A stretch of 64,000 nt of DNA, filler included, from Malassezia furfur (taxonomy: Eukaryota): NCBI GenBank assembly GCA_052055015.1. It is 3 parts of 3 records of this genome, joined end to end, with 100 filler letters (N's around TTAATTAATTAA, not from the genome) between each part and the next. Parts side by side here need not be neighbours in the genome. Positions count along the whole stretch, not along the records: positions 1 to 24,530 come from JBQJIT010000142.1; 2 more parts are not named here. One strand, given 5' to 3'. Positions within the stretch are counted from its first letter, which is position 1. Every line of letters starts with the position of its first letter. Positions 1 through 64,000 of this stretch are shown one piece after another. Both the position numbers and the translations under genes were made by a program. The notes under the pieces were generated by a model. It searched no databases. It saw only the letters and a list, made by a program, of their open reading frames with translations, and was not told the DNA's origin.

Positions 1-188
1 AACGTACCAGGCGAGAGCGAATTGGTGAGCAGTTCACCGACATTCATCTTGTCGTGGCCAGAGGAACACTTGCGCCCGTTGCACGCCCGCGCAGCGAAAA
101 GTGTTTGTTGGGCATTTTGCAATTATTTGCCACGCGGCTGCCGCAGCGCCGGGTGGCGGCCGCCGGCGGGCCGCGGGGGGGAGGGGGA

Positions 189-3100
189 CTACCTGCGCTT
201 GCTACGGGTGCCCGTGGGCCGCGGCGATGCGGTGCGTGGCGACGCGGCACGCGTCTCGGACGCACTGCGCTTCTTGCTCTTCGTCTTGGCCGCATTGGCC
301 GCCGCACGCGACGCGTCCAACTCCTCCTCCTCCTTGACGACGAGCAGCAGCAGCGTGTTGCACCGGCGCGCAAGCTCCTGCGGCGTGCGCGACTTGATGA
401 ACCAGTTGAAACGGAATTCTGGATTGTACAGCACGTCGTGCCGGATCCGCTCGTAGACGTCGTCCCCACTCAGGCCGTAGTCGGCGAGGCGCACGAGCAG
501 GAAGCGGTCCTCGTCCTCCGAGTATGCCTTGCCCTTGGCCTGGTTGTAGGTCAGCTTGATCTGGTGCAGCGGCTCGGTGTAGGAGTGGATCTTGCGGCGA
601 AGCAGCCGCTCGTTGTGCTGCAGCTTCTGGCGCTTCGTCTCGCCCTCCTCAACGCGCTGCACAATGCGGTCGCCGTCGTGCAACTCGTGGACGTGCGCCC
701 AAAACACCTGCGAGTAGGCGCGCACGTCCTCCTCCGACTTTTCGCCGAGCCCAATCTCCTCGGCAATCGCGGCGTACGCATCGCGCCCGTGCTTCTCGGC
801 GCCCTTGACAAACTGCTGGAAGTCGCGGCGGTTCCAGTCGCTGAAGCCTTGCGTGGCGAGGCGCTCCTTTTCCTCCTGCTCGGCCTCGGTCAGCGGCTCG
901 GCCTCGTCGATGCGCTTCTGCTCCGCGGCGCGCTGCGCCTCGGCGGCGGCCTCGTCGCCGTCCTTGGCCTCGGGCTTGGGCACCTGGTACCCAATGCTCC
1001 GCTGGTACGCCGCCGTCTCGCGCTCCTGCAGCTCAACGAGGCGCGGCGGGTAAAACTGCCACTCGGCGGTGGTGACCTGCTTGGGCGCGCGCGGCGCCTT
1101 GGGCGCGGCGGGCTTGGCAGTGGTGCGCATCGCATCGCGGTAGTAGCTGTCGATCGAGTAGTTCTGCTTGCGCTCACGCTTGCTCGGCTCGATCCAAATG
1201 CCGGTGCCCGCCTTGCGCTTGTTGCCGAACTGCTCGCCCTCAAACTCGTACGCGGTGCCCGACTCGCCCTTGAAGTTGGTCAGCTCGTCGAGACTGGTAA
1301 ACTGCTGGTACTTGCGCTGCAGCTCCGCCGTACGCTCCTCGCCGCGCGCAATGATCTCGTCAATGTCGTCTTGCACCTCCATCGACTCCTTGGCATTGAT
1401 GATGCGCTCCGCACCATGCTGGATCATGTCGACCAAGTCGTCTTTCATCTGCCCGGCGCCCTTGGCCTGGCTCTGGGTGCGGCCCTGCTGGATGACGAGC
1501 TGGTCGAGCCGCAGCTTTTGCGCGGCTCGCTCCAGAATCCGCTCCTCGATCGCGTTTTCCGTGACGAAGCGGAAGACGTACACCTGCTTCTTCTGTCCAA
1601 TGCGGTGCGCGCGGTCCATCGCCTGCAAATCCGCCTGCGGATTCCAGTCGGAGTCAAACAGGATCACCACATCGGCACTCGTCAGGTTGATGCCCAGGCC
1701 ACCGGCGCGCGTCGTCAGCAAAAAGACAAACTTGTCGCTGCCGGGGCGATTGTACTCGTCGATCGCCGCAATACGGTCCTCGTGCATTGAGCTGCCATCG
1801 ATGCGGCAGTAGGGGTACTCGCGGAACAGGCAGTAATCCTCGAGGATGTCGAGCATGCGGCTCATCTGCGAGAAGATGAGCACACGCGAGCCGCGCTCCT
1901 TCATCTTGCGCAGCAGCTTGTCGAGGATCACCATCTTTCCCGCATTGTCCACCAGGTGCTCGTCGGTGGTGAATGGCGGGCCGGGCTCGGCACCGTCAAA
2001 CAGGTACGGATGGTTGCAGCACTTGCGCAGCTGCATCACAATGTTGAGCAGCCGCGTCTTGCCCTCCTTCTTCGAGATCGCCCCGTTGACCGCATCAATG
2101 TCCTTCTCAAGCAGCGACTTGTACCACTTGCGCTGCATGTCGGACAATCCGACAAACACGTTGATTTCCTTCTTGGGCAGCAGGCTGTGCTCCACGTCTG
2201 CCTTGACACGGCGCAGCAAGAAGGGGCGCAGCACCTTGTGCAGCTGCTGCACGACGCTCTCCTGCGCCTCTCCACCGTCGTCCTTGCCTTGGAACCACGC
2301 CTGGAAGTCATCCGCGCTGGAAAACACATCGGGCAGCAAAAAGTTGAGCAGGCTCCACAGCTCCATTAGGTTGTTCTGCAGCGGCGTGCCTGTGATCAAC
2401 AAGCGGCTGCGCGAGTTGAACGCACGCACAATCTGCGACAGCATCGAGTCGGCATTCTTGATGCGGTGCGCCTCATCAATCACAATGTACTCCCACGACA
2501 GGCGCTTCAGCGACGACTTTTCCCGCAGGCACATCTCATACGTCGTCACCAGCACGTCAAAGTCTTGCGGCAGCAGCCGCTCCTGGATCACCTCTTGCCG
2601 CTCCTCCTTGCTGCCACGCAACGTGATGATTCGGAACCCGGGCACCCAGTGGTGGAATTCGCGCACCCAATTGTCCAGCGTCGACTTGGGCACCACGACC
2701 AGGTGCGGGCCCGAGGTGTTCCGGTAGTACTTAAGGTAGCCCAGGAACGAGATCGTCTGCAGCGTCTTACCAAGACCCATCTCGTCCGCCAGGATACCGT
2801 TGATCCCATTGTGGTAGAGCGAAATGAGCCAGTTCAGGCCCTGGATCTGGTACTCCTTCATCGTGCCGCCTTTGACGTAGGCAGGCGATTCGTTGAACAC
2901 AAACGCATCCTCCTCATCCTCCTCCTCATTGTGCAGCAGCTCCTCGTCCTCCTCGCGCTCCGTCATGCGTCGCCGCCCGTCGCTCGAGCCACCGCTCCGC
3001 TTGTTGCCACCCCGCCCGGTGCGACGCTTCGCAGACTCATCGACCAGCCGCGCAAACTCGGGGTCGCGGTCCTTCTTGATATCGATAAAGTGCTGGAACA

Positions 3101-3308
3101 GCTCAGTCTGGCCCAGCAGGTAGCTAAACCGCTTTAGACTGTCGACCGTTTTTTGCTTGTTCATCTGCGCACGGCTGTTATCCAGTCCCTCATTCTGCGC
3201 GGCACGGCGTTCGGCCCGTGTATCGGCCACATGCACCTGTTCTTGCTCATCCTCACTCATTGATTCCGCACTCGGCGGCGTGGGCGATCGCTTTGACTCC
3301 CCGTCCAT
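189..3308 (-). CDS. ISWI-family chromatin-remodelling ATPase (SNF2 helicase + HAND-SANT-SLIDE)
   Basis: Intronless ORF with ADEMGLGKT, DEAH and STRAGGLGINL-type helicase motifs and a C-terminal SLIDE region (YSEDEDRFLL...FNWFIKSRT). Start placed at ATG 3308 (MDGESK); the in-frame extension to 3473 looks non-coding. ISW1 vs ISW2 not resolved. Confidence 0.95.
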   Translation of the reverse strand: MDGESKRSPTPPSAESMSEDEQEQVHVADTRAERRAAQNEGLDNSRAQMNKQKTVDSLKRFSYLLGQTELFQHFIDIKKDRDPEFARLVDESAKRRTGRGGNKRSGGSSDGRRRMTEREEDEELLHNEEEDEEDAFVFNESPAYVKGGTMKEYQIQGLNWLISLYHNGINGILADEMGLGKTLQTISFLGYLKYYRNTSGPHLVVVPKSTLDNWVREFHHWVPGFRIITLRGSKEERQEVIQERLLPQDFDVLVTTYEMCLREKSSLKRLSWEYIVIDEAHRIKNADSMLSQIVRAFNSRSRLLITGTPLQNNLMELWSLLNFLLPDVFSSADDFQAWFQGKDDGGEAQESVVQQLHKVLRPFLLRRVKADVEHSLLPKKEINVFVGLSDMQRKWYKSLLEKDIDAVNGAISKKEGKTRLLNIVMQLRKCCNHPYLFDGAEPGPPFTTDEHLVDNAGKMVILDKLLRKMKERGSRVLIFSQMSRMLDILEDYCLFREYPYCRIDGSSMHEDRIAAIDEYNRPGSDKFVFLLTTRAGGLGINLTSADVVILFDSDWNPQADLQAMDRAHRIGQKKQVYVFRFVTENAIEERILERAAQKLRLDQLVIQQGRTQSQAKGAGQMKDDLVDMIQHGAERIINAKESMEVQDDIDEIIARGEERTAELQRKYQQFTSLDELTNFKGESGTAYEFEGEQFGNKRKAGTGIWIEPSKRERKQNYSIDSYYRDAMRTTAKPAAPKAPRAPKQVTTAEWQFYPPRLVELQERETAAYQRSIGYQVPKPEAKDGDEAAAEAQRAAEQKRIDEAEPLTEAEQEEKERLATQGFSDWNRRDFQQFVKGAEKHGRDAYAAIAEEIGLGEKSEEDVRAYSQVFWAHVHELHDGDRIVQRVEEGETKRQKLQHNERLLRRKIHSYTEPLHQIKLTYNQAKGKAYSEDEDRFLLVRLADYGLSGDDVYERIRHDVLYNPEFRFNWFIKSRTPQELARRCNTLLLLVVKEEEELDASRAAANAAKTKSKKRSASETRAASPRTASPRPTGTRSKRR

Positions 3309-3491
3309 CGCCGAATCGCACAAGAGCAAGCCCGCGAAGCAAAGCGACGCGCCGGACCCTACGCGTTCAAAAAGATTTGCAAAATTGCCCCGGCCTCCGC
3401 CGCGGCATTCGGCACGCAGCGCCGCCGGCATGCGGCGCAGGCCGACGCGGAAGTGCATCGAGGAAGCACTCACTAGCTTCTATGGATTGAA

Positions 3492-3999
3492 TTACCGCAG
3501 CGACGCGCCCTGCCCGAGGTAGTGCGTGTTCTCGTCGCCGTACTTGCGGTGCAGAATGCCGATTTTGGGCTGCGCATCCGGCGCGTGCGGCGCGAGCGAG
3601 CTCAGCGCATCCAGCACCGCCGTGCGGGTGTCGTCCGACACGTACGAGGGGTCCGCGTCCGTCTTGTCGGTCGTCGACAGAGGGTTGGCGTCACGCACCA
3701 TGTGCATCGCACTCACGAGATGGTGCTGTCGGTTAGTATGCGCAAAAACTTACATTCCAGCGGCCCTTCACCTCTTCCCAGAACGTCGGGCCTGTCGGCT
3801 GGTATGCCGAGGCGAACGACGGCGTCCGCCGCGCGCCGGTCTCCTTGTCGAATTCGCTCACGCGGTCAAATGCGTCGATATCGCGGTCCATCTTGGCGAC
3901 CATGAACTGTGTCTGGTCCTTGAATGCAGCATTGGCCGCATACAGCAGCAGGCCAGCGGTGCCCACGCCGAGCACAGTAGGGATCGCCGAGTAGGGCAT
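3492..3999 (-). CDS. Small protein with N-terminal TM segment, possibly MICOS subunit Mic12-like; 2 exons
   Basis: MPYSAIPTVLGVGTAGLLLY...EEVKGRWN joined to HHLVSAMH... by a 28-nt intron at 3726-3753 (GTAAG...CTAAC CGACAG). The N-terminal TM plus KxxWN pattern recalls Mic12/Aim5 (inference). Confidence 0.5.
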
Positions 4000-4111
4000 C
4001 AAGTGCCGAGAGGGTCAAGGGGGGGGAGAGACGAAACCGGTCCGGTGGAGGTGACCCCCCTAGGGCACGGCCCTGCTGCCGCCAACAATCCCCGCGTCGT
4101 GCGCCTTCAGC

Positions 4112-5341
4112 ATGTCGGGCACGCTGTGTCTGCGCCCGCTGGTGGTGCGGTTCACGGATGCCCACTCGGACGATGCACATCTGGACCTCGTGTATGAACG
4201 CGAGGGACACAATTGGCAGTCGCTGTACCAAGAAACGGTGCGCGACCTGAAAAACACGCTACGTGCGCACGATCCACAGCGCCAGGGCCGGAGGCTCCGT
4301 CTGATCCATTTCGGGCGCGTCCTGCCTAACAACCTGGCGCTGGCACCCTACCTAGACACTCTCGCCCAAACGAAGGCGACTGACACCGAGGAGGCGACAT
4401 GGGAACACGTTCTGCTCCAAAAGGAGGACCGCGACGCATCGCACTATACCCTGCAGCGCGTCCAAGCGCCGACGCTGAACAGCAAGCAATGGGGCAAGCA
4501 GCGTGCGGATGCAGTGCACGATGAATCTGCGCTGCTGTTCCAGCACGCGTTCGCGACCGACGTGCTGCGCCTCTCGACGGTGTACCTGCAGTGCTCTGTG
4601 GGGGCCGTCGGCGACGATGACGGCACCGATGACGCGGACCACACTGCGGCGCCCACGCGCACGTCAGAGCCGCGCGGATTTGACCGCCTTCAGTACACAG
4701 CAGGCATGTCGGCACTCGATGTACAGGTGATGCGCGAGCACTTCCACCAGCGCTCGGGTTTGTCACTCGCACGCAGTGGCGATTTGATTCGGCGCCAGGA
4801 GGAGGAGGAGCTGGCGTACACGCTCGAGGAGCAATGGATCGACAACATGGACGAAACGCCTGAGGCATTGATGCAGAGCCGGCACGCGTCGGCACAGAGC
4901 TCGTTGCTGCAAGGCTTGTTGCTCGGCTTCTTTTATCCGATCTTGCCGCTCTTTTACGCGTACGAGATCCAGCCGATTCGCTGGCCACGCGCGCCATCCC
5001 CACAGGAGGAGCAGCAGACTGAGCAGCTGTGGAGCGTAGCACGCGTCCTCTCCGACTTTCGCAACCGGCCGACGCCGGGTCCTGCGACCGAAAACGACGC
5101 GCAGTTGCGCGAAGAGGCGCAGCAGACAGCGAACCTGTTGACCGCGCTGCTGACGGCGCGGCAGGCGCAGCCGCTTCCCGACGAGGAAGAGGAAGAAAAC
5201 GACGAAGAGGTGCCTGACGCGCACGCACGGCGTCTCGCTCGGCGCGACGAGCTGGTGGTGTTCTCGGCCCATACCCATTTTGCGGTGATGGTCGGTCTGG
5301 CGATCAATGCCGTGCTGGGGATGCTACGTATGCTCTTGTGA
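4112..5341 (+). CDS. DSC3: Dsc E3 ubiquitin ligase complex subunit 3 (UBL + DUF2407 C-terminal)
   Basis: UBL-like LRLIHFGRVL, then PRGFDRL..AGMS, EEQWID, LLxGLLLGFFYP and a C-terminal TM segment, all typical of Dsc3. Confidence 0.8.
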   Translation: MSGTLCLRPLVVRFTDAHSDDAHLDLVYEREGHNWQSLYQETVRDLKNTLRAHDPQRQGRRLRLIHFGRVLPNNLALAPYLDTLAQTKATDTEEATWEHVLLQKEDRDASHYTLQRVQAPTLNSKQWGKQRADAVHDESALLFQHAFATDVLRLSTVYLQCSVGAVGDDDGTDDADHTAAPTRTSEPRGFDRLQYTAGMSALDVQVMREHFHQRSGLSLARSGDLIRRQEEEELAYTLEEQWIDNMDETPEALMQSRHASAQSSLLQGLLLGFFYPILPLFYAYEIQPIRWPRAPSPQEEQQTEQLWSVARVLSDFRNRPTPGPATENDAQLREEAQQTANLLTALLTARQAQPLPDEEEEENDEEVPDAHARRLARRDELVVFSAHTHFAVMVGLAINAVLGMLRMLL

Positions 5342-7877
5342 TGTAGATATGTACGAAGGGGGAGCGAGCACCTGATCATCTTTTGCATCGGCATTGTCAT
5401 CGTCGTCGAGCTCGTCATCGTCCAGCGCAAAGGCGTTGTACAGGTCGCGTGTCTGGACGTCGGTGGGCATCGTACCAAGCCGGATTTCGTTTTCGTCGCT
5501 CGGGAGGTATTCGTAGCGCCGCATCGTGCGCAGCCGCCGGTAGAAGAAGAGCAGCAGGCCTACGCCCACCGCCAGTGCCACGCCTGCCGCCACCGCCAGC
5601 CACGTCGAGTGCCGTGTAACGCCTGCGAGATAGCCCGTGTCCGCTTCGGGCGTCTGCACATGGCTTCCGAACGACTGGTGTGTCTCGCCCAGGCGCGTGT
5701 GGTGGTCGTCAGGGAGCGCGTGAGTGGGCTTGTTGAGCGTGAGCGTGTTGGTCGGCGTCACCTCGGGGTGGTGCAGTACAGTGCTGCTCGGTGCACCCGA
5801 GAGCGTCAGGCTATGCTCTTCGGAGCCCTCGGGGAAGTCCCATGGCTTGGCCTTGCTGGCGTCGCGCGCAGCACCCCAAAGCGTGAGCGACCACCCCGTA
5901 AAATTGGCCGGCAGCCGGTTCTCGCGCCGGGCATCTGCGTGGTCCGACACCTGGAGGCGCCAGGTGCCGAGCATGTCCTCGCCCCAGTGCTTGAGCGACA
6001 TGAATGTCCACCCGGGGAACCCATCGCCGTCCGAGTCGTAGCGCCGCGGGCTCGCCAGCACGCTGCGTGTGCCGTGGGGCGAGAAAAGCTCGACTTGCAC
6101 GTCGCCGCGCCGATCGTGCTCGATCCAGACGGTGGCGGTGACGTGCTCAAGCGACATGAGGTTCGCCTGCTCCAGCATCGCGGGCGTCACCTCGATCGGC
6201 ACCGAGCTTGTCTGGTTCAACTCGAGGCGCGGCGTGCTGGTGTTATGCCGCGGCGACTCGAGCCACGCCTGCGGCGGCACCAGCTTATGTGCGAGTGAGA
6301 CGGCGAGCAGGCGCGTCGCCTGTATCATGCCGTATCCGTACTTGTGCGAGAATTTGCGCCCGACGCCGTTCGTCTCCCAGTCGGGGTCCTCGGCATTGAT
6401 CGGCTGCGCGGCAGCAATCAGGACGTGCTGTACGTCGCGCCACGTCAGCTCGGGGCGCAGCTCCAGTACAAGCGCAAGCATCCCTGCAACGAGCGGCGCC
6501 GCAGCGCTCGTTCCACCGTGCAGCGATGTGCACTGCGGTGCACCTCCGCGTGAAATATCGGTTGTGGTGATCGCCTGGCCGGCGCCTGAGCTGTAGCTTG
6601 ACGCGATGATCGCGCTGCACATCTCCGAGTAGTACGGGTGGTGACCGAGGTGGTCTACTGCGGCAATGGTCACGGTGTAGATCGAGTTAGTGTAGCCGTC
6701 AAAGTTGCACTGGTCGTCGCTCGCACCGCCGTTGCCGCCGGCAAACACATAGATGCTCCCGTTACCGTTGCGTCCGTTGTAGATTCCGTTTAGCAGCGCC
6801 TTGGCCACCAGGCCCTTGGGCGCATCCATGCTTTTGCCATTGTCTGGCGGCCCCCAACTGCAGCTGTAGATTGCGTTGGTGTCGTAGGCAAAGTTGAGCG
6901 CCGCAGCCTCGTCCGCGTCGGTGATGGCGCCGCTCAGGATGCGCACCGCTGAGACATGTGCGTCGGGTGCGACGCCAATGCCACACATGTCGTTACGCAC
7001 TGCCGCAATTTCGCCCGCACACCGCGTGCCATGCTGGTCGTCCGACAGACGCGGCTCAGGCAGCGGCGTGTGATCGTTGAAATCATACGAGCCTTTCTCG
7101 TCCTGATGTTAGCAACACACGTACAAAGTTGGCCTTGATGTCCGGGTGTGTAAAGTCGAGGCCGTCATCGAGCAGCGACACTGTTACGCCGCGCCCCGTC
7201 GCATTGCGCCAGATTTGCCCTAGCCCAAGGTCGTGCCCGGGATCCTCGACGTTGGCAAGGTGCCACTGCTGGAAAAAAAGCGGATCATGGATCTCAAATG
7301 CGTCGCGCAGCTTGGCGCTGACATTGAGCGGCACCGGTGCACGCACGGCATGGGCGCCGCTTGCCGGGCGCATCCAGGCCTCGGTCGCCGGCACGGGCGC
7401 ACGCAGCTCGGGGTACTCATCGCGCATGGTCGCCGGATCGTAGATGACGTCGCGCTTGTGCCGCTGACGGGGCACTTGGCGCTCGACGTCGCGCAGGGCG
7501 TCGGCGATGCATGCCTCCGACACGCACGACGCACCGGTGCAGCGCTTCGTGTGCGGCGTCGTGCGGCGGCGTAGGGCCGCGTACCGCGTCAGCACGGGGT
7601 CTTGCGCCTCCGGGACTTCGGAATACACAGACCTCCGCGCAAGCGCATCGCCCTTTTCGTGCTTGAGAAGCCAGTGGTGCGGCAGGGCCCCCACCTGCTC
7701 CACGAATTCGGCGTCGAGCGCCGCGGCGACGTGCTCCGGCGTGACGTCCGCACATGCGCCGCGCGGTACAATCTCAGCCGCATAGTAATGGTGCGTGTCG
7801 TAGGTGCGCTTCTGTGGATGCGCACCCACTACCACGCCCAGCGCTCCCGCGGCGAGCGCGAGCCAACACCGAAGCAT
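5324..7877 (-). CDS. KEX2: Kexin-like subtilisin proprotein convertase
   Basis: Signal peptide, propeptide with KR site, catalytic DDG / HGTRCAGE / GGTSAAAP, P-domain and TM. A 22-nt intron at 7103-7124 (GTACGT GTGTTG CTAAC ATCAG) joins ...IKANF to DEKGSYDF. Confidence 0.95.
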
Positions 7878-7914
7878 GTTGGTCGGACGTGAGCGATCAC
7901 GTGCTACAATCTTC

Positions 7915-9597
7915 CTACTCCTGCGCGGCGGTGCGGCGGGTCACCTTGGTGGCCTGCTGCACGCCGGTCGACTTGCCCTCGGTCGCGTCGACCGCAGCGG
8001 CAGTGGCCGGCTTGTCCTGCTTCTTGGACGGGGCAACGGGGCGCGGCGCACCGCGACGGCCGAGCATCGAGCTCACCACACCAACGAGACCCAGCACCGT
8101 AGCGACCACTGCGGCCCAGAACGAAACAATCACGTACGACTGGCGCAGCACACGCAGCTTGTCGGGCTCGTAGCGCAGGCGGTCGACCATCACCTCCGTC
8201 TTGCGACGCACCTGGAACACGAAGCGCTCAAAGATGTTGGGCAGCGACCGGTGACCCGTCTCGTACTCGATGTCGTTCAGCAGGTCCGCCGACTCCTCCT
8301 CCTTCTCCAGCGGGAGCTTCACGCCGAACGTCTCACGCGCAAACTCGCGCGCCTCCTCGGGGTCATTGCCGATGTAGATGTTGTCGAACAGGATGTCGCT
8401 GTCCATCGACCACAGCTCGAAGCCCAGGCCGCCGACCGGCGCAAACCGGTTGGGGTGCTCGTCCACAAAGTAGTTCTTGTTCGGGATCTTGCGCGGCGCC
8501 CACTCGCCCTTGTACTTGGGGTTCGGGATCATCGGCGGCGTCCACTTGCCCTTGAAGTCCGGGTTCGACACCAGCGGCGGCGTCCACTCACCACAGCCGG
8601 CAGCGTCCAGGCAACGGGGGTTGGTCACCATCGGCGCCGTCCACTCGCCATCCTCCTCATCATCCCACTCCTCGGGCTTCTCCGCAGCGGGGTCAGGGAT
8701 CGTCAATGGCTGGTCCTCGTACCAGTCACTCGGCTTCTTGGCATTGGGATCAGGGATCATCGCCGGCGCATCCTCGTCCCAGTCCTTAGGCTTCTTCGCC
8801 TTAGGATCAGGGATCTCGGGCTCGTCGACCCAGTCGGCGGGCTTGAAGTCGTTCGGATCATCGATCATCTTGGGCGGGTTCACCGGTGGCTCGAACGAGT
8901 CGAACAGCGTGCCGTTCATGCTCTGCTCCTCGTTCACCGAGATCGAGAAGGTGTTGTCGGGGTTCACCTGCAGCGTGTACAGCGTCGTCGTCTTCGACAC
9001 ACGCGGGTTCGGCGGGTGTGCCAGCTGCTTCTCCTCGAACTCGCCTGTGATCGGGTTCTTGTGATGAAAGATGAAATGCAACTTGTTCGTCGCACCGCAA
9101 CGGTCCGGGCCAAACATGATCGTGTAGGGCGTCTTGTCCGAGAACTCCTCGGCGTTGATGTCACCCTCACCGGCGCGCAGCAGCTTGATGTATGCACCAC
9201 CGCAAGACAGCCCGTTCTGCATCTTTACTTCGTACTGCAGTACGAACGGCTTCGTCCCATCAAAGGTGATGGGCTTGTCCAGCTTGGTGCTGATCGCGTG
9301 CTGCTTCGCCTTGCTCTTGAGCACAAGGCCTTTGTCGCCCTTGATACCAGGGAACACAAGCGGCTCCTCCACGCGCCACTCGCCCTCGTACTTGAACTCC
9401 TCCTCACCACGCTGCAGCTTGCTCGAACGGGAGGGGGACCAACGCTTCTCCCAGCCCGGGCTAAACTGTTCCACGAACAAGCCCTTGATGGTGCTCGGCT
9501 CGAACGACACCTGCCGCTTCGCAGCGACCGGCGCGGGCGCGCCCGTCAGCACCATCAGGGCAACAGCACTCGCAGTCACGCCTTGGATTGACTTCAT
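7915..9597 (-). CDS. CNE1: Calnexin
   Basis: Signal peptide from ATG 9597 (MKSIQG), [25 protein letters not shown]-domain repeats (IPDPxAxKPxDWDE; GEWxPPxIxNP) and a C-terminal TM. Confidence 0.95.
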
Positions 9598-9666
9598 CAC
9601 GTCTACTAGACAAGCTGTAAGCGAAGTCGGGGTTCCACGTGTTTGGCCTCCGAACGTTCGAGAGTG

Positions 9667-9677
9667 TGCCACGTGGC
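9667..9677. promoter_or_regulatory. Candidate UPR element (TGCCACGTGGC) upstream of calnexin
   Basis: Palindrome GCCACGTGGC at 9668-9677, about 70 bp upstream of the calnexin ATG, with a second CACGTG at 9636-9641. A CCACGT core is the Hac1/XBP1-type site, and calnexin is a classical UPR target. Confidence 0.45.
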
Positions 9678-9699
9678 TGTGCCTGCGCACTGCACGCGC

Positions 9700-11140
9700 T
9701 CAGGCCAGCAGCTTCTCCACCTGCTCGAGTACCGCACGGCGGCTCGTGCCGCCGATCGCGTTGCGACGCTCGACACTCTGCTCGGGGTCCCATACGTCCT
9801 TCACGTCCGCTTCAAATGCAGGGTGTAGCGTGCGGAAGTCGTCCAGCGTCAGGTCGGACAGCTCACATCCACGGTCCTCGGCGAGCTTGACGGCCGACCC
9901 TGAGATGTGGTGCGTCTCGCGGAAGGGAATCTGGAGGGGTGAACACGGAGACGTACGCCTTTGCGGACCAGGTAGTCGGCCAGGTCGGTTGCGAGCATAT
10001 CGGTCGTCAGCGCGGCGCGCATCTTGGTCGCGTTGATCTAGGGTCAGTTCGACGGCAGGGGCCACGTACCGACATGGTGCTCACAACACCCGTTAGGATC
10101 TTGATGCAGGCGAGCGCCGTATCGACAGAGTCAAACATGGGCTCCTTATCCTCCTGCAGGTCTTTGTTGTACGTAGACGGAATGCCTTTAAGGGACATCA
10201 TAAAGCCGGACAGGTTGCCAAACAGGCGTCCGCTCTTCCCACGCAGCAGCTCGAGACTGTCGGGGTTCTTCTTTTGCGGCATGATCGAAGAACCTGTGCT
10301 GTAGGCGTCGCTGAGCTGCACGAAACCAAACTCGGCGCTCGAGTAGATGATCAAGTCCTCGGCAATCTTGCTCGCGTGCACCGAGAAGAGCGAGCACCAC
10401 ATCAGTGTTTCAATCACAAAGTCACGGTCGGCCACACTGTGCATGCTGTTGGGTCCCACGGTCTGGAAGCCGAGGTCCTTGGCGAGTGCCGCACGGTCCA
10501 GGCCGGCGAACGGATTGCCGGCCAGCGGCCCCGCACCCAGCGGCAGCATCGACACACGCGCACGCAGCGCCCGCAGGCGCTCCACGTCATACGCAAAATA
10601 GGTCGCGTGCGACAGCAGCAGGTGCGACCAGCGGATCGGCTGCGCACGCTGCAGGTGCGTATAGCCTGGCATGAGCACGTCGACCTCCTCGCGAGCGCGC
10701 TTGGCCATGACATGAACGAGCTCGGTCGCGAGCGATTCCAGCTCGTCCAGCTCATCCAGCAGCCACAGGCGCATGTCCGTCGCGACCTGGTCGTTGCGGC
10801 TGCGACCCGTGTGCAGCTTGCCGGCGACAGGCCCAATCAGTTCCTTGAGCCGGCGCTCGTTCGCTGTGTGGATGTCCTCGTCCTCCGGCTGTACCTGGAA
10901 CGAGTTGTTTCGCCACTCCTCGCCGACCTTGGTGAGGCCATCACAGATCGTCTGTGCCTCTTCCGCGGTAAGCACCTTGCAGCCAACGAGGGCCTTGGCG
11001 TACGCTTGCGACCCGCGGATGTCCTGCGCCCACATGCGCTTGTCGTATGAGTGCGACTCATTGAACGCATGCATCACAGGGTCGGTCTCGCCCGTGAAGC
11101 GACCACCCCAGAGCTTCTTCTTCGTAAAGTCTTCACCCAT
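9700..11140 (-). CDS. ARG4: Argininosuccinate lyase
   Basis: [17 protein letters not shown] and [12 protein letters not shown] signatures. Introns at 10038-10069 (32 nt) and 9931-9956 (26 nt) restore the C-terminus ...[15 protein letters not shown]. Confidence 0.96.
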
Positions 11141-11206
11141 GATAATGCTCGATAACGTATGCGCTATGACTAGTCTGGGCGCGATTTTGGGAATGTGGAG
11201 GCCTGT

Positions 11207-12498
11207 CTACTGCGGAGCGCACTGGACATTTGGTTCTCCACCGGGGTTGTCGTACGTGTCCTCCTCCGGCGCACGCATCCGGTCGTTGGCGCCAAAGTCG
11301 GACAGATCTCCGGAGGCGACATGGACATCGTCGACCACAACATCCTCTTCCTCGGGCAGGTCTTCGCGTTTGGGCGGTAGAAGTTCGCGCAAAGCCTGAG
11401 TCAGTCATGTGCACGTACCGTTTCGTCCGCAGAGCGAGCCCACTCATTCGACGGGAATTCAATCTCGTACTTGAGATAGAGATCGCCGCGGCGGTCACGC
11501 ATACGCGGGTCATACATGCCCTCCCCACGCACAACGTCTACAGTGCCAGGCCGGACGACGTCGCCGCGCTGTTTAGTCACACGCAGACGGCGACCGTCCA
11601 GGTGCGTCAGGACGGTGCGCGAGAAGCCTTGCAGTGCCTCGAGCAGGTTGATGCGTACCGTCGCGCTCAGGTCGATGCCGCGCACTTCAAACGAGGCATG
11701 CGGCGTTTGCTTCAGCTCGAAAATCACCGACGCGGGTTTCGTGTCCGGCTGCGTAAGTAGCTTGCACGTACTAGCTGATCACCCTCGCCCTCAAACACGA
11801 TGTGCTGCCCATCGTACGCACCGCGCGGGATCTCGAGGCGCAGACGCGTCTTGACCGGCACCGTGCGGTTGCCCTTGCACTTTTTGCACGCCTCCTTCTC
11901 GCGGAACTTTTTGCCAGTGCCCTTGCACTCGCTGCACTGAGCCATGCTTTGCGCAATCATTCCGTTCCCAGCCTGCCGCTGCTCAAGCACGCGGCCTTTG
12001 CCGCCGCACGTCACACAGTCTTTCGGCTGCATGCCCGGCTTGCCACCCGTACCGTGACAATGCGAGCATACCACGTTCTTCTCAAGCGCAAAGTGTGCCG
12101 TCTTGCCATTGAACAGATCCTCGAGCGAGACCGTGTAGGGAATAATGGCATCTTGCGCACGGCGTGGCGGCGGAGGACCGCCAAAGCCAAAGGAGGGACC
12201 ACCGAACATTGACGCTGCGTGAGCACCAAAACATACCAAAGATGTCGTCCATGTCCGGGGCACCGCCGCGCGGGTCGCCCCCCTCGCCGTAGCGGTCGTA
12301 TGCGGCGCGCTCGTCGGGGTCCGAGAGCGTTTCGTAAGCCGCCGAGACCTCCTGGAAGCGCACCTGCGCGGTCTCATCGCCCGGGTTCTTGTCCGGGTGA
12401 TTTGCGAGCGACTGCTTCTTGTATGCCTTCTTAATATCGGCGTCCGTCGCGTCGGGCGCGACGCCCAGCACGTCGTACAACTTGGTATCCACCACCAT
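11207..12498 (-). CDS. Type I DnaJ/Hsp40 co-chaperone (Ydj1/Xdj1-like) with CaaX box
   Basis: J-domain with HPD, CxxCxGxG zinc repeats, and C-terminal CAPQ*. Introns at 12215-12236 (22 nt), 11749-11771 (23 nt) and 11396-11418 (23 nt). Confidence 0.92.
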
Positions 12499-12557
12499 CG
12501 ACGTGTCGTGCGACCCACGATCGGGGCCCCGATCGTTTTTTTCGGCGCACGTCCAGC

Positions 12558-14146
12558 ATGGCCGATTTTTACGTGCAAGCGGGCCGTGCGCTGCAGGACA
12601 TCCTGGCGCGCCGCGGCTCCATCAAGGCCATCACCGCCAAGGTGGGCGAAGGAGAGGATGATGCGCGTGCAGCAGGCAACGCTAAGCGCATCTTGGCACT
12701 CGTTGTGAACACACTCTCGTTCCGGACGACGCTGCAGACCATCCTCGCCAAGGTGGACGTCGCGGCGCGCGAACCCAGGTGGTTCGGACCAGGGAGCCCG
12801 CTGAACCGCACAAAAGGCGCCCTACCGCCTCCTGCCCCCACGCTTGCCTCGTGCATTTTGCTCGTGCTTATGCATGACCTGTTGTTTGCCTCACGCGGCA
12901 TCCAGGCCGCCAAGGCCTGGCCGCCGCGCGAGCGGCTCGAGCGACACCGGTCCCAGCTTCATGCGGAGCTTGTGCGTATCCAGCTGCGGATGGGCAAGTC
13001 ACATCCAGAGGAGCTGCGCAGCGGCGCCGAGGAGCGCCGCATCGCTGCTCGTATACCCCGCTGGTGCCGTGTGAATACGCTACGTGCGACGCCGGACACG
13101 GTCATACAAATGTTGACAGAGCAGGGGTGGACCTTGGAGGAGACAAACACCATTGCGAAAGAGTACGTTCAAAGCTAATGCAGGTCGGTGTTCGTGCGAT
13201 CGCGCCATGTGGACCACGTCTTTGCGTTCCACCCTGGGGCAACGGCGCGTCTGATGCAAACGGAGCTGTACAAGAATGGCACGCTGATCCTGCAGGACCT
13301 CGCAAGTTGCTTTCCTGCCGCGGTGCTTGATCCGCTGCGTGATGGGGCAGCTGAAGTGACGGCGATGGACGCGACGTCTGCGCCCGGGAACAAGACAAGC
13401 CACCTGAGTGCGCTGATGCAGGGCCGCGGATCGGTGTGTGGATGAGACTGATGCAGTTAACGGCTTTGGAACGTGCACCACAGCGTTATGCAACGCTCGT
13501 GCGGATGTTGAGCCGTGCGGGGTGCCTTGCGCGCGAGCATGGCAATGTGCATCCAAAGAAACTGGATTTTCTCTCTTTGGCACCGGCCGAGCAAAGCGCG
13601 ATTCAGTACATGCTGTTGGATCCCAGCTGCTCTGGCAGCGGAATCGTGAATCGCTTGGACTATCTTTCAGGAAAGGACGACGAGCAGGACAACGTGGAAG
13701 AGGTGGACCCCATCGAAAAGGGCAGTGCGCTTGCGACTCGACTCGCCAACTTGGCCTCGCTCCAGGAGCACATGATCCGGCACGCGATGACGTTCCCTGG
13801 CCTCGAGCGCTTTACGTACTCGACGTGCTCGATCCATGAGGAGGAGAACGAGGCGGTGGTATGCCAGGTGCTCGCGTCGGACGAAGCGAAGCAAGGGCGC
13901 TGGCGCCTAGCACCGCGCTCCGACGTGCTGCCGACATGGCCCGAGCGCGGCCGGCCTGCGGCGTGTGGGGGTGACGAAACCCGTGCAGAGTCCATGGTGC
14001 GGTGTACGCCTGGAGGGGCAGTCGATGTTCCACCCGGTACCGTGCACGTCGAGGCCTCTAATGGGTTCTTTGTATGCTGCTTTGTGCGCGCCCCGAGCGA
14101 GCCACGCAAGAAAAAGGCCAAGCGCGCCAAGGCGGTGTCTAGCTAG
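12558..14146 (+). CDS. RCM1: 25S rRNA cytosine-C5 methyltransferase (NSUN5/Rcm1)
   Basis: [51 protein letters not shown]. Introns at 13163-13183 (21 nt) and 13434-13456 (23 nt). Confidence 0.9.
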
Positions 14147-15981
14147 GCGTAGGCTACCGACTCTTCGATCCACGCCCCTATGCGGCGCACTTCGACCATT
14201 CCTGTACCGGCTGGGAGGGCAGCGGTCGGCGAATGCACCGTACCGAGCCATGTTGTCTCGTCTCCTAGCGAAAATAGCTCATACCCCTCGGACGAGAATA
14301 CGGGCCACTGCATGGTATCGGCTGTACGCGTCGCCTCATACACCTCGTCGGCTGGCGCCGCCTCGACATCGATCTGCCCAATGCGCAGGTTGACGGCTGC
14401 GCCCGTCTGCGCGGCAAATCCGAAGTGCACAACACCCGCTGGCAGTGCAGTACGGGCCGTGTAGCGACGCCATCCATTCGGCCCAGACTCCTCCTCGGTC
14501 GTCAGAAGTGTCACGGTGGGGGAAAGGAGGCATGCACGCACGGGCACAGCGCCATACGCATATATACGCACCGTAGCCTCTTTATACGCGTTCGGCACGT
14601 CGAGGGCTAGCAGAGGCATACACAATGTCCTTGCGTCGCCCGGAAGAGACACATGGAGTGCTATGTTGCCACTCCATGGAGCGGGCACCAGCGACGTTGT
14701 AATGTGTGTGTCGATGCGCTCACCCTGTGCATCGCACACGTACTGCACACTCGGCCACGCAAGATCGGGTTTGGGCGCACTGACGCTCTCGTCCGTCCAC
14801 GCGCCCGCATCAACCTGCGCGCCTCGCACGAACCACGCATGGCCCGCACCGATCGCAAAGTTGGTCCGGAACTGCCCACGAAAGTGCACAGGCTGCGGCG
14901 TGAAGTGCCGCGCAATTGCGTGGGGGCCTTCGAGCCACAGCCGGCAGTCGTCGGCCCACCAGTCATCCCATGTCCGTGCGCCTTGTCGCGGAGCGTTGTG
15001 CTCCCACGTCCAGCCTGGTGCAAAGAGCGCGACGCTGAGGCCAAGGCACTGTGCATCATCGCGTGCGCGCCCTGGCCCGATCATCTCGAGCGCCTTCCAG
15101 GTGTCGTGCCCACCGAAACAGTTGCGTCCAAACACGTCGATCCCCGTGTAGACGTCGGAGCGCGCAAACTTGAGGGCATCAGCCGCACGCGCACTGGCCT
15201 GCAATGCCGCGTGCGGCTTTGTGTAATCGCAGTCCTGGCCGACCCACGTATAGTTGGTGAATCCGGCGTGGGCGGCACGGAAGAAGGGCGCATTGGCGGG
15301 GCTCAGTATGTCTTGCCATGCAAGTTGGCCATGGGGGTAGGTCACCGAGTCGTACCAGACGACATGCCAGTGTGGAAGCCGGCGCGCACCCTCGGAGCGC
15401 AGGTATGCCACCCATTGCCGTAGCCGTGCGGCATTATGCATCGCATCCGACTTACGCAGGTAGACATTGTCGCCCTCACGCACGTCGAGCGACACTTCGA
15501 CATTGATGAGATAGCCGTCGAATCCCCGCTCGGCCGCGAGGTCAATGAGCGCATCCGCATAGTGATGCGACAAAGGCTCGCGGATGTGTGCACGCTGCGG
15601 GCTGGGGCCGTCGAGTAGGCGACGCAAATCCGGGCGCGCCTCATCCCACTCGAAAATGAGCGTGCCAAGGATATGAGTTCCGTGGCGATGAGCAGCGAAT
15701 ACATAGGCATCCGGCGGCGGAGACACGCGCTGATGCGAAAAGTACACAAAAACGTCAGTGTAGGCCCAGTGCTCAAATGTGTAGCCCTGGGCGTGTGCGT
15801 CTTCCGCATAGCCGCCCTGGAAGTCGTGGCAGACGAGCAGGCGCGGGCGGTCGCCAAGAGTGCGCAGGGGCACAGCGGGCGGCCGTGGTGCCCGCTGCAC
15901 CTCGGCGTGCACCGCGTCGAGTGCCGCGAGGCTCGTGTAGTGCACCGCGCGACCCACGCACGGCAGATGCACAGACGGCAT
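14143..15981 (-). CDS. GH85 endo-beta-N-acetylglucosaminidase (cytosolic ENGase)
   Basis: LLVCHDFQGGY, FVYFSH, GFDGYLINVE (catalytic NxE), WYDSV, FTNYTW, GIDVFGR, SVALFAPGW. No signal peptide. Confidence 0.9.
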   Translation of the reverse strand: MPSVHLPCVGRAVHYTSLAALDAVHAEVQRAPRPPAVPLRTLGDRPRLLVCHDFQGGYAEDAHAQGYTFEHWAYTDVFVYFSHQRVSPPPDAYVFAAHRHGTHILGTLIFEWDEARPDLRRLLDGPSPQRAHIREPLSHHYADALIDLAAERGFDGYLINVEVSLDVREGDNVYLRKSDAMHNAARLRQWVAYLRSEGARRLPHWHVVWYDSVTYPHGQLAWQDILSPANAPFFRAAHAGFTNYTWVGQDCDYTKPHAALQASARAADALKFARSDVYTGIDVFGRNCFGGHDTWKALEMIGPGRARDDAQCLGLSVALFAPGWTWEHNAPRQGARTWDDWWADDCRLWLEGPHAIARHFTPQPVHFRGQFRTNFAIGAGHAWFVRGAQVDAGAWTDESVSAPKPDLAWPSVQYVCDAQGERIDTHITTSLVPAPWSGNIALHVSLPGDARTLCMPLLALDVPNAYKEATVRIYAYGAVPVRACLLSPTVTLLTTEEESGPNGWRRYTARTALPAGVVHFGFAAQTGAAVNLRIGQIDVEAAPADEVYEATRTADTMQWPVFSSEGYELFSLGDETTWLGTVHSPTAALPAGTGMVEVRRIGAWIEESVAYA

Positions 15982-16025
15982 TCGGAGGACGCGTCAGATG
16001 CAGGGGCCTACCTCCACTATGTATG

Positions 16026-18023
16026 TTAGGCATAGCCGGCGCCTGAGCGCTGCTTGGTGCGCTTGTTGCCCTTGTGGTGTTTCTTGGAGCTGCCCTTGAG
16101 CGTCTCGCTCACTGTCCCATCCGGGTTGACACGACCGACACCAGGCAGATGACGGCGGCCCATGATCTTCATCGCCGCCGACGGACCGCCACCAAAGAAG
16201 GCGTTGTCGACCGAGCCCGTCTTGGACTGCGCCGAGGTCACCGGTCGGTCACGGGGGTCCGCAGCGGGCTCGGGTTGTGCGTGGATGCGCCGACCTGCGT
16301 AATGCGCGCGAATCTGATCGCGCGATGCGGCGTTGAAGTCGTCCGCATCCACGCCAGGCGGCGGGTGCGCAAACAGCAAGCGCGCATTGTTGTAGTCCTT
16401 GAGTACATAGCGCGCCGCGCGCGACTCGTCCGGGTTGCCCTGGCCCTGCCGCACAAAGCCACGCGCAACCGCGTACGCAGACAACACCTCTAGCCCACTT
16501 GGGACACCCGTGCCACCCTCGTCCTCGCTGACCGTGGGGATATGGATGTTGTACACCGCCTCAATGATGTCCTTGGGGATGCGCTGCGCCACCAGCTCGG
16601 CCGGGCCCGTGTACTCGCGCATCTGGTCGATAGGCAAAATGCCATCGCACACGAGGTCCGCGGGCGTCGTCGTGAACTGCGGGAACACCAGACCGGGGCA
16701 GTCGCACAGGATCGTCGTGGGCGACAGATGAATGGTCTGGAAGTGCTTTGTCTTGCCGGGCGTGGCGCTCACCGACACCTTCTTCTCGCCCAGCAGCGCA
16801 TTGATGGTCGACGACTTACCCACGTTGGGGTAGCCCACCAAGCCCACGGTGAGCTTCTCGGGCACACCAGGGTCCTCGGCGCTGGCGTCGCGCGCAAACA
16901 GGGACAGGTCCGGCGCCACCTCCACAAACAGATCCTCGAGCTCGAGCACGTTGAGGATGTGCGCCGGGTCGCGTTCCGCAAGCGAGAGCGTGTGCACCGG
17001 CGCAGCTTCTGCGGGGTCCTTCGCGGCTTCTGCGCCATCCTCGGCGCCGGGGGCAGCGGCCGCCGCATCGCCAGCGTCCAGGGTAGGCGCCTCGCTTCGG
17101 GACCCCTCTTCGCCCTCAGCCACCTCGTCCGTTGCATCTGCTGCATCTCCGTCGTGGTTCGCGTGGGCCTCTTCCTCCTTGGCGGCCGCAAACTGCGCGT
17201 CACGCTGCGCCTTGGCAAGTTGCTTGGCAGCTTCATCCGCAGCGCTAAAGAAGGCAAAGGTCACGCCCAGCTCGGTAAAGTAGCAGGCCCATGCGCGGCG
17301 CTGGTCCTCGGTGAGCAGGTCGGCCTTGTTGATCAGTAGCAGCGTCTTGCGCGGCCCACGGAAGCTCGGGTCGTCGGCGACGGCGGCCGTGTCGGCCGGG
17401 TTGGCGGGTATCGACGCAACGTAGCGTTCCAAATCCTCACAACGGAAGCGCAGCGGGTTCCGAGCATCCACAATCTGCACGAGCAGCTGGCTGCGCTCCA
17501 CAACACGCCACAACTGCCGCCAGACCTCGATATTGCGCTCGAACGGCGTAAGTACCAGCCCGATCCCGTCCTGGAGCTCAGCCAGGCCGCGGCGCCACTC
17601 TAGGAACGAGTCCTTTTCCTTGCGCTCGAGCTGGGCGGGCGTCGTGTGCGCATCCCACGGCGGGCGGCGCGGCACGCGCAGACGGTCGCGATTCTGGCGG
17701 TGCGACTGCAGCACCTTGGCCTCCTGCTGCGACGTCAACAGGTACGGGTTGTGCCGCGTGCGCGAGTCATTCGGCGTCGAGATCACCTGGATATTGTTAC
17801 GGCGCTCAGCGGTAAAGTCGGCGTCGGCCATCTCGGCGGTGTTGAGGAAATCTTCCAGGTCGCCCTCGTGTGTGACCGAGTGCAGCCGCATGTTCTTCCC
17901 ACGCCCGATGTGCGTGTCCGTGGTGTGGTACTCGGAGTTATGGGGCTCGCGCGCCTCCTTCGCGCGCCGGTTTAGGATCGCATGTCCCAAACCGACGCGG
18001 TTCTTCGATACGGGCATCGGCAT
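16026..18023 (-). CDS. LSG1: Large-subunit circularly permuted GTPase Lsg1
   Basis: LTPFERNIEVWRQLWRVVERS, NKADLL, GYPNVGKSS, TPGKTKHFQT, DCPGL. Start at ATG 18023 (or 18017); the ORF extension to 18557 is antisense to UTP25. Confidence 0.95.
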   Translation of the reverse strand: MPMPVSKNRVGLGHAILNRRAKEAREPHNSEYHTTDTHIGRGKNMRLHSVTHEGDLEDFLNTAEMADADFTAERRNNIQVISTPNDSRTRHNPYLLTSQQEAKVLQSHRQNRDRLRVPRRPPWDAHTTPAQLERKEKDSFLEWRRGLAELQDGIGLVLTPFERNIEVWRQLWRVVERSQLLVQIVDARNPLRFRCEDLERYVASIPANPADTAAVADDPSFRGPRKTLLLINKADLLTEDQRRAWACYFTELGVTFAFFSAADEAAKQLAKAQRDAQFAAAKEEEAHANHDGDAADATDEVAEGEEGSRSEAPTLDAGDAAAAAPGAEDGAEAAKDPAEAAPVHTLSLAERDPAHILNVLELEDLFVEVAPDLSLFARDASAEDPGVPEKLTVGLVGYPNVGKSSTINALLGEKKVSVSATPGKTKHFQTIHLSPTTILCDCPGLVFPQFTTTPADLVCDGILPIDQMREYTGPAELVAQRIPKDIIEAVYNIHIPTVSEDEGGTGVPSGLEVLSAYAVARGFVRQGQGNPDESRAARYVLKDYNNARLLFAHPPPGVDADDFNAASRDQIRAHYAGRRIHAQPEPAADPRDRPVTSAQSKTGSVDNAFFGGGPSAAMKIMGRRHLPGVGRVNPDGTVSETLKGSSKKHHKGNKRTKQRSGAGYA

Positions 18024-18072
18024 CTTGTGGCAAGACGTCGACGTCGTCGGACGAATCACGTGTGGAGGTCTC

Positions 18073-18081
18073 AAAATTTTT
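18073..18081. promoter_or_regulatory. RRPE-like AAAATTTTT element in the shared LSG1/UTP25 promoter
   Basis: AAAATTTTT in a 71-bp divergent spacer between two ribosome-biogenesis genes. The same motif occurs upstream of BMS1 (38640-38648). Confidence 0.45.
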
Positions 18082-18094
18082 GCCATCGGCCAGC

Positions 18095-20085
18095 ATGGGG
18101 TCGGACAACCGGGCGCATGTGCGCCTACAGACCTTGCTGAACGTCTCTGCGACACACCTGCGGCACGGTGATGACCAGGAGCGGAGCGCAAAGCGTATGC
18201 GTATCTCGAGCCGCCCTGCGCCCTCCGTGCCCTCTGTCGAGAAGCGCACGGAGCGCGCACCCGCGCCGCAGGAACCGACAGCCACGGTCGACGAGCCGCA
18301 GGCCGCTGACGACTCGGACGACGAGGCGGCCAGTGACATCGCCGACGCGTTTCATACCCACTTTGGCGCCGAAAGTGCCGATCTCGCCGGCATTGATACG
18401 CGCGACATCCACTGGACTGCGCCCGAGCACGTCTCAGTGCTGGGCGGCGCGTCGGTGGTGCGCGCCGTGCGGCCGAAACAAAACGACGCCGCGGCACGGG
18501 TACGTTGCTTGTTCTTACACAGCCCCATGCACGCATCTGGAACGCGTTCAAGGCCAAGTATGGGCCGGTGTCGACCGCGCACCGCGAGTGGATCGACCTG
18601 GTAGGGCGTTACGTCGACGTGTGGGACGCGCGGGTCGCGCTCGACGAGCACGATGGGCTGCGCTCGGTGCTCTCGATGCACGCCATGAGCCATGTGGCGC
18701 GCACACGCCAGCGCATCCTCAAAGACAACGAGCGCCTAGCCAAGGCGGCGGCCGCCGCCAAGGCCGACGGCCATGACGACGAGCTGCCTGAGCTGCGCGA
18801 CCAGGGCTTCACGCGCCCCAAGGTACTGCTTCTTGTGCCCTTCCGCAACACGGCAAAGGCGTGGGTGCAGCGTCTGATCAACGTGTCGGGGTGCGACCAG
18901 GTGGAGCACAAGTCGCGCTTCCAGACCGAGTTTTCGCTCCCGCCCAACGCCGTGGACAAGCTGGCAGACCCGCAGTTTGCGTCACACTACCCCGCAGACC
19001 ACCGCAAGACGTTTGCGGGCAACATTGACGACAATTTCAAATTGGGCGTGAAGCTTACGCGCAAGACGCTCAAGCTGTACAGTGCGTTTTTCGAGAGCGA
19101 CGTGATCGTTGCGAGTCCCCTGGGCCTTCGCCTGCTGATCGAAAAGGAACAGTACGTCCCCACGCACTTACACAGCGAATCCGACTATCTCTCGTCGATA
19201 GAGATGGTATTGGTCGACCAAATGGACGTGATGCTCATGCAAAACTGGGACCATGTCAAGGTACGCCGCGCCGTCCTCACACAGTTTGTGCTTGAGCGCC
19301 TGAATGCCATCCCGAAGCAGGCGCACGATACCGACTTCTCGCGCGTGAAGCCGTGGTACTTGGACGACCAGGCGAAAAACCTGCGGCAGTCGATCTTGCT
19401 CTCGTCGTTCGACGCGCCTGAATTCCGCACCCTGTTCCACCATTTGCAAAACGTCGCCGGGCGCGTGCGCACCGTCGCGGCTGTCACTGCGGAGGACGCG
19501 ACGATCGCGTCCGTCGTGCCCGGCGTGCGCCAAACCTTCCAGCGGTTCGAGTGCGCCAACGCTCAGGGCGAGGCCGACGCGCGCCTCCACCTGTTTGTGC
19601 AAAAGACATTGCCGCACCTCGAGCGGTCGGCGGTGAGTGCGACGCATACCATGATCGTCATTCCGTCGTACTTTGACTTTGTCCGCGTCGAGGATCACTT
19701 CCGCAAGGCTGGTACGCTGACGTACGCAACGCTCTCCGAGTACTCCTCGAACAAGGATGTGTCGCGTGCGCGGCAGTCGTTCTTTGCCGGCAAAAAGAGC
19801 TTTTTGCTGGTTACCGAGCGCTTCCACTTTTATCGGCGGTACATGCTGCGTGGTGCGCGCACGATTGTGTTTTACGCGCCGCCGGAGCATGCATCGTACT
19901 ACCCCGAACTGATCAATGCTGCCCTGAGCCAGCGCAGCGACGACGACGAGGTGCCGGACCCGAGCGAAATCGGCGTCCAGGTGCTGTACTGCAAGTACGA
20001 CTTGCTCCGCCTCGAGCGCCTCGTCGGCTCCGCGCAGGCGCGCCGGATGGTCACCGACGCACGCGCCTCGTGGCGGTTTACGTAG
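18095..20085 (+). CDS. UTP25: U3 snoRNA-associated protein 25 (DUF1253)
   Basis: RDQGFTRPKVLLLVPFR, GNIDDNFKLG, ASPLGLR, DYLSSIE, MQNWDH, TERFHFYRRY. Introns at 18500-18522 (23 nt), 19152-19175 (24 nt, in-frame) and 19261-19284 (24 nt, in-frame). Confidence 0.93.
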
Positions 20086-20091
20086 GTATCT

Positions 20092-22242
20092 CTATAGGGT
20101 ATCCTTGGCGGCCAACGCCTCCCAGCGCCCGCGCACGTCGGACGGCAGCACGTGGAGTGGAAAGCGCGCAACGAGGCGCTGCGCAGCCTCACGCCCGCCC
20201 CACGCGTCCGCATCGACCGCGATCGGCCAGAGCACCTCGCCAAGCAGACGATCGGCTAGGGTGTCGTACGCGCCGCGCTCGCTTGCGCTCCAGGGCAGCG
20301 CCTCGGCGCCGTGGTAGTACACACCCCACCGCCCGAGGTTGAGCGCGAGCGTCGTCACCTCGCGCGCGACCAACGCCCGCGCGGCGGGCACATCGGGATG
20401 CATCGGCGCACCCGGCGCCGTGCGCGGCGCACGCAGCGCCGTGGCGAGCAGCTCGACGTGCGTCGCAAACGGCGCCAAGAACGCGCGGACCAGTGACTGG
20501 AAGCGCCAGCCGGTCGGATCGATCAAGTACGACACCTGCTCGATGAGCGCAAGCGCCGACGCCGTTTCGACCTCGCTCCACACGTCGTATGCCTGCTCGG
20601 CGACGGCGACAAGGCGGGGGACGACCACGTTGGAGACGAGCGTCGCGCTCGCCTCGCTGTCCCCGCCGCGTGCCTTCTGCGCATCGCGTGGGTCGGCGTC
20701 GACGTATGTGGTGATCTCGTGCTCAAACGCAAAGCCCTCGAGGCCGGCACGCGGGCCTTGGAGGCATACCTCCGTCTCGCCCGGTATGCGATTCGTGCAC
20801 CACAGCGGGTCCCACTGCACTAGTTCGTAGCGCGCGAAAAATTCCCATGCGTTGGCAAGTGCCAAGCCACCCCACGCCAAGTCGTACTCGGCGGGGTAGG
20901 TGGTGCGCCACGCGTGGAAACGTGCCGCCAGCGAACGCGGGTGCCATGAGCCCGTGTCGTCGGCCGCGAGCGGGCTACGAAACTCGGGCGCGTGCGTGTC
21001 GCGCAAGAGGCTAGCGACGTTTTCGGCAAGCTCGGTGCGCCCGGTCAAGAAAAGCTGCCGCTCGGCGGGTGCAAGGCGCTGGTCACTCGTGTCCGGCACG
21101 GCGTCCCACAGCGCGCGCCGTGCCATGCGCACGGGCGACGTCCCGTCACCGTCTGCATGCATCGGTCGGCGCTCATCGTCGCCGTGGGGCAGCCACAGCG
21201 TGGCGTCCGACACTCCGTGGAAAAGCGCCAAGGCGTCTTCAAGCGCGAGCGACCGCGCGCGCTGCCGCGACACCTTGCGGTCAACGAGTAGGCCCAGTGC
21301 ATTGTGTTCGAGCGTGTCAAGTAGGGGCAGTTTAACGTCCAGAAATGCCGCAAACGTCTCGACAAATGCGTCCAGCTCAGCAAACCACGCCGATTTGGCC
21401 TCGGCGGCCTCGACAGAACGCTTGAGTGCCGCCTCGTCCTGCTCAAGTGCATCGAGCGCGCGTTGCGTCGCGTCGCGGTGCTCTTGCTCTTCAGTAGCAC
21501 GCGCATCGAGCGTGGTGATCTGCGCCTGCAGACGTGCCAGGCACGACGTGGGCGTCGGCACCGGCGCCGTGAGCGGCACTGGCGCCGCGCGGTGCGGCGA
21601 TGGCGCGCGTTCCTCGCGCTCGACGCGCATACCAGGCATATCCATGCGGCTAAGCTGTGCCTGCTCCCATGCCTCTTGCTCCTCGCGCTCCTCAGGGTCC
21701 TCGTCCCGCACCAGCACTATGTCGGTATCCATCGGCATAGGCTCATGGATCGTCATGGATGCGGTGTCCGACGGCGCGCTCGGTGCGGCGCGGCGCGGCG
21801 GCTCACGCACGACGATTGCAATGTCCTCCTCCTCATCCGGGGCGCCCGTCGCTTCAGCAATCAGACTGCGCATCTGCCGACGCTGCTCCTGCTTCTGACG
21901 TCGCTCGGCATCACGGCCAAGTGGGATACGCTCCGTCGCACCCGTGTACTCGGCATGTTCGTCCTCACCGCTTCCAAGGTCGTCTTCCTCGCGCTGCAGT
22001 CCTGAGTATGGATGTGGGCCCTGGTAGGCGTCCGCAGCGGTGGTCATGGCGCGCGACGCGGCGCGGGGGGCGCTGAGGGGGATGAAATCCTCCTCCTCAT
22101 CGCCCTGGAGCGCGCGGACTGCCGCGCTCCGCTGCTCTGCGCGTTTTTTCTTCGCGGCTGCGATGGTGTCGGGCCCCGCGACGCCCGTATGATGGGTCTG
22201 GTCGCCATACCGGCTCTCGAGCAGCCGTGCGCGGTCGGCCAT
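20092..22242 (-). CDS. NTR2/GCFC-domain protein (GCFC2/PAXBP1-like spliceosome disassembly factor)
   Basis: EEDDLGSGEDEHAEYTGATERIPLG, WEQAQL, a coiled coil, and RFHAWRTTYPAEYDLAWGGL...WEFFARYELVQWDP, typical of the GCFC domain. Start at ATG 22242. Confidence 0.7.
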   Translation of the reverse strand: MADRARLLESRYGDQTHHTGVAGPDTIAAAKKKRAEQRSAAVRALQGDEEEDFIPLSAPRAASRAMTTAADAYQGPHPYSGLQREEDDLGSGEDEHAEYTGATERIPLGRDAERRQKQEQRRQMRSLIAEATGAPDEEEDIAIVVREPPRRAAPSAPSDTASMTIHEPMPMDTDIVLVRDEDPEEREEQEAWEQAQLSRMDMPGMRVEREERAPSPHRAAPVPLTAPVPTPTSCLARLQAQITTLDARATEEQEHRDATQRALDALEQDEAALKRSVEAAEAKSAWFAELDAFVETFAAFLDVKLPLLDTLEHNALGLLVDRKVSRQRARSLALEDALALFHGVSDATLWLPHGDDERRPMHADGDGTSPVRMARRALWDAVPDTSDQRLAPAERQLFLTGRTELAENVASLLRDTHAPEFRSPLAADDTGSWHPRSLAARFHAWRTTYPAEYDLAWGGLALANAWEFFARYELVQWDPLWCTNRIPGETEVCLQGPRAGLEGFAFEHEITTYVDADPRDAQKARGGDSEASATLVSNVVVPRLVAVAEQAYDVWSEVETASALALIEQVSYLIDPTGWRFQSLVRAFLAPFATHVELLATALRAPRTAPGAPMHPDVPAARALVAREVTTLALNLGRWGVYYHGAEALPWSASERGAYDTLADRLLGEVLWPIAVDADAWGGREAAQRLVARFPLHVLPSDVRGRWEALAAKDTL

Positions 22243-22488
22243 CGCGGCGGGTGCGTGGCCCTCCACCTTGGCCGAGGGGTCAGTGGACGCCACGTGACTA
22301 TGCGCCAAAGGGGCGCGCAGTGGCCAACGAGTGGGCCGTGTGGGTCGGCCTGCAGCTCCCTGCAGGGAACCGCATTCCTGGCAAATCGCAGTCCCGGGCG
22401 CGCGCGCCCTCGCAGGAGTCGCGATTTGCGTTCCGTGAGGGGGCTCCGTCAGGACCGTTTTCGCTCCTTCGTTCTCTGTCTCTCTCAG

Positions 22489-23763
22489 ATGGCTCGTGGA
22501 ATCCCGGGTCTTGACCGCGTTCGCGGAAAGTAGGTCGCCATGACTCACACCAGAAATGCCATCGGCACGCTCGTTCTCAGCGTCGGCGCCTTGCTTGGGG
22601 TGATCGGCTGGTTTACCTCGTTCATCTCGCAGTGTGTGGCTGAATCGCGGGACCATCTGCCGGTGCACCACGTGTGGTTCACCACCTGGGTGGACCTTGC
22701 ACTGGTCGTCGCGGTCTGCTTCCTTATCGCGGTCGGCTCAGTGGGCTTCTTCAAGCCGCTCCTCGTTCCTTTCTTGATCATTGCGATTGTGATGTCGGTA
22801 CTTGGTGCCGATCTCGGTCTGTACAGCGACTACGGCGACATGCAGGGCATGGGCGCCGGTTACCTGATCTTTGCGATCGCCGCAGTGATCTGGCTCCTGT
22901 ATCTCACCTACGCGGAGAGCACCGAAAGCGCCATCACCGGCGGCAAGCCGGCGGGTGCTTCGTTTGGCGGCGTTCCGGGTATCGGCGGCGGCATCAGCGG
23001 GATGACCAACGCCGCGACCAATGCCGGCGGCAACGTCACGGGCGGTATCTCGTCGCTCGGCAACACGGCGACGGGCGCATTCGGCGGCCTGCGCAACCGC
23101 TTCTCGCTCGGCAAGAACAAGGCCACGCAGGGCATGCAGGGCATGCAGGGCATGCAGAACCTTTCGGGCGGTGTCCCCAACGTCAGCATGGACCCCAGCG
23201 CACACGCGGCCAACATGGGTGTGCCAACGGGCGTCGTGGCGCACTCGCCGTCGGTCGATCCGTCTGCGGCGCAGATCCGCGCAGTGGACAGCTCGGTGAT
23301 GCCCGAGTCGGTTCCATCGCAGGCCTCGAACCTTTCGGCGGCCGGCATGGCGCCGAACGCGTCGGGCATGGCCCCGAGTGCCTCGGGCATGCTCCAGAAT
23401 GCGCCGACCGGCGGCCTCGACGCGAGCGCCGTGGCATCGTACCCGCCGCAGTACGCGGGCGACGGCTCGCTGGCACCCCCAATTGTGGGCAACGAGACGA
23501 TGTACTCGAGCGCGTCGCAGGCTGCTCCCTCGACCGGGTTCGCCGGCGTCGGCAGCGGCGTGTCCCCCGACAGTGCTACGCCGCGTCTGCAGCGTGCCGA
23601 GGCGCTCTACTCGTATAAGGCCAGTGAGGACGACCCCACCGAGATCTCGTTCAACAAAGGTGACATTCTTGAGATTATCGACTCGTCGGGCAAGTGGTGG
23701 CAGGCCTACCGGCCAAACGGCGAGCTTGGCATCGTGCCGAGCAACTACCTCCAGATGCTCTAA
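22489..23763 (+). CDS. SHO1: Sho1-like osmosensor (4 TM + C-terminal SH3)
   Basis: Four hydrophobic helices and an SH3 domain ([26 protein letters not shown]). The probable first exon from ATG 22489 is joined by a 24-nt stop-containing intron at 22530-22553. Confidence 0.85.
23128..23157 (+). repeat. Coding 9-bp tandem repeat (CAGGGCATG)x3 encoding QGM in SHO1
   Basis: Read directly from the sequence. Confidence 0.85.
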
Positions 23764-24222
23764 GCCCCCACCCCATTCCCCCCACCTCCCGTGTGTGATG
23801 CGTGTGTTACCTTTCGGATCTGCCCCTCTTTTCGCATACGACTAGAATCTTGCCGCGCCTGCTGGCCTCGCACGACTCTCGTTTGATCCGAACTCCTATC
23901 ACTACTTGAGATGGTAAGGCGCACACCGCCATTTGTACTCGTTATGCCTCTTGTTCCCCTATAGCTGCTCGACCCTTTAGCTACTCACCATCCTATTCGG
24001 TCTATGTGATGTGTTTCGCGGTCGTCATGTTTGCCAAGGTGCCCGTGCAGCTGACGCCGCGGCTGACGCCGCGCGCGCGCCTAGGGCGCACGTAGGAGAA
24101 CATGGTGAGTAGCAATGGTAATCGGTGTCGTGGAACGGCGAACGTGTCCCACCCCTTCCTACAAGCTACGGGACGACACATCCGAGCTGTGCCAAACGGA
24201 GTATACATCAGCGCGAGGCAGT

Positions 24223-24530
24223 TTAGTGGTGGTGGTTGACGGGCTCGCCAAGGTACTCGAGCTGGTAGACTGGCGTCAGAGCAATTGGGTACGTACCACT
24301 GCCGCAGCGGGGGCAGCGCGTGTGCTCCTTCTCGAGGCTCATGTTCAGCCAGAGCGTCTCGTGCGACTCGGCAGGGAAGCCGGTGCAGCCGATGTGGTGC
24401 TCGTGGTACTGTCGTCAGACACGCGCCTATCAACATACCATGCTCCGGACCTTGATCGGGTCCTTCATGGTGCCAAGACGGTCCGCAGGCAGCGGCTCCT
24501 GCTCGAACACATCCACACCCTCGAGCTTGC
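24223..24530 (-). CDS. COX4: Cytochrome c oxidase subunit 4 (COX5B family), 3' part; 5' end lost at gap
   Basis: Not in the ORF track. Spliced translation KLEGVDVFEQEPL..GTMKDPIKVRSM/YHEHHIGCTGFPAESHETLWL...RCPRCGS/VYQLEY..HHH*, with introns at 24409-24438 (30 nt) and 24270-24296 (27 nt). Zn-binding Cys/His residues are conserved. Confidence 0.9.
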
Positions 24531-24630
24531 NNNNNNNNNNNNNNNNNNNNNNNNNNNNNNNNNNNNNNNNNNNNTTAATTAATTAANNNNNNNNNNNNNN
24601 NNNNNNNNNNNNNNNNNNNNNNNNNNNNNN
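24531..24630. other. Artificial contig spacer (N44-TTAATTAATTAA-N44)
   Basis: Exactly 100 bp with a six-frame stop linker at 24575-24586. Genes are truncated on both sides. Confidence 0.98.
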
Positions 24631-26235
24631 CCGCCTGCGCGCGCCGAGGCCCGGCTGCAGGCGCAGCAGCGCAGCGCAACCACGACGCTGCTTGCTGGCG
24701 CACGCGCGCGCCGCGGGCAGAGTGCACGGCAGCAGCGCAGCCAGGAGCGTCTCGCTCTGCGCACGGCCGCCAAGGGCAGTGGTGGTGCGACGCGTGCGCA
24801 GCTCATGCAGATGCTCACCATGACGCACGCCGAGCCCGCCGAGGAGAAGCCCGCGCCCAAGCCAAAAAAGAAGCGTGCGCCGATCAAGTTCACGACCGGT
24901 GCCGAGGACAACTCAGAGGACGAGGAGAACAAGGCGGCGCCCGCCCCCGCCCGCGACGACGACGAGTGGTGCGAGGTGGACGAGGAGGAGGAAAAGCGGC
25001 TGCGCGCCGCCGAGCGTGCCGAGGCGCGGCGCAAGCGCCGCGAGGCCGAGGAGCGCGAGCGCATCGAGATGTTCAAAAAGCGCCCCATCCGCTCCATGAG
25101 TCTGGCCGACCTGTCCTCGGCCAAGAAACCCGCGGACGCCGCGCCCGCACCCGCACCCGCACCCGACGGCGAGCAGGGCCACCCGACGCGCGGCCTGCTC
25201 TCGACGCTCTTCCACGCGCCGGCCGAGATGCGCCGCGGGAGTGTCGCCGCACCTGGCGTGGCGGGCGCCTCGCGCGCGCCATCCGCACGCCCGCGGCACC
25301 CCCTGTCGGGCAAGACGATGAGTCTCGCGGCGCTGCCTGCGCGCGCGGGCGCCGACGCCGAGGCACGCAACACGTCCACGCCGACGCTCAGCACCGAGAC
25401 GCCGGCGCTGCGGCGCAATAGCAGCATGGCGCATACCCCCTTGGCGTCGCGGAGCAAGAGCGCGATCGCGCTTCCGCTGCTCAACCTGACCTCGCTGCGC
25501 TCCACGACCGGGCGCAGCGGGATCGACGTGCGCCGCATGCCAAGCACCACCTCGCTCGTCTCGGGCGGCTCGGTGGGCAGTGAGGAGGACGGCACGTCGA
25601 CCCCCGGCGAGGTGCACGCGACCATGGCGCCGCCCGAGCGCGTCAAGAGTAGCACGGCGCTCGCGCGCCTTGCGGCGCTCGCGCACCGCGGCCCGGACAC
25701 GGCGAGCCACACGGATCTGCGCGCGTCGCTCGGCTCGGTGCTGACACCGGGCGAGCCCGAGCGACAACGCAGCGATACGTCGATGTCGCGCACGTCGAGC
25801 CAGACGTGGAGCCCCTCGGAGGAGGACGGCCCGTCGCTGGCGGTGCAGGTCGACCAGGACGCGCCGGAGGACTACTTCAACCTGAAGCGCGTGCCGCAGG
25901 CGACGCCGCCGCAGACCCGGCCGCAGTCGCCCGTCTCGCCGCGGCAAACGCAGAGCATGACGGAGCTGCCGATCCCGGCGCCGACCCTGCAGTCGCCGCG
26001 CACGCTGCGGCGCAACATGCTGCGCGACGAGCTGTCCGAGAGTTTGCGCGAGAACCTCTTGTGGGAGCGCCAGTCACGGGCGCGGCTCCTCGGCCTTGGC
26101 GTGCCGCCCAGCGAGGACAGCAGCGGCTCGAGCACGCCGGTGGCCCCGCGGCGCAGCGTGTCGCAAGCCGGGCCCACGAGCACGACCGAGTTACGCCGCT
26201 ACGACGAGCAGTCGTTCCATCACAAGGGGTGGTGA
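24631..26235 (+). CDS. DUF3295-domain protein (Mks1-like regulator), 5'-truncated
   Basis: Frame open from the gap. The C-terminal SPRTLRRNMLRDELSESLRENLLWERQ...FHHKGW* matches the DUF3295 pattern. Confidence 0.7.
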   Translation, partial: PPARAEARLQAQQRSATTTLLAGARARRGQSARQQRSQERLALRTAAKGSGGATRAQLMQMLTMTHAEPAEEKPAPKPKKKRAPIKFTTGAEDNSEDEENKAAPAPARDDDEWCEVDEEEEKRLRAAERAEARRKRREAEERERIEMFKKRPIRSMSLADLSSAKKPADAAPAPAPAPDGEQGHPTRGLLSTLFHAPAEMRRGSVAAPGVAGASRAPSARPRHPLSGKTMSLAALPARAGADAEARNTSTPTLSTETPALRRNSSMAHTPLASRSKSAIALPLLNLTSLRSTTGRSGIDVRRMPSTTSLVSGGSVGSEEDGTSTPGEVHATMAPPERVKSSTALARLAALAHRGPDTASHTDLRASLGSVLTPGEPERQRSDTSMSRTSSQTWSPSEEDGPSLAVQVDQDAPEDYFNLKRVPQATPPQTRPQSPVSPRQTQSMTELPIPAPTLQSPRTLRRNMLRDELSESLRENLLWERQSRARLLGLGVPPSEDSSGSSTPVAPRRSVSQAGPTSTTELRRYDEQSFHHKGW

Positions 26236-26257
26236 TCAATAGGCAGCCTGTACAGTA

Positions 26258-28385
26258 CTACAAATCCACCCGCGCCGCCCACGGCACGCGCCCCAGCCAG
26301 TTGCCGCGCGGCAGCAGCCGCCACACGGTCCACGCGGCGCCCGTCGCGCCAAACAGCGCGATGGCAACGTACGCGCCCATCCGCCAGCGCATCCGCGCGT
26401 ACGACAACGAGTTCGACGACACGGGCACTGCGCCGCGCGGGTCCGCCGCGATGCTCACAATCAGGGAGTCGAGCTCGGCGAGCTGCCCGAGCGCCGCGCT
26501 GACATTCAGCGGGCCCGCGCCGAGGTGCGGGATGTGCAGGCCGAGCTTGCGGCAGTACACGTCGGGCTGCACCTCGTGCCGCTGCTGCGCAAGGTCCAAA
26601 TCGCACTTGGTCGCGACAAACAGCGTGGGGAAGTGGGCCAGCGCAGGAAACTGCTGCCGCAGGTTCGACACGTACGAGAACGAGTTGGTGTCGCTCGAAT
26701 CGTACACAAACACGATCGCGTTCACGTGCGCAAGCTTAGCAGAGGAACGCAGCGCCTCGGCCTCGTTGCGCGAGCCGTACTCTTGCAGCACGAGATAGCG
26801 CTCCGCACCGCCCTGCTCTACGGCACACACTGCGCGGCGCAGGCGGTGCGTCGGCGTGTAGCGCGACTGGAACGGCTTGCCCACAAGCGTGCGCAGCAGC
26901 GCGGTCTTGCCGCTCCCGGGCGCACCAAGCACCAGCGCCAGGAACACGTTGCTCTGCTCTGCGCCGTGCCGCTTGCGGTCACCGGGACGCCGGGGACGCG
27001 CGAGCTTGAGCGCCGACACGGTGGCCGCAGGTTTCTCCTCGTAGCTCGCCTTGGCGTTGCCGGTGGCACCGTCGAGCCACGCGTACGACGTCGGTGCGCT
27101 GCTGTGCGTCGCCGCACCCGAGTGCGTCGGCGTGTGCGTGCCACTGCCGCCGAGGTTCAGCGGGTGTGCAAACAGGGGGTAGCCCAGGTACGCAAGGTAC
27201 GCGAGCGTCGTGCGGTGCTCAAGCAGCGTCGTCATGCTCCACTGCGCGAGCCAGCCTTGGAGCGTCACAGCGCCGGCTTCGTCGGTCACGGTGCTCGCAG
27301 GGAAGCCCGCGCCCCACGGGTGCCGCCCGCCGGGGGCCGTCGCAAACAGAGACGCGAGCTCCGCCTCGTTCAGCGCGCCGTCGTGGTCCTTGTCGTGCGC
27401 CTTGAACACCTCGGTGAGGAACTGGTAGCCGCTCGGCGACAGCTCAACGGCCATGCCAGTGGGCACGTCGAATGGAGGGTAGACGTAGGTGTGCGACAGC
27501 TGCAAGTCCATGCCGTACCCAAACGTCCACAGCACGGTCCACGTCGTCTCAAGCCGGCCGCGCTGGATGAAGAGGGTGTGCAGGTACAGGAAGCCGGCGA
27601 GCGTCAGAGCGCCATCCTCGAGCGGGGGATCACTGAGTTCCTCCTCGCCATCCATGACAAGGTGTTTGATCCCCTCGAGCTCCTGCAGCTGCAGCGGCGC
27701 ATTAAAGCACAACAGCTGGAAGTCGTTCAGCTCCTCGTCGTTCAGCACACCGTCCTTGTCGGTGTCGCACAGACAGAAAATGTTGCGCAGCGCCTCGACA
27801 CATGCAGGCTTGAGCGTGTGTGTGCGTGAGTCGTACAACGGCGCAGTGGGGTACAACACCGCCTTTTGTGCGTAGAAAAAGACTTCGCTCACGTTCAGTG
27901 CCAGCCGCGCACTGCACTCGATGCACGTCTCCACCTCCTTGAAGTCGGCCATGAGCGGCGCAATCTCCTCCTCAAGCGCCTCATCTGCAAAGTCGCTCTG
28001 CCGCATATCCACCTTGTTGCCCACCAAAATCACAGGCACGTTAATGCCGAGCGAGCGGATATAGGGGAGCCAGTACGAGGGGATCCGCTCGAACGACTCT
28101 GTATCGATCACCGAGTATACAAGTACAATTACGTTGGCACGACGCAGTTCCGTCTCCTGCCGCTCCTCGTATTCCGAGTGCGCTGCGTGAGCCAACTTGT
28201 CACGTACGGTAAGTGTCCACAATTTTCGTCGTCACGCCCTCGGGCGACACGTCCGCCGGCAGCGTCAACTCCGGCACAATCTCTTGGACATCCTCCACGA
28301 ACGTCTCTTTTATGAGCGATGTGATGAGCGTCGATTTGCCCGTGCCGGGGTCACCGGCCAGCACGACCCGAATCTCGCGCCGCAT
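26258..28385 (-). CDS. GEM1: Mitochondrial Rho GTPase Miro
   Basis: Two GTPase domains (GDPGTGKS; GAPGSGKT), EF-hands (DTDKDG; DKDHDG) and a C-terminal TM. 25-nt intron at 28183-28207. Confidence 0.95.
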
Positions 28386-28687
28386 CGCTGCGAACCACGC
28401 CGGCGTCGATCGTCGTCGCTGACAAATGCCGCGGTGTTTCGTGTGGCCTCCACTTGGTCAGGCGGCGTGTGGCGGGCGCGGCGTTGGCGTAGCGAGCGGC
28501 GGCGCAGGCGGGCGGCGTACAGCCAGCGCGTACGGCAGCATAAGGATGGTGTAGGGCGTAAGTGCGCCATCAAGACGCGACAGTGCGCTTACCACCGCGG
28601 CGCCGTACGGCACGATTGCGACTCCGTTGCCGAGGAGTCCTCCACAATACAAATTAAGCACATTTCTACCATTACACAGTGAGCAGC

Positions 28688-30839
28688 TCAATAGCCGCCG
28701 CCGGCCAACTCGATCGCCGACGAAAACACTAAAAAGAGGCCGAAGGGAAGGAGCACCACGACCACCACCAGTTCCTGCCATAGTCGACGTCTGTGTAAGT
28801 ATTGTAACGTACTCGCGAGTCTGGCGCTGCAAGGCGCGTTCCTTGCGCGCGAGAAGGATCAATGTCGCTTCGTCGCGCGTCGATGGTCCCTCTTCGTTTT
28901 CGTGCGAGGGGATCATATCGTGTGTGTCATGTGCTTCCTCCTCCTCGTCGTGGGGCAGGAGTGAGTGGGTCTCTTCCTCGCGTGCAATGGGGATGAGTGC
29001 ACTCAGGGGGCTCAGCAGATACTGACTCAGCCGGCGGCGCATCGAGTCGGACTGGAACAGGAGAATGGCGCGTGGCCGCCGGATACGGAAGAGCACGAGC
29101 CAAAGCACGGCGGGGAGCAGGAATCCGACGATCGCGCCGAGAATGCCGATGATCTCGACGGAGCGCAAAAACCGCAGCTCTTCCCCCTCTTTCTCGTTGC
29201 GGCGGAACACACCGCCAACACCGGAGAAGTAGGCGAAACCCGCGGTGATGGCCCACAGCACAATCCCAGAGAGCGAGTTGCGCAGGAAGCGGAAGCGGCG
29301 CCATGCACGCTCCTCGAGCGCTGCGGCCGCGTCGAGCGGCGGCAGGTGCAGCCCCGAGGACCGCATCGGCGACGGGAGCCACCGCGGACTCGCGAACGAC
29401 GATGCACGGCTCACGAATCGGCTCGGTGTCGATGACTGCCGTTGCGGCGTGGGGGGCTGCACGTTGCGCAGGGGGTGTACATTGAGCAGGTTGAGCAGTC
29501 GACTCCACGACGAGCGCGCCGATGCCAAGCACACGCACAGGTGGGCAGCGAGCATCATGGCGAACAGCATGCGAGCCCCATTCACGTGGTCGTCGTCAAA
29601 AGGCAACGAGTCGAAAAAGTTGGCGTGCAGTCCCCGCCCAAGCTGCTCGGAGCCCACCATGCCGAGGTCGGCGCCGAGTACGTAGACGATCACGAGCATC
29701 GATGCGGTCTGGACGAACTGTGCGAGCGCAAAAGAGCGCACGTTGGATTCGTACACCGTCTTGCGCCGCATACTCCGACTGTGTGCCAAGATCTGTGCCG
29801 GGAGCGCACTCAGCATGAGCAAGGGCAGCATCGCTGTGCTGGCCCAGGGCCACGTGTAGTCGTGTAGGCGCGGCATCGGCACGGTGTCAGTGTGTGCGGG
29901 AGGCGAGACGGTCTCCCAGTCATTTGTGTGTGCATAGAGGAGTGCAACGACCACGGGGTAGCACAGCACCATCGTCCACGACTGGATCTGGATCATGTTC
30001 CGTTTCGGCGTGGCCGATACGAGCAGCGGCAAGGTCTGTGTGAGCACGCGCAGCGTACCATAACTCCGCCGATAAACAGCGTGACGAATGCGCGGTCGTG
30101 CAGCAGGTGCCCCGGCCGGACATAGTGGAAGAACACCTGGAGGAGCAGGTCGGTCATGGCTGCGTTAGGGTATGCAGCGCAACGTACCGTGGTAGCCGAC
30201 CACAGCGGCACCCGTACAGTACACGATCAGCACCGCACTGCTCAGCCCAAGGCCGAGGTTTCGGCGCCACTGCGTGTGTACGCCAAACGCGCGCGCAGTG
30301 ATGGCCTCGATCGTGTTGCCGCCGACGTAGCGCCCGAGCGTGATCCAGAGCGCCGCGCCGAAGGCCGCCAGTACCGCGACAAACACAGCGACAATTATGC
30401 CCGGAACCACTCCTGCGCGCGTGAAGTAGACAGGCATCGCGAGCAGTACGCCGGGATGCAGACTCGAACCCAGCAAATTCATGGCAACGTGGCCGACCGA
30501 CAGTGTGCCCGGCGCTGCGGAGCCGATCAGCAGCGTGCGCCACCAGTTGGCGACGGTCGGCAGCGCCTGCGTGGGCGCAAACAGGTTGCGTGCGCGCGGA
30601 CGCGGTGTGGGCGGCGCCGTGTCGTCCGCATCGCTGTCCTCGTCCCAAAGGTAGAGTGTCGTGGGTTCTGCGCTCTCGTCGTCGTCCGCAGGCAGCGGAT
30701 CGGAGGTATCGGACGCGTCGTCGGACGCAATGTGCAAGGTCACCACGTTCTCTTCGGCGGTACGTGCACCCGTGCCGCCGTCCGGTGTACCTGCCGGCGG
30801 CGCGTGCGCCGGCGCAGGGTCCGCGGCGTCGTCGGGCAT
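28688..30839 (-). CDS. Multi-pass membrane protein, amino-acid transporter (Aa_trans/AVT)-like
   Basis: NLLGSSLHPGVLLAMPVYFTRAG resembles AAAP TM1, followed by many TM helices. Introns at 30160-30187 (28), 30036-30058 (23) and 28791-28812 (22) give the C-terminus ...RRLWQELVVVVVLLPFGLFLVFSSAIELAGGGY*. Confidence 0.65.
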
Positions 30840-30878
30840 CGTGGAGGAGCCGCAAAGTGGAGGTTCGCCACACGGTTC

Positions 30879-33800
30879 ATGGCGGAGCGCGGCGCGGAGG
30901 CGTACCCCATCACGCCGCCGCCCGCCGCGGAGGTGGGCACGGCGCGCCTCGACTCCAGTCCGGAGGTCGAGGTGGATGCGAGCTGGGCGGATGATGTGCC
31001 TGCGCGTCTGCGCGCCCGCGCAGCGCCGTCCACGGTGCTGGGCAAGCGCGCGCCGGACGACGCGCCGACCAGCGACGCGCCGACCAGCGATGCGCCGACC
31101 AGCGACGCGTTCAAATTTATGCGTCTCGCATCGGGCGAGCGCAGTGATGTGATCCTCCCGACAAGCGACGCGTTCGAAGGACAGATGGATGACGCGTGGG
31201 ACCTCGACGATGCACAGCTGTACTCGGGCGAGGCACTGCTCCTCGCACCTGACGCGTCGCCTGCTCATGCCGAGGCACATTCGGCGCCACGCACGCCGGC
31301 CGCTGCGTTGCAGCGCACGCTGGAAGCACTTGTACGCGAGGACGACGGGCACGCCGAGCTGCGCCTCTTGCACCGCGTCGAGGACGAGCGTGTGCTGCGG
31401 CCCGCGACGCTGCACCAGCTGCACAGCACGCTGCGCCGGTGTGCGCGCGATTCCAAGACACACACAGTGTACGCACCGGATGTGCCGCACACTTTGCTCG
31501 ACCTGGACGCGGCGCACCTGGCGCGCCTGCTCGACGTGCTCGAGCGCACGATGCGCACGGCGCTGCGCGCGTTTGCGCCCGACGACACGCTCGGCGAGAG
31601 CGTAGCGGCGTCGCTCACAGGCCTCGTCGCCGCACAGTGCGTGCTCGTGGTGCTCGCGCAGGAGCGCCTGCCCAAGCACCTCTTCGCCGAGGAGCTTGTG
31701 GAGCTGTGCGTCGCTACGCTCAAGGCGCCGCTCGAGCGGCTTGTGGTGCCGCTTGTCGAGGCGCGTGCGAGTGGTACGGGCCCACTCGCAGATGTAGCGG
31801 CGCAGCTCGATGCGGACCCGCGCCCCGACGCATTGCGCGACATTGACGTGCACTTCCACCTCGTGTGTGCCACGTTTGCACAGCTCGACGAGGTACTGGC
31901 GCTGCCGACGGTCGGCGTATCGGACGCGCTACTGATCGCATGCGTGTACGTAGCGCTTGCGCCCTTCTACGCGCAGGACACCGAGGCGCGCGCTGCGCCC
32001 GACGAAGCGCCGATCTCGGCTTATACCCGCGGCGCGGTGCTCCGCCCGCTGCGGCTCACGGGCCTTGGCGTGTTGCGACACCTGTTTGCGCACCACCCTG
32101 CACAGCGCACATGGGTGCTGAGCGAGGTGCTCGTGTCGCTGCTACGCCTCCCTGACCTGCGCGCCCATACGCGCGAGTTCCGCCTCGCCAACGGCAAGAA
32201 AATCTACGCGCTCACCGCGCTGCTCCTGCAGCTCGTGCAGGCTGCGGCTGCTGAGCCACCCGCGCGCCGTGAGCAAATACATGCGTGGATCGAGGAGGCG
32301 CGCGCAGATACGCCCTCGCCGCCCACAAACCAAAGCGAGGTACACGCGCTGGCGCACAGTGTCGCGCGTTACCTCGCACAAAAAGCCGCGCAGGCCAAGC
32401 TCGTAAAGAGCTCACAGGAGCTGAGCTACGCGAGCGTTGTGTACGCGCTGCTCGACGACCTGCTCACGCTCCTTTTTCTGCCTGACTGGCCCGCGGCACC
32501 CGTGCTGCTCGCAAGCTTCTGCAGGACATTTGTCGCGTTCGTGCACGACGCAAAAAGCAGCGTCGACGCCAAAGCGATCGCTCTTGACCACCTCGGCGTC
32601 GTCGCGGCGCGTCTGCAGCGCGCGCACGCTGAGCTAGGCGCACGGCGCCGCCTGCGGCCCTTGCGTGCTGTAGCGGAGGCCGCTGCGGAGGCCGACATTG
32701 ACGCGCTGTACGACCGCGAGCAAGCCGTGTACGGCGTCGCGCATCGCCTGCGAATGCACGCGATGCCGGATGCTGAGGCTGCTGCGGCCTTTCACCTCGC
32801 GCAGCTTGGACACGAGGTCGTCGCGGCGCTCGATACACATCGCGATGCCCATACAGACGACCCGGTTCGCATGGCGCTCGCGGCGATCTACGCGCGCATC
32901 CGCGTCGCCGAGACTGGCACGCCTGTCGAGGCCCCCGTCGTGCCGCAGCTTGTGCTGAGCAGCGCCTACATGGTTCATACGCCGCAGCTCATCGCGCCAC
33001 TTCTGCGCGGAGCGAGTGCCACGGCATTGTCAACACGCACGCGTGCTCTGCGCGCGCTTGGCAACGTCGCCGCCGTCGACGCACACCTGCTCGACGACGC
33101 GGCGGTTCGTGAGGTGGTCCGTGCGCACGTCGTCGACACGAGCGCCAGTGTGCGTGAAACGGCGATCGCGATTCTGGGCGCCTACATGTTGCAGAGCCGC
33201 GCAGCACGCACAGGGTACCGTGCTGAGATAGCCGCGCGCGCGATGGATGCGGCGGTCGGCGTGCGTCGACGGGTGCTGCGCATACTTCGCAGCCTGTGTG
33301 CAAGTGACGAGGCCTATGCAGACCAGCTCGAAGCGGTCGTCCGCATCGTGCGCGCCGTGCACGACGAGGATGTCGGCATTCAGGCGCTCGCTATCCGTAC
33401 GCTTGCGGCGCTCTGGCTACCCACGCCGGCAGACGCCAGCGAGGAAGAGGCCGCACTTGCGGTGCCGGTGGACGTCGGCGCGCAGCTGCTCGCCGACGTC
33501 GGCGCATGGGTGCGTGAGCGCCCGTCACCGCTCGATGCGTTTCTGCGGCGCATTTATACGGCGGATGCTGGCGTGCGTGCGCGCCTCGGTGCGCTTGTCG
33601 ATGCGCTGCTTGCGCATCTCTTTGCCGAGACACCGACCGATGCGCAAACAGTCCTGGACCGTCTGCGTGTCGTACAGCTATTGGTTGCCGCGTACCCCGC
33701 GGTACTGACAGTGCGCCGCGCGACACAGCTCTTGCCGTACGTGAGCGGCGCCGAGTCGGTACGTTGTGCTACTTACCCAGCCGGAAGACGTCGCGGTAAT

Positions 33801-35433
33801 GGAGGAAGTGCTGCGTATCTACGTTTGCACGGTGCCGCACCTCCCACGGACCGCGCGTGCATTTGCCGAGTCGCTCGAGCAGAGTCTCACGCCGCTCGTG
33901 AGCCGGTGCACACTGCGCCCCGACGCTACCGCACTCGAGGCGCTTGTTGCGTGTTTCTGTGCAGTGATCGAGCACCAAACGCACCATACGGCGCTGCTGC
34001 AGCGCACGTTTGACGCTTGTGCCGCGCGGCTGACGGCGCTTGCGGCGGACGCGACGCCCACGACGCCGCTCGACCGTGCGGCCTACCTCGCGATGGCGAT
34101 GAGCGCACTGCTGTGCCGCTACGGCGCTCGCTCCAACACCGAGGTGCACGCGGTGTTCGACGCGCTGCTCACGCTGTACGCGCGCCCTGCGTTTGTGCAC
34201 GCAGCGCTCGCGGCACTAGGGCAGGTGCTGTGTGCGCGCCCCGCGCTTTTCCTTGACGTGCGTATTACGCACGCACTTGATGCCGCGCTGGGCGATGCGC
34301 CTGCGGCCCAGCATCTCGTGCTGCGGGTGCTGCTCGACTACCTCGAGAGCGACGCAGGCACGGACACTGCAGTGCAGCGCGCAGCCGACGCTCCCGCCGA
34401 CGTCCTGAGCGAGCTGCGCGGCACCACCGACGAACACGCCGACACGGGCATCGCGTCGGCGCTCGTGCAGCGGTACGCACCGGCGGTGTTGCGCGCGACG
34501 CTGGACGTGCAGCACGCGGCGCTGCAGCGCACGGCGCTTGAGATTGTACAGGTCGCCGTGCTGCAGGGCCTGGCGCACCCGCTGCAGTGCCTGCCGTACC
34601 TCGTCGCGCTTGAGACGGCCGACGATGCGGCACTGCGCCGCCGTGCGCTCGGACTGCATTGGCACCTCGTCACAAAGCACGCCACGCTCCTCGCGACGCA
34701 CTACGTCGAGCCGATGCGTGCGGCGTTTGCGTTTGACGCCGCGCAGCACACTGAGCGCCCACGCGGCTTCCGCGAGGACGACGAACCGGTCGCGCTCTTC
34801 CAGGGATGGTATGAGATGGTGCGCGAGCAGCGCAGCGCACGCCACGCCTTTTTGCGTGCACTCGTGCGCCTATGCGAGATGCCACACGCCGCGGCGTGTA
34901 CGGAAGCCGATGTGGCGTTGGCCGCGTTCGCCATCGAAAACCTCGCGACGCTCGAATACAAGGTGCTTGACGAGCCGCTGTGGGTGCTGCACGAGCTGCA
35001 CCGCCTGCATGCCGTGTTTGGCATGCAGGTGATCGGCGCAGCCGAGCGGCACCTGCGCCAACGCGGTCCCAGCCCCCTCACCGACGAGGAGGCGGAGGAC
35101 GCGGGCGACGGCGGCAGCGCAACGGCCGACGACGCGACGCGTGGGCTCGCACATGCCGCGGTCGTGGTGCAGGCAGCGCAGGCGCTGCGTTCGCACCTCC
35201 AAAAAGTGTACAAACTCTCGGATGCGTACGTCGCTCGCTCACACAGCAAATACGAAAAGTACCTCGCCGATGGCCGCCCCGAGCGCCTCGCCCCCGCGCA
35301 CCGTACGCTTGCAGACCCGCGGCAGGCGGTGCCGGTGCTGGCGCTTGCGCGGGTGCACAGCGACTCGCAGGCGGTCGTGGTGCTCGAAGAGCTGGTTGAC
35401 GCCGCGCACGATGGCGCGCTCGATCTCGATTAG
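30879..35433 (+). CDS. SCC2: Cohesin loader Scc2/NIPBL
   Basis: LFLPDWPAAPVLL, HEAT repeats (RTRALRAL, DTSASVRE, DAAVGVRRRVL), SALVQRY, QGLAHPLQCLPYLVALET. Introns at 33759-33780 (22 nt) and probably 35226-35246 (21 nt, in-frame). Confidence 0.88.
31059..31109 (+). repeat. Coding 15-bp minisatellite (GACGCGCCGACCAGC) x3.4 encoding DAPTS in the SCC2 N-terminus
   Basis: Read directly from the sequence. Confidence 0.85.
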
Positions 35434-38400
35434 CTATGTCTTGGGCTTTTTCGCGGCGCGCTGCCCCTGCTCCTTGTAGATGGCCTTCATGCGCTCCTTT
35501 TGCTTCTCGGCATGCACGCCCGCCTTCTTCTCGAGCTCCTTGGCGCGCTCCGCAAGCTTCTCCTGGCGCTTTTGCTGGCGCTTCTGCATCTTGGCATGCT
35601 GCACCGCCTGCATCTGCTGCAGGAGGGCCACCGTGTCGCGCTCGCCCTTCTCCATGACCACGGCACGCTTCTGGAGATAGGTCGGCTTGCGCTGCGCCTT
35701 GGTGGTGTGCGGCTTGCTGCTGTATGGCAGCGCGGCCTGCAATGCCTTGGGCACACGCAGCGGGTTGAAGCGGCGCTGCTCGGGGCGCTCCACCTTTTTG
35801 TAGGTGGAGTCGACACGCAGCGGCGTCTTGAGGCCCTCGTCGCGGCGCACCGCGCCGGTGAGGCGCATGCCCGACCACTCGCGCCCGAGCTGCGGGTCGA
35901 GCAGCAGCGAGGTGACGGGGTTGTAGAACATGCGCGGCACAATGTTGTACCACGCACGCAAAAACACAATATCGCTCATCAGAATCTTGTCCTCGAACGC
36001 CGCACGGAACTGGCCCTCGGGCTTGGCGAGCGCCTTCTTCACCTGGCCACGCAGGCCCGACACGGTCTTGAGCTGTGCGCCCTCAAACTTGGCCACCTCG
36101 AGCTTCGACGTAAACATGTCCTTGATGAACGCCGTGTTCTTGAACACCTTGGCGGGCGTGCCCGTCAGCTTGAGCTTCTTGACGATCTTGTGCGACGCGC
36201 CGTTGCCCGAGTCGACGCCCATCACCACGCCCGTCGCGCTGATGCGGAACGAGGGCACGGCCGAAGAGAGCGTATTGAATGCACAAAAGCCCGTGTTGGG
36301 CAGCGCCGCAGGACCATAGAAGCTCGCCAGGCAGTGCATGTGCTCGGGCGTGTACTTGAGCATGCGGTTGCGCGTGCCGTCGTCCAGCGTGTACACCGGC
36401 ATGCTCTGGAAGCGCCGCCAGCCCATCGAGAAGATGAGCGGGTCATTGGTCTTGAGGATCTTCTTGTGCCAACGGTGGCGCTTGATGCGCACCTGCAGGA
36501 ACCCAAACGCGGTCTCGTTGGGGTTCAGGCCGCCCACCACCACGGGGTAGCGCGGGTCAAAGTGCTCCACAAACTCGCACGGGACGTGGGCCAACTCCAC
36601 GCGCACGTACGTCCCGGAGCGGAAGCCGGCGACCTGCGTGCGCACCGCATCGTCCTCGGCGGCAAACTCGGCCTCGTTCATCTCCGCCTGGCGAGCAAGC
36701 TCGCGCTTCTGCGTCGTGTACCAGTCTTCATCGGCATCCTCGTCGGAGCCGTCGTCGTACTGCTCATCAAACTTGCGCTTCAGCGCCGCCTTCTTTTCGG
36801 CGAGCGTCTGCTCCTGTGCCTCGGTCGATGGCGCACCGTCGTCGGCGTCCTCCTCGCCATCGGCGGCTGCCCCGGGCTCGGCGTCGCCCGTGATGAAGCG
36901 TGAGCGCAGCGCCTCGAGCGCCTCGTCGTCTTCCCACATTTGCACCGCCTCCAACGTCGCGGCTGGCCGCGTCGCCTCGGGAACGGGCGCATCCGCACGC
37001 GCCTCGTCGCGCGACACGAGCTTGAGGAAGTCATCGCCCATTCCAGCGTCCTCTTCCTCGTCGTCCGCCGCGTCCAGACCTGCAATCTGCTCCGGTGTCT
37101 CCGTAGAGTCGTAGATGCGCCGCATCAGGTTCTTGTTGCGTGCACGGTTGGCCAGCACGGTGTCCTCGGCACGCTGCGCGAGACCCACCTTCCACGGCGC
37201 CACAGCGTCCTCGCCCATGCTCATGTCCGAGTCGCTCTCCGCGTACGCCACCTCTTCGTCCTGTTCTTCGTCGTCGTCCATGCCACGAGGCACGCCATCG
37301 ACGTCTGCATCGCCGTCGTCGTCGTCGTCATCCGACGCATCGCTTGCATCATCGCCCACGACGTCCTCTTCAAACGCACGACGGCGACCATGGCCCACAT
37401 TTACCGGCGCATCCGAGTCGCCAAGGAGGCGCAGCTCACCCAGCGCCGCGCGGTCGCCAAGCGTCGTGCGGGCGTCTTGCAGATCCATCATCATCTGCTC
37501 GCCCTCGCCGACCGGCTGGGTATTGTCGCCGTCGCGCTTCGAAAAGTGGCCCGGCACATTGATATATACAGCATCCTTGTCGAACATGACGCCACCCACG
37601 TCGCTCATCGGCGCGTGGATCAGCTTCGCCTTGTCGCTCAGCCGTCGCCGGCGCTCGCTCTCCTGCGTCGGCAGCGGGCACGGGTCATTCAGCGCCTCGA
37701 TCGACGCAATGGTCAGGTCGCCTACACCAGGGATGTGCACAGGCTGCTGGTTACGCAGCGGTGTGCCGCGCAGGTAGCCGTACACAGTGATCGTCCGGTC
37801 CATTTTGGGGTTCTCGCTCACGAGATCACGCGGCGTGAGCTCCTCCATGCGGTCCACGAGGAAGTAGGGGTGCGTGTTGCGGAACACGAGCGGGCGGAAC
37901 TTCATGACGCTGATGAAACGGCACAAATTCTGGATTTCCGTGTCAGGGTACCGCCCATTGATCACGCCCGAGAGGTAGAACAGCTTGGCGCCCTGGTAAA
38001 TCTCGGTCCAGAAGCGGTGCTTGAGCCGCTTCTTGGTCGCCCGCAGCGTCTTGGGCTTCTTAATCAGGTCGAGATGCGTCAGCACGCCCATCACCTTGGG
38101 GAAACCATGCGCCTGCAGGATGTTGAGGAACTCCATTGTTTCCATCTCGAACCCAAAACTGCCGTCAATCATCAGCAGCACAAGGTCCGCAATCTTGCCA
38201 ATATCCAGCATCGAGTTTATGTCGTTGTTGCATTCAATAAACGTCAGACGGCGCGATTTCCCGGCGACCACCGTCACGGGGCCCGCAATATTCGCCACGG
38301 TATGCTTTGTGTAGCGTCGGATCAGGCTGCGCATCAGCGTCGATTTGCCGACACCCTGCGGTCCAACGATTGCAATGATCACTGGTGGCGGCTCAGAGTC

Positions 38401-38610
38401 CGGCGTGCGGTTCACCATCGGCACATGCAGCCGTTGCTGATCGAGCTCCGCATTGCGGCGCACCTGCTTGTCCGCTGCAAACGGATGCGCAGCGATAAAC
38501 GCCTTAGGATTGAAGCTATTCTTGTGCCGCTCTCGTCCCTTGGCCTTGGCCGACTTGGGGCCCGCCCGCGCTGCGCGGTGCGCGCGGTGCACCTGCGTCG
38601 CCTCCGACAT
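35434..38610 (-). CDS. BMS1: Ribosome biogenesis GTPase Bms1
   Basis: GPQGVGKSTL, DGSFGFEMET, LKHRFWTE, KRHRWHKKILKTNDPL, RMLKYTPEH, FEDKILMSD. Start at ATG 38610. Confidence 0.97.
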   Translation of the reverse strand: MSEATQVHRAHRAARAGPKSAKAKGRERHKNSFNPKAFIAAHPFAADKQVRRNAELDQQRLHVPMVNRTPDSEPPPVIIAIVGPQGVGKSTLMRSLIRRYTKHTVANIAGPVTVVAGKSRRLTFIECNNDINSMLDIGKIADLVLLMIDGSFGFEMETMEFLNILQAHGFPKVMGVLTHLDLIKKPKTLRATKKRLKHRFWTEIYQGAKLFYLSGVINGRYPDTEIQNLCRFISVMKFRPLVFRNTHPYFLVDRMEELTPRDLVSENPKMDRTITVYGYLRGTPLRNQQPVHIPGVGDLTIASIEALNDPCPLPTQESERRRRLSDKAKLIHAPMSDVGGVMFDKDAVYINVPGHFSKRDGDNTQPVGEGEQMMMDLQDARTTLGDRAALGELRLLGDSDAPVNVGHGRRRAFEEDVVGDDASDASDDDDDDGDADVDGVPRGMDDDEEQDEEVAYAESDSDMSMGEDAVAPWKVGLAQRAEDTVLANRARNKNLMRRIYDSTETPEQIAGLDAADDEEEDAGMGDDFLKLVSRDEARADAPVPEATRPAATLEAVQMWEDDEALEALRSRFITGDAEPGAAADGEEDADDGAPSTEAQEQTLAEKKAALKRKFDEQYDDGSDEDADEDWYTTQKRELARQAEMNEAEFAAEDDAVRTQVAGFRSGTYVRVELAHVPCEFVEHFDPRYPVVVGGLNPNETAFGFLQVRIKRHRWHKKILKTNDPLIFSMGWRRFQSMPVYTLDDGTRNRMLKYTPEHMHCLASFYGPAALPNTGFCAFNTLSSAVPSFRISATGVVMGVDSGNGASHKIVKKLKLTGTPAKVFKNTAFIKDMFTSKLEVAKFEGAQLKTVSGLRGQVKKALAKPEGQFRAAFEDKILMSDIVFLRAWYNIVPRMFYNPVTSLLLDPQLGREWSGMRLTGAVRRDEGLKTPLRVDSTYKKVERPEQRRFNPLRVPKALQAALPYSSKPHTTKAQRKPTYLQKRAVVMEKGERDTVALLQQMQAVQHAKMQKRQQKRQEKLAERAKELEKKAGVHAEKQKERMKAIYKEQGQRAAKKPKT

Positions 38611-38725
38611 GGTCTCCACGCACCACGGCCGTCGTCCACAAAAATTTTGTCGTCGGCCGAAGTGGCAAACGCAGCGCGCCCACCCACCACACGTGGGGGA
38701 TTCGTCAGCTTCACCCTTCGATACC

Positions 38726-39223
38726 ATGCCCCGCAACTCCCGCTCTTCCGGCCCCCGCCCCGCGCCCGCTGGTGCGCGCGGTATGCACACCATGTCGGCG
38801 CCGCGCACCTCGGGCCCGTCTATGGCTCCGCGCCAGCAGGCTGCGCCGCAGACGCACGCACAGCCGCACACGCAGCAGCCGTACGCGCAGCAGCAGCAGC
38901 CTGGCTTGTTTGGTCAAATGGCTTCGACGGCCGCTGGTGTCGCAGTTGGCTCGGTACGTTGTATATACTAACCTCAGACGGTTGGCCACGGCATCAGCAA
39001 CATGCTCTTTGGCGGCCGCGGCGAGCCGGCTCCGGCCTACGACGCGCCGCCGGCGCAGCAGCAGGCGCAGACGTCCGAATTTGCGCAGCCGCAGGTGGGC
39101 ATCAACTGTGACGCGCAGAGCAAGGACTTCTTGCAATGCCTGGAAAAGACCAACGACATGAACGCCTGCTCGTACTACCTTGAGCAGCTCAAGGCGTGCC
39201 AGGCGGCCGCACGGCCCTACTAA
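38726..39223 (+). CDS. MIX17: Mix17/CHCHD2 twin-CX9C mitochondrial protein
   Basis: QPGLFGQMASTAAGVAVGS/TVGH and C-terminal CX9C-CX9C. 24-nt intron at 38954-38977. Confidence 0.92.
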
Positions 39224-39234
39224 GTAGCCCTACC

Positions 39235-39920
39235 TTACCGTAGCCGCTCTATCGGCTCCAAGGTGTGTGCAATAATCCACGCGCCGTTCGGCAGGTCGTT
39301 GGTATCAGCGCGGTGCTGCGCAGCTTTCGCGTCGGGCGCTAACCCGGCTTCGACGTGTCGTCGCGTGAGACGCGCGCGCGCTTCCGCCTCGGAAACCTCG
39401 ACAAACCACCGCAGGTCCCAGCACACGGCCGCACGACGCCACGGCTCCACATCCAGGTTACAGTAGAGACCCTCAACGATGACGATCTTGTGGTGTGGCT
39501 GGATGACCACGCCGTCCGCAACGGGGTCCTTTTCTGCATGCGAGAAGGTCGGCGCCGGCAGGGTCGGCAAGTAGGCGCCCGACGCCGGCCGACGCAACTG
39601 CTCAACCCACGCGACAAAAGCGTCGGCATCAAACGTGAATGCGGCGCCACGGCGCGCGTGTGCAAGTGCGGGGTCGTCCATCGCATCCAGCTGCTTACGC
39701 GAGTAGTGCCAGCCGTCCATGCCGACACAGATGCACACCTCTGCGCCGTGGCGCTCGTTGATGCGCTCGGCGACGAGTTGTGCAATGGTCGACTTGCCCG
39801 CCCCCGGAATGCCCGAGACGCCCACGAGGAAGCGGCGGTGCTCATGAAGCCTGTGTGAGCGCACACCACCTACACTTCGGCGCCGCGCAGGACGGCGTCG
39901 GCAAGTCGATCGACGTGCAT
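39235..39920 (-). CDS. P-loop kinase, Yfh7/PRK-UK-like
   Basis: GIPGAGKST, MDGWH, RRGAAFTFD, VEGLY. Short first exon joined by a 23-nt intron at 39851-39873. Confidence 0.8.
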
Positions 39921-39974
39921 CGCGATGCTATGGATCTACCACGTGGCAAACGAAGGTCGGCGCACAGGCCAAGG

Positions 39975-41532
39975 CTAGTCGGGGTGAATGCACCCGTCGA
40001 GGACGATGCGAATGTCGTCCACGGCAACAAGGTCTTGCAAGAAGGGAGAGAGATCCGTCAGCTCCGTGTCGTGTGGATCGTTGAACCAGCTCGATACCGG
40101 AACAGCGTTCGAAGGATGGAAAATATAGGACGCGGGGGAGTTGTCGAGGATGATGGTATCGTGCAGCGGGCGGCCCAGCTGCGAGAGGTCCTTCACGTAG
40201 TTTCCATAGTGGTTGTAGCACGACTCACGGAAAAGGCGGTGGTGTACCGCATGGTGAATATCCAAGATATCAATCACAGGGTCCGCGTACTTGTTCAGCG
40301 AGGCCGTAAAGATCACCACCTCGTACAGCTGGCCCATTTCCCGGAGGAACTCGTCCACGCCCGGGCGCTTGATCACGTACACGTTGTGCGTCACCCCCGT
40401 CAATCTCCACCGGGACAACAAAGTCAGCATTCGGCACCATCTTGAAGCTGCTGTGCACGAGTGTCTCGTCCAGGTCGAGCACAAGGCACTTGCGCGTCGC
40501 TGCCACGCCCTGGGCAGCGGGCAGCAGCGGACGGGGCTGACCATACTCGTCGAGCAGAATGCCGGTGCCCCCCTGGCTGATGAGGCGCTGCTCCTCGGCA
40601 ATCAACTCCTGCTCCGACACCATGTCATTTTCAAACGCCATCGACACCCCGCCATTTTGCCCCACCGAGGCAATGATCCCACCGCCGTACTCGTCCGGCT
40701 CGTCGCTGTGTGTTGCGGTGCTCGGGGGCCCGATCACGCTGTCACGCGACGGGAGATGCGGGTCGTCTTCCTGGGCGGGCGGCAGTCCACTGGCAGATGC
40801 CGGCAACACCACCGAATGCCGCGCACGTTCGCTCGATGTGGTTTTGGGCGCGTTGGTCCTCTGGAGGGTGCTCTGCGATGTGCTGGGCGGTAGCGCCTTG
40901 GGCTGCGGCGGGGAGGCCACCACCGGGCGCGCGGTAGGCGCCGCTGGTCGCGCGGATGCAGGCCCTGTCTCATCGAGAGCGGCCGCCTGCGTCGAGGACG
41001 ACGACGAGCAGGTCATCAATGCGAACAGTTTTCGCAGGCCTTTGGGCCGCGGTGGTTCTTGCGGTTCAGGCCGCCGGGGCCCGGCTGCGGAGCGCGCATG
41101 CTCTATGCGTGCGGGGGTGCCGACCGCCGTCTCCGTCTCTGGCTTGACGGAGGGGTGCGAACCATCGACGCTCGGCCGTGCAAGCGACTGCGGCGGAGCG
41201 CCGAGCGCAGCGGGTTGTTTTGCATTGTCTGCACTGGGAGACTGCGATGATGAATGCGCCATGACTGGCGACGAAGGCGCACGCGAGCGACTCGACTCGG
41301 GCTCGGGCACCAGTACAGGCGAGTGCGGCGCGATGGCGGTGGTGGTGGTAGGCGAGAATCCCGCAGCCTGTACGGGTTTTCCGAGCGCCATAGACGACTG
41401 CGCTGCACCTTGGACGGGGCGGGCTGCGCGGTGGCTGGAAGTAGACGTGGGGTGTTGGATGAGCGCAGAGGAGGAATCGGCCGGCGCGTTGTTCCGTCCT
41501 ACGTACGGCGCCTGGGCAGACGGCGGAGCCAT
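39975..41532 (-). CDS. PSR1: NIF/FCP1-like small CTD phosphatase (Psr1-like), with a +1 frameshift in this sequence
   Basis: [14 protein letters not shown] and KRPGVDEFL...FTAS...YVKDLS...DNSP lie in different frames. A G5 run at 40394-40398 where G4 would give ..[11 protein letters not shown].. explains the shift. Confidence 0.85.
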
Positions 41533-41749
41533 GATGATGCTCACGCTCGGACGATCACCCGCTCAGGAAAGTGGTGGAGAAAGCCGGAGTGTCTATCGCC
41601 GGTGCGGGGCGCCAGGGCAGACACGGACAATGTGCGCGAAGTGTAACGTCCGACGGCGTGCCGAACTCACGTAAATGCCCCCCTGGCCCCCAGGCCCGGG
41701 CAGCACGCGTCGCCCACGTGGCCCTGGCGCCTTGAGCCCCCCCTTTGTC

Positions 41750-42666
41750 ATGGCGGACGCAGCGCACAGCGAGACGCGGCACGACGAATCGGATGAGGAG
41801 ATCGTATGTGGTGCACGCTCACGCAGGACATCATCAATGTTGAGTTTGACTTCCGCGCACCCAGCGATGTGGATTTCCAGGCACTGATCCGCCTGTTCCA
41901 GCAGCTGTTTTATACCAACGCGCCGCAGATGGACCTGTCGGCCGTCGCCGACTACGTCGTGCAGCTGAGCCAGAACCACGGCATCGGCACTGTGGTTAAG
42001 GTGGACGATATGGAGCAGATTCACGACCCCTACGCGGTCGCAAGTGCGGTGACGATTGGCGAGAAGGGCGCGACACCCGCGGCCGACCTGCTCCGTGCGT
42101 ACCTGGTCAAGCATCTCACGGGTTCGGCATCGGGCAAACCGCTGCTCGACCTCGTGCAGGGCGCGGACGCAAGCAAGCCGCTTCTCTGGTTCTTGCACGA
42201 GCGCATGGTCAACCTGCCTGCGCAGCTGTTCCCGCCGCTTCTCACGATGCTCTATGAAGAGTACGAAGAGGGCCGTCAGGAAGTGACGCCGCCCGCCCCT
42301 GCGCCGACGCACCTGCTCATCTTCTCGCGCGCATTCTCGATGGACGCGGTCGAGGAGGACACGGGCCTGGCGGGCGCACGGAAACGCCGCGCGCCCACGC
42401 ACGCCCAAGGCGACGCACAGTCGTCGCGCGGCAAGGCTGCGGCACAGAAACAGGCGTCCAAGCTCGCCGATGGTCTCGGCTCCTTCCACCCCGAGGACGA
42501 GCTGCTTGCCGAGTTTGCCACACACAAGTTCCACTTCCGCTTCCCGCCACAACCGGACGCGGCCGACACGTACGAAGCGCCCATTTTTGCGCGCATCTTT
42601 GCCATCCCCTACGCCAAGGTCCCCGCGGCTGTGGAGCGCATCCGCGCCGAGTGGCCAGCGCCATAG
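41750..42666 (+). CDS. BCP1: Bcp1/BCCIP family protein
   Basis: INVEFDF, DFQALIRLFQQLF, ERMVNLPAQL, FHPEDE. 23-nt intron at 41804-41826. Confidence 0.88.
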
Positions 42667-42710
42667 TCGTAAAAAAAAGGAGCTCACATCTATTATACAC
42701 ACATCTCTAT

Positions 42711-45143
42711 CTACGCGTTCGGTGGTGCACTTTCCGTCTCCACGTCGGGTTGGATCGGGGGCGGGACGGCATGCAGCGTTAGCGCCTGCTCGTCATCCCG
42801 CACGCCGACCTCGACTGTGTCGCCCTCGTTGATCTTGCCCTGGATGAGCTCTGCTGCGAGGGGGTTGAGCAGCTGCTTCTGCACAAGGCGGTTCAGCGGC
42901 CGCGCGCCGTACGCGGGGTCGTAACCATGCTTCGCCAGCCACTGCTCCGCCTCGGTGTCGACGCTTAGCTTGATGCGCTTGTCGTGCAGACGGTCCGCCA
43001 CCTCGCGCAGTCGGATCGCCACAATGCCATTGAGCGTGTCGGGCGCGAGGTTGTTGAAGATGATCTGTTCGTCCAGACGGTTGAGCAGTTCGGGCGGGAA
43101 GGCACGCTGCACGTCGGCGTTCACCTTGGCGCGTGCCTCGGGCGTGACGTGGCCCGTGGAGTCCGTCGAGCCCGGGTTGTACAACACATCCGCACCAACG
43201 TTGGACGTGAGAATAATGATCGTCTGGCGGAAGTCGACGACGCGGCCCTGCGAGTCGGCCAGGCGGCCCTCGTCGAGAATTTGGAGCAGGAGCGTGTGGA
43301 TGCTCCGGTTCGCCTTCTCGATCTCGTCAAAGAGTACCACCGAGTAGGGGTGACGGCGCACCTGCTCCGTGAGCTGTCCACCGTCGTCGTGGCCGACATA
43401 GCCGGGCGGTGCACCGATCAGCTTCGACACCGAATGTGACTCGCTCAGCTCCGAGCAGTTGATTTGCACGAGCTTCTCCGAGTCAAACAAGAAGTTGGCC
43501 AGCCCTTTGGCCGCCTCTGTCTTGCCCACACCGGTCCCACCGAGGAACATGAACGAGGCGAGCGGCCGCTTCGCCGAGTTGAGCCCCGCGCGGCTCAGAC
43601 GCACCGCCTCGGCGATCGCCGAGAGCGCCTCGTCCTGGCCAATGATGCGCTTACGCAACTCCTCCTCGATCTGCATCAGCCGCTCGCGTTCGCCACGCAG
43701 CAGGTTGCGCACGGGCACACCGGTCATCTTGGCCACGACCGCGGCGATGTCATCGCTCGTCACGCGCTCGTTCAGCATCGGCTGTGTCGTGCGCTTCGAT
43801 GGGTCGTCGTCGCCGTGTTCCTCTTCCTTTGGCAGCTGTTGCATCAGCTCGGGGATCCGGCCGTACTGCAGCTCAGCGACACGTTGGAAATCGCCCTCTC
43901 GCGTGGCCTGCTCGAGCTGGATGCGCGCCTCTTCGAGCTCCTCCTTGATGTTCTTCATCTTGTCCAGGCGCTGGCGCTCCTCCATCCAGGCCGAGGTAAG
44001 CTTGGCGCTCTCTTGGCGCTTTTCTTGCAGCTCCTTTTCGACGTGTTCCTTGCGCTCTGCCGACAACGGATCACTCTCATGCCGCAGCGACTCGAGCTCA
44101 ATCTGCAGCGTGAGAATGTCACGGTCCAGCGTCTCGATCTGCTCCGGCTTGCTCTCCTGTTGCAGCCGGAGGGCGGACATCGCCTCGTCCAGTAGGTCGA
44201 TTGCCGAGTCGGGCAGCTTGCGCTCAGTCAGATAGCGCGCTGCATAGTTCGCTGCCGTGACCAATGCACCGTCGCTCACGCCCACACCATGATGCACTTC
44301 ATAGCGCGAGCGCAGACCACGCAGAATCGCAATGGCAGCTTCCTGCGTGGGCTCCAGGACCCACACCGCTTGGAAACGACGCGAAAGCGCCGCGTCCTTC
44401 TCGATATAGCGACGATACTCGTCATAGGTTGTCGCACCGGCGCATTGCAGCGTGCCGCGCGCCAGCATAGGCTTCATCATGTTGGCTGCATCGATCGAGC
44501 CCTCAGCCTTGCCGAGGTTGAGAAGCATGTGCAGCTCGTCAATGAATACAATGACTTTGCCCGCCTCGTGCTCAATATCGGCCAGCAGTGCTTTGAAGCG
44601 CTCCTCAAATGCACCACGGAACGATGCACCGGCGAGCAACGCACTGAGGTCCAATGCGCAAATGCGCTTGTCCTGCAGTGATTCTGGAACCTCTTTGTTG
44701 ACAATGCGCTGCGCAAGGCCTTCCATCACGGCCGTCTTACCGACACCCGCCGGACCGACCAATACCGGGTTTGACTTGGTGCGCCGCGACAAGATCTGAA
44801 TGGTACGCCGAATTTCACTGTCACGGCCAATGACAGGGTCCAACTTGCCCTCGGCGGCCAGCTTGGTCAGATCCGTGGAGTATTCAGCGAGCGTTGCACC
44901 GGGCTCTGCTTGCTGTTGATTGGGGTTCATGCGCATGCCGCCAAAACCACCGCCACCACCGGGCGGTCCTTGGAAACGGCATGCAGATGTGTGAAGTTGC
45001 ATACGATGATGCGCTTTAGGCAACTGTGTCAAGCGTCCAGAGGGCCGCATGGCTGGCGCAGTGATCGCAGGCATACGTGTGCCTGCAATCATCCGGGCCG
45101 GACGGACCTCCAGTGCAGAGGATGCGATGTTTCGCATAGACAT
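42711..45143 (-). CDS. HSP78: Mitochondrial ClpB-type disaggregase
   Basis: Basic presequence, no Clp N-domain, two AAA+ modules ([16 protein letters not shown]), a middle coiled coil and GARPL. Confidence 0.95.
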
Positions 45144-45218
45144 GATCGTAAGTCAGGTCGCAGGTGGCGCCTGGGCAGCTTTAAGAGGACGGCCGTCGTC
45201 CGTGCACGGACTTGCCTA

Positions 45219-45231
45219 GAAAACTCTCGAA
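45219..45231. promoter_or_regulatory. Heat-shock-element-like motif upstream of HSP78
   Basis: GAAaaCTCtcGAA is GAAnnTTCnnGAA with one mismatch, 76 bp upstream of the HSP78 ATG. Confidence 0.45.
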
Positions 45232-45295
45232 CTTGCTTAGTCAGCACATCGTCGTCCCCCGCCCGGATCCTCAACAGCGACCAGGTTTTCGGTCG

Positions 45296-45901
45296 ATGTA
45301 CCCGACGCGTGTGCCTCTCGACGCGCGGGCAGGTCTGGGTGGCAAGCAACGTGTATGCCAACGATGTGAGCAGCCCGGACATGCTATCTACGAATGCAAA
45401 AACCCTCGACCATACAAATCACGGCCAACTCGGACGCAAGTGCTCGCGAACCCCGCGCTAGAAGAAAAAACCCGACCCAAGGAGATGCACATCGAAGAAG
45501 TGCGTCGCACTGGTATAGCTACTGAGGTATTGGCTGAGCGTGAACGCGAACGGGCACGCGAGCGGGGGCGGCACAGCGACCGCCAACGGGATCGAGCCAA
45601 ACGATCCTCCTCGCTTAGTGACAGCAGCAGCGACCGTGTTAACAGCGATGACGACAACGACTCTCTTAGTCACCCGACGTCGTGCAGCACGTGTTCACCA
45701 CGGTCCTCTGCCTCGTCACGACATGGGTCGCCTGACGACCAAGATACCTCTTCTGCGCGCGCGCCTGCTGATGATACGGTTGATAAACCTCTGTCGCCCA
45801 TTCGCCGCACGCAGAATCATTCTTACGCCCAGGGTCGCCGAAGGTCAGCTTCTCCGCTGGAACAACCAGACCCCGAACGCTCGCTTCGTTCGCGCCCTTG
45901 A
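45296..45901 (+). CDS. Zinc-knuckle protein (ZCCHC10-like) with Ser/Arg-rich tail
   Basis: CQRCEQPGHAIYEC followed by RPYKSRPTRTQ. Confidence 0.7.
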   Translation: MYPTRVPLDARAGLGGKQRVCQRCEQPGHAIYECKNPRPYKSRPTRTQVLANPALEEKTRPKEMHIEEVRRTGIATEVLAERERERARERGRHSDRQRDRAKRSSSLSDSSSDRVNSDDDNDSLSHPTSCSTCSPRSSASSRHGSPDDQDTSSARAPADDTVDKPLSPIRRTQNHSYAQGRRRSASPLEQPDPERSLRSRP

Positions 45902-46226
45902 CCTTATCGCCCAGCGTTCCACACGGTTGGTTAGTGATATTCTTGCATCAGCATAGGCCGGTACAATAACGTCATTGGGCGTCTACTAAGGCACAGGCCA
46001 ATCTAATCGGCATGAGATCGGGCGCGGGTGCGAATAGTATCGTGCCGTTATATGGCTCAGCACGACCGCACGTCTTCCAGTCCAAATTATAGCAGCGTGC
46101 ATAAGTGGCCCAACTTGCACTTGTTTTTTCGACGGGGTCCGTGTCCTGGCCTTGGACTTAATTTTCCTATCCTGCGTAAGAAGGTGTCCGGCTACGACGA
46201 AGCTATTGTGGTAGTTAGTGGGCTCC

Positions 46227-49101
46227 ATGCTTGATCCGGTGGGCATCTATGGGCCCGTCCGCGGCGTGTCATCCGCGCAGCGTAAGACGGATTCGTCGAA
46301 TCCCTCGACCAAGGCAACTGATCCAGCTCGGGATGCGGAAAAGACCGAGACTGGATCGGGAGGTCGTGCTGGGCCCAGTGCTTCACGGGTATCGGATACC
46401 GACTCGAGCAGTGCGATCAGTCGCGCGCAAGAGAGGAGCCGAGCAGCAGCAGCAGCCGCGAAGCGTGAACGGCAAGAGTGGGAGCGCACACGGGGTGCGG
46501 GCAGCAATGTGTTGCTTTGGTACGAAGATGTGCGCGTAAACAACCCTTCCGAGCTGGATCATTTCGGTTGGACGGCGGCAGAAGTGGTGCCGCCGCTGGC
46601 CGACGTGCTGGCGCGGAAGCACGAGCCGCAAGATATTGTGGGGATGGACCGTTTGTTGGATTGGGGCATCTGTGACTATACCATCCTCCCACGCACACTT
46701 GGTCGGGGCCGTTTCTCGACTGTATACCTGGCTGTTAAGAATGGACAGCGCTTTGCAATCAAGCATACGCCGCTCTTCCCCCACCATGAGCTGGTAGCAA
46801 CGCGTCTGCTGCGTGAGCCGACGCTGCTCGCTGAACTTCCGCCGCACCCTAACCTTGTGGGAGTGGTAGAGACGATCCGGACGCCAGGGCATTTCTACCT
46901 CGTGGAAGAGTACCTCGAGGGTTACGTCACACTTGAGGCGCTCATCCCGAAGCTCAGCACCACCAAACCGCCCAAGGCCCCTGTATTGCCGCTAGCGATT
47001 GCGGAAAAGATTTTTTCGCAGCTGGTGCTGGTACTCCATGCGATTCACTGGCCGCTGCGTGTGTGTCATCGCGATGTGAAACCCGAAAACATCCTGGTGC
47101 ACCCTGAGACGCTGCATCTCAAGCTGCTCGACTTTGGCCTGGCGACGCACTTTAGCAAGAGTCGTGCGAAGCTGACCACATGCTGTGGCTCGCCCGCATT
47201 CCACTGTCCCGAGATTGTTACAGCGCTGACACAGCCACCGGGCACGGTCGCCTACTGGGGTCCCGAGGTGGATGCGTGGACGTGTGGTGTGACGTTGCTG
47301 CGATGTCTTTCGGGCATTCGATACCCACTGGGCACGTCGCATCCCTCGCCACAGTCCATGGCGAACCGTGCGAAACGCGTTTTGCAGACGCTCCCTTCGC
47401 ACCCCCTGCGCGAGCAGATTGCGCGGCTTCTGGACCTTAACGGCGAGAAACGCATGAAGCACTTCGAGGAAATCGCCCAGCACTATCTCGCACGTCAGGA
47501 CGGTGCACAGCAGTCGCTGCGGCGTGAGTTGCGAAGCACATCGTTTTGCCCGAACCTGCCGCAGTACTCTATGCCCCTTACCCTTGTGCTCGAGAATGAC
47601 GTGCCTGGGCAGCCGACCGCCGGGACGCAGCCCTTCTCGGAGCTGCTGCCCGTGGGAGCCGAGTCGCCGCAGTACACACGGCTCACCCTGCTGAACCCCA
47701 ACAAGCTGCACAGTCTCCGTGTGCTGTCGTTCATCAAGTACTGCTTCCGGTGCGCCGGCATCCTGTATCATACACTCCCCGAATCGGACGACCGGAGCCT
47801 CCAGAGGCTGCATTGGCAGTTGGGACTGGGTGGCGGCGAGCTAAGTGCGGCCGTGTCAGTACCCTCGACGCCATACGGCGACCCTGGCGTGACGCACCGG
47901 TCGTTTGAGTGTGTCGTGGAGCTGACGCACGAGGAGGCCCAGGGTCCATTGTCATCGTTGATGCACTCGCTCATGACCATGTTTGGACAGAAGCCGAAAC
48001 GGGACCCGCTGGTGATTCTCCCGCCGCATGCCAAGGACGCCGAGGAGGGCGCCGCACTGCCCGAGCCCGGCAAGGACAAGGCGGTGCGGCCAAGCAGCGG
48101 CCCGTCGGGCAAGCAGGGCCCACTCAAGATGCTCGTGTTCCAGGTGCTTGTGGCGTTCCCGCCTGCGGCCGAGTCGCCGTCGTTTGACACCTTCCCCGAC
48201 CTGGCCCTGCACAATGCATCCATCGAGGGTGGTGCCCGGATTCCCGCCCCCCTGCCGACGCGCAAGGACTCGCAGTCGGCGCCCATCTCCGAGGAGCCCG
48301 GACTGGTCATCGACACGCGGCCCGAGGCACTGCCACAGCCGAGTGCGGTGACGTCGCCAGCGGCGCGCTGGTCGTCGTCGCCGATGCCGTCGGGGCGCCG
48401 GAGCCGTCGCGGCGCATCGGTGCGCCCCAATACGGTGCATATGTACATCTCTGACCCGCGTGCGGTACCGTACGTGCGCGGTGCACTGAGCAACGGTGGG
48501 GTGAGCAAGCCCGACGTTTCGGTCACACACGTGCCCGAGATGGAGCGCTCACTGTCGACCGATCGTCCGAGCGTGCCGGCTCATGTCTCGCTGGCGAGCC
48601 CTGTACGCTCCGGCTCTACTACGCCCGGCGCCGAGGAAGCGGTGCTGGAGCCATTCAACGCCGATGAGCTGGTCGCGTCGCTGGACGCAATCGAGAGTGC
48701 GTGCCGCGCAACACTGCGGCGGCGCACGAAAGAGCTGGACGAAGGCTCCGAGCAGGGCGCGTCCGAGACCAAGACGCGCGTGCTGGCGCAGAATTTGTAC
48801 CGTCTGGTGCTGCGCCTCTTTACGCAGCTCGAGTCGACGCTGAACGAGGCCGAGCAGAGCGAGGCGCTGCGCGAGCAGATGGCCGAGCTCAACTTCCGCG
48901 TGCTCGATGTGCTATCGCCGGCGCTGTCGCTGGTGAGTGCGGTCGATTCGCTGCCGGCCGACCAGGTGCAGCTTGTGGCGAACGTCGGTGCGGAGAGTGG
49001 CGAGGAGCGCGCGGCGAGCACGGGCAGCCTGGCGCTTGCGATCCTTGAGCTGTTTGCGCACAACTCGAGCGCAAAGGAGATGTGCCTCGGCATCCAGGAG
49101 C
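46227..49101 (+). CDS. Ser/Thr protein kinase (CAMK/SNF1-like domain) with long C-terminal region; 3'-truncated at gap
   Basis: GRGRFSTV, AIK, HRDVKPEN, DFG, TCCGSPAFHCPE, DAW..GV. The ORF runs open into the spacer. Confidence 0.88.
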
Positions 49102-49201
49102 NNNNNNNNNNNNNNNNNNNNNNNNNNNNNNNNNNNNNNNNNNNNTTAATTAATTAANNNNNNNNNNNNNNNNNNNNNNNNNNNNNNNNNNNNNNNNNNN
49201 N
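49102..49201. other. Artificial contig spacer (N44-TTAATTAATTAA-N44)
   Basis: Identical 100-bp construct; linker at 49146-49157. Confidence 0.98.
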
Positions 49202-49203
49202 CG

Positions 49204-49914
49204 TTCCGCAAGTACGCCACGCTCTCCTCCGACCGCCTCGTCCAGCAGCTGCAGAGCGCCCGCGCGGCGCTGTCGCAGATGGCGCACGTCAACAAGCGCG
49301 CCGTCGAGCAGTACAACAGCTTCACCAAGCAGCGCGATACCCTCCTCCGGCGGCACGAGGAGCTCGAGACGAGCAACACGTCGATCCACGAGCTGATCGC
49401 GGTGCTCGACGCTCGCAAGGACGCCGCGCTGCGCGACACCTTTGAGCACGTCGCACAGCACTTTGCCGACGTCTTTGCACAGCTCGTCGCGGGCGGCACG
49501 GCGCGCCTCGAGCTCGAGCGCGACGCATCGAGCGATGCACCGGTCGGCGTCGCGATCCACGTCGCGTTCGGCCGGGGACAGCGTGAGCAACTGCTGCACC
49601 AGCTCTCCGGTGGGCAAAAATCCCTCGTGGCCCTCACGCTGGTGTTTGCGATCCAAAAGAGCGACCCGGCGCCGTTCTACCTGTTTGACGAGATCGACGC
49701 CAATCTCGACACCCAGTACCGCACGGCGGTGGCACGCATGGTCCAGGAACTCGCGGAGGACGCGCAGTTCATCATGACGACGTTCCGCCCGGAACTGGTG
49801 GAGCGCGCACAGAAGGACTACGGTGTGCTGTTTGGGCCCCAGAAGGTGAGCACCATTGTGCCGATCGCGCGCTCGGATGCGCTCCAGTTTGTCGAGGCCG
49901 CCGACACTAGGTAG
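49204..49914 (+). CDS. SMC3: Cohesin subunit Smc3, C-terminal fragment
   Basis: HVNKRAVEQY, LSGGQKSLVAL, DPAPFYLFDEIDANLD, QFIMTTFRPEL. Frame open from the gap. Confidence 0.95.
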   Translation, partial: FRKYATLSSDRLVQQLQSARAALSQMAHVNKRAVEQYNSFTKQRDTLLRRHEELETSNTSIHELIAVLDARKDAALRDTFEHVAQHFADVFAQLVAGGTARLELERDASSDAPVGVAIHVAFGRGQREQLLHQLSGGQKSLVALTLVFAIQKSDPAPFYLFDEIDANLDTQYRTAVARMVQELAEDAQFIMTTFRPELVERAQKDYGVLFGPQKVSTIVPIARSDALQFVEAADTR

Positions 49915-50072
49915 TCTGTAGCGCATTCATTCTAGACACGATGCTGGGATGCGGCTCTGCGTGGTGCCCACGCCATGGGCCAAATTCGCCCAATTCTCCA
50001 CACGGTCGGCGTGCGGTGGTGAATCGGCATAGGTACATCGCACCGGCGGTCGCTGCCCCGTTTCGGGGACAT

Positions 50073-50822
50073 CTACGGGTCTACGTCCATAGCGCCACTC
50101 GCGCCCTTGCGGCGCTGCTTCTTCTTGGGCTTCTTCGTCGTCGCGCTGCCCTCCATCTGGAGACGCTGGGCGAGCGGCAGACTCGACAGGCGGTCCTTGA
50201 GCGCGGTCGCCTTGGCGGGCTTCGCCTCCGGCTGGCCCTTGCTCGCGAGGATCTTTTCCGTCTCCTTCAGGTAGCGCGCCTCGGCTTCGGCGAGGCGGCG
50301 ACGCACGGCAATAGGCAGCGATGCATCGCTGCTGCGCGCCGTCGACGACACGTCCGCACCCGCCTTGGCCTGCGCAGCAGGCGCGGCCTTGACGACCTTG
50401 GCGGGCGGCGGCATGGACACCTTGGGCGCAGGCTCGGAGCCTTGCATGGTCACCTGGAGCACGCGTCCGTCGGCAAGCACGCCATCAAACTTGCGGCATG
50501 CGGCGAGCGCGTCGTTGCGCTGCTCAAATGCAACCTGGAAGGCCACCGCGTTGCTCGCGAGGTTCGGCAGGCGGTACCCACGCACTTCGACGACGCGCCC
50601 GATCGGGTCAAACGTCAGACGCACGTCCTCGAGCGACGTGCCCTTGACGAGGTTTGCGACGACGACCCACGTTGGCCCCGATGCGCCCTTGATATTCACG
50701 CTGCGCTGCACGTCAGCTTACACTCTTGCACGTACCTCCCGCTCGTACGGTGCGCTGCGCTGCGCACCCGACGCACGGCGGCGCGGCGCACGCGCGCGGC
50801 TCTCGCGCATTTCCACGTCCAT
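50073..50822 (-). CDS. Single-RRM RNA-binding protein
   Basis: VVVANL..GTS.EDV...FDGVLADGRVLQV RRM pattern. First exon MDVEM...APYERE joined by a 30-nt stop-containing intron at 50706-50735. Confidence 0.7.
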
Positions 50823-50885
50823 CGCGTCGGTGGAGGAAGGGGACGACACGGCGGGGGCGGGAGAAATGCCAATATTTTGGCGCGT

Positions 50886-53129
50886 CTACGGCCGAAACGT
50901 TACTTGGAAGAGGCTCGGTGGGCGCTCCTCGGCGGGCTTGGCAGCGTCTGCCGAGGGGAGCATGGCTGATGCATGCTCCGCAACATCGGCGTCGGCACTG
51001 AGCGAATGTACAACATCTCGGAGCGCCGCAGCCGCGCGGGCAGCGTCCGCCTGTGCGGGTACTGCCGCTTCGCCCGTCGGCGTACGCCGCGCATAGAGCA
51101 CGAGGTGCACGGGCGACCCCTCGTCCTCCAGCGACGCCACCAACAGGAAGCGCGACTGCAGGTCCGCGCCGTGAAGCTGCGTCGCGAGCTGAGTCACTGC
51201 CTCCGCGGGCAGCTCGGCGTCCTTGCGTGCCAAGAGCGGCGCGGCGAATTCGGCCGCCCACGCGTCGAGGTGGTGGGCATGCAGGTTGCGCATCAGCTCG
51301 ACGTCGAGGTGCGCGATGCGCCGTGCATCGCCTTGAGTGCCCGTGCATAGCGCGAGCACGCGCCGCGTGCGACGTGTCGAGGTACTGGACGCCGACAAGG
51401 AGCTGAGCGTCGGTGACGCTGAGGAGAGCGACGGCACCGACGTGTCGCTGCCTCCATCCGCATGCGCATGATCAGGCGTCGCGCTCCACGCACACTCCGC
51501 CTCGGGCTCGGTGGTGAGGGTGCACAGCACTGCCTCATTTTCCCGGCGACTCACGCGCAGCTGGACAAGTCCCTTGTGGTGCTCCTCGGCGCCGGCCAGC
51601 AGCTCGTGGAGCGGCGCCTGCCCCGCGCCATTCAGCTCTTGCAGCAGGTCCGCCGGGACGGTGCTTGAGGAACGCCGCACGAGCGCCATGCCGAGTAGCA
51701 CAAAGAGCGCCATCGCGTTGGGACACGCGTCGGCGGCCGGCTCGGCAGGGGGCGCGGCGGATGGCGCCGCAGCGGGTGCAGCGGCCGGCTCGGATGCGGA
51801 TGGCGCGGCGCCTGACGAGGCCGTATCGCTCGCCTGCTGCTGCAGATGCGCACGGAGCGCTGCGCACTCGCTCCGAGCCTGCTCGGCGTCTTTTCGTGCC
51901 TGCGCCGCCTCGGCGCGTGCCCTCTCGAGCTGCGCGTGTATGTCGTCGGGCGCCGGTGCCGCTGGTGTACCCTGATTCGCGGCCGCAGGTTTTGAAGCGT
52001 AGGTGTCATGATGGTCATAGTGGTTATCGAATAGAATCGCGCCCTGCTGCGAGATGAGCTGCTGGAAGACGGCGCGCACGTCCTCGCTCTCGTGGCGCAG
52101 CTGTGCACCGAGTGGCGTCGCACTCAGCACACGTTCTGCGCCGTTGGGCACACCGGTGGGACTCGCGCTGTTGGGTGCATGGCGCGCCGTGTCGAGGAGC
52201 GACTCGTACAGCAGCCACGCGAGCCGCGCGAGATGACGGCACTTGCCGCTCAGCTCTTCAAACTGCTCGCGCTTGCGCTGCCGCGAAAGGAATGCTGCAG
52301 CGCGGTTCTTCACGAGGCGCGCCTCGCGCTTGGTCAGTCCGGACGTATCGGGGGGAATAAACAGCGAAGAGTGTTTCGCCGAGGTATCAATCACCGGAAA
52401 CGGCTGGCCCGCCTCGGTCACCTGCGAGGCACTGGGCGGTGGCCGACGCGCGCCGCTCTGCGGCTTGCGCGCCGTGCGCTGCAGCTCGGCGGGGTCGGGC
52501 GAGACGCGCTTGCCGATCTCGGGCATCGTCACGGCGCGTGGCCGTGTGTCGATACCGGGGTGCGCTCCAGGGTGTCCAAGCTTGCGCCGCTTGTCGTCGG
52601 GCGATGCTCTGTACAGTGATTTTCCCGCATTCTCGTCCTTGAGAAGAAGCGCCAGCGGCGGTGCATCCGGGTCCGGCTTGGTGGGTAGCCCCACAAACCC
52701 CGTACGGTCCACGGACTCATGCAGCGGCCGCTCAGGCGCTGCAGACGGCGCCCAGATCGGTGAGTTTTGGAATGCATACGGCTCCGAGGGGCCCGTGGAT
52801 GCCGTCGAAGATACAGACGACGTCGAGTTGGTCGGTGCGCCCGTGGATGCCGCCGTGTGTGCGCCCGGCGAGCTTGCCCAGTCGAGCACCAGAGACGCAA
52901 TATCCTGCGCAGGTGCGGGCGGCTTCCCGAGCGGCATCGCACTGTTCAGCGCAAACGGCTGGATGAACCCAAACTGATTCGCCCCCACGTCGGGTGCGCC
53001 GGTTACCCCAGCGCACAGATCGGCGTGGATGAACGAGTCAAACTCATTGACGCCCGTGTCGGCGGACGGTGCACCCGTCGCCGTCGACGGCATCGAGCCG
53101 TAGGCGGCCCGCGCTACCGTGGGGTCCAT
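50886..53129 (-). CDS. bZIP transcription factor
   Basis: Basic region KREARLVKNRAAAFLSRQRKREQFEEL. Start at ATG 53129. Confidence 0.85.
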   Translation of the reverse strand: MDPTVARAAYGSMPSTATGAPSADTGVNEFDSFIHADLCAGVTGAPDVGANQFGFIQPFALNSAMPLGKPPAPAQDIASLVLDWASSPGAHTAASTGAPTNSTSSVSSTASTGPSEPYAFQNSPIWAPSAAPERPLHESVDRTGFVGLPTKPDPDAPPLALLLKDENAGKSLYRASPDDKRRKLGHPGAHPGIDTRPRAVTMPEIGKRVSPDPAELQRTARKPQSGARRPPPSASQVTEAGQPFPVIDTSAKHSSLFIPPDTSGLTKREARLVKNRAAAFLSRQRKREQFEELSGKCRHLARLAWLLYESLLDTARHAPNSASPTGVPNGAERVLSATPLGAQLRHESEDVRAVFQQLISQQGAILFDNHYDHHDTYASKPAAANQGTPAAPAPDDIHAQLERARAEAAQARKDAEQARSECAALRAHLQQQASDTASSGAAPSASEPAAAPAAAPSAAPPAEPAADACPNAMALFVLLGMALVRRSSSTVPADLLQELNGAGQAPLHELLAGAEEHHKGLVQLRVSRRENEAVLCTLTTEPEAECAWSATPDHAHADGGSDTSVPSLSSASPTLSSLSASSTSTRRTRRVLALCTGTQGDARRIAHLDVELMRNLHAHHLDAWAAEFAAPLLARKDAELPAEAVTQLATQLHGADLQSRFLLVASLEDEGSPVHLVLYARRTPTGEAAVPAQADAARAAAALRDVVHSLSADADVAEHASAMLPSADAAKPAEERPPSLFQVTFRP

Positions 53130-53257
53130 CGTGCCTCTTCGCGTGGACACCGCGCAGGTGGAAAGAAGCACACGGCGTGGCTCGGCCGCGGCCTCTGCGC
53201 CGCCGTTCGGTGTTGTTTACATAAGCACTGCGGCAGACGTCTATCGTGGTGTGATCG

Positions 53258-54236
53258 CTAGCGGAAGCCGTCGGCGCGGCGCGCGTCGATGCCGTACTCG
53301 CCAAGCGCGGCGCTCAGGTCGTCCATAGTCAGGACCGTACGCGTGCGGTCCTGCATGTCAGTCAAATCCACATACCCGTCCAGCGCCCGGTCGCGCACGG
53401 CTGGGGCCGGCATTTGTCCGAATCCGCGCGTATTGGAACGCGTCCGACGCAATGTCCGCCACAAACTTTTCCGTAGCCAGCGCAAGTAGACGCTTGCTGC
53501 ATGTAAGCAGGAGAATACGTACAGGCGCACATCGTTGCTCTGGAAACCCGCACGCTCCAGGTAGAAGTCGGTCACCTCATCGGGGATCTGTCGCGTCAGG
53601 CTCATGTGAACGCACCAGCGGCGAGAACTGCTCCAACATGCGCAGCATGTCGGCCAGCGAACGGTCCTTGCGCGCTTCCTCGGCAGCGCGCGCATCCAGC
53701 GTACTCGGAACCGGCGCAGCCTCGACGTACCGCGCAAGGTCGGCCGGCGTCGCAACACTTTCGACGGACGTCCGCTCTGCGTCCGTCACCAGCGCAAACG
53801 CGTGCGTCTCAAAAAAGACAGACAACTCGGCCAGCTCGGTTTCCGGGGTAATGACGCGGTAGGTCTCGGGCTTCGTGGGCGCCTCCTTGTTCCCGGCGAA
53901 CGGGCGCTGCAACTCACGGAGGGGCGTGTCCAGCCGCTCCTCGGTCTCGGCAATCACGAGATCCACCATCTCAACGAATCCACGCAGCTTCTGGTCGTCC
54001 ACAATCAGTATACATTGGCCGCCATGCGCGCGCGCCATCGGCAGGGCCGACGACACGGGGGTGTCTGGCGACGCCGTCGCAGGCGGCAAAAGGTTCAGTT
54101 GGCGCACCGTGGCGCCATGGAATTGTCGCTTCAGCGCATCGCTCACTTCGAGCGACTCATCCACCGTGGGCGTCTTCTGGGGCGCAGGCACGCGGGTCTC
54201 TGGCCCCGGCGCGTCCTCCTCCATTTTGTCGCCCAT
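53258..54236 (-). CDS. TAF10: TFIID/SAGA subunit Taf10 with an in-frame N-terminal CBS-domain pair
   Basis: PL/IPDEVTDFYLERAGF...RL/KRLLALATEKFVADIASDAFQY...VLTMDDLSAALGEYGI. Introns at 53588-53615 (28), 53497-53522 (26) and 53351-53375 (25). Exon 1 encodes CBS-like repeats. Confidence 0.88.
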
Positions 54237-54315
54237 CGTCGCGGCGGTTGGCGATCGGCGTGCGATCGGGCGCCTACTCCGCACTGCGCTCCACTCAGCG
54301 CGCCGCTCGAGAACC

Positions 54316-55119
54316 ATGCAGCGCTCGGGCGTCAATGCGAGCTCGGTGATGGGCCTCAAGGCCGAGCTTCATGCAGCACGACAACGTGCAGAGCAGAAGC
54401 GCGAGGTGCCTAACAAACGCGCACGCACCGACAAACTGCGCTTCGCCGAGGCCGCGCATCCCGACACGCCGAAGGAGGCACCCAGCGACGACCGCCTCGC
54501 AGTGTCGCGCGCCAAGCTGCAGCGCAAGGCACGCGCGTATGCACAGATGCAAGAAGGGCGCGCGGCGGGCCACGCGGCCGAGGGGCTCGTGGATTGGGAC
54601 CTCAAAACGGACGACGGCGTCCACGACACTGCGTCGGACGCCAGCGACGACGACCGACCGGCGTCGCCGCCCGCCGACGACCCAGACGACCCACTCGTGG
54701 AGCATGTCGACGAGTTTGGACGTACGCGCATGGTCCGCCGAAGCGAACTGCCGCGTGCGCCCACACCGGAGGAGGACGAGCCCGAGGCCATCTATGGGCC
54801 AGCGACGTCTTTCCCCGTGTACCAACGCGCGCCGCACCAACTCGAGGTGCGCCCGCCCCGCCCGCTCTCGCCGGAGCCGGAACACTTTGATGCGGACTGG
54901 GAGATTCGTACGCGCGGTGCTGCCTTCTACAAGTTTGATGCCAACGAAGACGTACGCCGCGCTCAGCAGCGCGACCTGCAGGCGCTGCGCGACGAGACGC
55001 AGGCGCGGCGCGCCGAGCGCGGCTCCGCACCCGTATCTGAGTGGCGCACGACGCTGGGTGCCGCGCGTCGGGCGGCGCGGCAGCGCGTCATCGATGCGCA
55101 CCGCACATCGGTTCGGTAG
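54316..55119 (+). CDS. CCDC174/DUF4078-like protein
   Basis: SVMGLKAEL, LQRKARAY, VDEFGRTR, HFDADWEIRTRGAAFYKF. Confidence 0.75.
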   Translation: MQRSGVNASSVMGLKAELHAARQRAEQKREVPNKRARTDKLRFAEAAHPDTPKEAPSDDRLAVSRAKLQRKARAYAQMQEGRAAGHAAEGLVDWDLKTDDGVHDTASDASDDDRPASPPADDPDDPLVEHVDEFGRTRMVRRSELPRAPTPEEDEPEAIYGPATSFPVYQRAPHQLEVRPPRPLSPEPEHFDADWEIRTRGAAFYKFDANEDVRRAQQRDLQALRDETQARRAERGSAPVSEWRTTLGAARRAARQRVIDAHRTSVR

Positions 55120-55152
55120 ACGCCCTGCGTGGGCTCTTGTACATATACCCAG

Positions 55153-57030
55153 CTACGACGACGGCTCCTCTAAAAACGACAGACATCCCGGGCTGCACCC
55201 GCGCCACAACAGCGGGAGGCACCCACTGTGTTGCATCTGTGCATGCGCGTCGGTTGCGCCCGCAAGCAGCTCGGTGCCCTGCTTGGCGACACGCACGCCG
55301 GCGACGTGCGAAACCCACTCGAGCCGCTCCTCGTACGGCTGCGCAAACAGCGGCGCGTCGTCGATCGCCGACTCGGCGACAGGCCAGTCGCTCACGCCGT
55401 CTGTCGAGGGCGCCGACTCCCGCGCGTTGGGACACCGGTTGAAGTAGACGTTCTTGCACGCGTCCTCCTCGGCATCGAGCAGGTGGTCCACGTCGATCGC
55501 GTCGGGCAGCGACTCGACCGATGCCTCGCTGTCGGGCGACCCAGTGGGATGGAAGTGCGCACCATCGTACCACACATCAGGGCCGCGCCGCGTGCGCTGG
55601 TTGCGGTGCGGCAGATTGGTCGGCGTGCCCCACAGACGCAAGGCACTGCGCCGCGCCGCCTCGAGGCGCGCGACCATGTGCACATCGAGCGTGTATTGCA
55701 GCGAGCGGAGGCACCCCGTCTCGTACTGTTCGAGCAGCATCGCGCCGTCCTCGGTGCCCAGCAGGCGACGGAGGCACACCTCGGCGAGCGTCGGCATCCC
55801 GTGCCGTACGAGCGGCGCAAGGGCGCGCACCATCGGTGCCATGTCCTCCTTGTCACGCGGCGGGAGGTGCGTTTCGGTGCGTGCGCGCTGCAGGGTGCGC
55901 GGCACGCGCGGCGGGCCCATGACGGTGCGCTGGCTGTTGCGGGCGCGTTGGGAGATGCGTGCGTTGGCGGGGATGGGCAGGAACGGGTTGGGGACGTAGG
56001 TAAACGTGTCGAGCTCTAGGCGCTGGATCTCGGCAGGGAGGTAGGTGAGCATATTACCGCCCACATTGAGCTCGCGCAGGGCATGCAGCTCACCGATCGC
56101 GGGCGGCAGGTGCGTGAGTGCATTCTTCCGGAGCGATAGCACGCCCAGGTTGCGCAGCTGGAACAGCGCGCTGGGCAGGCGCGTCAGCCGGTTGTCCCAC
56201 AGATAACACTGCACCAGATTCCGCGCGCGGTCGTGCATCGAGTCGGTGCGCTTGCCCGAGTCGGCGCGCCGCGGCGCAATCGCGACGTAGCTGTGCAGAT
56301 CGCCAATCAGCGGGGGGATATGGGTCAGACTACAGCCGCCAAGCAGCAGCGCCGGCGCCTCGCGGCCCTCGTCAAAGATCCGGTTGATCAGCGTCGGCCA
56401 ATGCACCTGCCCGGGCATGTTGGTGCTTAGCGCGCGGCGCATGAAGCGGGGCGGAGGCGGCGCGGGATCGTGCTGTTCCCATGCGCTGAGTGCCGCCGTA
56501 TCGGTGCGCGTGCGCGTAAGCTTCTTGGGCGACGTGCCGGTAAGACGCACGCGCTGCGATAGCGGCGGATCGCTGGGCCGCGCGCCCAGTCCACTCAGCG
56601 GATCGGTGCCTGCCGACTCCGTGCGGGAGAAGGCACGCGTCTGCGGCAGAAAGGGCACGCTCTCGACCGAGCTGCTCATCGCATCGTCCGAGCTGGGCGG
56701 GGGGGCTTCTTCGTCCGACTCAAAAAACTGGCCGAGTACATCGGCATCGCCCGACGCGGCGGGTGCATCGCTGGGCACCAGCGTCAGGTCTGCCAACCCT
56801 ACATCGGCGTGCCGACGCGCAGGTGCTGTCGCCGAGCGCCCAAATTCGCGTCGCGGGGGCAGCACAAGGTGCTTGGCCGAGCCCGCAAAAGGGTCGATGC
56901 TTGCATGCGACGTGGCACGCGCGAACGTCGGGCTCGATGGCGGCGATACCCAGTCGGCTGCTGTACTACTGGGGGGCGGCGACGAGGAGAAGTCGGACGT
57001 GCCTGCCGGCACGCGAAACGCGCCAGACAT
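55153..57030 (-). CDS. Leucine-rich-repeat protein
   Basis: LWDNRLTRLP, LSLRKNALTHLP, LNVGGNMLTYLP repeats; C-terminal CSPGC. Confidence 0.8.
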   Translation of the reverse strand: MSGAFRVPAGTSDFSSSPPPSSTAADWVSPPSSPTFARATSHASIDPFAGSAKHLVLPPRREFGRSATAPARRHADVGLADLTLVPSDAPAASGDADVLGQFFESDEEAPPPSSDDAMSSSVESVPFLPQTRAFSRTESAGTDPLSGLGARPSDPPLSQRVRLTGTSPKKLTRTRTDTAALSAWEQHDPAPPPPRFMRRALSTNMPGQVHWPTLINRIFDEGREAPALLLGGCSLTHIPPLIGDLHSYVAIAPRRADSGKRTDSMHDRARNLVQCYLWDNRLTRLPSALFQLRNLGVLSLRKNALTHLPPAIGELHALRELNVGGNMLTYLPAEIQRLELDTFTYVPNPFLPIPANARISQRARNSQRTVMGPPRVPRTLQRARTETHLPPRDKEDMAPMVRALAPLVRHGMPTLAEVCLRRLLGTEDGAMLLEQYETGCLRSLQYTLDVHMVARLEAARRSALRLWGTPTNLPHRNQRTRRGPDVWYDGAHFHPTGSPDSEASVESLPDAIDVDHLLDAEEDACKNVYFNRCPNARESAPSTDGVSDWPVAESAIDDAPLFAQPYEERLEWVSHVAGVRVAKQGTELLAGATDAHAQMQHSGCLPLLWRGCSPGCLSFLEEPSS

Positions 57031-57086
57031 CGCCGAAGCCGAAACCCGCGGGGGACGCGTCGCGTCGAAATCAAAGGGAATCCAAG

Positions 57087-58205
57087 CTACTCCACATGCC
57101 CGTGCGAATCGCCCAGCATCAGCTGCAGCAGCCGCGGGGTGATCGAACCCAACACTACCAACGAAAGACAGTGGGTCGTCCGGTGTGTCAAACTCACATC
57201 CTGGGATGGCATCTGTACACGCATCCCTGACACGCGCGGCGCAGGCGACATGGTGCGCGCATGAATCGGGTGGTCATGATCGAGCGGGTGGTGGGAATGC
57301 CCGCCGGCATGGGTGCCTTCGCTCGCGTCCGCCGTGAGCTCGAGCACGGCGTGCATCGCGACATAGAGGAACGTGCCACCAGAAAAGCTCAGGATCGCAC
57401 CAATGTCGCGCGCATTGATCGTCGCTTCCGCTCCGCCCGTGACGCGGAAGACGAACTGGATGGCCGCATACGTCGAGATGGCACCCACGGGCGTCGCAAG
57501 ACTGAACACCAGGATTGCCCACCGGATATCGGTCCGACTCAGCTGCAGCGACATGAGTAATGTACAGGTGCCGATCGACGCGGGTGCTTTGTGGACCATG
57601 ATGGCCAGCACCACGACAATGCGCAGCGAGGAGTCGGGGCTGTCGACCGACGCACCCAGTGCAATGCCGTCGGCCAGGGCGTGGATAATTAGGCCAAGTA
57701 GGCTGCTCAGCGCGCCCAGGAAGTTGGTGCTGGACGGTAGCCAGCCGTTATTTTGCTCTTCATCAATCGAGTACCAGGGCACGTCATCGTCCGTCTGTTC
57801 CAGGTCCGAGACGCGGTTGTGAGCGTGCGAGTGTGTGCCGCGCCGCTGCATTTTTGCCATCATTTGCCGGTCGACGCTGGGTTAGGCACAGGGCATAACA
57901 TACATGAACATTAACAAAAAGCCCGACAGCAGGCACGCTGCAATCAAGTCTTTCGAGGTGAGGTGCGTATTGGATTCCCGCACCGGCTCGCCGTCGCGGC
58001 ATAGGTTGCCCCCTTTGTATACGCTCGCAATGCCCTCGGGAATCACCACCGTAAGCGCTGCGCCGAGTAGCAGTCCCGAGCCCCACAGCTCCAGCATTCG
58101 CAGTCCATTCCGCGAGAGCTGAAAGAAGAGGGGCAGCGTCCCGATGGCGTAGGTACCCAACGCCATCGCGACGCACACCCCCGCCAGCCCCACGACGTCC
58201 CACAT
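57087..58205 (-). CDS. ZIP-family metal transporter (Atx2/ZIP9-like)
   Basis: GLLLGAALTVVIPEG, GLIIHALADGIALG, HKAPA, FSGGTFLYVA and His-rich loops. 27-nt intron at 57877-57903. Confidence 0.9.
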
Positions 58206-58391
58206 GTGCGGTGGGTAAGCGGTATGTTTCTTCGGCCGATGAGATGAGCGGGCGTCAGCTAGCACATACCGCCTGCAAAGTGGAGGCGCCAAAGCCTGCA
58301 TAGGGTTTCCCCGCACTCGGTGTGTCGCGTTGTACAGCGCGCACAGGGCCGGTCAAACCTTGCACAGGTGCACCCTACTTTGCACAGCTAT

Positions 58392-59472
58392 TTAGAGGCG
58401 AGCCGAAGGGCCGTTGACATAGGCATACGTGCTGCGGATGCGCTCCTCAGCTTCCTTCTCGATGCGCGCGACGAGTTCCTTGCACGTAGGCTGCGTAAGT
58501 CACCACATACGTACAATATCGTGGATCAAGCCAAGCGTCTGCCCTGCCGTCCAGACGCCTGCATCTGGATCACCCTTTGTGTACACGGTGCGGCCGCGTT
58601 GACCAGAAACGAGCGGCTGAATCTCCTTGAATTCGACGTGCCGTGCCTCCAGCTCGAGAACCTCCTTGGTAATTTTGTTTTTGAACACGCGCGTCGTGTT
58701 GCGCAGACTGCGCAGAATATGCGCCGTATCGCGCTCACCCGACTGCACAATAACCTGCTTGATCTTGTCGTCGATCTCACTCTCCTTCGTGGCCATGAAA
58801 CGCGTACCCATGTTCGCACCCACGGCTCCAAGCGCCAGCGTTGCAGCCAGTCCACGCCCATTCGCGACACCACCGGACGCAATGAAAGGTGCCTTGACCT
58901 GGTCGGCCGCCAGCGCAAGCAGCACAAGCCCACCAATGTCGTCCTCACCCGGGTGTCCTGCGCATTCCCCTGTGTGTTAGTGCCGTGGTGATGCCAAGGT
59001 ACTTACAGCCATCAATGCTCAGCATGTCTGCACCCAGACGCAGCGCGGTCTGTCCATGACGGATGGCCGTACACTTGTGGATTACGAACGCACCGGCGTC
59101 CTTAAGAATCTTGATGACCGGCCCCGGATTGTTCCCCGCAGTCTCAAAAATACGCACGCCAGCTTCAAGAGCCGCCCGCGCATACCCTTCATAGTCCGGC
59201 GGAACAACTGCAGGGAGAAGAGTGATGTTGACGCCGAAAGCGCCATACTTGGTGCGCTCTTTGGCAATCTCGGGGTCGATAAGCGAGCGCGCGTGCTCAA
59301 TAGCTCGCTTGAGCTCCTCCGGCGAAGGCTGGGTCAGGGCGGTCATGATACCCAGTGCACCAGCGTTTGAAGCAGCAGCCGCAAGGGCAGGCGTGCCAAC
59401 CCACTGCATGCCGCCCATCACCAGCGGCACACGCAGGCCCAGCGTTTCAGTCAGGTACGTCTTAATCGGCAT
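58392..59472 (-). CDS. Nitronate monooxygenase / 2-nitropropane dioxygenase family flavoprotein
   Basis: GGMQWVG, DG/WECAGHPGEDD, ASGG..GRG, MGTRF. Introns at 58970-59006 (37) and 58491-58514 (24). Confidence 0.9.
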
Positions 59473-59557
59473 CGTAGTGTGTTTCAGAAGCCGGTCGTGT
59501 CACGTGACTCACTCGGGCGTCCTCGCGACCGCAACGACGGTAGCACCACGCATTACG

Positions 59558-60308
59558 ATGAATATTTTTCGGCTGTTAGGTGACCTGTCGCACATTGCGT
59601 CGATCCTGATTTTGATCCATAAGATCACGACGTCACGGTCAGCGCGAGGTAAGAGCGTGCGCACTGACAGCAGGCATTTCGTTCAAGACACAGGCGCTGT
59701 ACGCGACCGTCTTTGTCGCGCGCTACCTTGCGCTGTTTTCGCCCCCTGTGTTCTACCTGATTGTCATGAAGATCTTCTTCCTGGCAAGCTCATTCTATGT
59801 GATTTACTTGATGAAGTTCAAGTTCCGGTACGTGCGTGACGACTTATGCAGCTCGCGCGTGGAAGTGGACATTGACACGATCCGGCTTGAATATTTGCTG
59901 GGCGGGAGCGCAGTGCTGGCCCTGCTGTTCAACTACAAGTTTACTTTGCTCGAGATCCTTTGGTCGTTCAGCATTTTCCTGGAGGCTGTCGCGATCCTCC
60001 CGCAGATGTTCCTGCTGCAACGCCTGGGCGAGGCTGAGACGATCACGACGCATTACATCTTTGCACTCGGCGCTTACCGCACCATGTATCTGTTGAACTG
60101 GGTGTACCGGTACGTTGCATCAAAGCTGACGCAGTCTCATCTTCGAACACAAGCACCATTTCGACTACATTGCGTTCATTGCCGGTCTCGTACAGACCGG
60201 GCTGTATGCGGACTTTTTCTACAGTACGTTGTGCACTTAGCACCATGAACTAACGCAGTCTATTACGAGAAGGTCCTGCATGGCAAAAAATTCGAGCTGC
60301 CTGCGTGA
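59558..60308 (+). CDS. ERD2: ER lumen protein-retaining (HDEL/KDEL) receptor
   Basis: MNIFRLLGDLSH, GISFKTQ, LEAVAILPQ, YRTMYLLNW, KFELPA*. Introns at 59649-59673 (25), 59828-59851 (24), 60110-60134 (25) and 60224-60258 (35). Confidence 0.95.
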
Positions 60309-60513
60309 AGCGGTTCCCACGGATGGGTGCGCAATGGCTTCGTATATATCCCCTTGTGCCTGCACTCCGCGTAGACAGTAGCTCATTCCGATTGTATGGC
60401 TGACTTTTGCTGTGGTGCGTGCAAAAAATTAGACCAGCTACGCCCGTGCGGAGCAGGGGCTCAAGTTTGCGTCCCGCACAGCGGCTAGGGGAGGCGCGCT
60501 GCCCCAACGACAT

Positions 60514-60521
60514 AAAAAAAA
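60514..60521 (-). terminator. Pol III oligo-T terminator of tRNA-Glu
   Basis: T8 run immediately 3' of the tRNA. Confidence 0.8.
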
Positions 60522-60616
60522 TTCCCAATCCGGGAGTCGAACCCGGGTCTTGTCGGTGCGCTCCACAGTACGTGACTTGTGAGAGCGACATGTACTAGCC
60601 GTTGTACTAATTAGGA
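60522..60616 (-). tRNA. tRNA-Glu(CTC) with 23-nt intron
   Basis: Acceptor stem TCCTAAT/ATTGGGA, anticodon stem TGTCG/CGACA, anticodon CTC at 60581-60583, intron 60557-60579 after position 37, T-arm CCGGG-TTCGACT-CCCGG. Mature length 72 nt. Confidence 0.95.
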
Positions 60617-60694
60617 CGGCGGTTGGAGGGGATGCGTGTTTTTGCGCATGTAACTGGATGGGTCCATCTATACGGGCTATGCGTGCCACCGGGC

Positions 60695-62543
60695 CTATGA
60701 GGTTTCCTGTACAGACTCGTTCTCCGCCTCGAAGCTGCTCTCGGTGGACAGGCGCGACACATCGCCGGACCCATTTTCGGACCGCGCCGGCATCCCGCCG
60801 AGCGCCATTGGAAGCTTGCCCAGGTAGCGCGGCGGATTGCCGCACCGGTCCTTGCCAAAGCTGATTTTCATCGACTGATAGTCTTTGTGGTACTTGAGTC
60901 CCTCGATGCATTTGATCGCAGACTGGATGTTGAGGAAGTTGGCGAACGCCTGGGGTCAGTGTGGGGATACGTACGCAGTTTCGTTCCTTTAACGTGTTGA
61001 CCATTTCCAGCTCGCCGTACTGGGACAAGTCGGCGCGGATCTTGTCCTCGTTCATCATCTCGGGGTTGTCAATGTTGCCCAGGTACACGTTACGCGATGC
61101 ACCGCTCTGCACTGCAAGTGCCATCGCCGGACTCAAAGCACCCGAGGGCCGTCCCCATCCGATTTTGAGCCGCCGGTTGTGGATGGTGATGCCGGTCAAC
61201 GACGCCATATGGAAGAAGGCGAGTGCGGCATTGGCATCGATGAACGTGACAAATGCAATGTGGCGGTCAGGCATGTACCGGATATATTGCAAAATACCGC
61301 CCCGGACATGGTTGCAAATGTCTTCGGCCGTGGTGTCGGGGTGGAGATTGCCCAGGTACACGGTACGGTTGCCAAACTGGTGGTACTGCGGCTCAACGTT
61401 GCTCACCGGCGACCGCCCATCACTGTCTTCGGACGAGGCCCGGCGCTGCGGCGGGGTCCCTTCAAACATCCCAACGTTGTTTGAGCCGTAGTTCATGTAA
61501 CCTGTAGGGTAGCCGAGCCACGTCGCGGCCGCAAGTCCCATGGCGGCAGCCTGGTGGTTGTGTGCCTGGATCTGCTGCTGTCCCTTGGGCACGTAGGCAC
61601 ACCGGTCTTTGCCGTAGTTGATGCGCTTCCCGCTCCACTTGGGCTCGGTCGGAAGCGTGGCGACAGCCTTCATAGCGGTCTGAATCGAGAGGAAGTGCAC
61701 AAATGCAATGGCTTGGTCGCGCACGATTTTTACCTGGTCGATGGGCCCGAAACGTCCCAGATCGTTACGCAGGTCTTGCTCAGTGGTGTTTTCGTCAAGT
61801 TGGCCAATGTATACATTTCGTGAGGCTTGGTGTTGCTGCACAGCCATAACGACGGCGGGCGGAGGCACCGACGGTTTGCCCCACCCAATCTTGAGTTCCT
61901 GGCCGTGCAGTGAAATGTGCCGCACGCTAGAGTCTGCATGGAAAGCGGCGGCCACCTGCGCGCTCAGGAACGAGATGAACGCGCAGTTTTTGTCGGGCAG
62001 CAGTCGGACATTCTCAATCGGGCCAAACTTGACCAGGCTGAGAAGCTCGTCGACGGACGCCTCGGCGGGCAGATTGCCCACGTACACGGTGCGCCCAATG
62101 GGCACCATCGGCGGCATCTGTACACGCGCTGCCATGTTGCTAAACTCGGGCATGCTCTGAGCGAGAGGTGCACTGTACGGCGGGACATAGCCCATGGGTA
62201 TCCCTGTCGACATAGGCATCATGTAGGGCATCGATGCTCCCCAGCCTGGTACAACAGGCGCAGGCATCGGCATCCCCGCTGCCGCAGGCTGTAAGGGCAT
62301 CACCGGCGCAAAACCCGGCGCGTACGCCGCGGTCTGAGGGCCGGGTGTCACCAACTCCGCATTGGGCGCCTGGCCAGCTCCGTCGGTGTGCTGGAGATGG
62401 AGGGTATCCATAGATGTCGCCAGTGATGCGTCCGTGTTGTGCGCATTTGCTTGGCGGGTATCTGAGGGCGATGGGTTCGCTGGCCCACGGCCGGGCGACC
62501 CTGGCGTGCTGGAGGCACGCGACGCATTGCGGTCTCCGGACAT
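60695..62543 (-). CDS. MRN1: Four-RRM RNA-binding protein (Mrn1 / S. pombe Nrd1-like)
   Basis: RTVYVGNL, SRNVYIG, NRTVYLGNL, SRNVYLGN; KIGWGK and YGKDRC motifs. A 25-nt intron at 60950-60974 restores RRM4. Confidence 0.85.
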
Positions 62544-62850
62544 GCACGTGAATGAACGGCAGGACTTGCGCGAAAAGAGGCCAGAAGCGTTCCGTTCGAG
62601 TGCGCCGTGTTAAAGGCGGAGCGCAAGTTTCTTGCGTCGGACTACGTGCAGCGTCCGATGCGTCTGCCTGAAAGCGGAGAGCCGACGACACTTTGGGCGT
62701 GCCCGGCGTGTTACTCAGCCACGTGACAAGCAAGTGTCCGGGGAAATCAGGGCAGGTCGGAGGTAGCCAAGCATTTTTGGCCAGACTTTGGAGAACGAGC
62801 GCGTGCGGCTACAGACCGAAGCAACGTATATACAACGGCACGGTGTCTGT

Positions 62851-63903
62851 CTACTTTTTGATCGTATCCGTGAGAGAGGGCATGTCTGTCTTTTCGATAA
62901 AGTTCTTGACCTTCTCGTAGATCGTGAACACCACCGCTTGGCCAGGTGCCACACGCGCCACACGCGGGGTAATGCCCTTCCAGAAGGCACTCACACCCTC
63001 CTGCGCAAACATCTCGCGAGACACTGGTGGTCAGTACATTGCGTATCCACGTACCCTTCAGCACACGGCCCAGCGCAGTCTCGCCAGGCTCCTTGCTCGC
63101 CTTTTGGATACGCGTCTTGATCGTGTCGATCGGAGCGTTCGAGAAGGGACCCAGCGCACCCGAGATCAGACCGATCGTCGCAGTCTCGTACGAAGGCAGC
63201 TCATCGACCTTCTGCAGGCGCTGCGCAAGCGCCTTCAGCTCCTGGTACGCCGTGAAGTTGGCCGCCTGGTTGGTGGCCTGGCGCGCGGCCGTGAGGGCCA
63301 CACCACGGTAGAGCGTGCTAAAGCCCTCCTCGCGAATGATGGTGTAGAGAGCGTGACCGGCGTTGCGGTAGCGCGGGATCTCGTTGGGGTCCGCGAGCGA
63401 GTGCTGCTGCGCCTGCAGCCGGATCTTGACGACCTCCATGGGGTTCACGACGAGGACCGCCTCCGTCGTACCGGCACCGAGACCAGCTGCACATGTTAGA
63501 TCGGCTTTCCGACGTACCCAAAAAGACACCCTGCGGCGAGGTGACGCCCGTCTCGCGGTTCGCAAGCCAGTTCTTGTACTGCTCGAAACTCATGAAACGA
63601 ATGGCCATCTTGGGCACAATACCCGCCACGACAGCACCGAGACCCTTGTACAGGCCGAGGGGGCTCTCACGGCGGATGATGTGCATACCGGTGGCGAAGA
63701 AGCCACGCGGCTTCTCGCCGTGCGCGCGGCCACGGCGGGAAAGCTGCATGCGCACCTTGATGGTGTCGAGCGCTGATGGGTGAGAATGGGCGCCCCGCGC
63801 TGCGATACGTACGGTGACAAGTGCATGCCTCAGCAAAGCCGGCGATACCACCGGCGATCAGCTGCGTAGCAGCAGACGTTTTGGGCTTGTTGTTCACTGC
63901 CAT
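62851..63903 (-). CDS. SFC1: Mitochondrial succinate/fumarate carrier
   Basis: Three carrier repeats (PLDTIKVRMQ, PMEVVKIRLQ, PIDTIKTRIQ), PKMAIRF, RQATNQA. Introns at 63773-63812 (40), 63487-63517 (31) and 63024-63054 (31). Confidence 0.9.
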
Positions 63904-64000
63904 GGTTGAAGACGAGGTAGTAGAATGATAAAATCCGGGGGAAGATTTCCGGGCAATATGTAGTGCCGTACGCGCCGATGGAGCTTACTCCGCATTGTGC

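Follow-up and report, generated by a model that had tools for sequence, protein, structure and literature searches.

Are the segments of 21-40 nt that interrupt protein genes in this stretch of Malassezia furfur DNA (the window, 64,000 nt in length) genuine spliceosomal introns, and do they imply a modified spliceosome? Gene models were rebuilt independently by a dynamic programme based on codon bias and splice motif, to which we added two in-frame introns from homology and one ambiguous 5' intron (n=39). The window thus holds 38 well-supported GT..AG introns and one ambiguous, spanning 3726..63812; the 38 firm introns fall in 20 of 37 gene models, and a 21st model has the ambiguous one at its 5' edge. 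Intron length has a median of 25, a mean of 26.1, a minimum of 21 and a maximum of 40 nt; 24/39 are of 25 nt or less and 33/39 are shorter than 30 nt, with a G+C content of 54% (64% for the window). The original prediction had listed 39 introns of 21-40 nt, median 25, 24 of them at 25 nt or less, and our own models give equal figures as well as the same first and last coordinates, while the four introns it named, in RCM1, KEX2, DnaJ and SCC2, were each found in the sequence exactly as given. Its claim that none exceeds 40 nt also agrees with the rebuilt gene models, which cover introns within coding regions: no longer intron is supported in them, and the sole candidate above this length that falls in a real gene (40329-40380, 52 nt) was rejected as a one-base frameshift. 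The introns are as follows, where strict motif denotes GTAYGT..CTNAY..YAG.

3726..3753, minus strand: 28-nt intron, small protein gene (3492-3999); GTAAGT..CTAAC..CAG; in-frame stop if retained; own model
7103..7124, minus strand: 22-nt intron, KEX2-type kexin; Peptidase_S8 profile continuity; strict motif
9931..9956, minus strand: 26-nt intron, argininosuccinate lyase; ASL_C2 continuity; branch motif TTCAC
10038..10069, minus strand: 32-nt intron, argininosuccinate lyase; links Lyase_1 exon with ASL_C2 exon; strict motif
11396..11418, minus strand: 23-nt intron, DnaJ/Ydj1; 7/8 homologues gap-free over the junction
11749..11771, minus strand: 23-nt intron, DnaJ/Ydj1; DnaJ_C profile passes from 55 to 62; 8 homologues gap-free
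12215..12236, minus strand: 22-nt intron, DnaJ/Ydj1; 8 homologues gap-free
13163..13183, plus strand: 21-nt intron GTACGTTCAAAGCTAATGCAG, RCM1/NSUN5 methyltransferase; in-frame TAA if retained; 5 orthologues gap-free; strict motif
13434..13456, plus strand: 23-nt intron, RCM1/NSUN5; Methyltr_RsmB-F profile passes from 33 to 37; 4/5 orthologues gap-free
18500..18522, plus strand: 23-nt intron, UTP25; strict motif; ATG exon joined to main ORF
19152..19175, plus strand: 24-nt in-frame stop-free intron, UTP25; strict motif; homologue comparison
19261..19284, plus strand: 24-nt in-frame stop-free intron, UTP25; donor GTACGC; homologue comparison
22530..22553, plus strand: possible 24-nt intron, 5' end of SH3 membrane-protein gene; GTAGGT..CTCAC..CAG; internal ATG as alternative start
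24270..24296, minus strand: 27-nt in-frame intron, COX5B; strict motif; profile fit
24409..24438, minus strand: 30-nt intron, COX5B; profile 48-77 in upstream exon, 79-113 in next exon from residue 2
28183..28207, minus strand: 25-nt intron, Gem1/Miro GTPase; Ras profile passes from 55 to 60 with 4 residues between
28791..28812, minus strand: 22-nt intron, membrane-protein gene (28688-30839); strict motif and frame join
30036..30058, minus strand: 23-nt intron, same membrane-protein gene; GTACGC..CTCAC..CAG and frame join
30160..30187, minus strand: 28-nt intron, same membrane-protein gene; strict motif and frame join
33759..33780, plus strand: 22-nt intron, SCC2/NIPBL; frame switch between two long ORFs; exons abut on NIPBL chain
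35226..35246, plus strand: 21-nt in-frame stop-free intron near SCC2 C-terminus; strict motif only
38954..38977, plus strand: 24-nt intron, CHCH-domain protein; stop if retained; strict motif; CHCH domain in exon 2
39851..39873, minus strand: 23-nt intron, P-loop kinase; needed to link ATG in frame
41804..41826, plus strand: 23-nt intron, BCCIP; strict motif; 18-residue first exon joined to exon opening at BCCIP profile 1
50706..50735, minus strand: 30-nt intron, RRM protein; stop if retained; strict motif
53351..53375, minus strand: 25-nt intron, TAF10; TAF10 profile 37-67 in preceding exon, 76-100 in following exon
53497..53522, minus strand: 26-nt intron, TAF10; TAF10 profile passes from 35 to 37
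53588..53615, minus strand: 28-nt intron, TAF10; next exon opens at TAF10 profile 15; donor GTGCGT
57877..57903, minus strand: 27-nt intron, ZIP zinc transporter; stop if retained; Zip profile 8-88 before, 163-292 after
58491..58514, minus strand: 24-nt intron, nitronate monooxygenase; stop if retained; strict motif
58970..59006, minus strand: 37-nt intron, nitronate monooxygenase; NMO profile to about 166 before, from 169 (residue 4) after
59649..59673, plus strand: 25-nt intron 1, ERD2; 11/12 fungal ERD2 proteins gap-free; identity to public protein
59828..59851, plus strand: 24-nt in-frame intron 2, ERD2; Pfam profile passes from 55 to 60; 8 extra residues missing in 12/12 homologues
60110..60134, plus strand: 25-nt intron 3, ERD2; fungal ERD2 alignment; public M. 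furfur protein
60224..60258, plus strand: 35-nt intron 4, ERD2; fungal ERD2 alignment; public M. furfur protein
60950..60974, minus strand: 25-nt intron, RRM protein; strict motif; tRNA gene avoided
63024..63054, minus strand: 31-nt intron, mitochondrial carrier; next exon opens at Mito_carr profile 52; strict motif
63487..63517, minus strand: 31-nt intron, mitochondrial carrier; between carrier repeats 1 and 2; strict motif
63773..63812, minus strand: 40-nt intron, mitochondrial carrier; next exon opens at Mito_carr profile 26; strict motif

All 39 introns start with GT and end with AG. The donor is GTACGT in 25, GTATGT in 5 and another GTRNGN in 9 (GTAYGT in total 30/39), with G5 in 39/39, A3 in 37/39, T6 in 36/39 and C at +4 in 28/39. 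At the RNA level the GUACGU donor is palindromic and almost uniform. A branch-like motif CTNAY is found in 38/39 introns and TTCAC in 1/39, the branch point being assigned by motif only, and the acceptor carries C at -3 in 38/39. The putative branch A lies at -6 to -10 (at -6 in 21/39), with 15-31 nt of intron upstream of it and a gap of 3-7 nt to the AG. Because just 3-7 nt separate the two, no polypyrimidine tract is possible, and the layout proposed earlier (mostly GTACGT, a spacer, CTNAY, then YAG, no polypyrimidine tract) is recovered in the 25/39 GTACGT donors, the 38/39 CTNAY motifs and this gap. The set follows the extended major-type donor consensus GTRNGT and has a CTRAY-like branch motif, and U12-type donors (GTATCC or AT-; the class combines an ATATCC/GTATCC donor with a TCCTTAAC branch site) occur in 0/39. 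Judged by these signals, the introns are of the major (U2-type) GT-AG class and not of the minor (U12-type) class. Neither the branch-site spacing nor the donor consensus of Malassezia introns was found in print in the accessible parts of the literature.

The strict motif was observed 31 times in the window against about 0.6 expected by chance, approximately 50 times the chance rate. The pattern GTACGTN{3,22}CTNAYN{0,8}YAG occurred 25 times versus 0.43 expected, its GTATGT version 6 times versus 0.20, and for both 0/100 shuffles contained as many. When strict matches were compared with the gene models, 30/30 (29 distinct introns) lay on the sense strand and 0 on the antisense strand, a count partly dependent on the motif because the models were built with it; the strands of most genes were set independently by Pfam matches on plain ORFs. 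Chance origin of the motif is excluded.

In the predicted products, removal of the segments restores conserved proteins. Pfam profile continuity or gap-free homologue alignment backs 26/39 introns, with exon-by-exon Pfam continuity across those at 7103, 9931, 11749, 13434, 24409, 28183, 53497, 58970 and 59828, and another 12 were placed solely from splice motif and frame (3726, 18500, 28791, 30036, 30160, 35226, 38954, 39851, 41804, 50706, 58491, 60950). In KEX2, exon 1 runs up to position 24 of the Peptidase_S8 profile and exon 2 resumes from 32 (residue 3), and in argininosuccinate lyase exon 2 closes at ASL_C2 position 15 and exon 3 opens at position 16. The eight DnaJ homologues aligned come from four kingdoms and include Histoplasma, Rhizopus, a mollusc and a plant; at 11396..11418, the public model P0124 is without approximately 45 residues downstream, and splicing restores a CaaX-like C-terminal end. 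The first SCC2 exon ends at about residue 864 of NIPBL chain 7w1m_E (extrapolated from query 398 = chain 762) and the second starts at about 875. The P-loop ORF has no upstream ATG and gains an in-frame one only with the 23 nt of 39851-39873 removed, while the spliced model of the RRM gene with intron 60950-60974 ends at 60695, short of the tRNA gene at 60522-60616, into which the ORF would run if left unspliced. The intron at 22530-22553 is ambiguous because an internal ATG offers an intron-free start. For ERD2, the spliced four-intron model matches the public M. furfur protein P0004 at all 213/213 residues, the NCBI protein being already built on the same four introns; compared with 12 fungal ERD2 proteins, 3/4 junctions are gap-free in all, and at intron 1 P0005 is without 23 residues. 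The best named ERD2 matches are from M. furfur, M. brasiliensis and M. obtusa, and on sequence grounds the window is assigned to Malassezia, M. furfur clade.

Assembly indels or pseudogene frameshifts could also change frames, and the window is draft sequence comprising at least three contigs, with one real slip, of a single base, where the NIF phosphatase gene has a G5 stretch near 40393-40397. Indels, however, would not yield segments of 21-40 nt with GTAYGT and CTNAY-N-CAG ends, at about 50 times chance and on the coding strand only; the motif excess and the sense-strand restriction effectively refute this explanation, to which we give almost no credence. Retention of the segments would cause a frame shift or a stop in 34/39 cases, and the other five (19152, 19261, 24270, 35226, 59828) have a length that is a multiple of three and no stop, so that retention would still yield protein. 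It is improbable that these five stay partly unspliced and encode short lineage-specific insertions in some transcripts: the frame does remain open in them and the 19152 site lies within a variable loop of UTP25, but all five carry full splice signals and, at three of them, homologues largely lack the encoded residues. The 8 residues of 19261-19284, within a conserved UTP25 block, are missing in 16/16 homologues, those of 19152-19175 wholly or partly in 15/16 and those of 59828-59851 in 12/12, the last segment being omitted also from the public M. furfur ERD2. COX5B fits its profile only without 24270-24296, which if kept would place 60 residues on just 50 profile positions.

The segments are very probably ordinary U2-dependent GT-AG introns of an M. 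furfur-clade yeast, reduced to near-minimal length. Each consists of little beyond three signals, donor, branch motif and acceptor. The 5' splice site is strong (GTACGT or GTATGT) and would pair with U1 and then with U6 snRNA; beyond a spacer of 4-15 nt the CTNAY branch motif would serve SF1/BBP and U2, and 3-7 nt after the branch A comes the CAG acceptor. Given the lack of a polypyrimidine tract, the 3' site chosen is probably the first AG past the branch, and the tight signals may compensate for the short length.

Tiny introns are a real and already known, genus-wide trait of Malassezia, with RNA-seq and proteomic evidence published for M. sympodialis and M. restricta. The curated M. sympodialis annotation has 5350 introns in 4493 genes (PMC5389616), and Table 2 there gives a mean intron length of 30 bp, RNA-seq support for 5271/5350 introns (99%) and 829 peptides that map to splice junctions; the M. 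restricta median is 30 (PMC9241646 Table 1), annotators set the minimum intron length at 15-20 (PMC6473144) and a review mentions "very short introns" (PMC7426719). Both published sets resemble ours in GT-AG ends, about one intron per gene and a mean or median of about 30 nt (PMC5389616, PMC6473144, PMC9241646), the window median of 25 nt (n=39) being slightly lower, and their annotation pipelines had to be run with the minimum intron length set to 10-20 nt. The original prediction had left its novelty to a literature check, in which the trait, validated by RNA-seq and junction peptides, and the mis-annotation by gene finders both proved to be published already (PMC5389616, PMC9241646, PMC6473144, PMC7426719). 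Its expectation that gene finders err is seen in the relatives' public models P0005, P0183 and P0124, which look mis-spliced at these very sites, and of the introns annotated without RNA-seq only 48% are stated to have been confirmed (PMC5389616). A 30 bp "minimal intron" has been claimed from reviewed RefSeq records (PMC4675715); with 33/39 introns below 30 nt, that limit fails for Malassezia. The window introns have the features of the very-short-intron class of this genus: a Malassezia host, lengths centred near or below 30 nt and about one intron per gene. Outside the genus, tiny introns are known from Paramecium (about 25 nt), Stentor (15-16 nt), the Bigelowiella nucleomorph (18-21 nt) and microsporidia. 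These are of the same size class, consist mostly of splice signal and have no polypyrimidine tract, but belong to lineages unrelated to Malassezia, and ciliate introns are AT-rich whereas the window introns have 54% G+C. Malassezia is described as a free-living, culturable and transformable basidiomycete (PMC7426719), and introns of its relatives are of about 50-60 nt or far longer (Cryptococcus mean 63, Pseudozyma hubeiensis 426; PMC8476143).

It is possible, though unlikely, that the splicing machinery or its assembly order is substantively altered and copes with 15-17 nt from donor to branch and 3 nt from branch to AG, be it through a U1 5' end fitted to GUACGU, loss of polypyrimidine/U2AF recognition, or sequential instead of simultaneous binding of U1 and U2. 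The extreme geometry, with the branch A at -6 in 21/39 introns and 15-31 nt ahead of it, speaks for such a change, as does the prevailing +4 C of the donors (28/39), a base that would not pair with the common 5' end of U1. Every splice signal is nevertheless canonical in kind, +4 mismatches are tolerated in other fungi, and our literature searches brought up no report of altered splicing factors in Malassezia. A precedent is offered by Entamoeba, where U1 snRNA is reported to have co-evolved with atypical donors (10.1101/2022.06.08.495308); the near-uniform, unusual 5' splice-site consensus is common to both, the matching change in U1 being a finding from Entamoeba. We are similarly doubtful that the geometry, with the branch A of most introns just 6 nt from the 3' junction and 15-18 nt ahead of it, lies below a presumed limit of the standard simultaneous U1-U2 cross-intron complex and that Malassezia has co-evolved snRNA or protein changes, examples of which would be a GUACGU-complementary U1 5' end, U2AF/polypyrimidine-independent recognition or dispensable second-step factors. 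Should such a co-evolved spliceosome be true, Malassezia would provide a genetically tractable fungal model of the minimal spliceosomal intron.

We rebuilt the intron complement of the window with a gene finder in which a window-trained codon log-likelihood and a score for GT..AG candidates were combined in a dynamic programme. A naive screen for joins between ORFs had passed 8799 GT..AG pairs of every length as "good" and proved uninformative in GC-rich DNA, and with an intron limit of 400 nt adjacent genes and antisense ORFs were fused via false long introns, for which reason the limit was lowered to 120 nt. At this setting the models were compact; those of real genes contained 36 introns, each of 21-40 nt, and there was one 52-nt candidate as well. 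Two extra introns of UTP25, both 24 nt long, in-frame and stop-free, were read through by the gene finder; all 16 homologues compared lack, within a conserved block, the eight residues that 19261-19284 encodes, and 15 of the 16 lack, wholly or partly, those from 19152-19175. The candidate 5' intron of an SH3 membrane-protein gene (22530-22553) is ambiguous, since an ATG within the segment gives an alternative, intron-free start. The final set comprises 39 introns between 3726 and 63812 (median 25, mean 26.1, range 21-40 nt; 25 nt or less in 24 of 39). The original prediction had listed the same number of introns with the same length figures, now recovered from independently rebuilt gene models, and the four introns it named are in the sequence exactly as described.

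Two segments were rejected as introns. The 52-nt candidate (40329-40380) was the only one longer than 40 nt left on a real gene under the 120-nt limit, and its removal would lose positions 30-52 of the NIF profile; the gene concerned, encoding a NIF/CTD-like phosphatase (39975-41016, minus strand), shifts frame by one base within five consecutive Gs (G5) near 40393-40397, which is either an assembly indel or the mark of a pseudogene, not an intron. At 24785-24810 the reading frame stays open throughout.

The splice signals far exceed chance expectation. The pattern GTACGTN{3,22}CTNAYN{0,8}YAG matched the window 25 times against 0.43 expected and its GTATGT form 6 times against 0.20, and for neither form did any of 100 dinucleotide shuffles reach the observed count. 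All 30 strict matches (GTAYGT..CTNAY..YAG; 29 distinct introns) lie on the sense strand of gene models and none antisense, a count that is not fully independent because the models themselves used the splice motif; the strand of most genes was set independently by Pfam matches on plain ORFs. Relaxed-motif matches that were not adopted look like chance, as they are similarly frequent in sense (24, many of them nested in adopted introns) and antisense (22). Among the 39 donors G1, T2 and G5 are invariant, with A3 in 37, T6 in 36 and C4 in 28, and position -3 is C in 38 introns. The branch-like pentamers are CTGAC (11), CTCAC (9), CTAAC (8) and CTTAC (7), with four other forms seen in one intron each. 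Of the putative branch A residues, 21 fall at -6, eight at -7, six at -8, two at -9 and two at -10; 15-31 nt lie upstream of this A (mode 17) and just 3-7 nt separate it from the AG, too short a stretch for a polypyrimidine tract. The introns have 54% G+C versus 64% for the window, and 12 of the 39 lengths are divisible by three, a depletion of such lengths not being visible at n=39. Judged by sequence, the window introns are canonical major-type GT-AG introns pared down to their three signals, and nothing among them suggests a U12-type or non-spliceosomal mechanism. Their excision in RNA, which is published for the genus, we infer for the window.

Using Pfam, we scanned all 145 stop-to-stop ORFs of at least 170 residues and found genes on both strands of the window, with domains divided over neighbouring ORFs of differing frame for Peptidase_S8 (kexin), DnaJ_C, NSUN5/RsmB-F, Ras (Miro GTPase), TAF10, NMO, Mito_carr and NIF. 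The scan was then applied exon by exon, and profile positions were read on either side of the intron; at the introns listed below, the profile runs on from one exon into the next.

Pfam profile positions across intron junctions; each intron is denoted by its first coordinate in the window.
Intron 7103: Peptidase_S8, profile 24 to 32
Intron 9931: ASL_C2, profile 15 to 16
Intron 11749: DnaJ_C, profile 55 to 62
Intron 13434: Methyltr_RsmB-F, profile 33 to 37
Intron 24409: COX5B, profile 77 to 79
Intron 28183: Ras, profile 55 to 60
Intron 53497: TAF10, profile 35 to 37
Intron 58970: NMO, profile about 166 to 169
Intron 59828: ER_lumen_recept, profile 55 to 60

Retention, with the intron kept in the transcript and read as coding, would cause a frame shift or stop for 34 of the 39 introns. 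With 24270-24296 kept, COX5B has only 50 profile positions for 60 residues, and with 59828-59851 kept, ERD2 gains eight residues found in none of 12 fungal ERD2 proteins. Once its introns of 25, 24, 25 and 35 nt are removed, the ERD2 model matches the NCBI Malassezia furfur protein at 213 of 213 residues and aligns with the 12 fungal proteins without gaps at three of four junctions, P0005 from M. brasiliensis being without 23 residues at intron 1. The DnaJ/Ydj1 model (22, 23 and 23 nt) is gap-free at two of three junctions against eight homologues, which include Histoplasma, Rhizopus, mollusc and plant proteins; beyond the third junction P0124 from M. yamatoensis is without about 45 residues. 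The RCM1 model (21 and 23 nt) aligns without gaps to four to five Malassezia-like orthologues, and its 21-nt intron contains an in-frame TAA. Mapped to human NIPBL, the SCC2 exons flanking 33759-33780 are separated by approximately ten residues, the end point of exon 1 being extrapolated from the aligned part. In total, homology supports 26 of the 39 introns, motif and reading frame only support 12, and one is ambiguous.

The window joins three contigs through spacers of the form N44-TTAATTAATTAA-N44 at 24531-24630 and 49102-49201, and genes for COX5B, a DUF3295 protein, a protein kinase and SMC are interrupted at these joins. Gene density is very high: 37 gene models cover 58,284 of 64,000 bases (91%), and gaps between genes are often below 100 nt, e.g. 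71 nt in the divergent pair 16026-18023 (minus) and 18095-20085 (plus). The gene for the spliceosome disassembly factor NTR2 (20092-22242, minus) is itself intronless. A whole-window Rfam scan at the gathering threshold gave no match of any kind, so the window contains no snRNA gene. It also missed a tRNA gene at 60522-60616 (minus), which scored 50.8 bits in a local Rfam scan; its anticodon, not assigned by ARAGORN, sits in a loop lengthened by about 25 nt, presumably by a tRNA intron.

Intron lengths at ERD2 were also compared with relatives. Among 80 metagenome loci none was close enough to be a Malassezia ERD2 (best identity 69%). In a rough spliced alignment of six ERD2-related metagenome loci (L029, L037, L039, L047, L059 and L066), made with our own script, introns of 50-62 nt follow residues 30 and 82, at or within one codon of the window positions, and those near residue 168 measure 32-116 nt, the 32-nt intron of L039 reading GTACGT..CTCAC..CAG. 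The comparison suggests that the ERD2 introns of the window are ancestral introns that have since been shortened. In unspliced ORF calls from relatives within Malassezia, small segments persist at some shared intron sites; two ERD2 sequences (P0008 and P0012) carry a 24-nt in-frame segment at the site of intron 2.

Introns of similar size are present in ciliates, microsporidia and nucleomorphs, a likeness that is apt in size and gives no grounds for a new system. The novelty implied by the original prediction does not hold, as tiny introns are published for the genus in PMC5389616 and PMC9241646 and the public M. furfur ERD2 uses the same introns. In M. sympodialis the curated annotation comprises 4493 genes and lists 5350 introns (mean 30 bp), 5271 of them (99%) with RNA-seq support, and 829 peptides map to splice junctions (PMC5389616); the supplementary length plot of that paper may already show the lower bound. 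In M. restricta the average length is 37.2 and the median 30.0 (PMC9241646, Table 1), and a review mentions "very short introns" in Malassezia genes (PMC7426719). Mean introns elsewhere measure 63 bp in Cryptococcus, 397 bp in S. cerevisiae and 426 bp in Pseudozyma hubeiensis (PMC8476143). PMC4675715 derives from reviewed RefSeq records a 30-bp "physical limit" on GT-AG intron length, whereas 33 of our 39 introns fall below 30.

The expectation that gene finders mis-annotate such genes was borne out in public models of relatives, and this hazard too is in print. M. brasiliensis ERD2 (P0005, the 23 residues missing at intron 1), M. yamatoensis RCM1 (P0183, an insert of 9-10 residues at intron 2), M. 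yamatoensis DnaJ (P0124, the roughly 45 residues missing after intron 3) and M. globosa ERD2 (P0019, just 160 residues long) all look mis-spliced. The older M. sympodialis annotation, made without RNA-seq, held 3462 introns of mean 65 bp, 48% of them supported, and 76% of RNA-seq junctions were new relative to it (PMC5389616); elsewhere the minimum intron length in annotation was set at 20 and later 15 (PMC6473144). Size class and annotation hazard are thus both published already. Malassezia pipelines that set the minimum intron higher than about 20 nt, or use no RNA evidence, will leave many genes truncated, frameshifted or padded, a hazard already familiar to groups annotating these genomes.

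Overall, the observation behind the original prediction is confirmed and its interpretation holds in part, in that the introns exist and make annotation hazardous; the finding is not new. Its further proposal, a modified route of spliceosome assembly in Malassezia, merits a place as a hypothesis because the intron geometry is tight, and we consider it unlikely. In the literature searched we came across no study of Malassezia that analysed branch-site spacing, donor consensus or spliceosome composition, and no paper relating tight branch-site geometry to the minimal-intron question. The tight geometry, with a branch A at -6 and 15-18 nt before it, is a lead rather than a finding; as it occurs in a yeast that can be cultured and transformed, it could open the old minimal-intron question to direct testing.

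Follow-up and report, generated by a model that had tools for sequence, protein, structure and literature searches.

The RCM1/NSUN5 gene of Malassezia furfur is interrupted at 13163-13183 (+) by GTACGT-TCAAAG-CTAAT-GCAG, a stretch of 21 nt on direct reading of the sequence. In it 6 nt separate the donor hexamer from CTAAT, and nt 16 (13178) is the predicted branch A, at a distance of 5 nt from the 3' G. The question raised by this locus is whether so short a stretch is removed as an intron and, if it is, how its 5' splice site, branch point and 3' AG could be recognised. From an analysis of the 64-kb window (the whole stretch of DNA in which the gene lies) we conclude that 13163-13183 is quite probably a spliceosomal intron of the ordinary GT-AG (U2-type) kind, one that marks the lower end of the size range in an M. 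furfur mini-intron architecture.

A 21-nt intron in RCM1

The gene is laid out as follows, with intron motifs and branch adenosines as predicted from the DNA.

12558..13162 (+), RCM1/NSUN5-like exon 1, from the ATG at 12558 to a phase-2 end (...AAA GA)
13163..13183 (+), 21-nt intron: donor GTACGT 13163-13168, spacer 13169-13174, CTAAT 13175-13179, GCAG 13180-13183
13184..13433 (+), exon 2, with Pfam NSUN5_fdxn-like 46-78 and RsmB-F 9-33
13434..13456 (+), second intron, 23 nt: GTGTGT...CTGAT GCAG, branch A at nt 18 (A18), 5-nt tail
13457..14146 (+), exon 3 to the stop codon, with Pfam Methyltr_RsmB-F

Exon 1 carries Pfam NSUN5_N and positions 1-33 of the NSUN5_fdxn-like profile, and is 94% identical to the 25S rRNA (cytosine-C5)-methyltransferase of M. 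brasiliensis. Since the first intron is in phase 2 and its length is a multiple of three, its branch motif supplies an in-frame TAA (13176-13178); translation through 13163-13183 halts at ...KEYVQS*, and an unspliced mRNA would thus be truncated. Removal of the introns gives a conceptual CDS of 1545 nt that is in frame, and without the 21 nt the protein aligns gap-free at junction 1 with 8/8 Malassezia orthologues. The second intron is flanked by RsmB-F profile positions 9-33 (exon 2) and 37-158 (exon 3); 6/8 orthologues are colinear there in the alignment, and the remaining two look mis-annotated at that point.

Other Malassezia DNA has an intron at the identical codon position, of 26 nt in sequence L004 and 25 nt in L005 and L006, and L003 lacks it. 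In closer lineages the ORF-style RCM1 proteins read through as ...EYV...LTQ, which on back-translation suggests 22-nt introns ending in CTNAC-N-CAG. Among Malassezia species the same site ranges from absent to 21-26 nt with the module kept, which shows selection on architecture, not on sequence. Frame repair, the gap-free homologue alignment and the exact presence or absence in other Malassezia DNA together argue that 13163-13183 is excised. That the 21 nt are instead retained, whether as translated sequence, through an error of assembly or as the lesion of a pseudogene, would accord with the fact that protein searches at NCBI returned no M. furfur RCM1 protein of either length class; but the in-frame TAA stands between conserved, domain-bearing exons, perfect splice signals common to about 34 sites fall at the exact frame break, and orthologous introns occupy the same codon in other species, so that we find retention scarcely credible.

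The features of the intron are those of the U2 type: the termini are GTACGT...CAG with a 5' splice-site consensus, CTAAT is a branch motif of the yUnAy or CTAAC type near the 3' AG, and intron removal restores frame and colinearity with homologues, here as in KEX2 and ERD2. U12-type (minor) introns are marked by an RTATCCTT donor and a TCCTTAAC branch site; with the donor GTACGT and the branch motif CTAAT, we rejected a U12-type identity for the RCM1 intron.

Mini-intron architecture in the window

Two further stretches in the window have the same predicted branch position as the RCM1 intron.

7103..7124 (-), KEX2 intron, 22 nt, phase 0: GTACGT GTGTTG CTAAC ATCAG, branch A16, 6-nt tail
35226..35246 (+), candidate intron inside the SCC2/Nipped-B ORF, 21 nt, A16: GTACGT CGCTCG CTCAC ACAG, a motif match only

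The upstream KEX2 exon ends at residue 76 of Kex2 (2id4) and the downstream exon places its own residue 3 on residue 79, so that the gene is colinear from residue 76 to 77 across the junction; in L003, L004 and L005 the exons abut exactly where the window carries the 22 nt. For both the KEX2 and ARG4 introns, presence or absence relative to intronless orthologues is exact. The original prediction placed the branch A of the RCM1 and KEX2 introns at nt 16, 5-6 nt from the 3' end, with 6 nt between donor hexamer and branch motif, and both sequences agree, the spacers being TCAAAG and GTGTTG. The candidate at 35226-35246 (+) is a multiple of three without an in-frame stop, lies where the ORF is open on both sides, and is perhaps no intron at all.

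The pattern GTACGTN{4,30}CTNAYN{2,3}AG occurs 20 times in the window, against a mean of 0.27 and a largest value of 2 in 100 dinucleotide shuffles. When the distance from branch A to 3' G is left free, 5 nt occurs 48 times against 11.6 expected, and distances of 3 nt and 4 nt fall short, with 3 and 4 occurrences where about 11 are expected; in a census of spacers, those between donor and CTNAY exceed background only from 6 nt, i.e. A16. The architecture of donor, spacer, branch and acceptor is far above chance.

We curated a table of 34 introns, chosen by the pattern of donor, CTNAY and AG together with frame heuristics, a procedure that misses introns with other branch motifs. Homology verifies nine of them (two in RCM1, KEX2, ARG4, DnaJ 11749-11771 and four in ERD2), and 25/34 are supported by motif and frame only. 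The acceptor is CAG in 33/34 and the donor GTACGT in 22/34; the C, T and A of CTNAY are present in 34/34, partly by construction. At the scale of this window, 27/34 introns are 21-28 nt long and 22/34 are 21-25 nt. Tails from branch A to 3' end measure 5 nt in 20/34, 6 nt in 7, 7 nt in 5, 8 nt in 1 and 9 nt in 1; among the nine verified by homology, the distance is 5 nt in six and 6 nt in three. Counted from the 5' end (n=34), the branch-A index starts at 16 (3 introns) and peaks at 18 (9 introns), with 17 in 2 and 19 in 6.

A mini-intron would accordingly open with a donor hexamer, GTACGT in most cases; 6 or more spacer nt would follow, and then branch motif and acceptor fused into one module, CTNAY-N-CAG. 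This arrangement usually leaves 5 nt, and in fewer cases 6-9 nt, between the predicted branch A and the 3' end and gives a predicted lariat loop of at least 16 nt, most commonly 18-19. The window thereby yields clean numerical limits for the mechanism, all of them drawn from these 64 kb: a branch-A index of at least 16, a tail of at least 5 nt, and use of the first AG past that.

The predicted branch could be misplaced, with some other adenosine (A9-A11 or A15 in the RCM1 intron) serving as branch point and CTNAY conserved for a different reason. Any base may precede the branch A (G 12, A 9, T 7, C 6 of 34), so that either of the two neighbouring As in CTAAY could bulge. But CTNAY is fixed relative to the AG, as the excess at 5 nt (48 against 11.6) indicates independently of how the table was built, and it fits both the CTAAC of yeast and Yarrowia and the human yUnAy consensus to which the title of PMC2367711 refers; we consider a branch point other than A16 very unlikely.

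Shorter introns were sought as GT...AG stretches of 10-20 nt that join coding-like frames and are blocked for read-through. None of the 15 candidates below 21 nt has a GTRNGT-type donor followed by CTNAY, and we rejected them as introns for want of a donor/branch pair, several also lying opposite large ORFs on the other strand. Six matches to donor plus CTNAY have a spacer below 6 nt: five are alternative GT sites nested in longer curated introns, and the sixth, near 24794 (+), is unassigned.

An RRM protein at 50076-50705 (-), considered as a candidate splicing factor, gave only weak RRM matches (SRp46, TIA-1, E about 1e-3). Rfam searches of the window and of L003-L005 gave 0 snRNA matches at the gathering score.

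These introns bear on annotation, since mini-introns of 21-25 nt are readily read through or mis-joined: one third of them are multiples of three, some without in-frame stops, and ORF-style protein calls run straight through mini-introns. The NCBI M. furfur ERD2 protein already employs all four ERD2 mini-introns, distal AG included.

Choice of the 3' AG

The ERD2 gene contains an intron with two candidate acceptors, followed by a second mini-intron.

59649..59673 (+), ERD2 intron 1, 25 nt: GTAAGA GCGTGCGCA CTGAC AG CAG, predicted branch A19, AG at 59669-59670 and CAG at 59671-59673
59828..59851 (+), ERD2 intron 2, 24 nt: CTTAT GCAG, predicted branch A19, 5-nt tail, supported by KDELR2 colinearity and by a spliced product equal to the NCBI protein (P0012)

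In the alignment with KDELR2, exon 1 covers residues 1-29 and exon 2 begins at residue 32. The original prediction had this intron end in CTGAC-AG-CAG and offered its two AGs as a trial of a distance rule; the AGs do end at 59670 and 59673, and only splicing to 59673 yields the ERD2 protein on public record for M. furfur (P0012, 213/213 identity). The product of the distal AG is also colinear with KDELR2; that of the proximal AG (59670) has 214 aa and differs from P0012. Around intron 2, which is a multiple of three without an in-frame stop, exon 2 ends at KDELR2 residue 82, and exon 3 meets residue 90 with its own residue 7.

Across the curated table the 3' AG behaves as the first to occur 5 nt or more past the branch A in 33/34 introns; in ERD2, the sole exception, the first AG lies 3 nt past the branch A and is skipped. 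Use of 59673, as judged from the spliced product, fits a rule by which the first AG beyond a 5-nt minimum is taken. In the L004 RCM1 intron, an AAG 6 nt past the branch A preserves the frame and a CAG at 13 nt breaks it. The introns have no space for a pyrimidine tract, and none is displaced downstream (exon Y fraction 0.51 vs 0.45).

The proposal that the AG is chosen by a fixed distance rather than by a U2AF-bound tract holds in part: the first AG at 5 nt or more (33/34) and the lack of a tract agree with its first half, but "rather than by U2AF" lacks support, since Yarrowia is known to have this fused module too, and there U2AF1 has been proposed to set it. The fixed 5-nt tail could in fact be a trace of early recognition: SF1/BBP would bind CTNAY, the small subunit of U2AF would bind the adjacent CAG, and the fused module would be read as one unit with no pyrimidine tract. 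U2AF would then select the AG, the opposite of what had been proposed. The module of Yarrowia, with one nt between ACTAAC and CAG/TAG in 72.5% of introns (PMC13309789), has been termed a combined BP/3'ss sequence (PMC2911113); U2AF1 is tied to stringent 3'SS recognition and a tight distance (PMC8496845), and a proposal cited in PMC4202332 has it constrain a short branch-to-3'ss distance in budding yeasts, species that lost U2AF1 having longer ones. The CAG acceptor of 33/34 curated introns points the same way. The causal link between U2AF1 and distance is, however, given as unproven in PMC4202332, and the skipped ERD2 AG (3 nt) and the L004 AAG (6 nt) suit a steric rule equally well; we regard such early recognition as a serious possibility, if not one that we favour.

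For an ordinary U2-type mini-intron, our preferred reading, the 3' splice site would be whichever AG comes first once 5 nt or more separate it from the upstream branch A, nearer AGs being passed over. Exon ligation offers a likely reason: the AG would have to form pairs with two intron nucleotides, the branch A and G1, and that would need a few looped-out nt. The pairing of the 3'SS G with intron G1 and of A(-2) with the branch A is described in passages of PMC12707134. The 5-nt minimum is not absolute elsewhere, as 2/1950 Yarrowia introns overlap their branch and 3' motifs, by motif inference (PMC13309789).

Proposed crowding of U1 and U2

A gap of 15 nt between 5' splice site and branch A is about a third of the span in human B-complex geometry, and the argument that U1 and U2 would be crowded is consistent with published human limits of about 50 nt. 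Assembly might then be non-canonical: U1 and U2 snRNPs could not share 21-25 nt, complexes would form sequentially or in a re-shaped form, and the AG would be chosen by distance at the second step. This is compatible with the other explanations, not exclusive of them. In line with it there is no pyrimidine tract in the intron or shifted into the exon, and a like conjecture has been published for the 15-nt introns of Stentor (PMC9505925). But organisms with still shorter introns retain all snRNAs and most core proteins (PMC9505925) or retain U2AF1/2 and a canonical U2 (PMC13644364), and the strong U1-type donor and U2-type branch consensus in M. furfur suggest that both snRNPs are still used; non-canonical assembly is on balance rather unlikely. 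We are more doubtful still of the full proposition that M. furfur excises introns with 5' splice site and branch A just 15 nt apart by an assembly that may be re-shaped or sequential. If it is true, the bounds (spacer of at least 6 nt, tail of at least 5 nt) would directly read out the minimal RNA path in the catalytic core, and M. furfur, as a yeast whose branch motifs are unambiguous, would open the minimal-intron problem to genetics; the branch motif being explicit, unlike in ciliates, spacer-deletion experiments would be interpretable.

Comparison with known systems

Very short Malassezia introns are already published, and each half of the RCM1 intron layout is described in other organisms. 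M. sympodialis introns have a mean of 30 bp, 99% of them with RNA-seq support (PMC5389616), and the annotation of M. restricta set the minimum intron length at 15-20. A review that covers genetic approaches in this yeast mentions "very short introns" (PMC7426719). The words "branch", "lariat" and "spliceosom" have 0 occurrences in the M. sympodialis paper (PMC5389616), a 2026 paper naming exceptions with introns below 30 bp does not mention Malassezia (PMC13644364), and among the papers searched none turned up that analyses where the branch point lies, or what limits its spacing has, in Malassezia. The limits are not new in kind: that of the 3' half is seen in Yarrowia, that of the 5' half in ciliates and myxozoans.

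The 3' half resembles that of Yarrowia lipolytica (ACTAAC-N-YAG), in which a single nt separates branch motif and acceptor in 72.5% of introns (PMC13309789), against 20/34 in M. furfur; CTAAT-G-CAG in RCM1 is a fused site of this type. Both lack a pyrimidine tract, and in both a CTAAC-type motif makes in-frame stops in phase-2 introns of length 3n, as in RCM1 (PMC2911113). Yarrowia, however, is an ascomycete with intron size bins up to 1826 nt and is compact in the 3' half only (PMC13309789), whereas in M. furfur the half from 5' splice site to branch is tight as well, with a spacer of only 6-10 nt; Malassezia has CTNAC, whose middle base is free, in place of CTAAC.

Human short-intron splicing (Smu1/RED-dependent, or SPF45-dependent and U2AF-independent) likewise combines a short distance from 5' splice site to branch with a truncated pyrimidine tract, and extra factors solve the problems of spacing and tract there; "short" in that system means 56-80 nt.

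With ciliates (Stentor coeruleus, 15-16 nt), myxozoans, dicyemids and microsporidia, M. furfur shares introns below 30 nt in a narrow range; at the scale of the window, most are under 30 nt with a narrow peak. It also shares the steric puzzle of U1 and U2 and a sharply looped lariat (PMC9505925, PMC13644364). Stentor, too, has a 5-nt tail after its predicted branch A, which is nt 10 of 15 (PMC9505925), but the predicted loop of M. furfur is larger, at least 16 nt against 10. The signals of those tiny introns are weak and AT-rich, whereas the branch and donor consensus of M. furfur is strong and yeast-like (CAG 33/34, GTACGT 22/34, CTNAY invariant by the way the table was selected), and its host is a GC-rich basidiomycete yeast.

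Mini-introns in the window

The window is GC-rich, gene-dense eukaryotic DNA (GC content ~0.59-0.67 per 4 kb) whose ORFs are typical fungal housekeeping genes by Pfam: ISWI, Dsc3, KEX2, calnexin, ARG4, a DnaJ protein, NSUN5/RCM1, GH85, UTP25, NTR2, COX5B, Miro, Nipped-B, BMS1, a ClpB-type ATPase and ERD2. In a protein search, RCM1 exon 1 shares 94% identity with the enzyme of Malassezia brasiliensis, and ERD2, once four mini-introns are removed, matches P0012, the Malassezia furfur protein at NCBI, at 213/213 residues; on this basis the window is assigned to M. furfur. The only spliceosome-related Pfam family match in the window is the NTR2 domain (Nineteen complex-related protein 2) in the ORF at 20095-22737 (-); NTR2 is a spliceosome-disassembly factor.

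The pattern GTACGTN{4,30}CTNAYN{2,3}AG has 20 matches in the window, at 19 distinct acceptors, against 0.27 expected (maximum 2) in 100 dinucleotide shuffles. When the distance from branch-type A to 3' G may vary (2-12 nt), 48 matches lie at 5 nt versus 11.6 in shuffles, and distances of 3 and 4 nt are under-represented (3 and 4 matches versus ~11); when the donor-to-branch spacer may vary (0-30 nt), matches rise above background starting at 6 nt, with 3, 3, 10 and 6 at 6-9 nt where ~0.6 each are expected. Five of the six matches with spacers below 6 nt are additional GT sites lying within longer introns, and a search of the window for introns shorter than 21 nt gave no convincing case. Motif scans give antisense false positives: read on the opposite strand, a GTAAGT...CTAAC intron fits the intron pattern too, because ACTTAC mimics a branch motif and GTTAG a donor. 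Antisense pairs of matches occur at 3736-3760 (+) with 3726-3753 (-) and at 58972-59008 (+) with 58970-59006 (-).

We picked 34 candidate introns by hand, by motif plus frame; homology verifies nine of them: two in RCM1, one each in KEX2, ARG4 and DnaJ, and four in ERD2. The curated introns are 21-37 nt long (22/34 are 21-25 nt); the predicted branch A is intron nucleotide 16 in three, 17 in two, 18 in nine, 19 in six and larger in the rest, and the tail, from branch A to the 3' G, is 5 nt in 20, 6 in seven, 7 in five, 8 in one and 9 in one. Six of the nine verified introns have a 5-nt tail and three a 6-nt tail. The branch motif reads CTNAC/T, the base ahead of the branch A being free (G in 12, A in 9, T in 7, C in 6); the acceptor is CAG in 33/34 and the donor GTACGT in 22/34. 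This donor consensus places C at +4, a base that would not pair with the usual U1 and U6 partners; an Rfam scan of the window and of the Malassezia metagenome loci L003-L005 gave no snRNA gene at gathering score. The introns discussed individually are:

13163-13183 (+), RCM1 intron 1, 21 nt, reading GTACGT TCAAAG CTAAT GCAG
13434-13456, RCM1 intron 2, 23 nt, placed by frame and colinearity
7103-7124 (-), KEX2 intron, 22 nt, reading GTACGT GTGTTG CTAAC ATCAG
10038-10069, ARG4 intron, 32 nt
11749-11771, DnaJ intron
59649-59673 (+), ERD2 intron, 3' end CTGAC-AG-CAG
59828-59851 (+), ERD2 intron, multiple of three, no in-frame stop
19152-19175 (+), candidate, multiple of three, no in-frame stop
19261-19284 (+), candidate, multiple of three, no in-frame stop
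24270-24296 (-), candidate, multiple of three, no in-frame stop
35226-35246 (+), candidate, multiple of three, no in-frame stop

The original prediction placed the branch A at nucleotide 16 in the RCM1 and KEX2 introns and two AGs at the end of the ERD2 intron, and the sequence agrees at all three sites. In RCM1 intron 1 the spacer from donor hexamer to branch-type pentamer is 6 nt, nucleotide 16 is the second A of CTAAT and the 3' G lies 5 nt beyond; the KEX2 intron has A16 and a 6-nt tail; the last of the three A16 candidates, 35226-35246, is recognised by motif only. Eleven curated introns have lengths that are multiples of three, and the five of these without an in-frame stop would, if retained, lengthen the protein by 7-9 residues without a frameshift. 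Of the five, 59828-59851 alone is verified as spliced, by KDELR2 colinearity and by identity of the product to P0012; the ORF-style window protein P0013 reads through it (...FRYVRDDLCSSRVE...). At 50701-50735 (-), a 30-nt intron (GTACGT...CTGAC GTGCAG) precedes CGCAG, which supplies another CAG 5 nt downstream; splicing there would shift the frame.

Reading frames and other Malassezia lineages

Unspliced RCM1 translation ends ...KEYVQS and then a stop, whereas removal of the 21-nt and 23-nt introns leaves an in-frame CDS of 1545 nt. The spliced protein aligns gap-free at junction 1 with 8/8 Malassezia orthologues, and exon 2 covers positions 9-33 of the RsmB-F Pfam profile, exon 3 positions 37-158. 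Aligned to yeast Kex2 (2id4), the upstream KEX2 exon ends at residue 76, and the third residue of the downstream exon matches residue 79. ERD2 exon 1 corresponds to KDELR2 residues 1-29 and exon 2 to residues 32 to 82, and residue 7 of exon 3 is matched to residue 90.

Six metagenome loci from other Malassezia lineages carry the syntenic Dsc3-KEX2-calnexin-ARG4-DnaJ-RCM1-GH85 block. RCM1 intron 1 occurs at the same codon (after AAAGA, phase 2) in L004 (26 nt) and L005/L006 (25 nt) and is absent from L003; intron 2 is absent from L003-L005. At the KEX2 site the exons abut exactly in L003, L004 and L005 where the window has 22 nt, and compared with these loci the intron is in the window only. 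The ARG4 intron has a 30-nt counterpart in L005 and none in L003 and L004. Intron presence at identical sites differs between lineages, through gains or repeated losses. ORF-style proteins 95%, 85% and 78% identical to RCM1 exon 1 run on through the site as ...EYVGRLTQ, ...TYVLFLTQ and ...EYAAWLTQ; back-translated from protein letters rather than read in DNA, these imply that closer lineages carry 22-nt RCM1 introns ending CTNAC-N-CAG. The case for these introns has four independent lines: frame, colinearity, presence and absence in relatives, and the closer lineages. They are almost certainly real.

At RCM1 intron 2, the public protein P0002 of M. yamatoensis carries nine extra residues (VGLCHSNDQ), and P0001 of M. 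brasiliensis is ~9 residues short relative to other orthologues; both differences look like mini-intron mis-annotations. No NCBI M. furfur protein for RCM1 (window 12558-14146, +) was returned in either length class, while M. furfur ERD2 was; the RCM1 model may be missing or wrong in public annotation, or absent from the collection searched.

Choice of the 3' splice site

The ERD2 intron 59649-59673 offers a proximal AG 3 nt past the predicted branch A and a distal AG 6 nt past it. Only the distal AG reproduces the public M. furfur protein; the proximal product is 214 aa and not identical. With the distal AG, the conserved G of G-I-S-x-K is residue 31, as in KDELR2 and in 84 of 93 motif-bearing homologues (120 retrieved). 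The orthologous RCM1 intron L004:10592-10617 has a non-consensus AAG acceptor 6 nt past branch A, and this AAG alone, not the CAG at 13 nt (7 nt beyond), keeps frame and colinearity. The acceptor is the first AG past branch A in 33/34 curated introns, ERD2 being the sole one that skips a nearer AG. The proposal that the AG is set by distance is supported by these observations in the form "first AG at least 5 nt after branch A", a rule backed by statistics and homology; some minor use of the AG at 59670 is possible.

A pyrimidine tract is absent (one to four nt from CTNAY to CAG), and downstream exons are not pyrimidine-rich (0.51 versus 0.45). The further claim that U2AF does not choose the AG is unsupported: a fixed tail is no argument against U2AF, and Yarrowia shares the module. 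CTAAC-N-YAG is a long-known hallmark of Yarrowia lipolytica introns (PMC2911113), present in 72.5% of them (PMC13309789). In budding yeasts U2AF1 has been proposed to constrain a short branch-to-3' splice site distance, a causal link called unproven (PMC4202332), and this distance has been proposed to lengthen where U2AF1 was lost (PMC4202332; see also PMC8496845). Because of the Yarrowia module and this U2AF1 proposal, early recognition of branch and 3' site together by SF1 and U2AF is a viable alternative to a distance rule that acts at the second step only.

Most probably these are canonical GT-AG introns compressed in both halves. In the 3' half we infer a steric floor on tail length. Exon ligation involves pairing of the 3' G with intron G1 and of the A at -2 with the branch adenosine (PMC12707134); with a 5-nt tail three nucleotides would be free to loop out, with a 3-nt tail one. 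The floor has exceptions: in 2/1950 Yarrowia introns the motifs overlap (PMC13309789). In the 5' half, G1 to A16 is 15 nt. Human spliceosome assembly needs ~50 nt and the human B complex spans ~52 nt (PMC6692369); because 15 nt is far below these values, the argument that U1 and U2 are unlikely to bind simultaneously in the canonical way is reasonable, and crowding in these introns is plausible. Organisms with still smaller introns retain all snRNAs (PMC9505925) or U2AF1/2 (PMC13644364).

Relation to known systems

Very short Malassezia introns are already published: M. sympodialis introns average 30 bp, 99% with RNA-seq support (PMC5389616), the M. restricta annotation allowed introns down to a length of 15-20 (PMC6473144), a Malassezia review mentions "very short introns" (PMC7426719), and the NCBI M. 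furfur ERD2 model already includes these ERD2 introns. The literature searched yielded no study of where the branch point lies or how close the spacing can be in Malassezia introns, a weak absence given that subscription journals were not covered; "branch" and "lariat" have 0 occurrences in the M. sympodialis paper (PMC5389616), and "Malassezia" has 0 in a 2026 paper naming sub-30-bp exceptions (PMC13644364). The overall significance is modest. The main value is that the geometry of minimal introns could be studied cleanly by experiment here, in a yeast whose genetic approaches have been reviewed (PMC7426719), together with a caution for gene annotation.

The most frequent tail in other Malassezia loci is 6-7 nt, against 5 nt in the window, which puts M. 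furfur at the compact end of the genus. Yarrowia lipolytica and M. furfur introns have the module in common, including the 5-nt tail. According to the Yarrowia work, phase-2 introns with a size that is a multiple of three gain an in-frame stop from a CTAAC-type motif (PMC2911113), and the in-frame TAA at 13176-13178, within the branch motif of RCM1 intron 1, is exactly such a stop. In Stentor the branch A is nucleotide 10 of 15, giving the same 5-nt tail, but its loops, below 16 nt, are smaller than those of M. furfur (PMC9505925).

Follow-up and report, generated by a model that had tools for sequence, protein, structure and literature searches.

Does a general transcription factor subunit of Malassezia carry a folded module that could sense a metabolite, or do two separate genes only read as one? 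The question is raised by a locus in the window, a stretch of 64,000 nucleotides (filler included) from Malassezia furfur, where an open frame encoding a pair of CBS-like repeats continues into TAF10 sequence. The original prediction had offered a gene fusion and a metabolite-sensing TAF10 as alternatives. In fact they describe a single protein, the one its origin and the other its possible function. Our best explanation as a whole, to which we assign a probability of roughly one half, is a fused TAF10 in which a Bateman module has taken the place of the usual N-terminal tail and in which a ligand would be sensed.

The coding sequence occupies positions 53258-54236 of the minus strand, stop codon included, exactly as had been delimited, and consists of four exons. 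Exon 1 (53616..54236) opens with the ATG at 54236 and remains free of stop codons for 207 codons, down to 53616. No stop separates the CBS-like repeats from the TAF10-like stretch, and both strings quoted in the original prediction are present; the exon encodes an N-terminal tail, the CBS pair, a linker and the first TAF10 helix, ahead of a donor GTGCGT at 53615. Exon 2 (53523..53587) covers the region of helix 1 of the TAF10 histone fold (IPDEVTDFYL...), exon 3 (53376..53496) the central part of this fold, and exon 4 (53258..53350) the last TAF10 helix together with the stop codon (53258-53260). The three introns on this strand (53588..53615, 53497..53522 and 53351..53375) measure 28, 26 and 25 nt; all are of the GT..AG type, and each contains a branch-site-like motif, CTGAC in introns 1 and 3 and CTTAC in intron 2. 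The spliced coding sequence is 900 nt long, equivalent to 299 codons plus stop, with zero internal stops. Introns of 25-28 nt are of normal size for the genus, because the curated annotation of M. sympodialis has a mean intron length of 30 bp, as given in passages of the proteogenomics paper on that species (PMC5389616). The NCBI model of the M. furfur protein (P0003) has the same intron 1 junction as the window gene, and the exon 2 residues are identical in P0003 and in its M. japonica counterpart P0005. The public M. furfur model runs through intron 3, its last five residues being intron read-through; when intron 3 is spliced out, the C-terminus is identical to that of P0005. On the other side of the start codon, an intergenic gap of 79 bp (54237..54315) leads to a divergent CCDC174/DUF4078-like gene on the plus strand (ATG at 54316), and the 5' region common to the two genes is very short.

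The C-terminal part of the product is a bona fide TAF10 histone fold. The profile search that had been proposed for this identity confirms it: exon 3 alone scores 36.4 bits against Pfam TAF10 (PF03540), passing the cut-off of 28 bits, and exon 4 alone reaches 26.7 bits, slightly below it. Full-length fused relatives (P0015, P0019 and P0020) score 115.9-129.3 bits with the same profile, and the near-identical M. furfur protein P0003 has a precomputed PF03540 annotation. Homology to the TAF10 chains of solved TFIID and SAGA structures is found by way of the orthologue P0005, which is identical to the window product at 204 of 301 aligned positions; phmmer matches it to 6tb4_J (8.2e-29), 6t9i_G (7.1e-27) and human TAF10 chains (7.1e-22), in alignments that start at P0005 residues 173-192. 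Overall, the C-terminal ~115 residues match both PF03540 and the solved chains of TAF10 (Taf10/TAF25 in yeast, TAF10/TAFII30 in humans), a subunit of TFIID and SAGA. The homology starts in a long helix that precedes the histone fold (53616..53681 on the minus strand, residues 186-207; helix 179-202 in the AlphaFold model). Malassezia species share this helix and the last one almost position by position, with 24 of 28 columns of the last TAF10 exon invariant among their sequences. In the M. globosa and M. sympodialis records the gene is named TAF10, by annotation only. What sets the protein apart is the region in front of the fold. The N-terminal tail of canonical TAF10 is disordered, and the solved chains have 35-113 residues ahead of the matched region, compared with a folded Bateman module of ~175 residues here.

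By HMM, predicted fold and homology, these N-terminal ~175 residues are a CBS pair, as had been supposed. The protein begins ~38 residues before CBS motif 1 (53943..54122, minus strand; residues ~39-98), and Pfam CBS, with a gathering cut-off of 24 bits, matches exon 1 in this first repeat (residues 51-95) at 30.2 bits and an E-value of 6e-07. The first repeat alone passes the Pfam cut-off in the window protein; for CBS motif 2 (53718..53861, minus strand; residues ~126-173), which contains the FALVTD and VATPADL motifs, Pfam CBS matches are found in the orthologues P0017 (139-177) and P0016 (116-160). The AlphaFold model (pLDDT 86.2, pTM 0.72, both CBS units mostly above pLDDT 90) predicts two tandem beta-alpha-beta-beta-alpha motifs, with strands (E) and helices (H) E53-55, H61-70, E76-80, E83-88 and H90-98 in motif 1 and H135-141, E148-151, E157-162 and H164-173 in a second such unit at ~128-173. 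Twelve linker residues (53682..53717, minus strand) separate the module from the TAF10 homology. When the predicted structure is compared with the PDB by Foldseek, 404 matches are obtained at E <= 0.001, and all of the matches listed are CBS-pair proteins, in agreement with a Bateman fold. The best of them, at a probability of 1.00, are regulatory domains of cystathionine beta-synthase (6xwl_E at 4.7e-09; 4uuu_B, a SAM complex, at 2.9e-08). Two copies of residues 30-176, submitted to complex prediction without an alignment, gave a score of 0.00 and a mark of 0.32, values that carry no weight either way on dimerisation.

The cystathionine beta-synthase regulatory domain (human residues ~410-545; 4UUU, 4PCU; Foldseek 4.7e-09 to 4.5e-08) is the best match of the module in structure and also in sequence. 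The two share a GVVTAID-type motif with its Thr and Asp, a linker Pro and, outside Malassezia, also the aromatic residue of FDQ. They differ in that Asp444 and Gln445 of the SAM-specific FDQ are not kept and that the PALP catalytic domain is missing here. A cystathionine beta-synthase enzyme, or a fragment of one, was rejected as an identity for the gene, since exon 1 gives no PALP match even at E-values up to 10.

The CBS module is orthologous, over its whole length, to a stand-alone CBS-pair protein of 146-195 amino acids that occurs in Agaricomycotina, Pucciniomycotina and some Ascomycota (examples are P0218 of Cantharellus, P0219 of Amylocystis, P0233 of Rhodotorula and P0226 of Elsinoe). 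These proteins are 36-48% identical to the module of Meira and 23-34% identical to that of the window, and they have the motifs KYRGATVEDL, FALVTD and VAT..DL in common with the fused module; they stop just past the last CBS2 helix, and a TAF10 part is missing. Compared by sequence with the chains of solved structures, P0219 matches 4uuu_A at 3.1e-06. The database names of the stand-alone relatives give no function, and some of them are called cystathionine beta-synthase. We conclude that the fused module derives from a protein that has a gene of its own in other fungi. In Naganishia friedmannii, where the CBS-pair and TAF10 genes are separate, their locus tags lie 28 apart on one contig, a spacing that is the sole hint on whether the parent genes were neighbours and speaks against it.

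Apart from M. furfur, a minimum of seven named Malassezia species have the same CBS-TAF10 architecture, including M. japonica, M. psittaci, M. caprae, M. sympodialis, M. globosa and M. cuniculi. The fused gene is also found in Meira miltonrushii, Exobasidium rhododendri, Tilletia maclaganii, T. horrida, T. indica and Tilletiaria anomala, and the two parts remain in one frame in Malasseziales, Exobasidiales, Tilletiales and Georgefischeriales. The comparison of orthologues for which the original prediction had asked thus finds those of Malassezia fused, and likewise those of three orders of Exobasidiomycetes. A search with exon 1 returned the same gene in 13 of 13 matches, all in Malassezia-like sequences (the named ones from M. 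furfur, M. japonica and M. psittaci). Pfam CBS and Pfam TAF10 occur together in 8 of 30 representatives, which were picked from 150 listed matches as the longest or CBS-covering ones, and in an Atlas cluster of 82 members TAF10 is found in 100% and CBS in 85%. Five metagenome loci add to this: three of them (L001, L004 and L005) encode the whole CBS-TAF10 protein in one uninterrupted, intronless open reading frame, and the other two (L002 and L003) have introns inside the TAF10 part only. Within the subphylum, the distribution is patchy or incompletely sampled, since Parajaminaea (Microstromatales) has an annotated TAF10 of 200 amino acids without the CBS module, and no named Ustilaginomycetes (Ustilago, Sporisorium or similar) appeared among the homology-search matches or the 30 proteins checked by name. 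The suggestion that compaction had fused two genes stands with respect to the fusion, which did involve a once stand-alone CBS protein, and fails with respect to compaction. A by-product of genome compaction in Malassezia was rejected because the much larger genomes of Tilletia and Exobasidium, and also Meira, carry the fusion.

What could such a protein do? Most likely, the TAF10 of this lineage exposes a ligand-responsive Bateman module on TFIID and SAGA, where ligand binding and an effect on transcription are what we infer. The folded module would replace the usual short N-terminal tail, and the C-terminal histone fold would, by analogy with TAF10 elsewhere, find its partner in TAF8 or TAF3 (TFIID) and in Spt7 (SAGA), an arrangement that would tether the module to the surface of both complexes. 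A small adenosyl-type ligand might be bound in the cleft between the two CBS motifs, and a ligand-dependent change in the shape or pairing of the module could then modulate the assembly, the nuclear import or the activity of TAF10 complexes. General transcription or histone acetylation would thereby be coupled to methyl-donor or energy status. Taken by itself, a ligand-sensing regulatory role of the module is a tentative proposal, with chances that we place somewhat short of even.

The residues of the cleft bear on this proposal. According to passages of a paper on the human enzyme (PMC4276868), the AdoMet site of human CBS comprises FDQ 443-445, GVVTAID 532-538 and Pro422/Leu423; Asp444 is needed for AdoMet binding, and the motif G-h-h-T-x-x-D supplies the ribose-binding Asp. 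All 35 sequences examined have the equivalent of Asp538, the CBS2 Asp at residue 166; Pro51, aligned with the human Pro422/Leu423 segment, is invariant (36 of 36), and the FALVTD strand of CBS2 is nearly so. The equivalent of Thr535 (Thr163) is kept in all 29 sequences from outside Malassezia; the six Malassezia sequences have T in four cases, S in one and E in one. In place of Phe443, F or Y is found in 29/29 sequences outside Malassezia, as opposed to Gly in 6/6 within the genus, and in place of Asp444, other fused proteins have S, E or G and the stand-alone proteins mostly S. The FDQ-equivalent positions read Gly-Gln-Cys in Malassezia and in the window protein, which lacks the FDQ motif for AdoMet binding, Y-S/E-Q in other fused proteins and F/Y-S-I/H in the stand-alone ones. 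At the canonical ribose position of CBS1, on the other hand, all six Malassezia sequences have an Asp that none of the 29 others shows. With the equivalents of Phe443, Thr535 and Asp444 altered, the alignment does not support SAM in particular as the ligand. Judged from these residues, the Malassezia pocket is remodelled, having lost the ancestral aromatic platform and gained the CBS1 ribose-position Asp, and its ligand or site probably differs from that of Exobasidiomycetes and the stand-alone proteins. It is in Malassezia that the argument from the pocket is weakest.

The same pattern could also come from a real fusion with a passive Bateman module, one that serves in dimerisation, as a solubility or chaperone handle for an unstable TAF10 fold, or as a docking or import surface, and whose pocket, at any rate in Malassezia, may be undergoing decay. 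The Gly that replaces the aromatic platform and the loss of the CBS2-motif Thr in two species would fit such a decay, as would the single repeat that Pfam recognises in the window protein; to our knowledge, there are also many CBS pairs without a demonstrated ligand. Moreover, the CBS module evolves much faster than the TAF10 part (identities of 0.41-0.54 against 0.82-0.92 among the six Malassezia sequences). The window protein is 39-55% identical to those of other Malassezia species, a distance at which synonymous sites should be saturated. However, constraint on the module clearly exceeds that on its two flanks: mean pairwise identity is 0.54 in CBS1 and 0.41 in CBS2, compared with 0.21 in the tail and 0.25 in the linker, and 18 of 60 CBS1 columns are invariant. 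The persistence of the ribose-binding Asp in CBS2 and of the FALVTD strand likewise argues against decay, and the Asp gained in CBS1 looks like the remodelling of a site. We regard a passive module as unlikely, if a serious contender.

A second alternative concerns the product itself: the working TAF10 could be a separate, short product of an internal promoter or start past the CBS pair, and the continuous frame a tolerated read-through of two once-adjacent genes. The window product does have two in-frame methionines, Met197 and Met200, close behind the point where the TAF10 homology begins, and the claim that TAF10 has no ATG of its own is not literally correct for this species. Intergenic distances at the locus are tiny, as the 79 bp to the divergent upstream gene illustrate, and fusion artefacts among Malassezia transcript models have been reported, as passages of PMC5389616 indicate. 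The claim does hold among the relatives, where Met197 and Met200 are not conserved and where no conserved Met lies between CBS2 and the histone fold. In M. psittaci the sole Met of this stretch sits inside the last CBS2 helix, and in M. caprae there is none from the CBS pair to the end of exon 1, where the histone fold starts, and none from CBS1 as far as the last exon. The stop codon that stand-alone orthologues have right behind the last CBS2 helix is absent from all fused lineages, and the frame is kept: between the CBS2 Asp and the point where exon 1 ends, other fused proteins have 41 to 71 residues, in frame in every case. Intronless single open reading frames, such as those of the three metagenome loci, also speak against two transcription units. 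The manually curated annotation of M. sympodialis, guided by RNA-seq and peptides according to the same proteogenomics paper (PMC5389616), retains a fused model of 302 amino acids; TAF10 goes unmentioned in one supplementary text file of that paper, a file separate from its peptide tables. Because the fusion is spread over species and orders, occurs in intronless frames and lacks any such Met in M. caprae, it is not a gene-model artefact. It is very probably real and translated as one chain, and a separate short product as the working TAF10 is improbable; a TAF10-only isoform made in addition from Met197 or Met200 is possible in the window species, to judge by the position of these codons.

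That the module might instead be a nucleic-acid-binding or partner-recruiting surface (for DNA, RNA or another factor) and not a metabolite reporter is very improbable. Its sole analogy is IMP dehydrogenase, whose Bateman domain reportedly binds nucleic acids and has a part in transcription, and a place on a promoter-bound complex would make such contacts conceivable. However, no examined feature of the module points to this role: among solved structures its closest kin are regulatory domains that bind ligands, and conservation falls on residues of the ligand cleft.

The preferred reading, a TAF10 with a ligand-responsive Bateman module, has a further-reaching version. In it, TFIID and SAGA would receive a direct report of SAM, or of some other adenosyl metabolite, from the module, and the stand-alone CBS-pair protein would work with TAF10, TFIID or SAGA as a partner that is controlled by a ligand and has so far gone unrecognised. 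The second half follows Rosetta-stone logic, given that the protein stands alone in mushrooms, red yeasts and some ascomycetes. We consider this version rather doubtful. If it were true, no signalling cascade would be needed for promoter recognition or histone acetylation to track methyl-donor or energy status.

The principle of a Bateman module that responds to a ligand and is added to a protein acting through protein-protein contacts is familiar from plant CBSX, from AMPK gamma/Snf4 and from the cyanobacterial CBS-CP12 fusion (PMC6142219), and CBSX2 is among the Foldseek matches of the module described here. All of these involve unrelated partners and lineages, and none is a subunit of a general transcription factor. 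Our literature search found no published description of a CBS-TAF10 fusion, in line with what had been said when the locus was first noted. A survey of TFIID evolution (2019) presents TAF10, in the passages that concern it, as a histone-fold-only protein throughout eukaryotes (PMC6672047), and the fused lineage is an exception to this seemingly invariant picture.

For the fungi concerned, the fusion offers a concrete and testable link from metabolism to basal transcription and chromatin acetylation, the nearest relatives of the module being binders of S-adenosylmethionine. It also offers a first functional lead on the small CBS-pair proteins of fungi, a widespread but unstudied family. Among skin fungi, Malassezia species dominate, and they are now transformable; Tilletia and Exobasidium are plant pathogens. 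In these organisms, a domain that is specific to the lineage and sits on an essential factor might be useful as a marker, or might provide a handle for basic research.

The coding sequence of the CBS-TAF10 gene coincides exactly with the interval originally predicted, 53258-54236, and lies on the minus strand. Exon 1 (54236-53616) opens with the ATG at 54236 as a 207-codon open frame, and its translation contains both peptide strings quoted in that prediction. Three GT..AG introns follow on the same strand, of 28 nt (53615-53588), 26 nt (53522-53497) and 25 nt (53375-53351), all with a CTGAC or CTTAC motif close to the 3' end, before exon 4 ends with the stop codon (53258-53260). Joined, the four exons measure 900 nt, or 299 codons plus stop, without internal stops. 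Introns of 25-28 nt are of the usual size for the genus Malassezia; in the manually curated M. sympodialis annotation (PMC5389616), introns average 30 bp and RNA-seq backs 99% of them. M. furfur GLX27_002974 (P0003) and the exon-1 product share 99% identity, which places the window (63.9% G+C) in this species or one very closely related to it. The public model of P0003 (274 aa) reads through intron 3 (53351-53375, minus strand), stops inside it and therefore lacks the last TAF10 helix. With this intron spliced out, the product is 299 aa long and its C-terminus is the same as in M. japonica.

Only 79 bp separate the CBS-TAF10 ATG from the start of a divergent gene (54316-55119, plus strand) with DUF4078 and CCDC174 GRSR matches (58.8 and 32 bits). 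The ATG of this gene forms a CATG palindrome with another ATG (54317), which lies upstream in the CBS-TAF10 frame and is unused in the orthologues that have N-termini. About 130 bp past the TAF10 stop lies the next downstream gene (50886-53129, minus strand), encoding 747 aa whose resemblance to bZIP_1 is weak (27.5 bits, cut-off 27.6). Leucine-rich repeats (LRR_8, 37.6 bits) occur in an open frame of 706 codons on the minus strand, the limits of this frame being 55153-57273.

The gene belongs to the TAF10 family and includes a CBS-pair family member, and the identity of both halves is borne out by Pfam, AlphaFold2, Foldseek and solved TAF10 chains. Pfam detects a CBS domain in exon 1 (residues 51-95, 30.2 bits, E 6e-07, gathering cut-off 24) and TAF10 (PF03540) in exons 3 (36.4 bits) and 4 (26.7 bits). 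In the window's own protein CBS motif 1 alone passes Pfam; a second motif is supported by Pfam matches located on it in the orthologues P0017 and P0016 and by the predicted fold. From an alignment of 36 sequences, AlphaFold2 models the exon-1 product (mean pLDDT 86.2, pTM 0.72) as two beta-alpha-beta-beta-alpha units and then a long helix (179-202). By Foldseek this model groups with Bateman modules, the top matches being regulatory domains of cystathionine beta-synthase (among them 6xwl_E, 4.7e-09; human 4l28_D, 5.7e-09; 4uuu_B, the isolated human domain with SAM, 2.9e-08). The protein is not itself a cystathionine beta-synthase, since it has neither a PALP domain nor the FDQ motif. Solved TFIID and SAGA structures contain TAF10 chains that the full-length M. 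japonica orthologue (P0005) matches at 8.2e-29 to 7.1e-22, with alignments beginning at its residues 173-192, directly after the CBS pair. To judge by sequence, the TAF10 half is an orthodox TAF10.

We have very little doubt that the fusion is real, and it is old. The exon-1 product has 13 matches, every one of them this gene in a Malassezia-like sequence, and those extending far enough run on into TAF10. Searched with a profile, 1.84 billion representatives yielded 1051 proteins at E <= 0.001, the best scores belonging to proteins that span both halves. Among the 150 matches listed, 30 were chosen as the longest or as extending into the CBS region, and 8 of these contain both Pfam domains. 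Whether Malassezia orthologues are fused, a question raised with the original prediction, is answered positively for all seven named species (M. furfur, M. japonica, M. psittaci, M. caprae, M. sympodialis, M. globosa and M. cuniculi). Fused proteins also occur in Exobasidiales (Meira miltonrushii, Exobasidium rhododendri), Tilletiales (Tilletia horrida, T. indica, T. maclaganii) and Georgefischeriales (Tilletiaria anomala), so that a single chain in which a Bateman module replaces the usual N-terminal tail of TAF10 is kept across four orders. Exon 1 ends 41 to 71 residues past the CBS2 Asp, in frame every time. An ESM Atlas cluster of 82 members has TAF10 in 100% and CBS in 85%. Five metagenome loci (L001-L005) encode CBS-TAF10 at the DNA level, and because the Malassezia-like L001 and also L004 and L005, both matching the T. 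maclaganii cluster, each hold it in one ORF without interruption between ATG and stop (3/5 loci), the fused architecture does not depend on intron calls. L002 and L003 have one or more introns each, confined to the TAF10 part. Intron content thus differs within the clade, from three in the window to none in L001 and the Tilletia-like loci.

A query with residues 1-190 of the Meira protein recovered both fused forms and stand-alone CBS-pair proteins, the latter of 146-195 aa and 36-48% identical to the Meira module. They come from Agaricomycotina (Cantharellus, Amylocystis, Collybiopsis, Termitomyces, Dioszegia and others), Pucciniomycotina (Rhodotorula, Sporobolomyces, Rhodosporidiobolus) and Ascomycota (Elsinoe, Sphaceloma), and in the alignment they stop just past the last CBS2 helix, where the fused proteins enter linker and TAF10. 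All named Ustilaginomycotina matches in the module searches are fused, and all named stand-alone matches fall outside this group. The simplest history would be that a small CBS-pair gene already in existence became fused to TAF10 once, within Ustilaginomycotina. Compaction of the Malassezia genome, offered originally as a possible cause, is rejected because Tilletia and Exobasidium carry the same fusion. No search had named Ustilaginomycetes sequences among its matches, and Parajaminaea (Microstromatales) has, at annotation level, a TAF10 of 200 aa without the module. In Naganishia friedmannii, the genes for a CBS-pair-like protein (P0229, tag ending 3551) and TAF10 (P0070, tag ending 3523) are linked but not adjacent, 28 locus tags apart on one 768,714-bp contig. 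The 90% cluster of the Meira protein (P0019) also takes in a record of 351 aa under the name of the fern Adiantum nelumboides (P0164), for which a fungal (endophyte) contig within the fern assembly is the simplest explanation.

Among solved structures, the closest in sequence is the regulatory domain of human cystathionine beta-synthase, which binds SAM and which the stand-alone Amylocystis orthologue (P0219) matches at 3.1e-06 (4uuu_A). According to PMC4276868, the human AdoMet site lies between the CBS-1 FDQ (443-445), the CBS-2 GVVTAID (532-538) and linker Pro422/Leu423, and binding requires Phe443, Asp444, Gln445 and Asp538. We carried these positions over by alignment to 35 sequences, 29 non-Malassezia and 6 Malassezia, leaving out P0215 with its broken CBS2 region. 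The Asp538 equivalent is D in 29/29 and 6/6, respectively, and the Thr535 equivalent is T in 29/29 and in 4/6 (S and E once each). At the Phe443 equivalent, F or Y (29/29) faces G in Malassezia (6/6), and D at the canonical ribose position of CBS motif 1 occurs in 0/29 and 6/6. Residue 51, which falls in the segment corresponding to human Pro422/Leu423, is Pro in every aligned sequence (36/36). The SAM-specific Asp444 and Gln445 are retained as such in no sequence. We read these patterns as hallmarks of an adenosyl-ligand pocket in the family as a whole, with a Malassezia pocket that appears remodelled and not simply lost; SAM is a lead, not a conclusion.

We tentatively favor a ligand-sensing role of the module, at a probability of roughly 0.4. 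That it is a passive structural part we consider unlikely. The module is clearly under constraint in Malassezia: mean pairwise identity among six sequences is 0.54 for CBS1 and 0.41 for CBS2, 0.21 for the N-terminal tail, 0.25 for the linker and 0.82-0.92 for the TAF10 part. It is very improbable that the working TAF10 is a separately made short product. Such a product could arise in the window's species because of Met197 and Met200, and to that extent the claim that no separate ATG precedes Taf10 does not hold; relatives do not conserve these two codons, and no conserved Met able to start a separate TAF10 was found in the fused proteins compared. M. caprae has no Met from CBS motif 1 to the end of exon 1, and the sole Met between CBS2 and TAF10 in M. 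psittaci lies within the last CBS2 helix. Slightly less probable still is binding of nucleic acid or a partner by the module.

Public databases name the fused proteins, for example, "CBS domain-containing protein" or "TFIID subunit 10". In agreement with the original prediction, no paper describing CBS-TAF10 was found in the literature on TAF10 with a CBS domain or TAF10 in Malassezia, and nothing relevant to TFIID-Bateman/CBS domain fusions was among the matches listed; a 2019 TFIID survey describes TAF10 as having the histone fold and no further domain across eukaryotes, and its main text mentions neither CBS nor Ustilago nor Malassezia (PMC6672047). According to the same survey, TAF10 pairs through its histone fold with TAF8, TAF3 and Spt7 and is common to TFIID and SAGA. 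On this basis, both complexes should have the Bateman module tethered to them. If it senses a ligand, as we tentatively favor, a ligand-dependent change in the module may alter the assembly, import or activity of TFIID and SAGA.
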